A stretch of 61,947 nucleotides of DNA, the filler included. It is 9 parts of 9 records of this genome, joined end to end, with 100 filler letters (N's around TTAATTAATTAA, not from the genome) between each part and the next. Parts side by side here need not be neighbours in the genome. Positions count along the whole stretch, not along the records: positions 1 to 10,817 come from SRR7504441_6844; positions 10,918 to 14,940 come from SRR7504441_6846; positions 15,041 to 24,649 come from SRR7504441_6856; positions 24,750 to 28,604 come from SRR7504441_6867; positions 28,705 to 38,112 come from SRR7504441_6869; positions 38,213 to 44,994 come from SRR7504441_6873; positions 45,095 to 51,291 come from SRR7504441_6880; positions 51,392 to 56,281 come from SRR7504441_6881; 1 more part is not named here. One strand, given 5' to 3'. Position numbers and translations under genes: made by a program. A model generated the notes under the pieces. That model searched no databases. It saw nothing but the letters and a program-made list of their open reading frames with translations, and was not told the origin of the DNA. This document shows positions 1 to 61,947 of the stretch, piece by piece (within the stretch, counting starts at the first letter, position 1; each line of letters starts with the position of its first letter).

Positions 1-580
1 GAATCCGGAGATTCTTTCGGCGGCTTTTCGGCCTCGAGCCAGAACAACCAGTTGGTGAAGAGGAGATCGCACCCCAGGGGGTTTTGCGAACATTCATTGA
101 TAAGTAGATAGATACATTCATTGAAGCCGAGTGCTCTAAGACAAAGATTCTGTTGTACAGCACATGATTGTACAGTCATCCACTGGATCGTGAAATTTTA
201 CGCTCATAGTCTTATCCACGCCACCTGATCGGAGTGTAACCGAGCCGCCTCCGTGTCTCTTGATAGTTACGGTGATCGTGTCGCTGTCAAATGAAGCTCG
301 GGCTATGAATGGCTCACGAGGTGGTGGTGCAACAGTTACTGTCGCACCGACCATAGGTTTGCTGTGGGCTACGACCCGGTCATATGCCTTGCAGTGACGA
401 TGGTCACATGCCACGCGCATGCTTAACCGGGGCCATTTACCACCCTCTAGACACTTGTTGACGTCAAAGGGCAGCTCGGCCTCGGCCGGCGAAGACTACC
501 CGTACTTGTACGGCTGTACAGGACGTCGACAGAACAGCTCGCTTCCGCCGGATCCGTTGTAAAGTGGCGGGCTCCGGAGC

Positions 581-1285
581 ATGTCGCTCGATGACACGCT
601 GGCAGAGGCTGGGCTGGTGAGCCGGAGCCGGTCGATCGTGTTCATGAACGAGGACGGTGCGCCGGCCCAGCCCGCGGCTGGGGCCAGCTGGGGGCAGACG
701 AGGCCAAGGAGAAGGAGCAGCAGGCCGAGACGGCCCGGCGGGAAAAGGAGCAGCTGATGGGCGGCGCGGGCGACAAGCTGATGGAGGCGATCAACTGGCG
801 ATCCGGGCAGGACACGGACGCGAACGCGCCGATGACAGATCAGGAGAAGAAGCAGGCAACCGACGACCGGCCGCTGTGGGAGAAGATCAAAGAGCAGAAG
901 GACCAGAAGCAGGCCGACTGGTCCGTTGCCGACCGGGGGGGGGGGGGACCGGCGGGGCAGGGAGCGGGATAACCTGGGGCACGTGGCGCCCAAGGCGCTG
1001 GACGCGGACGATTTGGAGTTTTTGGACGACGTGGACTACAAACGGAAGCAAAAGGACGAGCTGCGCAAGGAGGAGGAGGACGCCGCTATGGCCTCGTTTC
1101 GGATGGCCGTGCACGAGCGAGTGGTCACCAAGCCGAGCAAGCCGGCGATCCGGGCGGACAAGCCAAAGCAGGAGCCGGAGAGGCCCAAGCCGGCTCCGAA
1201 GCGGCGGATGGGGATCAGCCGGGTTGTGAGACCAGCTGCAAAGGTGCAGAAGACAGTGGAGGAGGCCGCAGCACCGGACGGGTAG
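581..1285 (+). CDS. NIP30/FAM192A (PSME3IP1)-like nuclear protein, 2 introns
   Basis: Removing introns 657-697 and 921-960 gives MSLDD...DDRPLWEKIKEQKDQKQADWERDN...KALDADDLEFLDDV. This matches the Nefa_Nip30_N pattern (D-R-L-E-L-EQKD-KQ...LD-D---FLD-V). Confidence 0.75.
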
Positions 1286-1647
1286 CCCGCGCTGGATGTG
1301 CACAGCTGAGCGCGCGGCCTGTGCAGGGAGCCGGCGGGCGAGGGGGGAGAGTCGAAGGCGGCTGGCGGGCTGGGTGGGCTGCTTGGTGCTGATTATTCAG
1401 ACTCGGAGGACGAGGGCTAGACGCTAGCGCGTTGACAGTCATGCCACTGTGCTGTATACGGAGTCTATTAAAGCCGGCTTGTCCGTTCTCCTCGTTTTTA
1501 GAAGTGATCATGACAGCTAATCGTCACCACAATTTAATCCATCTCATGTAATCAAACCTCTGATGCTACTAGCGCTATACGGACCACTCCACCGAACCCA
1601 CACCGGCGGGCCTTGCCGTGGCGCTCAGGCCGCAGCGGCCGGGTCGG

Positions 1648-2460
1648 TCAATCGCGGTGTGGCCGGCCGGCCGCAGTCGCGTATGAGAGGGTGCTCAAAA
1701 AGAACAGAACCTGCGCCGCGTAGTAGGTGACCATCACCACAAAGTCCAGCTCCGGCCGGACCGGCGCCGCCGACGGGTGGAACTTCCACACGGCCAGCAC
1801 CGAATCTGATAGCATGAACACCACTGCGGCACACAGAGCCCTCTTGTGCCCCTGCTGAGTGAGCCGGCCAGGCTCCGGCTTGGATGGGTCGGGCACGGCC
1901 ACGCGCACCGCCGCGGTCCAACCCATCAGGGCGATCACCAGGCTGTAGGCGAGCACCGGCTGCTCTAGCTCTTGCTCAATAAACGGCCGCAGCGTGAAGA
2001 AGACGCCCAAGCCCAGCCCCGCGAACCCAGCCGCAATGCCCAGGCTGGCCGGGACCAGCAGCGGCGGGGCGGCAGTAGCTGGGTCGCGCATCGCCCCGAT
2101 GTAGCTCAGGTGGGCAAGCAGGAAGGCGACCAGTCCCGGCACGAACCTGTCGACGGCGGGCAGAAGCAAAAAGTCGCCCACCGCCGAGAGCCCGAGCCCC
2201 AGGGCGACAAGCCGCGGGTATCGCGGGGAGAGTCCGCGGGGGAAGGCCAGCCAGAGCGCGGCGAGCAGGCACAGGATGGGCGGGCACTTGCTGCCGTAGT
2301 GGACTGCCTCCAGCAGCAGCATCGGCCGGCCGGACGGCTGGTGCGACTGCCAGACGTGCGCGAGCTTAGCCGCCAGGTGGACCGCTCCGAGTGCAATGGC
2401 CAGGCCCACCATCGTCCCGGCCGGTCCGCCCATCCGGGGCGCGCTCCAGCCTTCCACCAT
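1648..2460 (-). CDS. YhhN/TMEM86 family lysoplasmalogenase-like membrane protein
   Basis: Multi-TM protein with family motifs GDFLL, FVPGLVAFLLAHLSY, YSLVI, FMLSDSVLA and VMVTYYAAQ. Intronless; start codon uncertain. Confidence 0.88.
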   Translation of the reverse strand: MVEGWSAPRMGGPAGTMVGLAIALGAVHLAAKLAHVWQSHQPSGRPMLLLEAVHYGSKCPPILCLLAALWLAFPRGLSPRYPRLVALGLGLSAVGDFLLLPAVDRFVPGLVAFLLAHLSYIGAMRDPATAAPPLLVPASLGIAAGFAGLGLGVFFTLRPFIEQELEQPVLAYSLVIALMGWTAAVRVAVPDPSKPEPGRLTQQGHKRALCAAVVFMLSDSVLAVWKFHPSAAPVRPELDFVVMVTYYAAQVLFFLSTLSYATAAGRPHRD

Positions 2461-2594
2461 GTGTGTGTCGAGCTGTTGCGACGTGAGCCGGGCCTGCACA
2501 GTCGGATCTAACGGCAAATTCTGCTCCCAAAACCAACAAGGGCGCTCGCCTAAGGGGCGCTCGCGCTGCAGCTGGGACGCGCTACCCGGCCGTG

Positions 2595-3413
2595 ATGAGC
2601 CCCACGGCCATGATGCGGCAGCGCGCGGAGGTGCAAGTGCCAGTGCCACGCGGCGGGGGCGGGTCGGATGCTGCGATGGACATGTGCGGCCAGCTGCTCA
2701 ACGGCACGTTCATGCACAGAGTGGCCGCAGACCTCCGGTGGACCATACTGATCGCCACCAGCGCGGTGTACATGCTCGGCTTTGTGCTGCTGGGGGCGCC
2801 GCGCTACCCGGATGGCAGCTCGTTGTTTGGTCTCCGAATGCAGAGCTACGAGCTCCTCCCCAGCTGGCTCGGCTGGAGGTTTATGTTCAGCTGGCACATG
2901 CTCTGGTGGGCCGCTGGGGTTTACGGCTTGGTCAAGACCCGGACGACCGACCCAGGCAAGTACGACCCGGCGGTGCACGACACCAATGACCCGGGGCTGC
3001 TTGCCGAGCGGGTGGTGGGCCCGGAGGGGCTGTACTATACAGACCGGGTGCTCCATTGCTTCAAGATCACGCCGGTCGGGACGATCAACCCGCACCAGTA
3101 TGCCCCGGTGCGGACCGACGAGGCCGGGGAAGTGGAGTGGGGCTGCGTGGAGTGTGGGGCTCCTCAGAACCAAGGGTTTAGGCACTGCTACAGCTGCGAG
3201 TGCTGTGTACGCGGGCGGTGGCACCACTGTGGGCTGATTGGGGTGTGCGTTGGGATCAACAACACTTACTACTTTATGCTGCTCCTGACTTCGACCATGG
3301 CCGTCTGGCTGGGCTCGTTCGTGACGCTCTGCCTGACGCAAGTGCCAGTTGTGTTGGGCCAAATGGCTCTTGACACGGTCAACCATTTGGGGGAGTGGAA
3401 GCAGCCGAGCTAA
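2595..3413 (+). CDS. DHHC-type palmitoyltransferase-like protein (WHHC variant)
   Basis: TM segments plus a Cys-rich domain CxxC...RHCxxCxxCVxxxWHHCxxxGxCVGxNNxxYF, followed by a TM helix. Confidence 0.8.
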   Translation: MSPTAMMRQRAEVQVPVPRGGGGSDAAMDMCGQLLNGTFMHRVAADLRWTILIATSAVYMLGFVLLGAPRYPDGSSLFGLRMQSYELLPSWLGWRFMFSWHMLWWAAGVYGLVKTRTTDPGKYDPAVHDTNDPGLLAERVVGPEGLYYTDRVLHCFKITPVGTINPHQYAPVRTDEAGEVEWGCVECGAPQNQGFRHCYSCECCVRGRWHHCGLIGVCVGINNTYYFMLLLTSTMAVWLGSFVTLCLTQVPVVLGQMALDTVNHLGEWKQPS

Positions 3414-3680
3414 TTACTGCTACGTAGTACAGTGTAAGGCCTTAGTCTAGAAGAGACCGCGAGGATACAAGAGAGAGGCGCTCGGCAAACACAGTTTATA
3501 CAATATAATATAATATAGGGTTACGATTTAGACAGATTAGAGATGGACAGCCGGGTAGAGTTAGCACACGAGGTAATCTATCATTGCAATAAAACGCCTC
3601 GATTATAAAAGAACGGAGCGTACGAGTACGACGAGTACTGTACCGTAGTCGCAACTCTTCAACAACGGCAAACTCCGGTC

Positions 3681-4754
3681 ATGGGAGAGCCGCCGCGGGT
3701 TTTGTCGGCCCCGCGGGCCCAGCGGCCGCTCCGGATCGACGGCGACCTGCAGAAGCCGGAGTGGACGCGGGTGGCCTGGTGTGCGCCGTTCCGCGACATC
3801 TCCGGCCACCTGCCGGACCCGGACGCCGCGAATAGCACACAGGTCAAGATGCTCTGGGACAGCGACTATTTGTACGTTGCCGCCCGGATGCGCCGGACCC
3901 TTCCGGTCCGGGCACAGTGCACCCAACGGAATATGCCGATCTTCCACACGGACAGCGACTTTGAAGTGTTCGTGGACCCAGGCTGGCGGTGCCACCGATA
4001 TAAGGAGCTCGAAATCAACCCGAGCAACGTAGTGTGGAACCTGCAGCTCGACCGGCCATACAGCGACGGCGGGCGCGAGCTGAGCGGCCGGGTGGCTGCC
4101 CCGGGCGAGTCCGATTACTATGAAGTGGCCCGTCAGAAGACGGCCTGCAGGCTAGTCAGAGGCAGGCTGGACGGGCCGGAGGGCGAGCCGGCCGAGTGGG
4201 TCTGTGAGCTGGCGCTAGCGCACAGCGACAGCATGGCTGACCAGCCGGGGGGGACGCTCCCTGCCGAGGGCGGCAGCTGGCGGATCAATTTCAGCGCAGT
4301 GGAGCGGGGAGGTGAGATCAACTGGACTTGGAGTAGGCAATGGGCGTGGCAGCCGGGGACGGGGCGGTATGAGGGCGAGGTGAACATGCACTCCTGGGGC
4401 TTTGTGTGCTTCGCGCCTGCGAGTGACAGTGGGGGCGAGCTTGAGCTGACCAGTCTGGTGCTGATCCCGCTGTGCATGCGATGGGAGGCGCAACAGGCTG
4501 CCATGACTTGCTACGCTGCGCAGCACGCTTTCCGCCGGGAGCATGGCCGGTGGGCTAGCAGCCTGCAGGAGCTCCGAGGGCTGCTGGACGAGCGGGCGGT
4601 TGGGAGGTTTGAAGGAGCAGCTGGGAGTTCGAGGGGAGTGGAGCTAGAGGTTAGTCCAGCTGATGACAAGTTTTGGGTGGTGGTCCGCACAGCTTTCGGA
4701 TGCGGATGCCGTGTCGACCAAGACCGCCTGCACACCTGGGACTGCGCGGAATGA
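3681..4754 (+). CDS. carbohydrate-binding family 9-like (CBM9-like) protein
   Basis: IDGDL--PEW, TQVKMLWDSDYLYV, DFEVFVDP, YKELEINP, LDRPYSDGG, WRINFS, NWTWS-Q and NMH-WGFV match bacterial CBM9-like proteins. Intronless. Confidence 0.8.
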   Translation: MGEPPRVLSAPRAQRPLRIDGDLQKPEWTRVAWCAPFRDISGHLPDPDAANSTQVKMLWDSDYLYVAARMRRTLPVRAQCTQRNMPIFHTDSDFEVFVDPGWRCHRYKELEINPSNVVWNLQLDRPYSDGGRELSGRVAAPGESDYYEVARQKTACRLVRGRLDGPEGEPAEWVCELALAHSDSMADQPGGTLPAEGGSWRINFSAVERGGEINWTWSRQWAWQPGTGRYEGEVNMHSWGFVCFAPASDSGGELELTSLVLIPLCMRWEAQQAAMTCYAAQHAFRREHGRWASSLQELRGLLDERAVGRFEGAAGSSRGVELEVSPADDKFWVVVRTAFGCGCRVDQDRLHTWDCAE

Positions 4755-5069
4755 CCACGTGCAGTAAAAACACAACCCCAACCAGTCATTAGAATCCCCT
4801 ATACTCGTACGAGTACATAGAATCCATGATCAGTGTGTCCACATTACACAATACGATGATGAAAAACTGGTCGAGGGTGAAACCGTCCGACATAGGCATG
4901 CCAGTGCAATTTATGTACCCTAGTCGTAATAACTTAGATGATATCCTAGTTGTCAATAAAACCGCCAGCACAGATAACCGAGCACCGCCATGAGCACCGC
5001 GCAGGGCTGCAAGGGCGCCCAGAGTGAGGACGTACAGCTGGGTGACCTTTGGGGTGCGGCCGTTGGGAA

Positions 5070-6560
5070 TCATCTGGAGCGACTTCTCCTTATCCCGCCC
5101 CGGTTGGAGAAAACGTTACAAGACAAATCCAGGCATTTGATCACTTCAGGCGCGTTGCTCAGCTTGGCCGCCGGGCCCATCTCGAGCTTGACGTCCTCCA
5201 GCTGGGCGTCCTCGCAGCTCTGAGGGGTGCTCCAGCCCTCAGGCGTCCCGCCAGAGCCGGTCGGGGGGTGCCAGCTCTGCCACCAGTGGCTCGCTTGACA
5301 CCCGAGCGCTGGGCACACCTCTATGGGCAACTGGCAGCAGACAACTGTGATGTCGTCGCAGTAGGCCCCGCACGTGTTGAACCACTCGTTCTGCCGTCGG
5401 GTCAACCCCAGCCACAGCCAGCGGAGCTCACCTGAGACACCTCCACCAGCGAATAGGCTGCCGCAGAGGTGTGCGCTGCGCGGCAAAACTCACTCATTAC
5501 CTGCCCGACCGGTAACGGAAAGTCGATGTAACGGATACCGTGTCGCCATCCAGAAACTCCCAAAGCCCGTCCGAGGCCACCACTACATAACTATTCTCTG
5601 GACGCAGCTTGCGCTCCGTCACCTGCGGTTTGCCCTCGCAACAGCAGAACAGCCCGCGCGCACCTCAGGGGCGCAAATCACAACCTCTCTACCAAACTCC
5701 ACGTCGCCCACACTGCTCCGCCCGCTACACTCCCCGCGCGCCCCGCGGGCGCACCTCCGGGTGGGACACAGTGCGCACTCGCCCGATGGTGAAAGAACCC
5801 TCTCAGAGCCTCCAAAGGAGCTGATCCGCCCGCCCGCCCGGAGCACCCGCTGCCGCTCCGCCGAGTTCTTCGAGGCCTGCCCCCAGTTGGCCTGGCCGAG
5901 CGCTGTCTGCAGCACCGTGTGGTCGACAGTGAGGTCGGTGCAGCCATAAGCCCCGTTTGAGACAGTGGCCATCGCAGCGCGCGAGTCGCCCACGTTCACG
6001 GTGAAGCACAGGTCCGAGCCGCACACGATCACAATGCACAGCGTGGTGCCGCTCGACCGGCCCTTCCTCTCGCGCATAAATGTTTGCTCCTCGGCGGCAT
6101 AGATGGCCTTAGTGAAAGCTTTGCTCAGCGCCTCCCGTCCCGAGGCCCTACAGTCGACAAAGGTGGGCTCGCCCTCGATCTCAGACATGAACGAGTCCAC
6201 CACCCCTTGCGAGGCGTGGTGCCCCTCTGGTCCGTGCCCGTCCGCTATTAGCAGCATGGTCTGCAGCCCCTGGCTCGGCACCGGCCGGTCAGCGGTTCGA
6301 CCTGGCTTGGGTTGCCGCCAAAGTTGAGCACAACCATTCCGCGGTCCTGCAGCCCCTGGCTCAGCCCGCGCCCCTGGCCGGACGGCTGCCTGATTGTTCT
6401 TTGGGGCGCCGCCGGACCATCCAGGGATTGAGTAGGCCGCCACCGTCGTGGCCCGGCCGCTGAGCGGGTGGGACGCCGGGTAGTAGCCGCCCTTGGGCCA
6501 GGTGCTCGGATACTTACGCTCTCGCTCGCCGTCGCTTGGTTTGGGGCAGCAGCCTCCCAT
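5070..6560 (-). CDS. PP2C-family Ser/Thr phosphatase, ~8 introns, N-terminal MGGCC (possible acylation)
   Basis: The spliced product has NQD, ADGHG, SGTT, NVGDSRA, VDH, TRSVGD, VVASDGLWEF and DDITVV. The 3' end is uncertain. Confidence 0.92.
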
Positions 6561-6998
6561 CGCCCCCCGAGCGTCCCAGTCGAAGCCGTGTGCTGGCCGA
6601 CCGATGTCGTTGAGACTTGTTGGTCATGATCAGATCTTTCACACGTGCACTAAGCCTAGGCCTGGCTGAGTACTGTGCTCTGATACTGTGTACGAGTAGA
6701 GCCCGTATAGAGCCCAGCTGAGTGTGGAAAGCTAGGCTCTTTCCACGCCGAGCCTGGCTTAGTTGTAACCAATCAATGACGGAACCAGTTTGTAAGATTA
6801 GATAGTTCTAACTTGAGCCGCTAGCTACTGAGCCCACTGAATTGCACGGAACAACTGAGCCGCTAGCTACTGCCTGCTATTGCCTACACGACATTGCACT
6901 CCGCTACTCATTAATTAACAACCGAAGCAATGCCATGGAAGAAACGGCGAAGAACCGGCCACAGATGCACATTTGACGCACGGCCTCACACGCCTGTA

Positions 6999-9605
6999 TC
7001 ACATGCCAAGGACATTTCTTCCCATTGCGATGAGAGCGTCGTCAGATGGCCATTTGCCAATCGAGGAGCCCGGGTCGTGACCCTGAGCCTGCCATGCCTT
7101 GAAATCCATCCCACAGACCTGAGTGGTGCCGGATTCCGAGAAGACGTTGTTGTCGTGGACCTCCCAGCCCTCTGACACCTTGCAGTCCGAGCTGTAACCT
7201 GTTCTGAAAACGCAAGTATTGTTGAAAAAGCCATCGTTGTAGCCCTTGAAGCTCCACATGTGATAGCAGTTGCCCACATATGCGAGCACATTTCCATACC
7301 ATTTATTATCATGCCCACCAAAGTCAGATTTGAGTCCTTCGTCCCCGTACGCGAAGAAGTTATCAAACACCTCATAGTAAGCGCTACCGTCGTCGGTGTC
7401 GATCGCCTCTTGTGAGAAGTAGGTCGATAGAATGAAGTTTCCATGAATCCGCCGGGGTGCTGGCACGATCGACGGCTGTCCAGAGCGGATATCGGTGATG
7501 TAGGGCACTCTGCTCCAGCTGTTCCAGGGCCCGTGGTCACTCGACTCACGGACGCAGTTGAGCAGCAAATTGGACGAGATCTCGTCGCCCCCTCCGAACC
7601 CGTCATTGAAATTGAAGGCGGCACGAGGCCCGTTGAAGAAGATGTTCCGTTGTAGCTTGGTCTGAGCCGTCACGGCCTGGAACCATAGTGAGCTCTGCTT
7701 CTGCCACAGCCCGATCTCGTGGCAGATGTTGTTTGTGATGGTGCACCCCCGCGGCTGCTCGCCAGCTCGGCCGTCTGGTCCGACCTTGTACCCACCTGGG
7801 ACGGTCAAGCTGCCGTTCTGATTGAGCGCCGAGGAGGTGTCTCCCCACGCGGCCATCGCCCCGTCGCCTATGAACGAGAACTCATTGTTGTTGATCGTAA
7901 GCCCTCGATTGTAGCCACCGATCTGCCCCCCGCCATCAGCCCAGCCTGGCTAGCGACTCACGAAAATCCCGTTTCCGTCCAGCCGGGTGAGCAAGCAGCT
8001 GTCCACGGTCACATTTTCAGTGCCAATCAGTGTGATCGCGCCCTGCTTCTGCAGGCCCCAATCGCCACCCGACGGGAGCCCGTGCGCATCCATGTAACTG
8101 TAAGCTGTGTCCCGTAGCGTCAGCCCCTTCAAGGCCACGTGGTGCGCAGGCGAAGCCTTGGTCCCGCTAATATTGAACAGCACCTTGAGATGGGTCCCCA
8201 CAAACTCGCCAGTTGGCAGCGCCGTGCTGTCGGTGCTGTTCGGCTTGTAGACAAGCAGCTGTTCGGCCTCATCGTGAAACCACTCGCGTGCCATGTCTAG
8301 CTCCTCGACCACATTCTCAATGTACCAGGCCTCACCGCCAGTCACGCCCTCGCCGCCCTGGATCCCGCCCCTCGAGAACATGAACCTGCCCACACCCAGT
8401 CGGCGCCGGCTCCGACTCGGCACACACCGTGAGCCGTTCTGGTTCCCAGCTCCCACCTCAAAGGCGTTTGTGTACCAGTGCCCGGGCCGCCAAGCGTGTA
8501 TCACTGCGCCCGTCGCATTGCGATACGGTCCGTTAGGCAGCAGCGCCGGGCCCGGGGCGATTCCGCTCGGGTGGTTCGGGGTGGAAATACGCCGCGGGGC
8601 GCCAGGAGCGCACCAGTACCCCACTGGCGGCGACCGGTCCACACAAGTGCCACCAGCTCCGAGCCAAAACTCACCCCATTCGCCCTCTCCGGTCCAGCTG
8701 TCCGGATCGACCGTGCCGTTGGTCCGAATCTGCATCGGCCACTCCACTCCCGGCCAGTCCGCCGCACTGATCACAAAAGTCTGGGCGGTCGACCTCGGAG
8801 GCCACGGAGATATTCCGTTCATACTCCCGGTGGTACTCGCCACCCACTCGGTGTGCTCAGTGATCCAGCCATCGCGCCCGTCGTGGAAGTGGCGCTGTCC
8901 GTTGATCGTCGAGTCGAGCTCCGGGTCGAAATTGGGGTATCGAGCCCGTATCTCTCTCACGCCGTCCCTCCTGAGCCCGAGCAACTGCCCCGGCAGCTCT
9001 TGTCCCGCGAGCGAGGCTTCAAAGCAGCCAGCGCAGCGGGATGAGGGCCGCCACTGGGTGTCCAGCTGGATGCCCCCGGACACTACGGCCTCCTCGCCGT
9101 CATGGTTGCGGATCGTGAGCCGCGAGTCGGCCGCGGTCAGCTCGATCGTCCGGGCGAGCCAGTGAACCCCTTGACGAAGCACCAGCTCGGCGGCCTGGCC
9201 CCGTGTGCGGAGCCGGCGGCTCGCCTGGACGGCGGCCCCGATGGTGCGATAAGCGATGGTGCTGTTGGACTCCGCGAGCGTGTCGTCACCGCGCCGAGGA
9301 TCCACGGAGAGGATGAGCGTGCCCGCGGGGGGCGACGGGTGGGTTTGGACCGGGCCCCAGTGGTCCTGGCTGGTCGGGACCGGCAGTCCGCATGCCTCGA
9401 GCTGGAGCGCGTCGAACAGCGAGCGGAACTGGCCGCGCGACGGCTGGAGCGACCGGCCGTATTCCCAGGCGAACTTCCGGATGGCGCAGTCGGTGTGAGG
9501 GTCGATCCCAGGCGGGGTGCCCGAGTGCACCAGCTGGGGATCGGCAGCGGCTAGCGGCGCCCATAAGAGGGCCAGGAGCGGGAGAACACTCGTCTGAGCA
9601 CTCAT
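6999..9605 (-). CDS. secreted right-handed parallel beta-helix (pectin-lyase-like) protein, 2 introns
   Basis: Signal peptide MSAQTSVLPLLALLWAPLAAA, LVLRQGVH, ARYPN, WYIENVVEELD, GNGIF, NFNDGFGGG and CVRESSDHGPWNSW. Introns 7923-7961 and 8386-8427 join the two long ORFs. Confidence 0.78.
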
Positions 9606-9722
9606 TGACCAAGGTTGCCCGGCTCCGAAACCGCTCCGAAACAGTAACGGCAATCGGAAATCCACCACCGCCGTCGACCGCAGCAGCAGCTTCCTACGCA
9701 ACAGCGGCGGCGGAAGCTCCCA

Positions 9723-10399
9723 ATGTTGACGGAGTCCTTGCTAGCGGATGTGCTGACGCATGCCGTCCGGTCTCGGCCCGGGCACCACTTGTGGAACTGC
9801 CGATCGGTCTGCCGGGGCTGGCACAACATCTGCTGCGAGTGGCTGCCCTGGGTCCAGTCGGTTGCGCTGAAAGGCGCCAGCTGGCGGCCTGCGGTGCTCA
9901 GCAGCCCGCTGCCTGGCCCAGAGCTCTCGATAGAGCAGCTTCGCAGCTTCTGGCTGTGGATGAGTGACTCGATCGGCGACGGCCGGTTTGATGGGTACGC
10001 CAATCAGTTCGATCATGACTACGATAGCCTCAAATTCGGCTGGTGCCAAGGCCAGAAGCCGCTCGGGCCACCGACCTGTTCTCGCCCCGGGTCGCATTCG
10101 AGTGAGCCAGAGAAGTCTGGCTTGTGGCTGAGCCGGCGCTGGCAGGGGAGCTCGAATTCAGTCCAAAGGTGGTGCGAGAATTTGCACCGAAGAGCCTGCG
10201 CCAGCACTTATGCTTCTGCGTTTGCCACTTAGTAAGTGGTGGCCGTGACTTCAGTTGTGTGCTTGCGGGCGCAGCCTGTAGTGGTCGGAGCGGCAATGAC
10301 GGAAGCTCGAACCAGTCTGTCTGCAATCTTGTGGTGCGGTGCACTAGCGGCGCTCACGAAAGCTTCAGTGTGTACCACAGCTCTCACACCGATATCTAG
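9723..10399 (+). CDS. possible F-box-like protein; exon structure unresolved
   Basis: N-terminal L--VL-------LW-CRSVCRGW resembles an F-box. The C-terminal part probably lies in frame 10124-10399. Confidence 0.4.
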
Positions 10400-10639
10400 A
10401 ACTTTGATTAAAACTTTACCGGTCGAATCTATAAGATTGTATGCACTGATATGGATTGTACTCGAACCATGTTCAAATGAATCACATACTTGATAGTAAT
10501 TATCTAGACTCAAACGCTGTTCTAGGCTTTGTCTTACAAACAACAAAATAGGAGCCTGCATGGCCAGGTGTAGCCCGCACTCATAACCAGCAGTTCCGGT
10601 CCGCTGAGCTCAGCCAACTCGATGGAAGGTCTCCCCACT

Positions 10640-10817
10640 CTACTGCCCATAGCCCGCGTATCCGCCTTGCATGGCGGTGTACCCTCCCCACTGTTGGGCC
10701 TGGGCCTGCCGCTTGGCCGCCTCGCCATCGTAGCCGTTCTCCAGCCCGCGCTTCTTGCTGTTGCTGCTGGAGACGGCGGCCGGGAACTGGAGCTCGAAGG
10801 CGGCTTCGTTCTCACGG
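10640..10817 (-). CDS. 3' end of an unknown gene truncated by the contig end
   Basis: Open frame RENEAAFELQFP...AQQWGGYTAMQGGYAGYGQ* with GC-rich codon usage, followed by AT-richer sequence. Confidence 0.4.
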
Positions 10818-10917
10818 NNNNNNNNNNNNNNNNNNNNNNNNNNNNNNNNNNNNNNNNNNNNTTAATTAATTAANNNNNNNNNNNNNNNNNNNNNNNNNNN
10901 NNNNNNNNNNNNNNNNN
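10818..10917. other. artificial contig spacer N44-TTAATTAATTAA-N44
   Basis: Identical 100-nt spacer with stops in all six frames, found eight times in the window. Confidence 0.98.
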
Positions 10918-11872
10918 CGACCAGCCCCAGCTGCCTGCGGAACCCGATCACGCTGACCTGCCAGCCGCGGCTGAAGCAGGACATCCTCTCGCTCCGGGGC
11001 TGTCCGGCCGGCTCTGGCGCTTCGGTTCCGGGCTGGCGGCTTTCGAGTCTGGCCCGGCCAACAGCCGTGGGGTGGTGATCTTCGTGCCAGGACTCACCGA
11101 TGGGCTCCTCGGCGTGCCGTACGTAGAGCGGCTGGGGGAGGCGGCGGGCCGGCTGGGCTGGCGGCTGATCCAACCCGTGCTCTCGTCCTCCTGGAACGGC
11201 TTCGGAGTGAGCGACCTCTCTTCTGACGCGGCCGAGCTCGAGCAGCTGATTGAGGAGTTGACCCAACGCCGGGGGGCCGATTGGGTGTGCCTGGTCGGGC
11301 ACAGCACCGGCTGCCAGGATGCGGTCCAGCTCATGCGGCAGGGCTCGGCAGCCACTCGCGGGCGCGTGCGGGCTGTGGTGCTGCAGGCGCCAGTCTCGGA
11401 TCGGGAGGCAGGCCCGCTCGACCCCGACTGGCCGGAGCTGCAGCTGAACCTGGCTCGGGCCGAGCGAATGGTGGCGGCCGGCGAGCCGAAAGGGGTGGTC
11501 AGCTGCTTGTATGGGGCCCCGATCAGTGCGGAGCGGCTGGTGAGTTTGCTGGGTCGGGACGGGCTGGATGACATGTTCTCGTCAGACTTGAGCGATGAGC
11601 AGTTACGAGACCGGCTGGGGCACATGAGCGGCGCTGGGCAGCGTCGGCTGGGAGGGCGGCACCCGGGGCTCAAGCTAGGGCTGGCGTACTCCATGGGGGA
11701 TGAATACGTGCCTGGGTATGTAGATAAAGAGCTGCTGCTTGGCCGGCTGGCTGCGGCGACTGGAGGGGAGCGTGTGGCGCTGGCCGGGGCGAATCATAAT
11801 TTGAGCAAGCCTGACGGCGCAGCGGAGGAGTTTGTGCAGTTTGTGGCCTCGTTGCTGGCTGAGGTATCGTGA
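10918..11872 (+). CDS. DUF1749/UPF0613 alpha/beta hydrolase (5' end uncertain)
   Basis: IFVPGLTDG, QPVLSSS--GFG-S-L--D--EL, nucleophile elbow GHSTGCQD, LQAPVSDRE, DDMFSSDL, DEYVP and ANH. Confidence 0.9.
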
Positions 11873-12019
11873 CCGATCGTGGTGAGAGCTACGAGTGTTG
11901 TGATTTGCGGGAGCTAACTGCCTGACAATATGATTGTGGCGCAGATTATAAACGATTAAAGCTCGTCGGTACGAGCTACTAGTGCAAGTCTATAATACTT
12001 ATTGTTAGTTGAATTGATA

Positions 12020-14226
12020 CTAAGCCACACGGGACCGGCTACTGTGCACTCTGCATTGCCGTTCAATTGCAGCGTGAGGCACCTCCGTCGCTCCGATGTT
12101 CTCCCGCAGCGTCTCCAGCGCCGCCTCCTGGCAGATATTGGCCAGCTCGGCCCCCGACAGGCCGTCGGTCATCTCGGCCGCCCGATAGACCAGCCCTTCT
12201 AGTCCTTCCCTACTCACCGCCACTTTGCTCGCCAGCAGTCGCAGGATCTCAGTCCGAGCCACAAGGTCTGGTCGCGGGACCTGCCAACCGCTGGCCCGGC
12301 CCGAGCTGAGCGAGACCTCGATCATTAGCTCGATCCGGCCAGCCCGGATGGCGGCTGGGTCGATCTTATCTGGATGACAGCTAGCTGCCATCACTACCAC
12401 CCGCGCATCCTGCACCACAGCTCACTAGGTAAGCCACTCGCAGCCACCTCAGTGCGCTTCATCCCATCCATTTCGGTTAACATCTGCGAGAGCAGCCGGC
12501 CCGAGCTGGCGCTGCTAACCGTCCGCCTAGGGGCGAGCGCTTCCAGCTGATCTATAAAGAGCACGCAAGGTGCCGCCGCTCTTGCCCGTGCAAACAGCGC
12601 CGCAAGGTTGCTTTCGGATTGGCCAACCACCCGGGACAGCATCACCGGGGCCTGGACCTCGATGAACCCGCAGCCGAGCTCGTTGGCCACTGCCTCAGCC
12701 AGCAGCGACTTGCCGCATCCAGGTGGTCCGTGCAGCAGCACTCCCCTTGGGGGCTCGACCCCAAGCCTGGCGAACCCGGCCTGCCACGCAGGATCCAACG
12801 GACAGATAACGGCCGACCGGAGCGCCCGGACCGCATCTGGCCGCCCGGTCAGGCCGCACTGGCTGGTCGCACCGTCGAGTCCAGCCACGGAGCTGAAGGT
12901 TGCGCCCGCCCTCCTTGGGCCGACTGTCTCGAGCCCTGCTGGCGCCCTGCGGGTGAGCGCATATTCAAACTCGCCGAGCTTCGGATGGCTCTTGAGCGCA
13001 ACAGCGTCGCTGCACAGCGCGCGCAAGTCGGCTGCGGTGTACCTGCGCCGTCGATGAGCCTCTCGGCACCGTGGGAGGCACCCCGATGTGCGAGTGGCCA
13101 GCGTCGCAAAGTCTGTGCCAGTCAAGCTGCCCGCCTTGGCTATAGCCGCCTGGAGGATGGCCATCCGCTGCTCTGCCTTGGGCGGCCGGATGGCCAGGCA
13201 GTGTCCAAAACGACCAGCCCTGAGCAGCGCCGGGTTGACTGCTTCAGGCGTCGAGCAGGTTGCGAGCACCAGGCTGCCAGAGGGAAGCCCATCCATTACC
13301 TGGCCCACAACGGCGCAGAGCGCCACTGTCCCGGCCCCGCCGGAGCGCGGGGCGAGCAAGTGTATCTGGTCGATTACTAGGATCCGGCCGGGCCCCGCAG
13401 CTTCAACCGCGTCAGCCACCGCCTGCTCGGGTGTGCTAGAGGCCACCAACTCCGCTGCCGCGAACAGCCGCAACGGCAGCCGGCCCGCCTCGGCCACTGC
13501 CCGCACCAGCAGCGACTTGCCGGAGCCGGCAGCTCCGCAGACCAGCACACCTCGTACCGGGCCGCCGGAGAGCGCCTGCCTGCATCGATCGACTAGCTCC
13601 CGACACACCGACGGGTAGCCGGCAAACCGTCCCGCCACAGCCTCGGCCCACGCCCCGGGCTCCGGCAGCTCTGACCCCGCTGGCGGCTGAGGTATGGTCT
13701 CCGGGGCTGGGTGTATGGCCAGCTGGGTACTCACACCGATCACCACCGGCTCCTCAGGGCTGACGCTAGTGACCCAGAAGGCCTGATCGATCCCGCGGAA
13801 GCGATGTCCGATCAGCGAGCCGGCGCCCACCACGCGGCCAGTCAGCAGCTCTCGCACGGCGGTGGCCACCGCCCCGCGAGCCGGCGGGCAGCCCGCAGTC
13901 GGGGCTAGCCTGCCGCTCCGGTCCACATCTAGCTGGGTCACCGCAACGGACTGAGCCGGCGCCGGCCGGTCGATGGGCGAGAGCTGCACGCGTACTGTGT
14001 TCCCGGGGGCCGCCCCGAGCTCGGCCGCGGCCAGCCTTCCGAGCTCGAGCTCCGGCCCGTCGCCGGCCGCGCAACGCAACAGCCCGCTCCCGCCCGGGCC
14101 GCGGACCCGGAGGACCGAGCCGGGCCGGAGGCCGCAGTCGGCGAGCACTGCGGCGGGCACCGCCAGCCCGGGGGACTCCGGCCCGGCCCGGACGGCCCCC
14201 ACCCGAAGCTCGGCCTCGCCGCTCAT
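12020..14226 (-). CDS. CDC48/AFG2-like double AAA+ ATPase, >=4 introns
   Basis: CDC48-like N region, Walker A motifs GAAGSGKS and GPPGCGKS, SRH motifs PALLRAGRF and DPAAIRAGR, and GLSGAELANICQEAAL. Walker B reads DQ in both domains. Confidence 0.9.
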
Positions 14227-14377
14227 TCAGCCCCGGCGGCGAGCTGATTTGACGTTGGCAAAAAGGTGAAGGAGGCAAAAGGTGGGTGGTACGAGTCGGC
14301 ACCGTGGCTACTGCGGGAGGTTCCAACCTCGATTTCAGTCTTGCTATCCCCTCACTGACCCATGCGACCGGTTCTCC

Positions 14378-14940
14378 ATGCTCGGTTTCCCGCCTGTGGC
14401 ATTCCCCGGAACTTTGATAGGGAGAAGAGTCTCACCCCAAGGCTTGCGCCTAGGAGCGGCCCCCAACACGGTACTTGAGGCGGACAAGACGTCGGCAACC
14501 GAAGGTTGGGCCCACAGCAGCCACAAATGCCTCCAAGCACCCAATTCCGGCGCTGCCTTACAGGTGGTCGCTACGCCACCCGGACAAAATCTGACCGCGT
14601 CAAACGGGTATTTATTCACGCCTCTAAACTCTCGCTCACGAATTGTGGGAGCCAGCCCTGCCACACGCGCAGCAGGCGGGGGCGCATCGCGGGCAGACAC
14701 CCCGGCCGCGGGGAATGGCCGCCACCATGACGCCGATCCCGATCAGTCAAGGTGGCTCATCCGGCCAATCGGCCCGTGGCTCACCCGGCCGGCAGAGGAA
14801 GAGCCCGAGAGTCCGCGGGCCGCCTCTGACGACGACCTGCTCCTGTCCGTGACCGAGACCGTCACCGACGAGTTGCAAGAGATGGACTCGGTCTCGGACG
14901 AGGTGCGCCTCCCCCCGGGCTCAGCCCGCTACTCCACCCC
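14378..14940 (+). CDS. hypothetical protein, truncated at the contig end
   Basis: Open frame divergent from the AAA gene with an acidic C-terminal part; no recognisable motif. Confidence 0.25.
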
Positions 14941-15040
14941 NNNNNNNNNNNNNNNNNNNNNNNNNNNNNNNNNNNNNNNNNNNNTTAATTAATTAANNNN
15001 NNNNNNNNNNNNNNNNNNNNNNNNNNNNNNNNNNNNNNNN
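14941..15040. other. artificial contig spacer
   Basis: N44-TTAATTAATTAA-N44. Confidence 0.98.
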
Positions 15041-15887
15041 GGCTGCTGCAGAGAAGAAGAAGGCCGAGGAGGCTGCCGAAGAGATGAAGGCGAAGCGGGA
15101 GGCCGCACGTAAGACACGACTGGAGCGAGCCAAGGAGCCGATCTTGGACACGACCTCTGGGATCCCGCAACATTGCCACGACTTTGAGATTGTGAATGAC
15201 GAAATGGTCAAAGTGGATCACCAAACAGACTGGCGGTGCGCTGGACTATGTGACGAATCGATCCCCAGGATGGAATTCGGCTTTGAGCTCACCCAAGACG
15301 AGGCCAAGAAGCAGACCGGCCATGTGCTCTGTCGCAAACCCCTGGACACAAGTGGGAGCGAGGCCAAAGCCAAGTTTGAGTACGTTGTGGAGGCCAAGGA
15401 TCCGGAAACGGTCGGTCACTGCTTCTGTTGCTATATTGTTGACCCTTCGGTGCCTGACTGGGACCGTGACTTCGACGGCACCGGCCCGGGTGGATTCACT
15501 GGCAAGAAGGCGGCTGTGCTTGGGATCATATTTGATTTCACTGGGGTCTCGTGCGGCTCTGCGAATCATGTGGCAATCAAGGCCCCCGATGGCACCCTGC
15601 TGACCAAAGCCCCTCTGGACTGCGATGTCATCACGCCCATGTGTATAGACGAAGATGGCGACGAGGTGAATGCGTGGCGGAAAGTCAAAGTTGTGTTTGC
15701 TGTGGACGACCATCTAGTCTCCGTATTCGTGGATAAGAAGAACGTGATCCATGAATTTGCGCTGACTGCGATTCCGCTCCTGCCAAAGGTTGTGTGCATC
15801 GGAATGTGTGCGGCTTGCACTGTAGAAAAACACGCTCATATCTGTGTCAATGATCTTATCATGACCAACAAGGAAGAACAACAATAG
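15041..15887 (+). CDS. partial gene: coiled segment plus C-terminal L-type lectin/ConA-like domain
   Basis: FELTQ----QTG-----P, F-Y, CFCCYIVD, GFTG----LGIIFDF, NHVAI, WRKVKVVF and VSVFVD follow the legume-lectin beta-sandwich spacing. Confidence 0.5.
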
Positions 15888-16060
15888 ACTGTTTTAAGAC
15901 TTAAGAATACAATACTCAAGAATCAGACAATCAGTTACTTCAGTGATTATTATAATCAGTAATTAAACGTGTCTTGAAAATATTCAATAGTTGATTACAC
16001 GTGCACGTAGCTCAGCTCGCTCGCTCGCTCAGCTTGATCTGAACACCTGAGTGACCTGAC

Positions 16061-17222
16061 ATGTCATCGCGATCGGTCGAAAATAGAACATCAAAGGTCG
16101 TTGGCGAGAAGGGGGGAGCGGCAGCAGCATGGAAGGCCCTGTTGGGCAGGTGCGTCGGGGGGTTTGGCGTCGGTCCGGGCTGATCCGGGGGCGGGCAGTC
16201 GCTCTCAATCACCAAGGAGTCGCCCACCAAGACCAAGACCATCCTCGATCGGCTAGTCCGGCAGAAGGATGTGTTGGACAACCAGTTCACGCTTATCCAG
16301 AAGAGCACCCTGGTCCGCCCCACCAGCCGAGCCGCAGGCTGACCGGGCGCGCAGGAGCACCGGCAGAAGGAGGCAGTCCGTGTAGCCAACGTCGAGGAGC
16401 ACTTGGTCGGCTCGATCGGGAACGGGTGGCTGAGGGACGGCAGGTGGTGCTGGAGGAGGACACTAAGAAGCACCTGGCCGAGGTGCGCGAGGAGCTCTCA
16501 AAGTTCGGCCAGGTGGGCGCGGATCGGGCCGAGTGAGCTGGCGGGGGTAGGTGTATGAGAAGAAGATCCTGGATCTGGAGAAGAAGTGGGAAGAGGCGCT
16601 GATAGTGCAGGCGCGGGAGGAGGCGGTAGTGATCGACACGCTGGAGGGGTCGTGCGTCAACATTAGGGAAGCGATGAAGCGGCTGATGAAGTACGAGGAG
16701 GACACGCTCCGGACGCAGAAAGAGCAGCTTTTGGCCAAACTGCAGGAGCTCAAGGTTTCTTTTCATTTTATTTTATTTTCATGCGGTCATAGGTGATGGT
16801 GGACGAAGAGCGGATAGAGCAGATGAATAGATCCAAAATGGCTCAGAAAAGGCTCGAAAAGTACCTGCAGCAGATGCAGGAGAAAATCGATGCCAGTGCG
16901 GTGCGGCTTGGGCGATGCAGGGGGTGACGCGGATACAGGAGGAGCTGGAGCACCAGGTGCAGGATGTCAGGACTGTGTTTGACGGCAAATTTCTCTCGCT
17001 CACGCACAGGACGGATGAGCTGCATCACAATGTGCTCAACAGGCTGGGCGAAATCAAGGCATTCATGGCCAAGTCCAAGAAGGTGCGGCCGGGGCGAGTG
17101 GCGGGCGTGATGCGGTGGGGCAGGAGAGGATCGATGTTCATAGTGAAATCGTCAACTCGGTGGATGTGTATGGCAAAATGATGCAGGACACGTTCCAGCT
17201 GATAGAAGAGCGCCAACAGTAA
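16061..17222 (+). CDS. coiled-coil protein, possibly SF-assemblin/beta-giardin-like, several introns
   Basis: Spliced heptad-rich product ending ERIDVHSEIVNSVDVYGKMMQDTFQLIEERQQ*, reminiscent of the SF-assemblin C-terminus. Start uncertain. Confidence 0.45.
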
Positions 17223-17703
17223 CTTTGACGAAAGGCATAAGCTCAATCGAGGCCAACTGCTCACTGGGTTGGGATTGTTACGTTCGTGTACTCGTACGCT
17301 CATGTACACCCCGGTTGATATTCGTCATAAAATCCATGATAATCTCAAGCATATGCCAATGACAAAACGCATCGATGGCGCCTGTTTACATGTACCTCGT
17401 GATCATCATGCATATGATTGTGCAATCGAATGACAAGTAGACAGCTCTTGGGCTGTACATGTACATTGTCGATTTCTTTAATTAAATCAAGAGGACAATT
17501 GAATCGCGTAAAGACCTCCCTCACTGTACGCGCATGCCGACCCCCACCCACCCACGCCGCGTTCACAGCGACCTGGGACCACACGATTATGAACCATACC
17601 GTATAGTACAATCATGTACGAACCATACACGAACCATGGTTAAACCATGGTTGCACCACACTATAGTAACACTATAGCACCACACTGGAGGATTCAAGAA
17701 CGT

Positions 17704-20700
17704 TTATTGCTTCAATTTTGGATGTGACCGAAGGAAATCAAAAAATGAGCAATCAAAGCCTAAGGGTGCAGCCTCGACTAGAGAGGCATACGTTTTCAGC
17801 ATGCGCGGTGAATGCTCCTTGGCCAAGAGCGACAGATCAAAACGTTGCCAGACCTCGCTAGATGCGACCGGAGAAACAAGCTTGCTTAGCAAGATTTCAT
17901 CCCAGCCAGATATCCTGAGGCTCTCAGGGGCTTGTGGCTTGAGGAAAATCGCAATCAGTGACGCAAACAGCGGATGCCCAAAGGAAGTATGCGTAAAGGT
18001 GTCCAACAGCCTGTCCCCCGTGCTTGCAAGCAGCAAGTGAGCGGAGCTTACCGATGCAAGAGGTCGTTGTGCAGCTCGAGCACAAGTACATCCTGGGCAC
18101 ATAACTCGAGCAGTTTCCCAAGAACCGGCGCAACATCCGGGTGCTGATACAACGGCTGGCTGTGCAGAAAGACCGCGGCGAGGTGGTTGAGCAGTGCCGG
18201 GTCCTGTAGCGACTGCTTGCTCCACTGTGGCAGCGCGCGGACCAGTGAGACTAGAAGCTCGAGCTTGTCATGTACGGTCTGAGGGTTGCTGTCGCCAGCC
18301 AGGATCCCCCACAGGAACTCGCGAGGCAGCGGCAGGGCAGAGCTATCAGCTGTTAGGAGCAGCGAGGATGGCAAGTCCAGGTCGGCCTCCGTAGTGTCAA
18401 GCACAGGCAATCGAGTCACTGCTGAGACTCTCTCGGCTTGAGGGAGCATCGCGCTGGATAGAATCGGAGCCAGTACATGAGCTCTGATGGCAGCGGCGGT
18501 CGGTGCAACCTTCCCCAGATAGCACGGCTGGAAGAGCACACAATCGAGCAGGTAGCGCGCAATGACTTCGTCCCCCGGCTTGAGACGTGACAAGGTCGCC
18601 AGAGCTGACTCCAGCATCAGGAGAGGATCCACACCCGACGAGGCATCGGGGACGCCCGTGTAGATTGCGTCCAGAACCAGTATCGCCATGCTCGCCAGCT
18701 CTGGAGTCGAGTCAAGCAGAGGTAGCACCAGCTCTACAAGCCGGGTGCAGGAGCCTGGGTGCGGCCTGCCGATGTCAGTATGTAGCCGGAGTAGGGTGCT
18801 CACTAGCTGCAACAGCCCCAGCAGCCAAGCCGTCCCCGTATCCAGCTCGTCCAGTGCCACTACTGGCACCACCACCGACCCCCAGCAGTGCTCGGCCTTC
18901 TCGAGCACCGCCATGTCTATCTGGACAGCCTGCCGCAACTTGCCAAACCAACAGCACAGCATTCCAAGCGCTGCGGAGCTCTTCGCGTCGGCAGCATCGT
19001 CAAGTTCCCGTACCAGCACTCCCTGCGATAGCCACTCGATGGCCTCATCCGCAATGGGAGCCAGGCGTGTAGGAGGCAGCACATGGCACGCCGAGGTGTA
19101 CAAAGAGAACACGGCCGCCGTGTTGTGGAACATCGGCTCGACCCGCGCCTCAGGGCCCATTAGAAACGGATGCAGGGTCATCAGCGAGTCTGGGTCCACC
19201 CGATATATTGTGGCCACCCTCCACAGTTTCATCACCTGCCCTGGCCTCAGAGAACTAGATAGGCGCGTGCAGCACCTCTGTGAACACTGCAGGGTGGTCA
19301 GCCTGGAGCGCAGCCGGCGCATCGTCCCCTGGCGCCAGCAGGTGTCGCTTCGTACTGTTCAGTATGCCTTGCACGCTCAGCTCTCGCGCCATGGCCCCGC
19401 TCGATTGGGCCAGGATCCTCAGCAGCCGGATCGCGCCAGACACTGGATAGCCGCCATACGGATACTGGCCAGTGCTGGATGAATCAAGCTCCACAAAGCA
19501 GCCTCGAACTGTGGCGAGCAGCCGAGGGCACTGGGCCACCTGTCGGCCAGTCAGGCCGCCCCGTGTCATGCGGGTTGTTCACCTTGGCGGCTGCCCATTT
19601 GGAGTGGGACGCAATGATGCAGAGCATGTTGAGAACAAGGTGGACAGCGTTGGCCAGCTGCATTACTTCTAGCACGTACCGCAGCCTCGGCAGGACTGTC
19701 ATCAGCACCCAGCCACTCACAAGGTCGGCGGCGGCTATATCCTCGTCACACAGCTGCTCCTCCTCTTCTGGAGTGCTGGTCTGCGTGCTTGGGTCCACAG
19801 CGATCCCCCACTCTACAGCCGACAGCGCGTCCAGCTTGCATCCTCCTTCCCGGGCATCAGCCTCGAGCAGCGCATGCGAAGCCTCCAAGGCGGCGCACAG
19901 CACAGAGGCCTGGTTGTCGTCGAGCGAGCAGCGGAGCAGCGTGGCCACTTTCATGTCTCTTAGGTCGTCTCTCAAGCTAAGCCAGTCTGTCGACTTGCTC
20001 TGGCACTGCACCATACGAGCCAACAGCGACAGGCTCAACGCTCGCTGGGCGGGCGCCGCAGACTGCACGAGCATGAACATTTCCTGCAGCGTGTACCCGG
20101 CCTTGTCCGGCTGGTCGCCGTGGTGGTGCAGATAGTCGGCTTCTTCAGGCCGGATGTCGCTCTCGGACACAATCACTTCCCCCTTCAAACCAAACCTCGC
20201 GTCAGGCCGCCGCAAATCCTCTGTCCCGCCGGTCAGCCCCGCCTCACTAGCCGCGGCCCACCCTGCAGCGTTTCGCCTAGGAACGGCCGTAGATGCGCTG
20301 GCTCCTGCCGGCCATTCGCATCTGCTGGATTCGTCCACTGCAGCTTGCTCCGATGCAATTCATCCTCTAGCGACTGCTCAGCTCCTCCGCTCGGCAGTTC
20401 CGGCTCCTCCGGCGGCGCGGCAGGCTCCTGCAAAGCTGGCTGGCTAGGCGGCTGGCCGGCGCTCCAGACGGCGCCATGTTGCTTCCACCTGTGGCCCAGT
20501 CATGTCTGACCGCACGCCGGACGGCACCGTTCGGCCACCTTGGAGGGGAGCGAGGCAAGCAGCGCCTGCTGGGCCTCGGCGATCTGGGCGGGGCTCATCG
20601 CGGCGATCACATTCTGGTTGTGGGCGCCGATCTCGCTCTCAGGCAGCTTGTTCTCTGGAACGGGGCAAGGCTTCTCCGGCTCAGCTGGATTCTCCCGCTG

Positions 20701-21484
20701 AGCAGCCCGGCGCTGCGCCCACTTGGACCGAGGCTTGCCGCCTGCGCGGTGCTCCTCCCCGATCTGCCTCAGACTGGCCGCCTGCCCGGCCGGTGACCGA
20801 TCGTTCTCACAAGGCTGATACCTCACGGTGCGCAACCCGCGGGAATCCGCCCGTACGGCGCTGCGGCTGCTCCGGGGGCCTGTCGCCGAACTCGTGCTCG
20901 ATGATGTCGCACATCGCCTGTCCCGCTGCTCAGCTGCCGCAGCCCGGTCGGGCAACCGCCGGCCCAGCCGCCGCCACCGGACCGGTCTCGGCCGTCGCCT
21001 GTGCCGGCAGGTGAGCCATTGCAGCCGGCCGGCGTGCCTTCTGTCGCCGAGCTTTGAACCGCGACTGCTTGGCTGGAGCCGCCGTCCCGCCCGGGGGAGC
21101 CTCTGGCGCTGGGTCCAGCTCCAGCGTGACCACATCCCTCTCAGCGAGCTCTGGTTCGGGCGCCGGCGGCTCGGGCGCAGGGCACTGGGCCACCAGCTGC
21201 TCGCCGTCGCGTATCTCGTCCGAGTCGTACCACCGCTCGGCCCCGTCGGCCAGCCGCAGCTTGTATTGCGTCTTGCCGGTCGCTGGGTCCACCACGCTGC
21301 GCAGCGCCGCCACGGCCTCCACCCAGCCCTCGGCTTTGCGGACCGCTGGCCGCAGGACCGGGGCCTTCCGGCAGACCCGGGCGGCGGGGGCGGCCGCGTC
21401 CCGCAGGAAGGCCTCCTGCTCGGCCAGCAGCTCCTCCTCGCTCGCCACCCCCCGGCGAAGCTTTGGGTGAGGTCCGCCCGACAT
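17704..21484 (-). CDS. RPAP1: RNA polymerase II-associated protein 1 (Rba50/IYO family), multi-exon
   Basis: N-terminal SEEELLAEQEAFL, RPAP1_N motif EI---N---IAAMS--QIAEAQQALL--L, RPAP1_C motif RF-LKG...LHHHGDQPDKAGYTLQE---L-QS--PAQR, and LLRCSLDD. Confidence 0.92.
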
Positions 21485-21550
21485 GTCCGGCCGCCGGTTG
21501 ATCCGTTGTTTTGTGATCCCCTGCATGGAGTATTTGTAGCGCTAGGCACG

Positions 21551-21727
21551 ATGGCCGAGGCGTCCGACTGCACAGGGGTGGGCAAGCGTCTGGTCCAGAC
21601 CAACGGGGTGATGTCGGCCGACTTGCTCCGGTCTGAGCTGACTGCCCGCGAGCACACCATCCTCAAACTCCGGGTCCGACTGGCCGAGCTGGCAAAGCTG
21701 CTCGACCAGTCTACCCGAGAGGGCTGA
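21551..21727 (+). CDS. possible 58-aa coiled-coil microprotein divergent from RPAP1
   Basis: MAEASDCTG...LLRSELTAREHTILKLRVRLAELAKLLDQSTREG* with GC-rich codons and a sense CCGTTG upstream. Confidence 0.3.
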   Translation: MAEASDCTGVGKRLVQTNGVMSADLLRSELTAREHTILKLRVRLAELAKLLDQSTREG

Positions 21728-22394
21728 GACGTTGCATAGAGACCTGTCGCATAGGATAGATCAACTAAGAGGCGCGATCGGTACGGCCCATGCAACGCTC
21801 GGCCAACCGGTGTGGCAGGGCTGGCGGCCACGCCTGTGACGGGGCGGGGCCTTCACCCGGAGAAGGGAGTGCCATTAGAAATGGTGAGGCCGCCGCCGCG
21901 AAAAAAGTTTGGAGCCAAGATGAGCCAGCGGCCTGCTGGACCCAATCTGCGGGTGAGTAATCCGATGGAGGTGGCAGAGGTGCGCGGCCGGCTTTGGCTC
22001 GGCGGAATTTGAGCTGTTGGCTGACAGATTATGAGTAAGATCGCAAACAAGCGAGGGGACGGGTTTAAAATGGCGGTCGATCGATCAGCCAAGGCACCGC
22101 TGCCGCCGATATTTAAAGCAGGGGGGCATGGCCTGCGAATGGGGATAAACGTATGACCTATCGCGGTATTGCGATACGTAATTGATGAAATGATATAATA
22201 AATCTATATAATAAGTAATTGACTATGGCTTAAAAGCTCGATGCCCTTGCAAGGCTGCAGCACAGGCGAAACGCTGCTGCTGTCATCCAGAGTGCATCAC
22301 TGTCACAACAGCTAGGCTACTTCGATTCGAGGACGCTTCTTCTGCTTCTGCACGATGCCGGTCTAATACAGCTGAGCGAGGAGCAACGCCCCGC

Positions 22395-23091
22395 TCACTT
22401 GTTGAGCGCTGAGTTGAATCGGCTCTTGAGGTTCTCCAGCCGGCCTCTCATGTGATCATCGTGCCCACCCCGCGGCACGCTGGCAGGCGGCGACCCCGCG
22501 CTCGTCCGCATCGACTCCAGCCTAGCCTGTCCGCGCGTCTCGGCCGCCGGATGCCCGTAGCACCTCGAATTCCCGGTTCCGAGCCTCAGCCTGGGCCTCC
22601 AGCTGCGCCTGGAGCCCCGGGTGAGCCGCCCGACCGCCAACGGAAAGATGCCTTGTACGCGTTTCGTTCCTGCGCGCCGCCCTGGTTCTGCCGCCCGCTC
22701 AGCCGGTCGGCGGGCAGCCCGCGCACCCGGATCAGGTCTACCGTTGGCTCCGAGAACACGCCGATGCGGGCGGCGCCAGTGTACGCCGATGCGTGCACGG
22801 GGGCCGGGGCCGGGGCGGTCGGGAGCCCGGCCGGGGCGTGGGCGGCCGGGACCTTGTGGGTGACCGGGGCCGGGTCGAATCTGCGACGGCTCGGGTCGGC
22901 GGGCCGGGCCGGGCACCGGCTGGCTGGGCGGGCCGGGCGGAATGGGTGGACCAAGTCAACCGGGGCCCGGACAGCCGGGACGGCGGCGGCGTAGCCGGGG
23001 CGCGGCTGGCTCAGGGCGGACGGCGCTGTGCTCCACCTGCCGCCCGTTAGCCCCGGCGGCCCGAGCTTCGGCACCGAGAAGGTCTCGCCAT
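22395..23091 (-). CDS. Pro/Ala-rich hypothetical protein with short introns
   Basis: ATG at 23091, an intron with a GCTAAC branch ending GGCGGCAG, and C-terminus MRGRLENLKSRFNSALNK*. Confidence 0.4.
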
Positions 23092-23131
23092 GATGATCCT
23101 TTTTATTTTTTTTTTATTCGGAGCACCAACC

Positions 23132-24482
23132 ATGGCAGTCACCCACGCTCGAAGGCGGGCGGCGGCGGCAGGCGGCGGGGACTTGGAGAGCGGCGCTGAC
23201 GGGGGGACGAGCGGCCAGCCACGGCACGAGTCGTCCGGGCACAAGTGCCCCCGGTACGCGCTGCGGGTAGTGGCGGGAGTGCTGGTGGGGCTGGTGGTGG
23301 GGTACTTTGTGGGCCTGGGCCGGGCCGGGATACGGACCTTCGAGGCGTTTGGGATGAGCAACCGGTGGCACGGGCTGCAGACGCACATCTGGTCCGCCAG
23401 CTCCGAGGCGTACCTCTCTGCAGAGCACTACTACCAGACGCAGCGGCCGCTCGTGATGGCGTCGGCCCGCAAGTTCAGATTGCACCAGTACTTCAGTCAC
23501 ACCCAGGTGGGCGGGTACCAGCCCAACTGGTTTGACCTGATATCGGCCCGGATGACCGCCATGGCCCACCAGTTTCGGCAGATCCCGCCGCGGGAGGATT
23601 TCAAGATAGAAAAGAATAAGTGCGACATGTACGATTTCTTCAAACGGAACAAGATGCCGTTCGCCCCAATCATTAAGCGGTACGACCAGCTGGACCGCGC
23701 GCTGGCCGACTGGGACGCTGACGCCGTCTTTGGGCCGAAGCAGCGTTTCCCGGTTATAATGAAGACCTGCCACATCACTCAAGGGATAATGAAGTCGACA
23801 GAGCTACTCCCGAGCGCCGAATACGTCAAGGCGCACAAGCAGGAGATCCGGGACTGGATTGAGTCCAAGTGGAACCTGCACCCGGACGACTGGACCCGGC
23901 CGTGGTACCAGGAAGGGAATGAGATCACTCAGAAGCTCGTCCCGGGGCTGTTCTTTCAGGAGGCGTTCCCGACCTATCACAGCCAGGCCAAGGACAAGAC
24001 GATCGTGGTCGAGATACGCGCCGAGGTCTTCTGGGGTCACGCCTACCTGGCAAACACGGACAGCGTCGACGGCGTCAACACGATTGTGCTGCGGGATGGC
24101 ACGATCGAAACTTACCCCGGGCTGCCCAACGTTGTGAGGAACGTGCCGACGCGCGTGTCGGTAGGCTGCGTCGGCGGCCCAGGCTGAGAGTGGGGGGCAG
24201 GCGGCTGTGGAGGAGATGCAGTGGATTGTGAATGAAGGGCATCTTGAGTGTGTGTGGGAGATGGCAGAGAAGGCCGCTAAGCTCATGGGGATTGATAGCG
24301 TTCGGATCGACATTTTCATCGCCAAGGGCCGGCCCAAGGGCTGCTCGATTAACGAGAACTCGCTCTCGTCCGGCAAGGACTACCACATGCACTCGGAGTT
24401 CATGGCCAGGCTCTGGGCGGAGCCACACATGGAGCGAACCTATCAGCTGTGGAATACCGGCAAGCCCGTCCATCAGCTTTGA
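23132..24482 (+). CDS. type II membrane protein with TupA-like ATP-grasp domain, 1 intron (24161-24200)
   Basis: An N-terminal TM anchor, then KCDMYDF, FPVIMKTCH, LFFQE, VEIRAEVFWG, AEKAAK----VRIDIF and INE in ATP-grasp order. Confidence 0.6.
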
Positions 24483-24649
24483 GCCGCCCTCGGGGCGCCG
24501 GCCGACCTTGTACCGCAGTCGAGGCCTCGGCACACCGAGCTTGCTTTTATACACCAACTAAATTAGTGAGTCTTGCAGCGTACCTGTGCTTGTGGGTGAG
24601 TTAGAAATGCACCAAAGGCTAGAAATCTTGTTTCTTTACACCGCGCTGA

Positions 24650-24749
24650 NNNNNNNNNNNNNNNNNNNNNNNNNNNNNNNNNNNNNNNNNNNNTTAATTA
24701 ATTAANNNNNNNNNNNNNNNNNNNNNNNNNNNNNNNNNNNNNNNNNNNN
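24650..24749. other. artificial contig spacer
   Basis: N44-TTAATTAATTAA-N44. Confidence 0.98.
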
Positions 24750-27700
24750 TCATCTCGATGTAGCACGTGCCTGGAAGCAACGGGACATGTCCGACTCTAT
24801 GGCCTCTCAAAAACGAATAGACATCTGCATCCCACTTTTGCTCCCAACGTGCGTGCTCTGTGTCTGCATCAACGCAAGCTCCAAGTAGATCGTCAACAGC
24901 TGATCTAGGTTGAATGTAGGACGTTGCTGTGGAGCCCTTGATACCGACATATGTCATCCACCCGAACGAAGAATACTTGAAAACCACTACAGGCTGCTGT
25001 GTGGGAGAAACGTCTATCACTTTTATGCCTGATGACAACACTGCATGACTGTTGGTGCCGGTGAAGCCAAATGAGCTCACTCCAGCTGTACTGGCTGAAC
25101 AGCTGCTGTTCTGGCTTGGCAGCAACGCCGAGAGACCCTGCAGATCCAGGTAAGAATTGACTGTGCTCAGGTGCAGGTTTGGTGCCGCCTGGCCCACGCG
25201 CAGCTCTAGCATTGCTCTTGCCAGGCCTGCCAGGCCTGCCGAGTATTCTGTATGCCCCACCTGGGTCTTAAGTGCCCCAAGGATCAATTTTGAATTTTTG
25301 TGGCCTTGGTGGAGTACGCTGCGGAGCGCCTCGACTTCGATTGGGTCACCCAGGGCGGTTCCAGTGCCGTGGGTCCCCACCAGGTGCTGCTTGCTGGCAT
25401 TGGTGTATTCCATTGCTGTCCTGACCACCAATTGCTGGGCAGGGCTGCTTGGGGCCGCAAAGTTAGCACTGCGACCATCCTGATTAACACTAGATCCGTC
25501 CAAGAGACAAAGTTGACGTTCATAAGATTGACGCTCATTGGTGTCGCAGGTGGCGTCTCTGGATCTGCAGCCTGGGATATGCAACAGTGCCGTAAAGCAG
25601 CCCTCGCCGCGCCCATATCCGTCAGCTGAGCCATCAAAGGTCTTGCTCTTACCATTTGGGGCCAGTGGTAGCCCTGCTGACTGTACCCAAGACGCCCAAT
25701 GCGGATGCAGGTTCACCCCAGCTCCCAGCGCTGCATCACACCGGCCCAGCTGCAGGCACTGTCGAGCCACATCTAGGGCCACCAGCGATGATGAGCAGGC
25801 AGTGTCAATCGCCAGGGATGGTCCCCGTAGCCCGAGTACGAATGAGATCCGGCCCGCTGCGGCGCACGCCATCATCCCATGGTTCGCAAACACACTGGGA
25901 GCCCGTCCATGCACCACCTTGGCCCAGGCTGACTGCCCAAACCCGATAAGCACCCCGAGCTCGGCCCGCAACAGTGTCTGCTTGCACCACCCGGCTTGGA
26001 CCAGCGCCCCGAATGCAGTCTGGAGCAGCAGCCGCTGGTTTGGGTCAGTGGCTTTGACTTCAGCAGGACTCATGGAAAAGAGACTAGAATCAAACAGCTG
26101 GGCACGCTGTACAAAATGCCCAGGAAGTACGGTGGCATCAGTGGGCAGCGCCACAGGGTCTACCCTGGAGGCCGGTGGTAGGCTTATAGGATCAGTGCCA
26201 GAGGAGAGCAGCCCTGACCAAAAAGTAGCCGGACTTGAGCAGCCGCCTGGGCAGGCACAGGCGACTGTGGAGATGACTAGACCTTGTGTGTTTGGTTGCT
26301 TTCCTGATTGGTCTGTCTGCAATCTGAACGAGGTGCATTGGAGTTGCGCCTTGCCAGGTAAACCTGCTTGTGTGTGGGTCATACCATTGACACTCTGATC
26401 CTCAATGAAGCTTGCAATCTCTCTCACAGTTGGCAGACTGAAGATCAGGGTCTTCGGCAGAGGCTGTTTGGTTGGTCCCAGCTTCTCTTGCAACCTGTGT
26501 ACAAGCTCGACAGCCTGGCTTGACTTGAGCCCAGCCTGCATCAGAGGCTCAGATGGACCCAAATCTCGGCCTAAGATGTTGCGAATCTGTTCCAGGATGC
26601 TCTGCTCAATATTAACCATACTGTCAGTCGCAGAGCGCCGCAATCTCGCCTCCGGCGCTTGTTGCTGTTCAAAGCGTTGTTGAGGTACAGCTTTCACATT
26701 CCTGTTGCCTTGGTGCTGCTGCCTTACCGCATCGCTGAGCTGCCGCACTCCCTGTGCACATTCCGGCTGCTCGAGGATCAGGTGCACGTTGTCACCACTG
26801 GCCGAGGTGCCATTCACGCTAGCCCAGCTCTTACCCTCACTCGACAGCCAACAAGGCTTGGCCCTGGGTAGCTCCAGACTCAAACTCTCACACACGAGAG
26901 GCACCAACCTGGTAACGTTTAGATGTCCAGGGACCGATCGATGCTTTGACACCATGCAGGTGGCAATGACCCCAATCCATCCTGACGCATACTCGCTGTG
27001 CCCAAAGCAAGGTTTATGGTTGGTCAAAGCTAATGGAGTGCTTCGTCCGGGCGGTAAGATGGCCTTGCACATGGCCTGCAGTTCTGGGATGTCGGATGGT
27101 GGATTTCCCATCCCGTGCAAGTGCATTGATGCGACTGCTTCTGCCTCCACCCCAGAACTAAAAAGGGCTCTGGTAGCAGCATCAGCCATTGCATCAGGAT
27201 CAGCAAAGCCAAGTGGAAAACGAGCGCTGGTGGACGTAGAGGCCCATCCAATCACACTGGCACACTGATCTGCTTGCTCTGTGATCTGGCATTGCAGCAA
27301 CAAAGCCCCGGCTGCCTCTCCAGGCACCATACCATCAGCGAGCACCTGCCAGTCAGAGAGTCAAGAAATCGGCTAGCATGGGCACAGCTCTAGTGGGTGA
27401 ACTCACATCCAGCGGCCGCATCAAACCAAACTGCGATGTGATGTCAGACTGGTACCTTGGCATTAGTAACAGCTGCACTCCTGCCACTAGAGCTGCCTTG
27501 CATGCTCTGTTGCTGATCTGTTCCACACCGCGCTGTATTGCCAGGTAGCCACTGGAGCAGGCAGCATCGATATTTAGGAGGTCCTGGGTGTCTGCATGAA
27601 CAACACTGGCTAGAATGCGAGGCACAGCAAACGACATCAGGGGCACCGCAAACAGACTCGTATCAGCAGCAGTGAAGACAGATAAGCACTTCTCCCAACC

Positions 27701-28604
27701 TGGTGGAGTGCCGAGCATGGCCTCCAAAGTCACGTTGGACAAGACTGCCATGTGGGGATCCAGTTGAATACTAGGGGTCACTGTAGGTACAAGAGACAGG
27801 TCTTCGAGGAAGGCGGCCACTGAGATCACTGGAGCGCCGGCAGTGCCCTGCTTGGGATGCAGATAGCCCTGTGGCAAGTTCTTGCCAGCTTGGCACGCTT
27901 GCTGATAGCGCACAGGTGGACCTTGACTAATTGTACACTGCTGTGCAATCAACAAGCTCCACAGCTGACCCGGGCAATCTCCATTACCTGGCATGCTACA
28001 GGCCATTCCACTTATGCATACACGCTCTCGTGTCAAATGCATGAGTGCAGCTGGCCGTGGCACCTCCACAGTTATTGAGAGCATTTCTGCTTGATCGTTC
28101 ACAGCAAACTCATTCGCGTCCTTTCTGTCCAGTCTGCTGTGCATGACCCGCATGCTCTGCATGACGCTTCCGACTGGCATGGCTGGAAAATCCGAATGGG
28201 CCACAGGCTGCACTGGAGTGGCGTTTCTGTCAGTATGCTCGAGCACAAGCGAGTTTGTGTATGTCGTTAGCTGTGACACTGTCTTCAGCTCAAACAGTAC
28301 CCCAGTGTCCAGTGACAAGCCTCCAAGGCTGCACTCAAGCCGACTTCGAAGTTCAAGCATCGCTAGTGAATCCAGCCCGGCGTCAACCAACGTTGAGTCT
28401 ATCTCCACATTTGGCCGCCCGCCTGCTGACCGGACAGCCTCCAGCACCAGCGCTTCCAGAAACAGGGTGCGCTCCTCGCCTTCAAGCTTGCCAATCGAAG
28501 CAAGTACAACACTTGTCGCCTCGTTCAGCTCTGCAGTAGCCTTCACTGCCTCGAAGCCTGACAGCAGCCCAGGAACCGTAGCATAGAGCTGGAGGAACTG
28601 GTGC
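24750..28604 (-). CDS. internal fragment of a modular type I polyketide synthase: ACP-KS-ACP-KS-(DH start), no AT
   Basis: ACP GLDSL; KS1 DAACSS/HLHGMG/FGHSE; ACP GLKSS; KS2 DTACSSS/HGTGT-LGDPIE/VGHTE/SSFGFTGTNSH; DH GHRVGHVPLLPG. Intron 27346-27406 restores RPLD|VLADGMVPGE. Confidence 0.95.
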
Positions 28605-28704
28605 NNNNNNNNNNNNNNNNNNNNNNNNNNNNNNNNNNNNNNNNNNNNTTAATTAATTAANNNNNNNNNNNNNNNNNNNNNNNNNNNNNNNNNNNNNNNN
28701 NNNN
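28605..28704. other. artificial contig spacer
   Basis: N44-TTAATTAATTAA-N44. Confidence 0.98.
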
Positions 28705-31700
28705 GAGGAGCTGATGCATGCGCTCACCCACCGCGTGACCCTCACGCGCGACGGGCGCGCGATGGCCACCCCGCTGATGCTGCATCAATGCACCACGAAC
28801 CGCGACGCGCTCGCAGAGCTGCTCTACGCCGGCTTGTTCGACCGCATCGTCTCGGTGGTGAACAACGGACTGCGCACCCGTGAGACTGCCAAGTTCTCAG
28901 TCACCGTGGTCGACCCACCGGGCTATGAGACGCTTGAAACTGTCCAGATCACACCTAAGGCCACCGATCGCGAACTCCGACGGCGGCAGCGGCAGCGGCA
29001 GCGCGGCGAGGCGGTCGGGATGCAGTCGCCGGCCGGCCGCACCTGGCGCCGAGCTGCCACCACTCTCAAGGCAGCCGCCGCAGCCAAGCACGCCAAGGAT
29101 TTGCTTTTTGAGCAGACGGCGCACCGACAAGCGTACAAGGAGCTGCGAGGCGAGGACGCCACTCTCAACTCTGCCTCGCCATTTGCGGCAGAGGGCCGCA
29201 AGATGAATCAGGACCACGAGCGCTCGCTCTCGCCGGTTACCAAGGGCCACCGGCCGCGCGCAGTGAGCCAGAGGACTCGCGCTTCCAGCCAGCGGTCCCG
29301 CTCGCCTTCGCATGGCGAGCAGGCCGTGGCGGCCTTGTTGTCGCCCCCACGGCAGGAGCCCACGGCCGACATCCCGACCGAGTCGCTGCTGCTGACCGAC
29401 AGGGATTTGGGCTCAGTGCCAGAGTCACCCTATGCGCGACCTCCGCCTGCTCCAGCCTCAGGCCTCAGTCCGGTCCCAGAAACTGGCCGGACGCGCACTG
29501 CCAGCCAGCGGAGCAGCCGGTCGCCGTCGACCCGGTCATTCGTGTCGCCGATAGCGGCGCCGCCAATCCTGCAGGAGCAGCAGGGGATGCGCTCAAGGAC
29601 ATCTTCGATGCGCTCGAGGGCCTCCTCGATGCGCTCTACGGTGCTGCAAGCGCCCGGTCTCTGCTGACTAGTGTTTGCAGGCCTCGCGGATGACAACGGC
29701 AACTGTGCTCACTGTCGGGTCGGTGCACACACTCCAGTCAGTAGCCAGCACAGCCGCAGTCGAGCAGCAGGCTGCCGACGAAGCCGCCGAAGCCACAAAG
29801 AGTTTCGCCAACCCCAACACTCTTCGGCAGCTGCTCAGGTGCGACCGCCCAAAGCGGCTGGCTCACTGGGCGATAGGAACTACACTTGTGATCGGCTCCA
29901 GAAGTTCTCATACAGCGCAATCAGCAACCCTGAGGGCGACTGCGATCAGCCAGATTTGTCACAGGAATCTTGTGTGGCCGCAATCGACGCCTGCGACGAG
30001 CCCAACGGGCTGTTTGACGCGCTAGAGTCCGAGTCCAAGATTACCAGGGGCACAGACTCGCGATTCGTCAGCTCGCTGGTCCGCCACCACCCAGCAGCTC
30101 GTGTGCCGAGGTGCACCACTGCGTTCAAGTTTGGTCACGCGCACGGCGAGTGCCAGTACGCTGCAGCTGGGTTTGTGACCGACAACCGAAGGCTTCAGCT
30201 GATCGAGCTGTTCGAGCTGGTCAAGGCTCACGAGTCGCTCTGGGCCGACCATTCCATCTTTGTGACGAGCCAAGCCTCTCACCCGGTGACTGGGCTGCAT
30301 CGAGACGAGATCGCATATCTCGAGCAGGACGACTCGGCCAGGCCGGAGCGGGCCGGTGCCCTCAAGCAGCTTGTGGACGGGCTAGTTGCCAAACTGGAGG
30401 ATGCCACTGCGGCGTCCGGAGCCAGCCACGTGGCGCTGTGTGTCCGTGGAGGCCAGTCTGCCGAGTCCGCCGGGCTCGAGTTTTGTGGTGGACACGTACT
30501 CCAGCAGCTGAGGGCAGGAGGGGTGCACGTGTTCGAGCGCACTCGTGGCTTGCTCAAGGTGAAGATTGAGGCCAACGAGTTCTACGAGAAGTATCAGCAA
30601 GTTCTCCAACGGGCCGAGCCGCTCCCCAGCGATAGAGATCAGGTGAGCCGATCTCCGGTACGCCGGATTTGACGTCGTTACAGGTAAACAAGATGATTCT
30701 GGACGAGTTCGGAGTCGCGATTCCTTCCGAGGACGTTGAGGTGACCAGCTGCAGTGGCCGAGGCTGACCCTGCCTCAGGCCGAAGTGATCGATGGCGCTC
30801 CGCGCGACGGGTGGGTGTACACGTCCAACCGGCTGTATTCGAGCCTCGAGCGGCGGATCGAAGAGATCACGATGGCACAGTCGAGCGCCACGCTTCATGC
30901 GGTCCTGCGGGGGTTCCTTGCACGGCAGCTCTACACCAAGCTGCTGGCCAAGGTAGCTGGGCTCACTTGCCTCGGCTGAGCACGCTGCAGGGGTACGGCA
31001 ACGCTGAGAGCAAGCCACTGGCACTATCAAAGGAGTTTGTGCAGGAAAACTTGCACCTGATCGAAGCCAGCCAGCTCGATGCATACACTACCGACCCATG
31101 GGACGCGTTTGAGCAGTTCCTGCTCGAGCGGGATGCTAGGAGAGAGGCCAACTGTCTCGAGGGAGCGGACCTGTACACTGTAGACAAGGTGGCCAGCAAG
31201 CTGTGGGATGTGGTGAATGAACTTGAGTCTGTCTCTGTCGAATGGATCCAGCAGCGGGCTGCCAAGTACTGGGTGTGGCTTGGGCCGCAGTTTGAGCTAG
31301 ATGCAGAGGATGGGAGCTTCAACCAAGCTGCCTTCACCTCAATTATCAAATCGCTGGTCGCTTTCCGCGACGAGGGCCAGTCTGTGGCCAAAGTTTTCCT
31401 AACTCTCACGAAAGACGAAAAAGGGAATGTGCCTGAAGCCACCATCCGAAGCTACTTGCATTCTGTTGGTGGCTCAGAGCTACGGCTCGAGAAGATGGAG
31501 CACGGTGAGGCCAACAAGCTGCTCGATGGCATCCTTGACGAGAAGGACGGCTCGTTTGATGTAGACGCGCTCACTACGCTTACTCACCAGATCAGGCTGG
31601 CGCTCGATCAACGTTCGCAGCTGGAGGCCCTTGCGTTGCACCATGGCGGCACCATCCAAGGCCTGATGCGTGACTGGGAAGAGGTCTCGAAGATTGTGGG

Positions 31701-34077
31701 GATGGGTACTGACTCTCAGCGGGTCATCGCAACACTATTTGGAGCGATGGTATCAAGGTATGGCAATGCAACAGTGGAGCCGGCTATCCTGTTGGACCTG
31801 GTCCTCCGCTGCTATGACCTCAAGCGGTACATGCAAGCCATCCGCAAGTTCCACAGCTCGCGCTGTGACGATGCCGGACTGGTGCAATACGCGACACTTA
31901 ATGCGTCATACGGAGATATTTGTCTCAAGCTTGATCTGGATAGCCATGTGGTCACATCAGTTGGCGAAGCCCTCGAAAACAGCATTGAGAGCATTGGAAA
32001 GTCGCAGTACTCTGTAGATGATGTGATGGATCTCACCGTGATGCTCTGGCGCAACTCCGAGGTTGCCAAGAATGCACGCAAGCTCTGCACAATCCTGCTA
32101 CCAAAGGGCGCAAAGTATGAGAGTGCCGCTCGGATGGCCTCACTGATGCGCTCGCGTGGGCAAGATCTAGAGGCCCGTGCACTCGAGAAGGAGATCGCAT
32201 ACGAGTCTGGGTCTATTCGGCTCAAGCATCTGTATGAGACATTCATTGTCTGCGACCAAGACAAGTCGGGCGAGGTTGATATGAGGGAGCTCCGGCGTAA
32301 GTTTGCACAAGTGGCTGGGCACATAGGGGCGGATCCAGAGGAGACAGAAAAGATGGTGACTGTGCTGCATGCTGTCGCCACCCCGGGTCTGAGGCACAAG
32401 AATGCGGCGCTGACTCGAATGGTTGAGAAGATCGACTACGACAAGTCCGGATCCCTCTCGTTTCTGGAGCTTGTGTGCCTTGTCGATGGATGTGTGGCAG
32501 AGCCACTGCCGTCACTTGGCGATGCAATTGCGAACTCAGAGGAGGCAATGCAGCAACTGACTCTGATCAACATGGGTGGGCTTGATGTCAATGCACTTGG
32601 CAAGGAGATCGCCACCTTCAACCCACCCCCCCAGCTCTCCTTTGAGGATGCGTACAAGGTTTTCATCAAGACGGCCGAGCGTGCAGATTTCAGGGCCGAG
32701 TGCGAGGCCATCTTTGTGGAGCTGTTTGGGAGCGACGACGCTCAAGTGCCCGTAGCTCAAGTGTGGCGTGAGCTGCCGTGGCTGCTGATGCGCCTGAGGA
32801 GGAGCAAAGTCACTACGGGCAAAGCATGGCAGCTCCTGGCAGCTGCGGGCCGAGCTGAACAAATGATCACAAAAGCGACGTTCGTGCAGACATTTGACCT
32901 GATTCGTGAGTCGCATCGTCAGAGGGTTGAGGTGCTTAAGCTATTCGAATTCTTGGACTTCGAGGGCTCCTCCGCTGCCGACATCCGCGCCTCAAAGTGG
33001 GGCCAGAGGCTGCGGACAGCTGCCAAGAAGGACGGTGTGCTCTCTTTGCGGCACATCCAGGTGCACATTGCTGCAGTGGCTCGGGCTGTGGGCTTCCAGG
33101 ATGTGACTGAGATGGAGAAGGAGTGGCTGTTTGACACCATGCGGCACGTGTATGGTGAGGACATCAAATGGGACGGATTCCAACGGCTTATCACCTTATG
33201 GGCCGAGTACCGAGAGACGCAGTACGTGCTTGTGCAGATCTTCCGTACTCTGGATGCCTATGTCTACGGGGCAGGCGCCGGGCGGGTTGTGCTGGAGGAG
33301 GTGATTGAACAGCTTGCCGACATCATTGCAGAGCTCGGACTGCCCAGCCCCACGGAGGCGGAGCTGGAGGAGCTCACGTTGATGATCTACAAAGAGGAGG
33401 AGCAGCACAAGGGCGGCGTATGGGAGTCTCACATGATCTCAAAGGACGACGGGCTGATCGAGGCGGAGACCTTCCACAGAGCTCTCACTAAGTGGCGAGA
33501 CCAGCTCCGCAACTTTTCGTGCATTGCTGAGGCATATGCCATGATGGATCAGAAGGCAGGGGTCGACAGTGCCGACAAGATTGTCTCAGTAATGGATATC
33601 AAGGAGAATTTCGCTCTGCTCGGCGAGATTTTCGGTGTGGTTGCCACTCAGGAGATGTCGGATAACTTCCTTGCCGGGTTCCCTTACATCGACGGCACCG
33701 AGCAGGTCCCGCCATTTATCTTTGACGATCTCGCACGCAAGTGGCTCACTGGAAACCCTTTACAAAAGATGGTCGAGCCAGTAGTCACGTGGCGGTTGTA
33801 CGAAGTTCTCACGGACCCAGTTTCGAGGGAGCTCCGCGCAGCCGAGGAGCTGCACAGCGCAGTGTTTGGCGAATCCGGCCGGGCGCTCGGGCTGGGAGAG
33901 TCTGGGGTCGAGGAGTGCTTCATGCTGGTGGAGCTGCTCGAAGAGCGGCACCGAGCGGATGACAGAGTGGTGCTCGAGGAGTTTGTGGCTGTGATTGACG
34001 CGTGGAAGAAGTGCAGGTTCGACAGGGCGCGCCTCGGAAGGTCAGTCACGATGTGGGATGCGCCCATTCATGCTTGA
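28705..34077 (+). CDS. divergent myosin motor (5' truncated) + IQ + long EF-hand-containing tail, >=5 introns
   Basis: RDALAELLYAGLFDRIV, VVDPPGYE, NTLRQLLRNYTCDRLQ, GLFDALESES---GTD, FGHAHG-CQY---GF, VLQQLRAGGV; IQ-like LHAVLRGFLAR; EF loops DQDKSGEVDMREL and DYDKSGSLSFLEL. Canonical 38-41-nt introns join the ORFs in frame. Confidence 0.82.
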
Positions 34078-34261
34078 GCGGTCCCTGAGATTTAGATTTA
34101 CGAGTACATGTACGCATACATGTACAAGTACAACTAGACCATGCGTCTCTTGCGAGGACGCCAACAAACGCAATGCTCACAATAAAACTTTCTATATAAT
34201 TCATTGGAATATAACCAAAGCGCGATGAACCGAATAGTCTATAGTACATAACTGTGTAGGC

Positions 34262-35471
34262 TTAGGCGCACAACATCTTGTCGGCAAAGCTCATATTCAG
34301 CGCAACAAAACCTCTCTTGGTGCATGGGCACGTACAATTCCACAGCGCCGCCAGCCCTTCCTCCGACCGGCACTCTGCCCTGCACCGACTCCCGATCGAC
34401 CCGATCGCGCGGTGCCCGGCGTCCCGCCGGCTCTCGAGCAGCTTGCCTCCGCACACAGCGTTGTTGGCCGCAGCATGTTCACTCATCATCTGAAGATCCA
34501 AACCGCCACCGTAAGCAGTCAGCCCGTTGCCTCCGTCGAGTACAAATCCGAGCCCGCCGCCGCCGCCGCCCACCACCGACAGCTTGTGCGCCGGGCACTC
34601 GGCCACCGCTTGCTTGATGAGCGCTTGCTGCGCCTGGCTGAGCGTGTCAGTCGGCATGAGCTGATGGAAGTCTGTCGAACCCTGCGAGACACCCGAAGGT
34701 TAGTCGAATACGCGGCAACAGTCGAATCACCGCGCAGCCCAGAAGGTCCCCGCCACCGCCGCCTCCGATGTTGAGAGCTGGATCCGGCTGGGCTCGGGCC
34801 ATCATTTGCATCCCTCCCCCGCCGCCCAGCCCACCCAGCACAGCCACCGCTCGACTAGCAGTGAAACCGGACCCAAACCCGCCCCCCGTGCTCAGGATGA
34901 CCTCGCACCCGCAGTACAGCTGCAGCCCGAACCCAAAACCTGCCCCGCCCGCTCGCCGGCTGAGCCGGGCGGCCGCCTCACCGCCACCGGCCTCCGCGGT
35001 GCCCTCAGGGGTCATGGCAGGCAGCAGCTGGCCGCCGGCCGAGATCATCGCCGATCCGAGTCGAGAGCAGTGCCGGACCATCATGTGCGCGTAGGCCACC
35101 TCCGGGGGCGAGCCGCCGTCGAGCAAATGTTGGTCTATCATGTCTAGGAAACCCAGGTGCTGGTCGGCGGTCTGATCGAACAGCTGGGGCAGCTGGGCGG
35201 CCAACGGCACGGACACCAGGTCGAGCCCCCCGATGTCGCTGTCCTCGGTCCGGTTGAATGAGCAGCTGAGCGGGATGGAGAGCCCGCCCGCCTTGCGGAC
35301 GATCGCCTCCCCAAGCGACTGGATCCCGGTCTGGAGTCGGTCGGCGTAGCGGAGCCGCGCGCTGACCAGATACTCTGGCGGGGTGCTGTTGGCCCCGCAG
35401 GTCGACCAGGCCAGAAGCAGCGCACACAAGCCCCGCAGGTGCGACCGCTGGTTGGGTGAAAGGCTTGCCAT
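34262..35471 (-). CDS. secreted Gly-rich, Cys-containing protein of unknown function
   Basis: Signal-like GLCALLLAWSTCGA, repeated GGAGFGFG/GGGFGSG/GGGGG motifs and a Cys-rich C-terminus. A probable intron near 34680-34725 joins two ORFs. Confidence 0.55.
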
Positions 35472-35597
35472 GGCCAAGGACTTCACAGCATTTATTTTTT
35501 ATTCCGGCACCCCGCGGCCGACACCGGACCGGGCTGTTCCAGTTGTTGGGTTCTGCCAGCGACTGGGGTGCAGCAGGGCTCACAGGTCATACGTCAG

Positions 35598-36857
35598 ATG
35601 GCGTCTGCACGGGGATCGCGGCCCGCACGCCCGGTCACAGCTGTCTTGTTCGCCGGGCTTTTGGTGGCTGTGCTGGGCTCTCCCCGGCCCGACCCGCGCG
35701 CGGTGGCCGAGATGGTGGGCGACGCCTTTCTGCGCCAGTCGCGCCCGCCGGTGAACGGGAGCTGCCCGTTGGTGAACGGGAACAACTGCGGGATGATGAA
35801 CTGGGGCTATGGCGGCGCCTTGATCATGGACGGCATGTACAAGGCGATCGCACAGTTCGGGCTGCACCGGTGGGCCGGCCAGCTCGATGTGTACCTGGAC
35901 GCGTACACCCAGGACCCGGCCGTACCGGGCTATCAGCTGGCTCGCAACATCACACGACCGTGGGATTCGGCGGTTGGCGATTACACTGGGCTGTACCCGA
36001 TCGCTTATCTGCAGCGGGCGCTGTATCGGCGCCAGACGGCCGGTGGGCAAGACATCCGGATAGCCAGCTTGACGGCCGATCATTATATCTTGGGCTGGCC
36101 TCACAGACTGGCTGACGGCACGTTCTCCCGTACCACAGCGGGCGAGTGGCCGGGCGAGAAGTCGACCGAAGCGGGCTCAATCCTGTGGGGAGATGACCAG
36201 ACCATGGGCACGATGCTGGTCTCTAGGCTAGCTCCGCTGTTCAAGGACAACAGATATTCAGCAGAGGTCACCAGGCAGCAGATCGGGTTTGCTGCCCGGC
36301 TGCGAGACCCTGTCGACGGGCTGAACTGGCACGGGTTCAATGCAAGGGACGGCCGCCCGTCGTGCTGCAAGTGGGGCCGGGCCAACGGGTGGGGCATGCT
36401 GGGGCACGCGGAGGCCCTCGAGAGCCGACTCCGGTGGCCAGCAGGCTACACAAATCAATCGGCCAATGCGCAGATGGACAAGATCTTTGCGCAGCACGCA
36501 GCGGCGGCCAAGGCCAGCCAGGCCCCGGACGGACGGTGGCACCAACTGCTGAACGACAGCAGCGCTGGCTCTTTCCTGGAGACGAGCACCACCGCAATGT
36601 TCCTAAGTGCCATCGCCCGTGGGGTGCGGGCCGGGCTGCTCTCCAGGGGAGAGTACGGCCCGGTGATCGAAGCCGCCTGGCGTGGGCTGGTCTCGACTGT
36701 ACTCCCCAATGGCACAGTCACCGGGGTATGCTGCGGCACCGGGATTCAGCCTTCGGCCGAGGCTTACTATGAGCGGCCCACTTTCTTCGGTTGCTCCGGA
36801 CCAGGCGGGGCAGGGGCTGTTCTGTACGCCGCAGTCGACCTTGCCAAGGGTTATTAG
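35598..36857 (+). CDS. glycoside hydrolase family 105 (GH88-like) unsaturated glycosyl hydrolase, secreted
   Basis: Signal peptide, then NWGYG, LWGDD--MG, GLNWHG, WGRANGW, Q--DGRWHQLL, ETS-TAMF and GVCCGT. Intronless. Confidence 0.92.
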   Translation: MASARGSRPARPVTAVLFAGLLVAVLGSPRPDPRAVAEMVGDAFLRQSRPPVNGSCPLVNGNNCGMMNWGYGGALIMDGMYKAIAQFGLHRWAGQLDVYLDAYTQDPAVPGYQLARNITRPWDSAVGDYTGLYPIAYLQRALYRRQTAGGQDIRIASLTADHYILGWPHRLADGTFSRTTAGEWPGEKSTEAGSILWGDDQTMGTMLVSRLAPLFKDNRYSAEVTRQQIGFAARLRDPVDGLNWHGFNARDGRPSCCKWGRANGWGMLGHAEALESRLRWPAGYTNQSANAQMDKIFAQHAAAAKASQAPDGRWHQLLNDSSAGSFLETSTTAMFLSAIARGVRAGLLSRGEYGPVIEAAWRGLVSTVLPNGTVTGVCCGTGIQPSAEAYYERPTFFGCSGPGGAGAVLYAAVDLAKGY

Positions 36858-37098
36858 TGATTGCCGTATGATTATCGTATGGAATGTTATAGGCGATGGC
36901 ATGACAGATGGGCTCAGGATGGGCTACATGACATTGTAGCCATGATTGTACATTCGTACATCAAAGCACCGCGATAAGAGATGTAGCGAGATAACTCTCG
37001 AGATATGAGATATAATAAGAATTAGATTTGTAATTGTATCGCTTAGTACTTATTGTTGCCGTAAACAGTTGACTAAGCGGTAAGTGATAGGGCACACA

Positions 37099-38112
37099 CT
37101 AGCGTCGTTGTTGAGTGCGCTGGATCAGTTGCTGCTGTAGTTGCATGATCTGCCCACAACCCCCGTGAGCTCACCATCAGCCAGCACGAAACCTGGTTGA
37201 TCTGCTGCGGATTCACCCCACTCTGCACCATCTGCTGCGGCGTCAGCTGGAGCAACTACCCCCCGGCTCGCCCCGCCCTTGCGCTCACCACACCTGCTGC
37301 ACCGTCGCAGTGGCAAGGTCCTGATTCGCGGCGTTGAGCTGCGGTGCCCCTGGCTGTGCCCGACCGGGCGGCTGCGGTGCCGCTGGCTGGCCCATCCCTG
37401 ACTGGAGGAACGGCTGGGCTGGGGCCAGTTGTACAGTAGCCCTTCCTGATCCTCCACCGCCTGACCTGTGCATCGGAGGCCCGCTCGGACGGATCTGCTG
37501 CTGCATCGGCATCAGCCGCTGCACGCCCGGCTTTGTCTCCTTGGGCTCCTCGGGCGCCGGCACGCTCATGCCTAGCAGCTCCTGTGCCTGGAGAAGCGCG
37601 TGCGCTAGCTGAGGGTTTTCTATTAAGACTTGTCTAGCGTGCTCCGGTCGCGACTCGACCAACTCCTTCATCCGTGTGAGGATCTCGTGCAGGTGCGGCA
37701 CCGGCAGCTGGGCCAGCGTCTGCTTCACTTTGGCCTGCCCGCACACTCAGCCGGGAGCCAGCCGGCGGCACACCAGCGATTCGGCCACCGGCGTCGGCGG
37801 CGGGGCGCCAGCCTGCACCAGAGGCTCAGCCGGAGCGGCCGCGGGTGCACCTCTTCCCGGTTGCCGTGCCCGTCGCTGTCCGGGAAGTTTACTCGGAGCA
37901 CCCGCCCTTCCAGGGTGTAGCCTGCCCCGGCGGTCGGCGGGCCCCGGGCGGCCGGGCACCGTTCAGGTTGCGCATGGCGGACTGGGCCGAGGCATGGTCG
38001 CGGTACTCGCAGAACCCAAACCCCCTGGGCTTACCCTCTTGGTCGCGCATCACCCTGCGGGCTGTTGGGCGGGCGGGCGGGCGGGCGGCGCCTGAAGTTG
38101 AGCACGGGACCC
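37099..38112 (-). CDS. CSTF2: cleavage stimulation factor subunit 2 (CstF-64/Rna15), 5' truncated, 5 introns
   Basis: RRM GPVLNFRVMRD--GKPRGFGFCEY-D---A-SAMRNLNG, hinge P--ARQVLIENPQLAHALLQAQ, and C-terminal QQLLQLTP-Q...QI-QL-QQL. Confidence 0.92.
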
Positions 38113-38212
38113 NNNNNNNNNNNNNNNNNNNNNNNNNNNNNNNNNNNNNNNNNNNNTTAATTAATTAANNNNNNNNNNNNNNNNNNNNNNNNNNNNNNNN
38201 NNNNNNNNNNNN
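38113..38212. other. artificial contig spacer
   Basis: N44-TTAATTAATTAA-N44. Confidence 0.98.
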
Positions 38213-41200
38213 TTCATTCCAGAATCCGTTGTACTCCTCGCCCTCCGGAGTGCGGTAGTGGCCGACCCCGTGCCTGAGGTCATCAACCCATTCACCGTCG
38301 TATGTCTGCTTCTTAGGTCCCTTCCAGCGTCCTCGTCCATGCTTTTTGCCCTCGCGGTAGCTGCCCTGGTACTGTTCGCCTGCCACTCCGCCTTGAACCT
38401 CGCGGCTGGAGAGCGGACCACGCGGAGATGGCGGGATCTCTATCTCATCGTCGAGCCCTTCACCAGACCTTGGCATGGCGTCCTTGCTGCCGGGATCCAC
38501 TCGACAGATCTTGGGGAGCCCCACTTGTTTGATATGAGTGTGCTTTGTGAGCTGCTGCCTCTCTCTTTCAGTCATTGGGATCTCGCTCCGCCGGTTGGGC
38601 ATATCAGGCAGGTTGGCCATGAGATCCGGCATCTCCTGCTTCCGGTATGGCTCCAAGTGCTTTGCTCTGTCATCCACAAGCATGCCAGTGATCTTCTCAA
38701 AGTAGTGGAGTAGAGCGTTGGTGGCCCTCTCACCATAAGTCTGCTTGGTTGCAGTAAAGAACTGGATCCAGAGCCCAGCTGTCACACTGCCGCTGCCATC
38801 ATGCTTCAGTGAGCTGAGCAGCTTGCTTGCGCCCTTGTGGATGCCAGTCACTTCGTCCATGCTCAGCACGCCGTCCTGATTGGCATCGACAGTCTCGAAA
38901 AGCAGCTGCGTCCTCCTCGTCTGCTGGTTGCTCAGGGTCAAGCTTTGGCCCAGCGAGCGACAATCCACCACTTCGCTTCGGCATTGCTGCGATTCGGCCT
39001 CCAGGCCGGCCAGAAACTGCTCAAACTTCTTCTCGCCACCCGCGTTTTTCACCCCCACCATGTACCGCTGCCACTGTTGGAGTGTAATCTCGCCAGAATT
39101 TTGGTTGTTCATCACTTCTGTGAGCCGGTCCACCGACTGATAGTGGACCATGAACACTTCTGCATGCTCAATAATGCCTGAGCCATCCGTGTCGATCACA
39201 TTGAACAGCTGATGAACCCTCCGAGCATGTTCAGTCGACAGCCCCTCTACTGTGACATCTTGCGGGACAAACACTCGCTTGTTCATTTGCTGTGCGCTGC
39301 ACGCTGCGTTCTTGTGAGCTTGCTCGTGCTCCGAGAGCTCCTCCAGTGTATTCACAAGTGCGCCAATCATCGAATCGACAGGCGTGGTGTCCAGCTTCTC
39401 GCCTCTCATCCGCATAGCCAGCGTTCGAACCACATCAACATGAGTCGAGAGCTCTCCCACTGGCACCTACCCGCGAGCTCAGACAGGCTGTCAGGCAGAG
39501 CCATCTCACCGCCTCTGAGAGCAGCCGCTCGAGGCATGCCACTACTGCAGACAGCATGGCCTGGAATGTGCCAGGCCCACTCGGCTGTCCACATTCGCCG
39601 AGATAATGGAGCCCCTCCTTCCCGCTGTTGATTGCATCTGCTGCGTGCACTCGCGCTGCATGCAGGTGCCGCTCCACTTGCAGCTTGAGCACTGAGCTGT
39701 TCACCCGAGAGATCACCTGCACCATTCATCACACCATGCAAGATCACACTAGCCACCTGGACCAGCTCAGTGAGCCGCTTGGCCTCTTCAGGCTGATCAT
39801 CATACTGCAGCTCCATCGCAGCAGACCGCATTCGCCCAACGACATTGATCAGCTCAGTGTGTCGCACAGCTGGGTTGTTGCCCAGCTGTATCAGCAGCTC
39901 GAGCACTGCAGTTACAATATCGGCTTGGCGCAAGCCCAAGCCCTTGAGGTGCTCGTGCACTGATTGCATCTGCTGGATGCAAGCCGCCAGCAGCTCTCGC
40001 TGGGTACTCTCCAGCTCATGCAGCGCCTTGTCGGCCGCACTCTTGCCCTCCCAGTGGAATTTGAGGAGGCTCGGATGATTCTGGTTGGTTCCCAGATCCA
40101 GCACGCAACTCGACGGGATGTTAACCCGCGAACCGATGTCGTGGCCCGGCCTTGAGCCACTGGGGCTCGCAAGCTCGTTCTGGCGCGGCGACTGAGCTGC
40201 GGTCGAGCTTGAGCGCTGCGGTGTGCCCGGATGATCTGTAGCTCTGCTCTTGGCCTGTCGTGATACCTCTGTGCCCTCCTTATGATACACCACATACAGC
40301 TCGCCCTTGCTGGTGAGCAAACTGCCCTCGCCGTGCTGTTTGCTCCGTTCGAAAGTGCCGGTGTACACGTCACCGTTCTTGTACGTGTACTTGCCTTGAC
40401 CTTGCATATTGTTCTCGTGCCAGACTCCGTCGTACTGATCGCCCGCTCGCTCTCCAGCTGCAAACAGGTACAGCCCCCGGCCGTGCCGCTTGTTCCCTTT
40501 GTAGTTGCCAGTATACCTAACCCCCAGACTGAGCTCTTGCTCGCAGACCACAACTCACGTCGCCCCGGACGGCCATGTGTACTGCCCGTGGCCTTCCTTC
40601 TTGTCATTCACGTAGCTGCCCTCATACCGCTCTCCGTTCTCCCAGGTGAACACTCCCTCGCCGTGCATCACGTCTCCATGCCACTCGCCCTTGTACATAT
40701 CGCCCTGCTTGTTTTGGTACACCCCGAACCCTTGCCACACGTCGTTCTCGAAATCGCCCTCATACGAGTCGCCCATCGCATTACTCCACTTGCCGCCACG
40801 TCCGTGCTTCTTCCAGCCTTGTACTGGCCCTTCATACCTGCCCCCGGCTCAGCTGTGTATTTGGTAGCCGCTCACAGTTCGCCCGATGCACTTGTGAGTT
40901 TCATGTGCCCCTGCGGCTTGTCATCCCGCCACGCGCCCTCATAACGCTCGCCAGTCGGCAGAGTGTAGGAGCCTTGGCCGTTCTTGCGGTTGCATTCCCA
41001 GCAGCCTTCAAACACTTCGCCTGCCAGCGTCACTAGCCTTCCTTGCCCGTGCTTCACGCCCTCGAAGACGTCAGCTTCCCCCTGATAGCTCCCCGTGTAG
41101 CTGTTGCCCCGGAGAGTCACTGGGGTCTGCAACACACACTCCAATCAGGCACCACAGCCGCAAACACGCACCGCGTAGCTGTGGCTGCTGCAATATACTC

Positions 41201-42546
41201 CAAACATCTGAACCTGCCCACAGGCGCTCGACCAGCTCACCCAGCCAGCCACGCACCGAGCCGTTCCTCCCGAGCACGACTGTGTGCCGCGCCCCGCAGC
41301 ACACCTCCACGATCGGCTGGCCACCCAGCGGCACATGCTGCGGGCTGCAGTCGTTGGTTTCCTTGCTGTACCCGAGCTGGCCCCGGTCTGAAGCTCCGCA
41401 GGTAAACACGCGGCCGTCGCTCAGCAGGAAACACGAGTGCTCCCTCCCAGCGGCCACTTGGACTACGCCCAGCGGCAGTTGCACCGGCATCGGGCAAGCC
41501 TGCTCATCCCAGCCTGCAGCGTTGCCGTTACTCGCACGATCCTCGTAGTCAATCGGGCTGGTTGCCCGGCCGAGCTGTCCAGAGCTGTTGCACCCGAATG
41601 AGTAGCACAGCCCGTTCGAGTCGGTCACGAGCGTGTGGCCGGCGCCGTGCTGTGCCCCGTAGGCTCCACCGCAGCTCGCCTGGCACAGCAGCACGCCCTC
41701 CTGCCGCAGCTGACTGTGGCTCGCTGGGCTGCGGACAGCCGATCTCTCGTCAAGTGCATCTGTCAGGAAACTCCGCTGCAGGCAGACCTCAGCTCTGGCT
41801 GCGGGTCGTACCGACCTGCCAGTCGCTGTCTGATTCTGGAGCCATCCCCAGCTGACCCTCGCCGCTATCTCCCCAGACAAAGAGTTCGCCATCCGCGCAC
41901 GCTGCCGAGTGCCGCGGTCCAGCCTGCCCAGCGCTTGCTGGCGCCAAACCCGGCACCTCGCACCGCAATTTGCGAGGCCTTGTTCGCCAGCTGTCTCACC
42001 CCGCTTCGCGGAGCGTCGGACCCGATTCCGAGCTGCCCGAGGGCGTTGTCGCCACAGCTGAGTACCTCCCCTTGCTCTGTTAGGAAGAGCGAGTGCAGTC
42101 CACCGCCCGCCACTCGGGCAACCTTAGCCCCGCTGATCGGCAGCAGCGTCGGCTCCGTCAGTTTGTCTCCGACCAGTCCTGTGAGCATGGTCAGACCCGG
42201 CGACCGGCCGGCACGGACCGAGCTGGCCAGCGCGATTGGCGCCACAGCCATACACGCGGCCATCCTCCAGCAGGAATAGAGTGTGCTCGGCTCCGGCTGC
42301 GACCTGACGCAGAGCTGCCCCGGCCAGCGCCTCCACCCTCGTGGGCACAGGATACTCCGGCCGGTTGTTTGGGTGGCCACACTGCCCGCTGGGGTTGTCC
42401 CCAAAGCTATAGACCGCGCCGTCGACGCCCACCACGATAGAAAAGTTGTGCCCAGCGGCCAGCCGGCAGCTTTGGGCCCGCGGGCACGCCGACTGCGGCC
42501 TGGAGTAGCTTGCATCGACGACTGTCGTCGACTGAGGGGCCACCAT
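38213..42546 (-). CDS. RCC1 repeats + MORN repeats + helical region + EF-hands + MORN repeats (3' truncated)
   Basis: RCC1 motifs (AAGxxH...VYxFGxNxxGQLG), MORN motifs (YEGxWxxxxxHGxG), and EF loops DTDGSGIIEHAE and DANQDGVLSMDE. Two introns near 41125-41255 join RCC1 to MORN in frame; splicing near 39470-39720 is less certain. Confidence 0.78.
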
Positions 42547-42991
42547 CAAGCTAGCGGGCCGACATCGAACTCGAAAATTGAACCCGGCCCGGTCACGAGT
42601 CAGCACTGCCCTGCCGATGACACTGCTGATGACACTGATGATAAGACCCAAGCTCTACAACGGGGCTGACGGCGCGTAGCAGAGCCCGAGTCTAGGTCTG
42701 TACTAGGCAACATCACTGATCACGTATGCACATAGCTGGTGTTTAGATACTCTTTAGTTTGCCTCGTCGATGAGGATCAATCGATCACTGAGGACGTGGA
42801 GGACGACAGCAGCGAGTTTACGAGTTGAAGCGAGCGAGAGTAGATCAGGAGCGACTGGTCTGCAACTCTACATTGTCACTGCGCTGTACGTACGCGAGTA
42901 GTTGCGCTCGTGGAGCTCGAGCCAATGAGGTGTACGCACTTAGTAGCCGAGTAGCCAGTGTGCGGATTCAGATCATGATTACTTCCGTGAA

Positions 42992-43628
42992 TCATGTGTT
43001 CGGCTTTACCTTATGTAGCTTATACTTGCGGTCGTGCCGGCTGGACAGCGCCTGGTGCACCCGCTCTATCTCGCTCTGCGCGAACATCCCCGCAATCCGC
43101 ATCTTGCCCACTATAGCCGCGTCCCGCTTCTCATCAGCCGCCTTGTTCGCCTTGTACAGCCGCCTTAGCCTCGACACTGGGTCCATCGGCCGCGCTGGCG
43201 CGTCCCCCCGGCCCACCCCGCCTGCCACCGACAGCATCATCTCGGCCCCGGCCGCTCGCGCCATCTCCGCCTGCTCCACCAGCTGCCCCTGCTCCGCCGC
43301 GCGCTGCCGCCTCCCCTCACAGGCTGCCCGGCCGGCCGGCCCTACCTGGCTCCGCGCGAATCGGCCGCCGTCCAGTCTGAGTTCCATCTGATCCAGCATC
43401 TGGTCCTGGCCCCGGCCTCGACCCACCGAGCGGTGGGGGGCGCACCTGATCCGAGTAGCCGGCCAGCCGCGCCGGAGCGCGCGAGGCCGCCAGCGCTGCA
43501 CCCCACCGGTGTGCCCTTGGCCGGGCGCAGCGGGCACCGAGCCAGGCCAAGAGCAGCACACAGCCCGCAGCACGGTGCTGCATCTCCGCAATCCGACGAA
43601 GACTTTCTTTTCTTTTGATTTTCTGTCA
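42992..43628 (-). CDS. small hypothetical protein with short introns
   Basis: GC-rich segment with GT..GCAG intron-like stretches and a helical C-terminal frame; family not recognised. Confidence 0.35.
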
Positions 43629-43895
43629 TTTCTAAAGACAATAGAAGGCCGCGCAGCTCAATTAAACTTACGAGCTTGGGACATTATGGCTTGCGCGAAC
43701 AGGTTGGTGCAGTGGCCCAAGCCTTCATGACCCAGTTACGATAATAAATATTAAAGAAACCTGTAGACGAGCGGCCCGAGACAAACCACTTGTTTGTCAT
43801 AACGCTCATGCGTCGCGCGTGCGTTGAAACCGTCGGCCGAACGGCTAATTAGACGCAGCTGGTTTAGCACGCTACTACCGGCACCCGGCTAGGGC

Positions 43896-44414
43896 TCACG
43901 AGTCTGTCTCCATGGGCGCTGCTGCCGGCGGGTTCGCCGCCTTGAACTTATCCACGCTGTCCTGGAACGTGGCCTGTGTCCAGCCCGAGCTGGCGCCGCC
44001 CAGCCCCAGCCGCACCTTGACGTGGTCGGTCACGCTCATCAGCTCGAGCAGCCCGTTCTCAAACGCCTCGGCCGCCTTGACCTTGCCTGGGCCCCGCTCA
44101 GCAGCCCCCCCCCCCCGCTCGCTCGCCGTTGGTCTGCACTCGGAGGTTCATCAGCGGCTCGGCCGGGTGCGGAATCGAGTAGCCGCAGAAGCTAATGTCC
44201 GGGCTGCCCGCGGCTCGGCCGGCTTGGGGGGCCGGAGGCACTTCTTCATAATCATGTATCGGAGCGCGTTCCCCAGCGTGTGGTCCTCTCCGGTGAACTG
44301 GAAGGTGGCGCAGTTCTCCTGCCCCACGCGGCTCAGCAGGGGCCGCCGGATCCGACCGCCCACCTGGTCCGCCGGGCTGCCCGCCGCCGGCACCAGGGAC
44401 AGCCCGCTCTCCAT
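43896..44414 (-). CDS. POLR1D: RNA polymerase I/III shared subunit AC19, 4 introns (one GC-AG)
   Basis: The spliced product reads [48 protein letters not shown]. Confidence 0.95.
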
Positions 44415-44524
44415 GCCGGCGCTGCTCCGCGGGCGCGACGGCTGAATAACGGACACTGCTTCTGATTCATTTCATGTCGCGTTGAGGCGAGTGGCTCGAG
44501 AACAACGCCCCACTGCAGTCGGAG

Positions 44525-44994
44525 ATGGCGGACCCCAAGCCTCGGGTGGCTGGCCCGGCGGCGCGCGTGACCCGGCGATCGCAGGTGTTCACCTGGGCCG
44601 ACCTCAAGGCCACCATCCCCTCCCCCAACACCGAGGTCCAGCCGGCCGGCCGGGCCTGCCCACCCGCCCGCAGACCCCGTCGGTCCAGCTGCCGCCCGAG
44701 ACCAAGCCGGCGGCCCCGGCCGCGCAGCCGGCGAAGCTGCCGCCGGCCGACCCGGCCCGCTCGTCGGAGCTGCTCGAGGCCACTTACGCTAAGCTAAACC
44801 GCGTGCAGCAGATGCGCGAGGTGCCCCGATTCCCGGCCCCAGCCGAGCCACCCAGCAGAAAACCGAGGCCCAGCAGCGCCAGCGGCTGTCCGACTCCACT
44901 CCCGGGGGCGGCAAGTCCGTCAGCCGATCGGTGCCCCGCCGGTCGGCCGGGCTCGACTGGGTGGCAGGGCAGCCAGATGCCGCTCCTCTCGCCT
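44525..44994 (+). CDS. hypothetical Pro-rich protein, truncated
   Basis: ATG 110 nt from the divergent POLR1D start, with intron-like segments; no family motif. Confidence 0.35.
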
Positions 44995-45094
44995 NNNNNN
45001 NNNNNNNNNNNNNNNNNNNNNNNNNNNNNNNNNNNNNNTTAATTAATTAANNNNNNNNNNNNNNNNNNNNNNNNNNNNNNNNNNNNNNNNNNNN
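44995..45094. other. artificial contig spacer
   Basis: N44-TTAATTAATTAA-N44. Confidence 0.98.
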
Positions 45095-45803
45095 CCGCCA
45101 TGTAAACATGCGCCAGCCCGGCCACAGCCCCGATGATCCAGGACTTGTTGTCGTTCCGGAGCGACCGGCACCAGAAGTAGAAAGTCATCATCATGGCCGA
45201 GATGGCGATCGACTCGTTGTCGTATCCGCCGCCGACCGACCGCATGATGTGAGCCGGGATGATCGCCATGATGGCCGAGGCCGCAATCCCGGCGTTGACC
45301 GAGCCGGAGCATTCGAAGGTGAGCAGCCCCAGGAAGGTGGTGGCCACGACCCCGAACCAGGCCGGCACGAAGCAGCAGACGTCGTTCAGGCTCATCCCGA
45401 AGCTGGTCATCTTCATGGCGCGCCAGATGGCCACCGAGGTGATTTGCATCCCTGGGTAGATGGTGGTGCCCACCGGCCGGCCCAGCGGGTACCAGACCAT
45501 GTAGTCGAACCATGTGAAGAACTTAGTCCAGCCGTTGTCGGCCAGATACTGGGTCGCCCGGAAGTTGAACCACGGATCGAACTCGTGGATCACCTTGCCG
45601 TAGTTCTTGATGGCGTACAGCCGGATCTGGTAAGCCTCCCGTCCGATCCAGGCGAGCAGCAGCAACCGGAGCACCCAAAGCGCCGCCACCGCCGGGAGCG
45701 GCCAGCTGACTTCCTCGGGCAGCTCGTCTTCGAGCTTGGCCGAATCGGTCGGCTTGGGCGAGGCCTCCTTTGTCGACCCCTTCTTCTTCTTGGACTGCCC
45801 CAT
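45095..45803 (-). CDS. STT3: oligosaccharyltransferase catalytic subunit (3' truncated)
   Basis: VIHEFDPWFNFRAT, WFD---WYPLGRPVGTTIYPG and RSVGGGYDNE. The true start is MGQSKKKK. Confidence 0.97.
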
Positions 45804-45963
45804 CCTTCTCTCTCCTGTCCGCGCTGCCGGTCCTTCCTCGACGGAAGCTCGTGCCCCCGTGCAACGCGCGCGGTGACGCAGCCACAACGGACGATAACGG
45901 CCGGCTAAAACGGGATCTGGCAGCAGCGGCTCACCGCAGAGCCCTAGCTCGGCGCTGGGCACG

Positions 45964-48900
45964 ATGCGGGAGGGCAGCAGGAGCCCGGAGGCGCTGCGGG
46001 CGCACCTGAGCGCCTGCCTGGGCGCGGCGGCTGGGCACGCCGACCGGCTGGCCCAGGACTGGGCCCACCAGCCCGGCCAGACCGACCGGCAGGCCGTCAG
46101 CCAGGCGCTGGACGCCGCCGCTGAGCGGGCCGCCGCCGCCCAGCTGCAGTTGACCACGCCGGAGCCGCCGCCGGAGCCACTGTCGGACGAAGAGCCGCTG
46201 TCCGATCCGGAGGGCGACGAGCCGCCGGACCCGCAAGCGGTGCTCGAGCTGCTCGGGGCACTGATTGACAAGCGCGACCGGGCCGCCACCGCGCTGAGCA
46301 GCCCGACCCGCCCAGCCACAGCGCTTGCGCCGGTGCCGCGGGAACCACTGGTTTGCCCGCCCAGCCCAGCCCCCGCGGCACCGGCTGCGGAGCCAGCGGG
46401 AGGGCAGTCCGCGGTGGCCGGATGGGCGCCCGAGCTGAAAGGCGAGCTCAGGAAGCGGCTGGCTGAGGCGGCTGGGCGGATTGAGCGGCACTACCTGCGC
46501 CGGGAGCGGAGCCAGGTGTCGCGGGTGGTGGCCCGAATGCACAGGAAGCATGCTCGTGAGTTGGAACAGCAGCTGGCCGCGGCTAGGGCAGTCAGCCTGG
46601 CCGAGGCTCGGAGGGCACAGGCGAGCGACGCGTTCCATCGGGTGGTGCCTCGGCAGCTGCGGATGTTGGACAGCTCAGTGACCGGGCTGGATCTGGGCCC
46701 TGTAATGTGGCACGGCGCTACACAGACAGACCCACCACCTGCGACCGCCGATGCAGGCTCGCAGGCGCTGTCCGTGGAGCAAAAGCAGCTGGTGGCGCTC
46801 CGGCAGATGGACCACACGGTGACAAGTTGCCGGTGGCCGCAGGGGAACAAGGCAGTCATGGTGCCTGCCTCGCTGGGAGTAGTGTGGAGCTGGGTGTGGC
46901 AGGTCTGGCAGGCTGGGTATCGGCGGCAGCGAGCAGCGCACGAGACCAGGCTTCAGATGCGGGCGGCAGAGGGACGGACGATCGGGCTGCTCTGGGCGCT
47001 GGTCCAGCGCAAAGAAGCGCAGGCTAACCGGCTGATGACAATGCTGATGCACGCCCATGGGCTGCTGCTAGGGGCTATTGACTGGCATGGCGCGCCCGGC
47101 GCATGGGTGAGCCTGCGAGAGCTTGCGGGTGCTGATCAGTGCAATGTAGGTCGGGTGCGCTGCGATGGTCCGACGGGGCGCCAGGGGGTGCGAAAGGGGG
47201 GCTGATGGGGTGGCCGGCAAGCGCGGAGTCGGGAGACAGGCGGTTGGCAAGAGGTTGGAGGAGATTGCAGCCGGGCTCGAGATCGGAACAGAGACGGATC
47301 CTGAAGCCGCCGTGCAACTCGTCTGTCAGGAGCAGCTTGGGCTTGGAATTGGGGTAAAATGCGTGCTTAACCAGCTCACTCAGACACTTCAGCTTGTGAA
47401 ACGGATTCGAGATTCACACATCGGTGCAGGGAAGGACGCCCCTCAAGGGGAAGATGGGCCAGCCGAGCCTGCTGGGGGAGGGGATGCGGATGACTGGTGT
47501 ACCGTCCTGGGCGTGGGGAGTTCAGTCACTGTGTTTCAAGATCAGCAGGACTGGGTCGAGAGCTCAGCTGAGCATGTTGCTGGTCTCTGGCAGCGGATGC
47601 TAGAGGGGTTGCCGAGTACTGCCCAGGCTGAACCTTGGTCTGAGGAGACACGGCAAAGAGTAGTGGGGCACACACGGGCAAAGGAGCTGGGAGGGGGTCT
47701 GCAGCTTGAGCGGCTGCTAAGCGAAGCTGCAAAGTTGGGGAGTGGGTTGACATGGAATGAAGCTGCTGTGATCCGACAGACAGCCGCTGAACTACAGCGC
47801 AGTCTAAGTCTGATCAAGAGTCGCGAGCGCAAGATATGGAACTTATTTTCTGAGAGCATTGACAAGCTCAAAGCCCCTGCGCAGGTCGGCATCTTGCAGT
47901 GGCTCCAGCAACGTTTGGACCACTTTATGGAGGTCGAGAGCGCATGTAATGAGAATGTCGAACACTTGGCTTTGGCGGTAATGCAGCGGGGGCAACAGCT
48001 CATCGCTGAAGGTATCGAGGAGGCTGGGTTCTTGCTGGTCGATTTAGGGCAGCGACTTGGGCTCTTCAAGCCTGAAGATGTCAGCAACGCGCTAGTGAGT
48101 AACAATGTCGATAACGTGATGGAGTTATTGACGGTCGAGCATGACCAGTTCAAGCATGTATTAGCTGGAAACCAGGCGCATGCTGTCGAGGCCTTGGCGC
48201 TTAGGCTTCGTATAGCATTTGGTTTAATGTTTGAGTGTCTACAGATTAAGCTGCTGATGAAGAACGCAGCTGGGCGAGTGGCACTATGGCGGGCTAGGAC
48301 GCTGGCTTATCAGTGTGTCACGCTGGAGCGATGGCGGGGTACAGGGAAAGTGTTGGTGCACATAGTGGCGAGATCTCTCGCACGAGGAGAAGCAGATAAA
48401 CAACAGCTTGCTTTCACGCTGCAGACAATGTTCCGAGTTAAAAGCGAGGACGATCGAAGGCAAGCCGAGTTCAGAGAGAGGGTGGCCCAGAAGGAACTTG
48501 TGGCGTGTCAGGAAGAACTGGCCCTCCAGAAGAAGCTAGTCCGGCTGAATGAAGGTCTTGCTGCTGCTTCAGGTGCAGTTTGGCATGCTGTGCTAAGGAA
48601 TCGAATACACAACCTACAACAGTGGAAGTGGTTTACACAGCAAGCTGCCCGTGAGAGAGAACAGCGGATGTACCAGTGCAAACAGATGATCCAGATGGTT
48701 TGGACAACCTTCGAGCGGTGGTCCGATGTGGGGAAAGCTTTGGCCTTTAGGCACTGGTGCGGTCAAATATTGGCCCTGCATGCACGGCGCGAGGCAGAGG
48801 AGCACGCTGCAGACGAATTGCGTGAAGAATTTGAGCAGGAGAAGGCGGCTTTAGCAGAAGAGCTGCGTGAGACCTTTGAAAAGCTCGAGGCTGCCAAGAG

Positions 48901-51114
48901 AAACACTGAGCTAGAGGAGTTGCAAGCAGCACATGAGAAGAGCTGCACTCAGGTGGAAGAACTGACGAGTAAATTGATCAAAGAACGGATGTGTACTGGG
49001 CTACGCGGATCTCTTGAGGTTATGCGCAGGCTTGCACAAGGGGTTCGTGGGCGGATGATCCATCATTGGCGAACTGCAATGATTGCTGAGAAGAAGGTGG
49101 CCACCGAGTACGAGTACCACGAAGGTCGCTTCCAGCGCAACCAGAAACAAATAGCTAGCTTGCGGAAAACGAAAGATGCTGGGGAACAGAGCATGTGGAA
49201 TCGAGTTCTGGACTTAGAGGAGGCTCTTAAAGCAGCCAAGGGCAAAGCAGCTGCATGCAAATTTGCGTATTTGATACTGGCGCATCGTACAGGGCTGGAG
49301 ACAATTTCAGGACATTCTGTACAGGACTTGGATAATCACAGCCAAACAGAGTGTGCTGTCATTCAGGAGCAGACACAGGAGAAAGCAACCGTGCTGAAAC
49401 GATCCATCGAAAAGGAGGAGTTCGCGGTGGCAGGTTTGCTTTCTGGTCTCGAAAAGAGTCGACGGGAGACACAATTGAGGCAAGAACGGTCAGTACTGGC
49501 TGATGTGGAGTCCAATCTTGCGCGACTCGAGCGATACAATCGAGCAAGGCGGTGGGACGCCCTGCCAAGTAAGGATGTGGACATGATGGTCTCAAAGCTG
49601 CAAGCATCAATCGAGACGGTGCAGGCCACAGCACAAGACGAAGCCGATGACTATGAACATGCAGACGATGAGGCAACAATGCTACAAGCGAGATCCCGGA
49701 TAGAAGCGTGTGATCACAAGGTTGAGACTATGGGCAACGAGTTAGAGGTGCTGCTAGCATATCAGCAACGCAGGACTGAGAAAGCAGAGCAGCTTCAATG
49801 GAGTCGAGATTGGTTCAGTGCCTTGAGAGCCAAGTACCAGCTCGATGAAGCGAGTAACAACGCTCAGGAGGCAGCTTGGATGCAAGAACAAATAGATTCT
49901 CTCGGAGCGCAGCTCCAGGAAGTGACGAAGGAGCAAGAGGCATCAATTATTCACCTGAAGAACCAACTTCAAACAGATTTAGAATCTCAAAAAGCTCAAC
50001 TTGAGAAAGAAGCTCAACAAGCGGCAGCTTCACTGCAAGCAGATAATAATCTACTCAAGCAGCGCTGTCGAGAGCTCGGCGAGCAGCTCGACAAGTTGCA
50101 AGGTCGGACGAGTCGCCCGCAGGATGACCAACTTAGGGAGCTTTTGGAACCTACAGGAGCTAAGAGTGCCAAGAAAGTGCAGGAAACTGACCATTTAGGA
50201 GCAAGAGAGGTAGCTCTACAGCAAGAGCAGCATGCCGAGGCACCAAAGGCGCGAGCATATTGGGACGATCCAAGCACGCAAACCTATGCATGTGAAGTTC
50301 CAAGAGAGCCAAACAGCGATGAAGTTGCGCCTGAAGTCCCTGGCCGATCTGTCGGAGGGACAGCGGAGGGATTGGCGCCCCCGTCAGGCCAGACACCAGG
50401 ACAACCACTAGAGAAGGCACTAGACCAACCTGGTCATGTAACAGAGCCCCATGGCACTTATCACAGGCGGCCAAGTGATAAGGAGAAGGCAGAGGAGCTG
50501 GCAGCAATGCTGCCAGAAGATAGAGCGGTAGCCTTAACTGCGATGTCATCAGAAGAGAAGGCGGCTACATTGACAGCACATATTGCGTCCATGTCTCCAG
50601 AGGATAGGGCAGTGGCACTTGTTTCGATGTCGCAAGACGAGAGAACTGCTGCATTGATTTCAATGGCCTCCGAAGAGAGGACTGCTGCCTGGGTATACCT
50701 CAGGAAGCCTTCCATACCGAAGACGTTAGCCTACCCCGCCCAAAGACGTCGCTGTCTAGCCCACTGACCCCTCCAATATCTCCACCAAAGATGCTGACCT
50801 CGATGAACCTGTCTCCCACCTTTGGTCCTCGTGGAGTTGTGGGCCGAGGTGGTCGGCTGCGCGATGGGCTTAGCAGGACGCCCACGCCAAGTCGCCTCAA
50901 CAAGCTGCGAGACACAGTGCAGACGCGCTGGCAGAAGAGTGCGGATAAAGTCGGCGACCATGTGCCTGCCAAATACCCTTTCCGAGCTGTAGATGTTTAC
51001 GAGTCGAATGCGGAGCAGCATGAGCCCTTGCAAGAACATCCGCTAGTCACTGAGTCTCACGTCGAGCCTGATCCGATGCATGCTCCGATGGTGACCTTGT
51101 TCAAAGATGAGTGA
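45964..51114 (+). CDS. very large coiled-coil protein of unknown function, multi-exon
   Basis: Three consecutive + ORFs (413, 1200 and 107 aa) overlap at intron-like GT..CAG segments. Glu/Gln/Leu-rich heptads with Trp-spaced helices. Confidence 0.65.
50507..50689 (+). repeat. ~12-aa degenerate tandem repeat (MSPEDRAVALxA-type) x5 in coding sequence
   Basis: MLPEDRAVALTA / MSSEEKAATLTA / MSPEDRAVALVS / MSQDERTAALIS / MASEERTAA. Confidence 0.85.
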
Positions 51115-51291
51115 GCCACACTGCATGTATAGCATACACTGTAGCGCTTACCTAGCACAGCGCAAGCTTGAGCGAAGTAAAATTACGAAAATTAATACTA
51201 GTACGTAAAAGAGTTGTAAATTAAATTACATGTCTCCCAAGTCGACGTCACTACAGTGTTGCCATGCCTATGCGCCTAATTTATGGCCATG

Positions 51292-51391
51292 NNNNNNNNN
51301 NNNNNNNNNNNNNNNNNNNNNNNNNNNNNNNNNNNTTAATTAATTAANNNNNNNNNNNNNNNNNNNNNNNNNNNNNNNNNNNNNNNNNNNN
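51292..51391. other. artificial contig spacer
   Basis: N44-TTAATTAATTAA-N44. Confidence 0.98.
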
Positions 51392-51503
51392 CGCTGAGCT
51401 CGCGCTCCGCCCGCAGAACATGATGAGAAATGCAAAAAAAAGACGACCGCTGGGAAAACCAGCGACCCGGCGTCACCGACAGCGGCCTCGTGCAGCAGGA
51501 CAC

Positions 51504-53401
51504 ATGCGGGGTGTTGTGGGCGGTAGAGGGTGCAGTCTGAGCCGGGCAGCGTGCTCGGCACTCAGGCCGGCCGGTGCCACCACGAATGCAAGTGTGGGCT
51601 TCTGCTCCGCGGCGGCAGAGCTCGGTGACCAGACTGCCGGACGGCGCTCTAACCAGATGCAGGCGGGCACGGATTCTCGATCGAAGGCGAGTCCCGCGAC
51701 GGCCGACCGTCCTACCTGGACATGCAGTCAACCACCCCGATCGACCCGAGAGCTCTGGACGCAATGCTGCCCTTCCTGACCAACTTGTATGGAAACCCGC
51801 ACTCCAGAACTCACGAGTACGGTTGGGAGACCGAGACAGCAGTAGAAGACGCGCGCCAGGTGCCAGCGCCTACAGATGGCCGCTCTGTGCCCTTGATGCG
51901 CCGCGACAGGACGTAGCAAATCTGATCACAGCGGATCCGAAGGAGGTGATTTTCACATCGGGTGCGACGGAGTCCAACAACATCGCTGTCAAAGGAGTCG
52001 CGAGGTATCAGCTCAGTCCTCCGGTGTGCAGCAAGGCAGACTGGCAGGTTTTACAGTGAGCGAAAGAAGCACGTAATCACCACCCAGACTGAGCACAAGT
52101 GTGTGCTGGACTCTTGCCGCCACCTTCAGGCGGACGGTTTTGATGTGACGTATCTGCCGGTCAACAGCGACGGTATGCAATCCGCCTGCAACGACGGGAT
52201 GGCCCGACCGAACGTGCGATGTGTGCGGCAGGTCTGGTGAGTGTTGCAGACGTTGAGGCTGCCATCCGGCCAGGAGAGACCAGCTTGGTGTCGGTGATGT
52301 TTGTCAATAACGAGATTGGAGTGGTGCCCAGACGAGCTGTCCGGTGTGAGCGTGACACCCACCCGACAGATTCAGCCTATTACGGAGATTGGAGCGTTGT
52401 GTCGGAAGCACAAAGTGTTCTTCCATACTGATGCTGCTCAGGTATCACCAACCTTTGTGCGGGCTAATCTTTCTACGTGTTGCATTGCAGGCTCTAGGTA
52501 AGATTCCAATCGATGTCAACGCAATGAATATTGATTTGATGTCTCTCAGTAGTCACAAGGTCTACGGTCCAAAGGTGAAGTTTGCTCACCTCTGCCTCCA
52601 TGCCTGATTGAAAGCATGAGACTACTCCCCATGTGGCGGTCCAGGGCACCAATCTTAATCACTCGGCAGGGAATTGGTGCACTTTATCTGCGACGGAGGC
52701 CTCGCGTCCGCTTGGAAGCTCAGATGAGTGGTGGTGGCCAGGAGCGCGGCTTGCGATCTGGCACACTAGCCCCGGCGCTGGTTGCTGGTTTTGGCAAGGC
52801 GTGTGCGATCGCACAGGAAGAAATGGAGCGTGATCACGAATGGGTCTCTTACCTTGCCCAGCGGATGGAGCATGGTGTCTTTTCACAGTGTGATCACGTA
52901 CGGGAACAGTAGCCCGCTTGGTGTCACCCCATCATTGCAGGTACAAATCAATGGGCACAAGGATCAGCGTTACCCAGGCAACCTCAATATGTCGTTCTCG
53001 TACGTAGAAGGCGAAAGTCTGTTGATGTCACTCAAGGAAATTTCGGTCTCGAGCGGTAGTGCTTGCACCAGTGCTTCCCTGGGTGTGTGACTGATGCCAA
53101 ATGCTCTAGTCTAATTCTCATTTGTCTTGCAGAGCCATCATACGTGTTGAGGGCGCTGGGTGTCGAAGAGGATGTTGCACATTCATCCTTGAGGTATGAA
53201 CCAGTGCAGTTTTATTGGCCGATTTGATGAGGCTTTGTGCAATTCAGGTTCGGCATTGGACGCTTCACTACAGAGAAAGAAGTGGACCGCGCAGTGGAAT
53301 TGGTAGTGAAGCACGTCGATCGTTTGCGCGAGATGAGTCCTCTTTGGGAGATGGTTCAAGAAGGGATTGATATCACGAAGATCGAGTGGACACAGCATTG
53401 A
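51504..53401 (+). CDS. NFS1: mitochondrial cysteine desulfurase, 10 introns
   Basis: Arg/Ser/Ala-rich presequence, [36 protein letters not shown] lysine [10 protein letters not shown], catalytic SGSACTS and C-terminus IEWTQH*. Confidence 0.97.
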
Positions 53402-53797
53402 TTGATCCCAAGGATTCAGTCTTGTAGAATGTACGAGTAGAAGCAAATTAATAGCAACTTCTTCGTAGCCGGCTTTTTCGGCAAACTCGTAGTAAACCTC
53501 GGACAATCACTTGAAACTAAGGCTATGCGGGCCTTAGGGCTCCGACCTTCTAATAGATGTACTTACATGTCAATCTCTTGAAAATGGTTTAAACTCATCA
53601 CATAAGTACTATCATTTTGGTTTTATTCAAATTTCAGATTTCTAGAGTGTGCACAAATGACATTGTCAATGCATATGTCATGCTTCAATGCATAACATTT
53701 ACATGTACTTTGTATAGATCTAGGTATACAGATCTGCTAGTCATACGAGTACATGCACATTCGAGTACACGAGTTCTGTGCTCAAGGCATTAATTGG

Positions 53798-56041
53798 TTA
53801 TCTCTTGTTGAAGTTTGTACTTGCTATTGCATTTCGGAGTGCTCTTTCCGGTGACAACGTCGTAGCAGAGCTGCTTAATTGAGCTTTGTTGGTAGTGGAT
53901 CTTAATGGGCTCTTTGTGGGTGACGGTTTCATTGGGCTTTGTGATACTGATTGCGATAAACTGGGAGACAAGGACAACGATGCACCACCACCCGGGCCAT
54001 GCTCGCGATGCCATGCGTTTGGAGATGTAGCATCACGTGCTAGCATTGACTTTGCCACATTGCGATTGTGCCTACTTTCTTCATACTTCAACTGCATTTC
54101 TACCAATCCATATTCAGGATTGCTGGGTGACTTGCGAGGTGACTTGTTTGGGGAGCTGCGAGGCGATCTGCGAGGTGACTTGTTCGGTGAGGCTCTACGA
54201 GACACCTTCACGGGAGACACCTTCACGGGGCTCTGGTGGCCTGGAGCATGCCTGGGTACAGGGCTTGCTTCATACTCCTCATTCTCCATGACAAGATCAA
54301 ACATTTGAGGTAGCCTACTTTTCAGCGCTTCATACTTAGCCTTCCACCTTTGCACTTCATTCTGAGAATCAAGCTGCTGTGATGTGTGGACTGGCTCTCT
54401 GGAGACAGCTACCGTCTTCTCACTTTCCTCTGTCAGCCTTTCAACGTGGTCACGGAGCCTATTACACTCCGCCTCCAATTCATCAACCTGTGCTGCCATA
54501 GTTGATGATCTCTGTTCACTTTCCCTTTGTGCTTGCATCATGATTGCGTGCCTTTTTGCATCTTCCATTACCTGCTGCTCTGCTCTCTTTGCTCGAGCTC
54601 TTAGTTCACAAATTGCTTCAGACTCATTTGCTTGGTCTGCCTGACTTTGTTTGATAAGGTGAGTCATTCGCTCGTTACACCAAGTGCTCAAGTGCTGAAT
54701 CTCGTTCATGTGATGCACCCCCAACCGGTCCCCTGGTTGGAAAGCTGACAATTTCGCAAATAGTGTGTTTGTACTGTTTTGAAGAGCCGCCAGTCCATCC
54801 TCAAGATTCTCTTCCTGAGCTCCGAAAGCATGCTCTGAGGCAGATTGATTCACGTGAGCAGTGATTTTCAGCTCTTTCGCACGAGTGGCAAATCTGAGAC
54901 TTGAGATTGTCTCTTCATAGTTGCTCCAATGTGGAGAGCACGCCACCAGGAGAGATGTCTTGGTATTGCCGCCGAGGCTGTCTTTTAGCAAGTGCGTTAG
55001 CTTGGAGTCACGATAAGGTACATGACCGCGAGCTGGTTCTGTGAGTGCTTGGATGCAGTTGCCAAGCGCTGACAGAGACTTGTTGATGCCCCTTGCCTCC
55101 ACTAGTTGTCCGCCGCTTGCTCGACTCTTGTGCACCTTTTCACTCCCCGCAAGGTCCACCATTACGAGCTTCCCAGTGATCACCATACCATCTTCAAATG
55201 ACTGCTCGACAAGCATCGTGACCAAACTGTGGCTCCGTGAACTCCTTTCGCTCATGTCGGTGTGAGCCACTGAGCGAGCTTTGTCTGCGGCTACTACATA
55301 CCGCATCATCTCAACTTCTGATTGCACCACCGCCTGCGTCAGATTATCCACCCACACACCCTGGTTCGGGGTCTCTCGCAGCTTGAGGCTGCTCTCCGAG
55401 TGGCTCATCATATCATAAAGCTGCTCCTGATAGATCTGAAGGAACGAGCACGTGATTTTGACGGTGGCGCCTTCCTCCTCCCTGTTCCTGGCTTCCCCAA
55501 ACACCTGCGCACAGACGCGAGGAATGGCCCCCTGCAGCACTGGGTCCCGAAGCCGTTTGGGCGGACCCTGCATCGTGTAACTTTTCCCGGCGCCGGTCTG
55601 ACCTAACCCCCGGCCATCACTCAACGGCGGACGAGGTCTCAGCCACCGTAGGCCAGAATGGTCCCATTGTAGCCCATGAGCACGTCGTCCACAGCAGGCG
55701 CCACAGCGTAGTCGTACACCTCCCTTTGACCCGCCTGACACCGCTGCGCTCAGGCACCGAGCGCCGGCCGGCTGCACAACGTGACCCAGGGCCAGCCAGG
55801 GGCGGCCACCTCCTCAGCGAAAATGTGGTCGAAGTGGAAGTACAGCTTCTCCAAGTCGTAGAAGCCCACCACGGTGGTCTTGCTCCCGATGATGAAGCCT
55901 TTACTCAGCGCCTCGGGGCGCTTGTCCTGGTCGATCCGCTTCTCGCGCTCGTTGAGCGGCCGAAACCTGGCGCACGCTCGGCACCGCTGGCAGCGTGACG
56001 GGTGCCCACCTGATCGCCACTCTGACCGGCTCGGACGACAT
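53798..56041 (-). CDS. N-terminal-motor kinesin (kinesin-1-like) with coiled coil and SP-rich tail, 3 introns
   Basis: VRVAIRFRPLN, GYNGTILAYGQTGAGKS, SSRSHS, DLAGSE and HVPYRDSKLTHLLKDSLGGN. Confidence 0.95.
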
Positions 56042-56281
56042 GATGACAGCCTCCTCAGGCGCGTGCCGCGGCCCCCCGAATCAAACAGAGAATTTAGATG
56101 ATTTGTGGGGAGCCGAAGCATGCGCGCAAGCTCAACCATGGCGCAGTGACTGAGAATTGACGAATTGAAGGCATCATTGCAGCTTGATCGCTTGATTGAT
56201 ACTCGTAGAGCCGCAAAGCTGCGGCCCCCGAAGTTGCAATTGCTGCGCATATGTGAGGGCAGACGGCGGCTTTGTGCTCAT

Positions 56282-56381
56282 NNNNNNNNNNNNNNNNNNN
56301 NNNNNNNNNNNNNNNNNNNNNNNNNTTAATTAATTAANNNNNNNNNNNNNNNNNNNNNNNNNNNNNNNNNNNNNNNNNNNN
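56282..56381. other. artificial contig spacer
   Basis: N44-TTAATTAATTAA-N44. Confidence 0.98.
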
Positions 56382-56585
56382 AATGCAGTGCACGTGCTGG
56401 CCAGTCTTGCTAAATACGAGGAGTACAGCGAAGCTCTGGCGACAGCTGGGGCTGTGTCAGCGTGTGTTGATGTGCTAAACCAAGGGCCGGATGCTGCCAA
56501 GAGGAATGCAGCATGCGTGTTGGCCTACTTCCTGGAGCCGGATGACTTCAAGGTCAAGTGCAATCAGGCCTTCAAGGGCGCGTAA
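56382..56585 (+). CDS. 3' fragment of an armadillo-repeat protein
   Basis: LATAGAVSACVDVLNQG-DAAKRNAACVLA matches the ARM consensus. Confidence 0.6.
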   Translation, partial: NAVHVLASLAKYEEYSEALATAGAVSACVDVLNQGPDAAKRNAACVLAYFLEPDDFKVKCNQAFKGA

Positions 56586-56832
56586 TGGGCGTCTCACTAC
56601 ATGATTGAATGAAGCGTCATCAGGATGATGCGCCATCACAAATTATATACTAGTACGACTATAGATCTTGCACGGCCATTGCCGATTCTGTACTTGGTTT
56701 ATTAATTTTATAAGCACTCAGCTGCAGAGTAATAAAAAATCACAATCTTTGGCCAGTAGCTACAAGCTACGTGTACATGTAGCTAGCCGCTAAGCTGGGC
56801 CAACCCCCAGGCTCCTCTCCGCGTAGTCGCAA

Positions 56833-58579
56833 TCAGGAGCTGTATTTCTCGCGCATCTTTTGGAGTAGTTCGTCCTCCCTCCCCTGATAGCCTCGAAGTA
56901 GCTTATCTGCCGTGCGGTCAGCCCAAACCCGACCAGCCAGTCACCGATCGATCCATCCTCGAGCTTGCTCGGGTTGTGCACAGCATAAAGCTTCTCCATC
57001 TCAGCCCGGTAAAACGCCAAATCCTCCGCGGGTGCAGCAGCAGGTGCATTCGCCTGCCCAGGCTGGCCCAGGCCCAACCCGAGTCACACCTCAGCCTTCT
57101 TCGCAGCCCTTGCAGCGGCCTTGCTCTTCTTGTTCAGATCGTGGAACCCCTCGTAGATGGCGTTGGCGTCCGCCTTTGACCCACCCATGGCTACTATGTT
57201 TTTCTCAAAGTCGCACCAGTGTTCAACCGCGAATAATTTACCCGAGTACTTGAGTTGAGCAAGCTGGGCAAACCTGCCGCCCTCGAGTTGCTTGACCCAG
57301 GAGTTGAACTTGGCCTTGGACCACTGCTCCGGCCCGACAAATTGCTTCTTCTGCTTCTCCAGCCGAGAGATCTCCACCATCTCCATGGCGTAATGCAGCG
57401 TGTTGCGTGTGTGAGGCAGCATCGAGGCCAGCGGCGCAATGTGCGCTATAAACACTGCGCTGCAGTTGCTCGATGCTCGTTGCTCGAAGCACTCCTTGAG
57501 CAGCATGGTCAGTTTGGCGTTCCGATACGGCACGTGCGCCGGCTTGCCGCCCCTAGCGTTCTGAAGGTTAACTTGAATGCACTGCTTGAGACAGGCCAGT
57601 GACCAGTTAATCTCTTTTGACTCGGCAACCCGCTCCACAGAGTGGTCCATCTGCCGGGGGCAGTCAGCCCCTACCCGGCACCGCCAGCACACCATGTCCT
57701 CCTTGCGCTCGGACCCGGCAAGATCCACTATATGCACCGAGCCTGCCTGGCCCGGCACACGCATCACACACACTGAGTGCGACCGACTAGAGTGCGAATT
57801 CGCCATGGTGGCCTCCGTCCGGCGCCGGCCAGAAGCTGCCCGGTCCACTGGCACGGGCCCGGGGAGGGGGCACCGGTGGCCATGACGGCGTGCAACTGCT
57901 CGAGAGAACCGAGCTCCACCTCGTGGAGGCCGGCAACCACCATCTTGCCGTCGCCGGCCTCCCTGATCGGCAGCGACGAGTCGCGGTACTCGTCCCCGCT
58001 CCCGGCAGCCAGCAGATCGTAGTTGTCGTCGCCGCAATTCTCGAATATCGAGAGGGCCAGCCCAGCGCCATGGCTGTGCTCGAGCAGACGCCGCCCGGCC
58101 TCCAGTTGCACTCGCTGCTGAGTGTACGTCTTACCAGATCCGGTCTGGCCGTATGCTACCGCGAACCCGGTCCCGCCCTCCTGCCACCGGGCCACCACCG
58201 CGCTGACGATCTGGTCTGTGATCTCGTCGTCCGGCTGGTTCGGCCCAAACGCTTGGTGGAGCTGGTACCGCTTGTGGGTGAGCTCACCGGTGCATTCGCC
58301 AACCGCCAGCTCGGGCTCGTGGAGATAAACCGCGTCCGGGGGGACCACCGTGGCCACCTCGTGCTCGGCCACGGACACCAGTCGGCGGCGACTCTCCACG
58401 CCCAGCCGCTCGTCGTCCAGCAACGGACGGAGGCGCGCACAGACCGCGGTCCCGGCGATCGGGAGCGGAGGGGCCGGGTTGCCGGACGGCCCGACGGCCC
58501 GCCACTCGTCAACTTGCTGCTGCAGCCGCACAGCCAGCTCAGCCTGGGCGGCGCTCGCCTCGTAGTGCGAGTTGTCCAT
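56833..58579 (-). CDS. kinesin-13/DSK1-like kinesin with small C-terminal helical domain, 4 introns
   Basis: VCARLRP, AYGQTGSGKT, SSRSHS, DLAGSER, EINWSLACLKQCI and HVPYRNAKLT-LLKECF. Tail reads LYAVHNPSKL---IDKLL--YQGREDELL-KMREKY. Confidence 0.9.
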
Positions 58580-58768
58580 TTGTATTAAAAAGTAACGGAC
58601 TCGCCCCTCCCTTGCATTGCACAATGTGATGATTGTATTGTACGATTGTATTGCTAATCGCATGTATATCTAGCACTCATCTATGATTGTATAAAAGACG
58701 CGGGTTCGGCTGATATTCGAACCGCAGGGCAGCCAGCAAAGCTAATGAGTCATCAGCTCAATACGTGC

Positions 58769-59741
58769 TTACTTGCACACGACCACGGTGTGCTTCCCAA
58801 CCCAGGTCTCGCCTGCCGGCACCACCGCCGGCACGCTCCCCACCGCCGGCTCGATACAGGCGTAGTTGGCCCACTCGCCCGCCCCGAGGTCGGCCATTCC
58901 TCCTGCCTTCTCCTCTCCAATGTTCCACACAACCCAATCAGGAAAGTTCTCTTTATACTGCCCCCACAGCTGAGCCCTATCACAGCCAGCCGCGCACCAG
59001 CTCGAGCACCGGCGTGCCCTTCTCCAACAGAGCAACCTTGTCCGCAGCCCCGCCGAAGAAGAGTTCGGTCTCCCCTCGGAATGGCACGTCACCTTCGTGA
59101 GTTTCGGCGCCGCCGAAGCTGCTCCCGACCCCAACGTCCTTCTTGCAGCCGTCCAGTCCGACCACCGTGCAGTCCGACACGCTGGCGCACTGCCAATAGC
59201 CGTGCAGCGCTCCTGTGAACTCGATCGGCTCTCCGCCCTTGTTCTGTACAGACAGCTCCATCGTCAGCGCCTTGGACTCCAGCCTAACGATGTACCTGCC
59301 CCAGTATCCACACTCTGCTACCGGGCGTGCCGCCCACCGGAGCACGAACTCGGCTGGCCAGGCCTCACGCATCGCGTCGTCCGGTTGGAGCTCGAGCGTG
59401 GCAGAAGCGGCGGTGTGGTCCACTAGCTTCCACAGCTCAGACGTCCGCACGAACCCATGTTTCTTGCCCGGGGCAGCCGCGGCGGTTGTGAACTTGCCGA
59501 ACCTGCCCACAGAGTCGCCCGTGCCGCCGGGCGCGGATCACTGTGGCCAGCAGATCGGGACACCCCCTCGGACGGCCTTGCCCGGCACGTCGATGTCGGC
59601 TTTACTCGAGACGAACAGCTTCTCCTCGCCGGCAACGGTCCAGTGCAACACGTGCGCCGCGTACACGCTGATCTCGCACTCTGCTCCCTCCGTCGCCAGC
59701 CGTACCCGCCCGGCCATCTCGGCTGCGTCGCGTTTTGCCAT
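58769..59741 (-). CDS. glucose-6-phosphate 1-epimerase (aldose 1-epimerase family), 3 introns
   Basis: AVRGGVPICWPQFG, HGFVR---W, FTGALHGY, DWVVWN and CIEPA. Confidence 0.93.
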
Positions 59742-59822
59742 GATCTGAGCGGATTAACGGCAGCGGACGAAAGATCCGTTGGCTACGACTGTAGCGCCTC
59801 CTCCACCGTTCTCTCGTCGCGA

Positions 59823-60101
59823 ATGAGCGAGCACCCTCTGACGGTCCACCTGTTCATCCAAGCGGTGCTCGCGGACACAAGCACAAGAGACTGCGGCGTT
59901 TTCCATCTCGATGGCAGCACTACTGTGAAGCAGTTCCTGTCGCAGCTTGCGGAGCGGGAGGGCTTCGACCCCGCTGAGGTGAATTTGACCCCCATAGTAA
60001 ACGGAAAGGCTTGTGATGGCTACGCTCCAGAGCAGACGCTTGCATCTCTCGGTGTGGAGCACCGCAGCAAGCTCGGAGTGAGGTTAACCCTTGTCCGCTG
60101 A
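59823..60101 (+). CDS. 92-aa ubiquitin-like (beta-grasp) protein without C-terminal diglycine
   Basis: TTVKQF--QLAEREGF, IVNGK and EQTLASLGV----L-V-L follow ubiquitin-fold spacing. Confidence 0.6.
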   Translation: MSEHPLTVHLFIQAVLADTSTRDCGVFHLDGSTTVKQFLSQLAEREGFDPAEVNLTPIVNGKACDGYAPEQTLASLGVEHRSKLGVRLTLVR

Positions 60102-60172
60102 CGCCGCATATCTGGCTGAAGAAGCGAGAATGCCGTCAATGATCACCTTCCTGCTGCGGACAAGGGTTAACC

Positions 60173-60499
60173 TCACCGGGGTGTGGCCAACTGGTGCCTA
60201 GGCCTTCTTGTTGAGGATGGTGACGAGTCCCGGTCGAGCTTGCCCGACAGGATGACGTGCACGTCGGCGGCGTTGGCCTTCTGGTCCAGGAGGGTGATGA
60301 CGTCGGCTATGTTGGCCTGGCCGCTCTCGGCCGCCGACCGCCGCACCTCGCCCAGCACCTGCCGCTTCATCTCATGCAGGCTCTCGTCGATGAGCTCCGC
60401 CACTTCGTGGCGATTCGCCTTGACCGCCGTGGCCATGCTGTCCACGTCGACCTTGCCCTTGAGCACAGGTGCCGAGGTGCCGATTAAAATCGTGCACAA
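60173..60499 (-). CDS. short helical hypothetical protein or gene fragment
   Basis: GC-rich frame with repeated L--K-D/N--DV motifs; no clear ATG. Confidence 0.3.
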   Translation of the reverse strand: MCTILIGTSAPVLKGKVDVDSMATAVKANRHEVAELIDESLHEMKRQVLGEVRRSAAESGQANIADVITLLDQKANAADVHVILSGKLDRDSSPSSTRRPRHQLATPR

Positions 60500-60552
60500 T
60501 ATTTTAAAAATATGTGTAATAATTTACACGCCTATCACTTATTAGTCTATGA

Positions 60553-61782
60553 TCACGACCCCTCACGGCTCTCTCTGACTGATCCCCCGAGTACACCGCC
60601 AAATGCATTTGGTCCTAATATTTGCCACTCGACGCTACCGATTTGATCGTAGCACGGAATCAGGAACGCATGGAGTACCATTCTGACCTGGTCGCTCACC
60701 TGGGTGAAAGCTCCCACCCTGTGCCAGCGCTGGGACTCTACTAATATCGCCTTGCCTTCGCTATGCCTTAGCACTGTTGGTTTGGCCGTTGAGTCTAGGA
60801 ACTCAAACGTGGCGCCACCCAGAGGCAGGCGGAGGGCCACTAGCAAGCTCAACTGGTGATCCCACACACAGCGAGCCTGCGCCCAGCCCTGCCGATGCCG
60901 CAGAGAGGCGAGCAGTCCGGCCCGCCGGTCAGCCCAGAGCAGGTTGTCTGTGTGCAGATCGTTGGCTTCACGATGCAGCGTGAACACACTGGCATAATGC
61001 ATGATGAACACTGGTGGCCAGCTCTCGTGCTTGTGCAGCCGGGCCGGGCTGCCCAGCTCGCGCTCTACCGCCGCCTGCAATGAGTTCATCACATCTGCCA
61101 TGCTCTGGCCACTGATCTCTCCAAACAAGTCCTGTTGCGGCCCATTGAGCAAGAAATCGCCCCATACCGCCTGGCCGTACTTCCGGCCGAACAGGAACAG
61201 CCCAGTGCCCCGCGAGAGCCCGGCTGCGTACGTCCAGTTAGGCATTGCAGCCTCGACTCGACCCGCCACCGCTGCGGCCTCGGTCTGACTCCAGATGGGC
61301 AGGAGCTGCATCGGCAGCCCCCCGCTGATATTGGCCAGCGGCGACTGCTCCGGCCGGGCCTCCCACTCGGCGATCTTGCGCAGCCGGGCCTCCGACTGGA
61401 CGACTTGTTCATGGCCGGTCAGGTATGGCTGGACGGCCTGCAACGCCCACCGGCCGGCCGGCCCCCCGATCACCCAGGTCATAAGCCAGTAGCCGCCGGC
61501 GGTAGCCAGCAGGGCCACAAACGCCATCCAGCCCCAGCGGTGGTACCGGGCCCGCTTGTATGGCACCCGCCGCGGCTGGCAGCCCAAGCAGCCGACCGCC
61601 ACCGCCAGGCAGGCCAGCGCAGTCCAGCATAGCACAATGACTCGCCCGCCGGAGAGCGCCATGCCGGCGCCGGCCGGTAGGGTAGCGAGCGGGCTGTGCA
61701 GCAGGCCGACCTCCGGCAGGTAGATGAACTGCTGGTCGCCGCAGCAGCGGAGCCCCGAGAAAAACCAGCCAGCAGCAGCCAT
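60553..61782 (-). CDS. membrane-anchored 2OG-Fe(II) dioxygenase-like protein
   Basis: Two N-terminal TM helices, HxD (LHTD), LSLLVAL-LP-GGA-FEF, distal His (WHRVG) and Arg (RMVLHAF). Confidence 0.7.
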   Translation of the reverse strand: MAAAGWFFSGLRCCGDQQFIYLPEVGLLHSPLATLPAGAGMALSGGRVIVLCWTALACLAVAVGCLGCQPRRVPYKRARYHRWGWMAFVALLATAGGYWLMTWVIGGPAGRWALQAVQPYLTGHEQVVQSEARLRKIAEWEARPEQSPLANISGGLPMQLLPIWSQTEAAAVAGRVEAAMPNWTYAAGLSRGTGLFLFGRKYGQAVWGDFLLNGPQQDLFGEISGQSMADVMNSLQAAVERELGSPARLHKHESWPPVFIMHYASVFTLHREANDLHTDNLLWADRRAGLLASLRHRQGWAQARCVWDHQLSLLVALRLPLGGATFEFLDSTAKPTVLRHSEGKAILVESQRWHRVGAFTQVSDQVRMVLHAFLIPCYDQIGSVEWQILGPNAFGGVLGGSVRESREGS

Positions 61783-61947
61783 CGTGCGCGGAGATATGAT
61801 ACGGCGCCAGAGTCCTCTTTATTAAATTTTGAGCTTAGCACTCGAATTAGAGTCGTATAGTCGGGGATGTTATGTGAGTAATTTTCAACATAGATCGTGA
61901 TTGCACTGGCTAGCTAATGGCTGGCATCGGCAATCGGTTAGATCTTT

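Follow-up and report, generated by a model that had tools for sequence, protein, structure and literature searches.

The usual 3′ splice site is preceded by a pyrimidine tract. We judge the introns described here to be closest to the human G-rich ultra-short introns, which are likewise short and G-rich and which are reported to depend on a G-rich enhancer (PMC4463651). Picoplankton that are GC-rich and have unusual donors are reported to have retained a U1 with a canonical 5′-end (PMC3033335), so odd intron signals need not mean altered machinery. The window analysed, 62 kb of a single fragmented assembly, consisted of nine short eukaryotic contigs (GC 0.53–0.67) joined by artificial spacers; the host was an uncultured marine protist. 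Its introns are a natural case for asking how tract-less introns of about 38 bases are recognised.

Thirty introns were curated. Thirteen were defined by spliced alignment to homologous proteins, one by a weaker alignment, seven by continuity of Pfam or PDB profiles and nine by rule, each of these being the sole frame-consistent GTR..YAG candidate (30–100 nt) between coding ORFs. Our own selection thus lay behind 16 of the 30, namely the seven placed by profile coordinates and the nine chosen by a rule that imposes GTR and YAG. Seven junctions agreed to the residue with Pfam or PDB profile coordinates, and conserved proteins were restored once the segments were removed. None of the RNA runs contained the sequence, and the two DNA runs gave short contigs only and no joints. 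The introns formed two sets, one from the GC-rich contigs (n = 20) and one from the low-GC contig (contig 8, GC 0.535; n = 10). The original prediction had spoken of dozens of introns; 30 were verified and no larger number. We consider it likely that these are genuine U2-type spliceosomal introns (GT-AG, rarely GC-AG), minimal in form and recognised by intron definition and a fixed geometry. That the segments are instead assembly errors, pseudogene frameshifts or copies of a small, introner-like mobile element is hardly credible. The assembly is fragmented and two segments contain error-prone homopolymer runs of 12–13 G, but all 30 begin with GT or GC and end with AG, their lengths are peaked, and the conserved domains that they interrupt join up without gaps. 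Their cores (about 32 nt) share positional composition only, without family-level similarity (best pairwise score 11 versus 8 in shuffles), and the non-intron reading was disfavoured on these grounds.

The FAM192A/Fyv6-like gene (plus strand) was interrupted at 657–697 (41 nt, ending GCTGGGGGCAG) by the unique GTR..YAG candidate of 30–100 nt between ORF cores, removal of which restored the frame. Its intron at 921–960 (40 nt, with an internal run of 13 G and ending GGCGGGGCAG) was placed by continuity of the FAM192A_Fyv6_N profile, which reached position 58 before the intron and position 67 nine residues past it; an alternative shifted by 4 nt (925–964) was likewise 40 nt and G-rich. The intron at 1282–1326 (45 nt), also the unique candidate between ORF cores, was picked by both dynamic-programming gene finders. 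On the minus strand, the beta-helix protein gene encoded an intron at 7923–7961 (39 nt, GTGAGT..CTGAT..GGCGGGGGGCAG) that was recovered by spliced alignment to 6/6 homologues with the gapless junction DGNGIF/IGGYNRG (the slash marks the splice site). A probable in-frame intron of the same gene at 8386–8427 (42 nt, minus strand) was found in 2/6 spliced alignments, and the remaining four of the six homologues carried a long insertion at this site. In the AAA ATPase gene (12410–12447, minus strand, 38 nt) the AAA profile match on the upstream ORF stopped at position 98 and resumed with position 99 at 12409, the acceptor having a single possible GT donor. The SF-assemblin-like gene (16513–16550, plus strand, 38 nt, ending GGCGGGGGTAG) held a unique candidate between ORF cores with which the gene finder agreed. 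The RPAP1 gene (minus strand) contained introns at 19540–19582 (43 nt, CTGAC at −12; 8/8 spliced alignments to RPAP1 homologues), at 20221–20261 (41 nt, GCTGACCGGCGGGACAG; 1/8 alignments, that of the closest homologue P0239, with junction PFLGETLQ/EDL and gene-finder agreement) and at 20489–20527 (39 nt; 2/8 spliced alignments, the closest homologue among them).

The myosin-head-like gene (plus strand) provided unique candidates at 29839–29876 (38 nt, between ORF cores), 30643–30683 (41 nt, TTGAC at −12 and no G tract; gene finder in agreement), 30741–30778 (38 nt, CTGAC at −12 and a pyrimidine-rich tail, CCCTGCCTCAG; both gene finders) and 30953–30990 (38 nt, CTGAG at −12; the best-supported gene-finder call). 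All further introns of the GC-rich contigs were on the minus strand. That of the CSTF2-like gene (37922–37959, 38 nt, ending CCGCCGGGGCAG) was a unique candidate with RRM_1 on the upstream ORF. In the RPAC2/AC19-like gene, intron 1 (44204–44241, 38 nt, ending CGCGGGCAG) separated RNA_pol_L_2 positions 1–24 and 24–50 on the flanking ORFs, and the alignment to solved RPAC2 chains began precisely at the predicted exon start. Intron 2 of this gene (44087–44126, 40 nt, GC-AG, internal run of 12 G) lay where the RPAC2 alignment reached ..RVQTNGE at the donor, and was the sole candidate that retained these residues and joined the next frame. The second kinesin gene contained a unique candidate between ORF cores at 57054–57089 (36 nt) and another, in the motor, at 57836–57873 (38 nt, ending GACCGGGCAG), with kinesin profile positions 30–185 and 183–326 on the flanking ORFs. 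The aldose-1-epimerase-like gene (59503–59541, 39 nt, ending CTGTGGGCAG) likewise had a unique candidate, flanked by ORFs matching Aldose_epim 3–78 and 82–181. The five segments cited in the original prediction had correct coordinates and ends (GT..AG, except GC..AG at 44087–44126), with the G13 and G12 runs present. Four of them (657–697, 921–960, 7923–7961 and 44087–44126) were supported as introns, whereas the candidate at 24161–24200 (plus strand, 40 nt, ending GTGGGGGGCAG) was one of seven frame-consistent candidates at its junction, a rival at 24143–24182 also being 40 nt, and neither homologue nor Pfam support was obtained for it.

The low-GC contig encoded NFS1 (plus strand), in which nine introns with gapless junctions were each recovered in 4/4 spliced alignments: 51860–51909 (50 nt), 52005–52047 (43 nt), 52173–52231 (59 nt), 52324–52369 (46 nt), 52442–52490 (49 nt, T-rich tail), 52575–52669 (95 nt, the longest verified), 52898–52940 (43 nt), 53083–53132 (50 nt, T-rich tail) and 53194–53247 (54 nt). 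The spliced product was 416 aa without a stop and was 87% identical to P0002. The first kinesin gene (minus strand) contained an intron in the motor at 55603–55646 (44 nt, ending GCCGGGGGTTAG), with kinesin profile position 82 on the split codon; one ORF matched positions 52–82 and the other 82–326. Signals on this contig were more canonical (GTA or GTG..CTAAT or TTGAT..TGCAG).

The predicted narrow length range of 36–45 nt held for the GC-rich contigs, where 20/20 curated introns fell within it and eight were exactly 38 nt, but not for contig 8, where the ten introns measured 43–95 nt and seven exceeded 45 nt. When the 124 frame-consistent candidates were all plotted by length, without any choice among them, 14 fell at 38 nt versus about one or two at each other length. 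The GC-rich introns look as though they have shrunk to their smallest workable size. Apart from this range, which was not universal, and the segment at 24161–24200, one of several candidates at its junction, the original prediction largely stood.

It had held that donors share little beyond GT/GC. Exon position −1 was G in 26/30 introns and position +3 was R in 29/30; the latter was imposed by rule on the nine rule-selected and some profile-supported introns, but was free in the 13 homology-defined introns, all of which had it. Donors were G/GTR and otherwise degenerate, the 5′ splice site carrying 6.8 bits over −3..+8. Branch points were predicted from sequence alone. The strict YTRAY motif was present in just 10/30 introns, with its A at −12 to −24. 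A lone A was found at −16..−11 in 28/30 introns and in 19/20 of the GC-rich set, and A made up only 7/140 bases at −10..−4 of the GC-rich introns. The anatomy of a GC-rich intron was exon G/GTG, about 20 G/C-rich bases, a single A at about −12/−13 (often within CTGAC, CTGAG or CCGAC), an A-free, pyrimidine-poor, mostly G spacer and CAG/G, with a commonest total of 38 nt. As positions +6..+13 are C-rich (0.35–0.55) and the tail is G-rich, the two parts could pair as a hairpin, drawing the two splice sites close to each other and defining the intron by structure, and several minimum-free-energy folds do pair GTGCC with GGCAG. This is very improbable: folding energies were no better than those of shuffles (mean z −0.35, p = 0.14, n = 20), and 5′ halves had no preference for their own 3′ half over those of other introns (−13.6 versus −13.2 kcal/mol, p = 0.31), so that structure-defined introns were disfavoured.

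No pyrimidine tract was found in the GC-rich intron set; pyrimidines made up 0.39 of −12..−4, and within the final 20 nt the longest Y run averaged 2.6. The prediction of G-rich 3′-ends was upheld above local composition in the GC-rich contigs, where G made up 0.51 of −12..−4 versus 0.35 in flanking exons (Wilcoxon p = 0.001) and 0.66 of −7..−4, about twice the local expectation, versus 0.34 at 491 exonic YAG decoys (p = 1e-6). At least three G occupied −7..−4 in 12/20 GC-rich introns versus 56/491 decoys (Fisher p = 6.6e-7). In a selection-free comparison, at least three G preceded 20/43 acceptors with a GTR partner at 36–45 nt and 5/38 without such a partner (p = 0.001). On contig 8, G was not enriched before the acceptor (0.33 versus 0.30 in exons), and because this contig lacks the G tail, the tract follows local base composition. 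It is also not obligatory, being absent from 8/20 GC-rich introns as well as from those of the low-GC contig.

In a stronger form of the original prediction, the tract would be a required 3′ element replacing the pyrimidine tract, and its reader would be either a U2AF large subunit that has diverged or a substitute factor, for example a qRRM protein that binds G tracts or a UHM protein resembling SPF45 and brought in through SF3b155. The absence of the tract from these introns makes this unlikely, since introns with and without it must share the same machinery. The canonical U1 5′-end of the picoplankton also counts against this reading, and the depletion rather than enrichment of pyrimidines, the roughly 2 bits carried by the tract and the human precedent count for it. 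Profile searches (Pfam; Rfam) of the window found no U2AF1, U2AF2, SF1 or snRNA genes.

It is possible, though we doubt it, that the G-rich tail arises passively and is no signal, the spliceosome reading only GT, branch A, spacing and YAG. A would be purged downstream of the branch (the AG-exclusion zone), T would be rare in a GC-rich genome, and a strand-biased mutation or gene-conversion process would leave G rather than C. The confinement of the tail to high local GC is consistent with this, as are G-richness across the whole intron (G 0.44, C 0.30; G the commonest base in 16/20), a GC content above the surroundings (0.69 versus 0.60), a length that drops as local GC rises (rho = −0.52, p = 0.003) and a run that is missing from eight of the 20 and varies in length and position. 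However, G at −7..−4 exceeded that of the intron interior (0.66 versus 0.43; Wilcoxon p = 0.001), low-GC introns still kept G at −4/−5, though only there (12/20, p = 0.005), and the tract sharpened discrimination from decoys. C was depleted at −7..−4 (0.15 versus about 0.29 in decoys), an outcome not expected of symmetric GC pressure.

The 3′ side carried 9.0 bits, about 2 of them from the four G-rich positions −7..−4. Adding these positions raised the AUC from 0.954 to 0.980 for introns versus 609 same-length exonic GT..AG decoys, and the decoys scoring at least as high as the median intron fell from 15 to 10. As 6–10 of the 609 still equal the median real intron in score, the measured signals are insufficient alone. 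Under intron definition with fixed geometry, recognition would occur across the intron, and the fixed placing of the branch, about 26 nt downstream of the 5′ splice site and about 12 nt upstream of the 3′ splice site, would provide the information missing from the weak donor and branch motifs. The 3′ site would be the first YAG past the sole available A, and a branch-to-AG spacer of about 8–9 nt would leave neither room nor need for a U2AF65-type pyrimidine tract. Where GC is lower, introns of this assembly relax to 43–95 nt. The proposal that introns are defined by length plus a G tract was partly supported: the 38-nt mode, the 6.8-bit 5′ site, the missing pyrimidine tract and the gain in bits and AUC are consistent with it, but the tract is not obligatory. 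The extended GGGCAG/G acceptor may be a modest, non-obligatory extra signal acting through some protein or snRNA contact. Counted over the window, GGGGCAG (23 copies versus 21.5 expected) showed no over-representation; five of the copies ended curated introns and two more ended candidates.

The original prediction named five tiny introns with G-rich 3′-ends, at 657–697, 921–960, 7923–7961, 24161–24200 and 44087–44126. All five segments have the described ends and G runs, and removal of each opens a reading frame. As introns they differ, since 7923–7961 was recovered with every homologue aligned whereas 24161–24200 is one of seven candidates. Proteins were used as the evidence for introns, with our own protein-to-genome spliced aligner, which charged a flat cost for GT/GC..AG introns whatever their length. 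For NFS1, on contig 8, the identical nine introns (43–95 nt) with gapless junctions were obtained from 4/4 homologues, and the spliced product was a stop-free protein of 416 aa with 87% identity to P0002, an NFS1 homologue. The best NFS1 homologues are intron-free stand-ins, because their contigs barely exceed the coding sequence. The beta-helix gene was found to contain the intron at 7923–7961 (6/6 homologues) and a probable in-frame 42-nt intron at 8386–8427 (2/6 homologues). Alignment of RPAP1 with eight homologues gave the intron at 19540–19582 each time, and the closest homologue also gave 20221–20261 and 20489–20527. The RPAP1 spliced alignments were reliable only around these three introns, and calls elsewhere, being overfitted, were left out.

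Pfam scans of 222 stop-to-stop ORFs showed profile coordinates continuing across seven junctions, in FAM192A, an AAA protein, two kinesins and an aldose epimerase and at both RPAC2 introns. Alignment limits with solved RPAC2 chains coincided with the predicted exon borders; the third RPAC2 exon gave chance matches only against the PDB. Additionally, all frame-consistent GTR..YAG segments of 30–100 nt between adjacent coding ORF cores were listed, and exactly one candidate was present at nine gene-strand junctions. The 30 curated introns therefore comprise 13 homology-defined, one weak, seven profile-defined and nine rule-defined introns, with GTR and YAG imposed on the nine rule-defined introns and on some profile-defined ones. 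A homologue search with the myosin-like gene returned no match, so its four introns of ~38–41 nt are based solely on ORF geometry.

Removal of the curated introns gave continuous conserved coding sequence in NFS1, at the beta-helix and RPAP1 junctions and at the seven profile junctions. An artefactual or mobile-element (introner-like) origin was ruled out by this junction evidence together with the lack of family-level similarity; the best pairwise score between intron cores was 11, compared to 8 in shuffles, and the shift in the mean was explained by shared positional composition. Introns of the introner or transposon-derived type occur as many near-identical copies bearing terminal repeats. 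The ends were of the U2 type (GT in 29/30, GC in 1/30 and AG in 30/30), the only ends that the aligner and the rule permitted; that they fit is shown by the gapless junctions of the 13 homology-defined introns. U12-type introns have the consensus RTATCCTT at the donor and TCCTTRAY at the branch. None of the 30 curated introns started with the U12-type signature RTATCC. The passages of PMC3033335 on U12-type introns quote 'ATATCC' and 'CCTTAAC' for them.

The 61,947 bases of the window represent nine contigs of 3.9–10.8 kb each, with a GC content of 0.535 to 0.670. Eight artificial spacers, each consisting of 44 N, TTAATTAATTAA and 44 N, lie between them (10818–10917, 14941–15040, 24650–24749, 28605–28704, 38113–38212, 44995–45094, 51292–51391 and 56282–56381), and gene order across the spacers is uninformative because the contigs are separate. 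Eukaryotic genes encoded by the window included kinesins, STT3, RPAP1, CSTF2, a modular polyketide synthase, MORN/RCC1/EF-hand proteins, NFS1 and an RPAC2-like polymerase subunit. The source organism is, on the evidence of its sequence, a marine protist. In the NFS1 tree the spliced window protein fell inside a five-member clade of environmental sequences, the best match being 87% identical, and outside the oomycete, diatom, fungal and animal groups that carry names. One aquatic and one marine metagenome were the only public runs that contained part of the window DNA (5% of sampled words), and no RNA run was among those listed for 1–10000. Comparison of the two runs tentatively listed as DNA with 1–10817 revealed at least 16 short contig pieces of 90–99% likeness, no joints and no information on splicing. 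At 14281–14584 on the minus strand lies a full-length gene for the signal recognition particle RNA (Rfam Metazoa_SRP, 123.7 bits, model positions 1–299 of 299). The plus-strand region 581–1420, which carries the introns at 657–697 and 921–960, encodes a protein homologous to FAM192A/Fyv6 (Pfam PF10187). Fyv6 acts in the second step of splicing and affects which 3′ splice site is chosen.

All 20 curated introns in the GC-rich contigs were 36–45 nt long, eight of them exactly 38 nt, whereas the ten introns of contig 8 (GC 0.535) were 43–95 nt. A choice-free histogram of 124 distinct candidates contained 14 at 38 nt and eight at 40 nt; most other lengths had 0–4, although there were also six at 31 nt and eight at 52 nt. 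Intron length dropped as local GC rose (rho = −0.52, p = 0.003). The 36–45 nt range put forward in the original prediction is thus real in the GC-rich contigs yet not universal, because the contig 8 introns are longer and length varies with local GC. The GC content of the introns was 0.69, compared to 0.60 in the surrounding 1 kb, opposite to what is usually seen, and G was the commonest base in 16 of the 20 introns from GC-rich contigs.

Analysis of the 3′-ends in the GC-rich contigs revealed a G frequency of 0.51 between −12 and −4 (counted upstream from the end of the intron), whereas 200 nt of flanking exon had 0.35 (p = 0.001). The excess was focused at −7 to −4, where G reached 0.65–0.70 per position, whereas it was 0.32–0.38 before 491 YAG sites inside confident exons. 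Three or more G at −7 to −4 were present in 12/20 introns and in 56/491 of these decoys (Fisher p = 6.6e-7). C was depleted at the same positions (0.15), which makes the G-rich 3′-end the opposite of a pyrimidine tract. Such a tract between the branch and the 3′ site is a feature of animals and plants and is not universal among lineages; it was absent from the GC-rich contigs, where pyrimidines made up 0.39 of −12 to −4 and the longest stretch of pyrimidines within the terminal 20 nt averaged 2.6. GGG was found within the last 12 nt of 14 of the 20 introns. As a guard against selection, every distinct candidate acceptor was compared according to whether it had a GTR partner at 36–45 nt; three or more G preceded 20/43 acceptors with such a partner and 5/38 without one (p = 0.001). 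The string GGGGCAG was not over-represented in the window (23 copies against 21.5 expected) and ended five curated introns and two further candidates. The G tract was missing from 8/20 introns in the GC-rich contigs, and a pyrimidine-rich tail was seen in one. Judged from the sequence alone, then, the tiny G-ended introns are real and above chance; in the GC-rich contigs their G-rich ends exceed both local composition and decoys, but the G tail, though frequent, is not universal.

The G tail may be a passive by-product of base composition, a possibility that we take seriously but do not favour. It would account for the dependence on local GC and for the introns being G-rich overall. The asymmetry of G over C, however, was highest immediately beside the CAG, and the low-GC introns of contig 8, which have no G tail (0.33 compared to 0.30), retain G at −4/−5 (12/20 positions, p = 0.005). 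A hairpin between the C-rich 5′ part of the intron and the G-rich tail was also considered and rejected, as the mean z against shuffles was −0.35 (p = 0.14) and pairing with the intron's own partner was no better than with a foreign one (p = 0.31). The G run contributed ~2 bits, and in a test against 609 length-matched exonic GT..AG decoys its addition raised the AUC from 0.954 to 0.980 and reduced the decoys at or above the median intron score from 15 to 10. In view of these bits and the better separation from decoys, we think that the G run belongs to an extended acceptor, GGGCAG/G, to which it makes a modest and non-obligatory contribution. Six to ten of the 609 decoys still matched the scores of real introns, so the measured signals are incomplete and something else matters too.

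Donors consisted of an exonic G (26/30), GT (29/30, with a single GC) and then R at +3; the homology-defined introns, on which this R was not imposed, had it in 13/13 cases. Almost no information lay at positions +4 to +6, and the total was 6.8 bits over −3 to +8, compared to 9.0 bits at the 3′ side. In U2-type introns the branch-point adenosine precedes the 3′ site within a YNYURAY-like motif. A strict YTRAY whose A lay between −12 and −24 was found in 10/30 introns and in 7% of exon windows, and a relaxed form in 19/30 introns and 36% of exon windows. An A was present at −16 to −11 in 28/30 introns overall and in 19/20 of the GC-rich set, in which only 7/140 bases at −10 to −4 were A; the putative branch A is therefore nearly the sole A of the 3′ third.

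A 38-nt intron with A at −12 would leave ~26 nt from donor to branch and ~8–9 nt from the branch motif to the CAG, a geometry which looks like a steric minimum. Recognition would then probably occur across the intron, the first YAG past the sole available A being chosen as the 3′ site, and could do so with little sequence information and without a tract. Definition of these introns by length plus a G-tract, as the original prediction suggested, is plausible in this mild form. The stronger proposal is that a short G tract abutting the CAG has functionally replaced the pyrimidine tract, the U2AF heterodimer or a substitute having shifted its preference from pyrimidine to guanine, so that the fixed 38-nt geometry and the G-rich acceptor would together be the main specification of the introns; this we consider improbable.

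The nearest sequence-level parallel, from what is described in PMC4463651, is the human G-rich ultra-short introns of 37–65 nt (Shimada et al. 2015; Sasaki-Haraguchi et al. 2012, cited there). The human introns, as portrayed there, and the window introns are ~40–50 nt long with G as the commonest base and G triplets or longer runs, and both have poor splice-site and branch scores and no proper pyrimidine tract. When the human-type features (<66 nt, G commonest, G triplets) were scored in the GC-rich contigs, 20/20 introns were ≤45 nt, 16/20 had G as the commonest base and 14/20 contained GGG in the last 12 nt. The human type is further characterised by its dependence on a G-rich intronic enhancer and the factor that acts on it. 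Two window introns contain GGCTGGG-like strings similar to the published enhancer. On the same account the human introns are a few exceptions among long ones, whereas those of the window are apparently standard in GC-rich regions; the window introns also differ in having the G run at −7 to −4, against the CAG, and a plausible branch A in nearly all cases. The nearest mechanistic parallel is, by analogy, found in human short introns whose pyrimidine tract is truncated and whose splicing depends on SPF45/RBM17 and is independent of U2AF (Fukumura et al. 2021, PMC8363638). U2AF65 requires at least eight pyrimidines according to the relevant part of that paper, and in both systems the spacer from branch to AG appears too short or too pyrimidine-poor for it. 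The SPF45 route is an established means of splicing without a tract, although the human introns concerned have a truncated tract and the window introns a G tract.

Narrow classes of short introns, recognised by intron definition, and the information carried by length, are established for fungi and protists, where the section of Iwata and Gotoh (2011, PMC3033335) on this point has intron length contributing considerably to recognition. The window introns resemble these minimal introns, to the extent that they are described there, in forming a narrow short class whose length is itself informative. The same source, where it treats individual species, gives Aureococcus anophagefferens the largest 'information deficit' among 61 species and reports 22–40% GC-AG donors in A. 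anophagefferens and Micromonas pusilla. Like the window organism, these are, in that description, GC-rich marine picoeukaryotes with weak splice-site information; GC-AG introns, however, were only 1/30 in the window, and the passages of PMC3033335 on the two species mention neither a length mode at 38 nt nor an acceptor rich in G. The window NFS1, for its part, groups with environmental sequences and not with any named lineage. Most lineages with length-peaked minimal introns have AT-rich introns. The window introns, unlike the fungal and protist minimal introns, are GC-richer than their surroundings and have a G-rich 3′-end.

McCullough and Berget (1997) reportedly described G-triplet intronic enhancers, in which GGG runs in small GC-rich vertebrate introns help to define the borders. 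The triplets are said to lie throughout the intron and mostly to support the 5′ site, whereas G enrichment in the window peaks beside the 3′ site. Fifteen loci of the beta-helix family on other metagenome contigs showed 39–100% identity to the first sequence of the query profile. Clear introns in these relatives (L002, L005, L007, L008 and L012–L015) were ~63–250 nt long with pyrimidine-rich (CT-rich or T-rich) tails, for example ..TCTCTCTCTCTTCTTTCTCTCGCTCGGCAG and ..TTGTTTTTTTGCCGCAG, and the tiny G-tailed kind was found in none. Because the introns of the relatives are longer and pyrimidine-tailed, tiny G-tailed introns are not common to every carrier of the family; the relatives belong to other lineages and are uninformative on that of the window. 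No lineage with ordinary introns ending in a G tract was found by word searches of an open-access library, which is not proof of absence and lends weak support to the novelty of these introns.

Should the pattern extend to the whole genome, splicing of introns close to the physical minimum would be routine in this organism, even though their donor is weak, their branch motif can hardly be recognised and purines predominate where the textbook pyrimidine tract would lie. The shares of geometry and sequence in intron recognition would then become directly testable, as would the question of whether tract binding of the U2AF65 type is dispensable or retargetable. Standard gene finders will mis-annotate genomes with such introns. 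Our ab initio finders (a dynamic programme on codon log-odds under a flat length prior, and a forward-backward version) were too noisy and were used for hints only; the unbiased codon-based finder placed only 1/9 verified NFS1 introns exactly. Fragmentation is therefore to be expected in protein catalogues built from such assemblies.

The SF-assemblin-like gene, on the plus strand of a GC-rich contig, contains a 38-nt AT-rich candidate at 16755–16792, whose donor is GTT and which lacks a G tail. The GTR rule dropped it and gave 16793–16830 instead, neither being in the curated count; 16755–16792 fits the coding cores exactly and was picked by both gene finders. The minus-strand region 38213–42654 encodes RCC1 repeats, MORN repeats and EF-hands in a single long gene or cluster, with ~six junctions that each have a 37–43 nt candidate among several, none of which was counted. 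The minus strand of 24751–28603 encodes part of a modular type I polyketide synthase (KS, ACP, KS, DH N-terminus). Near 27346–27406 its two long ORFs are joined by a candidate intron, either 61 or 40 nt long, with canonical-looking signals (GTGAGT..CTGAC..TGGCAG).
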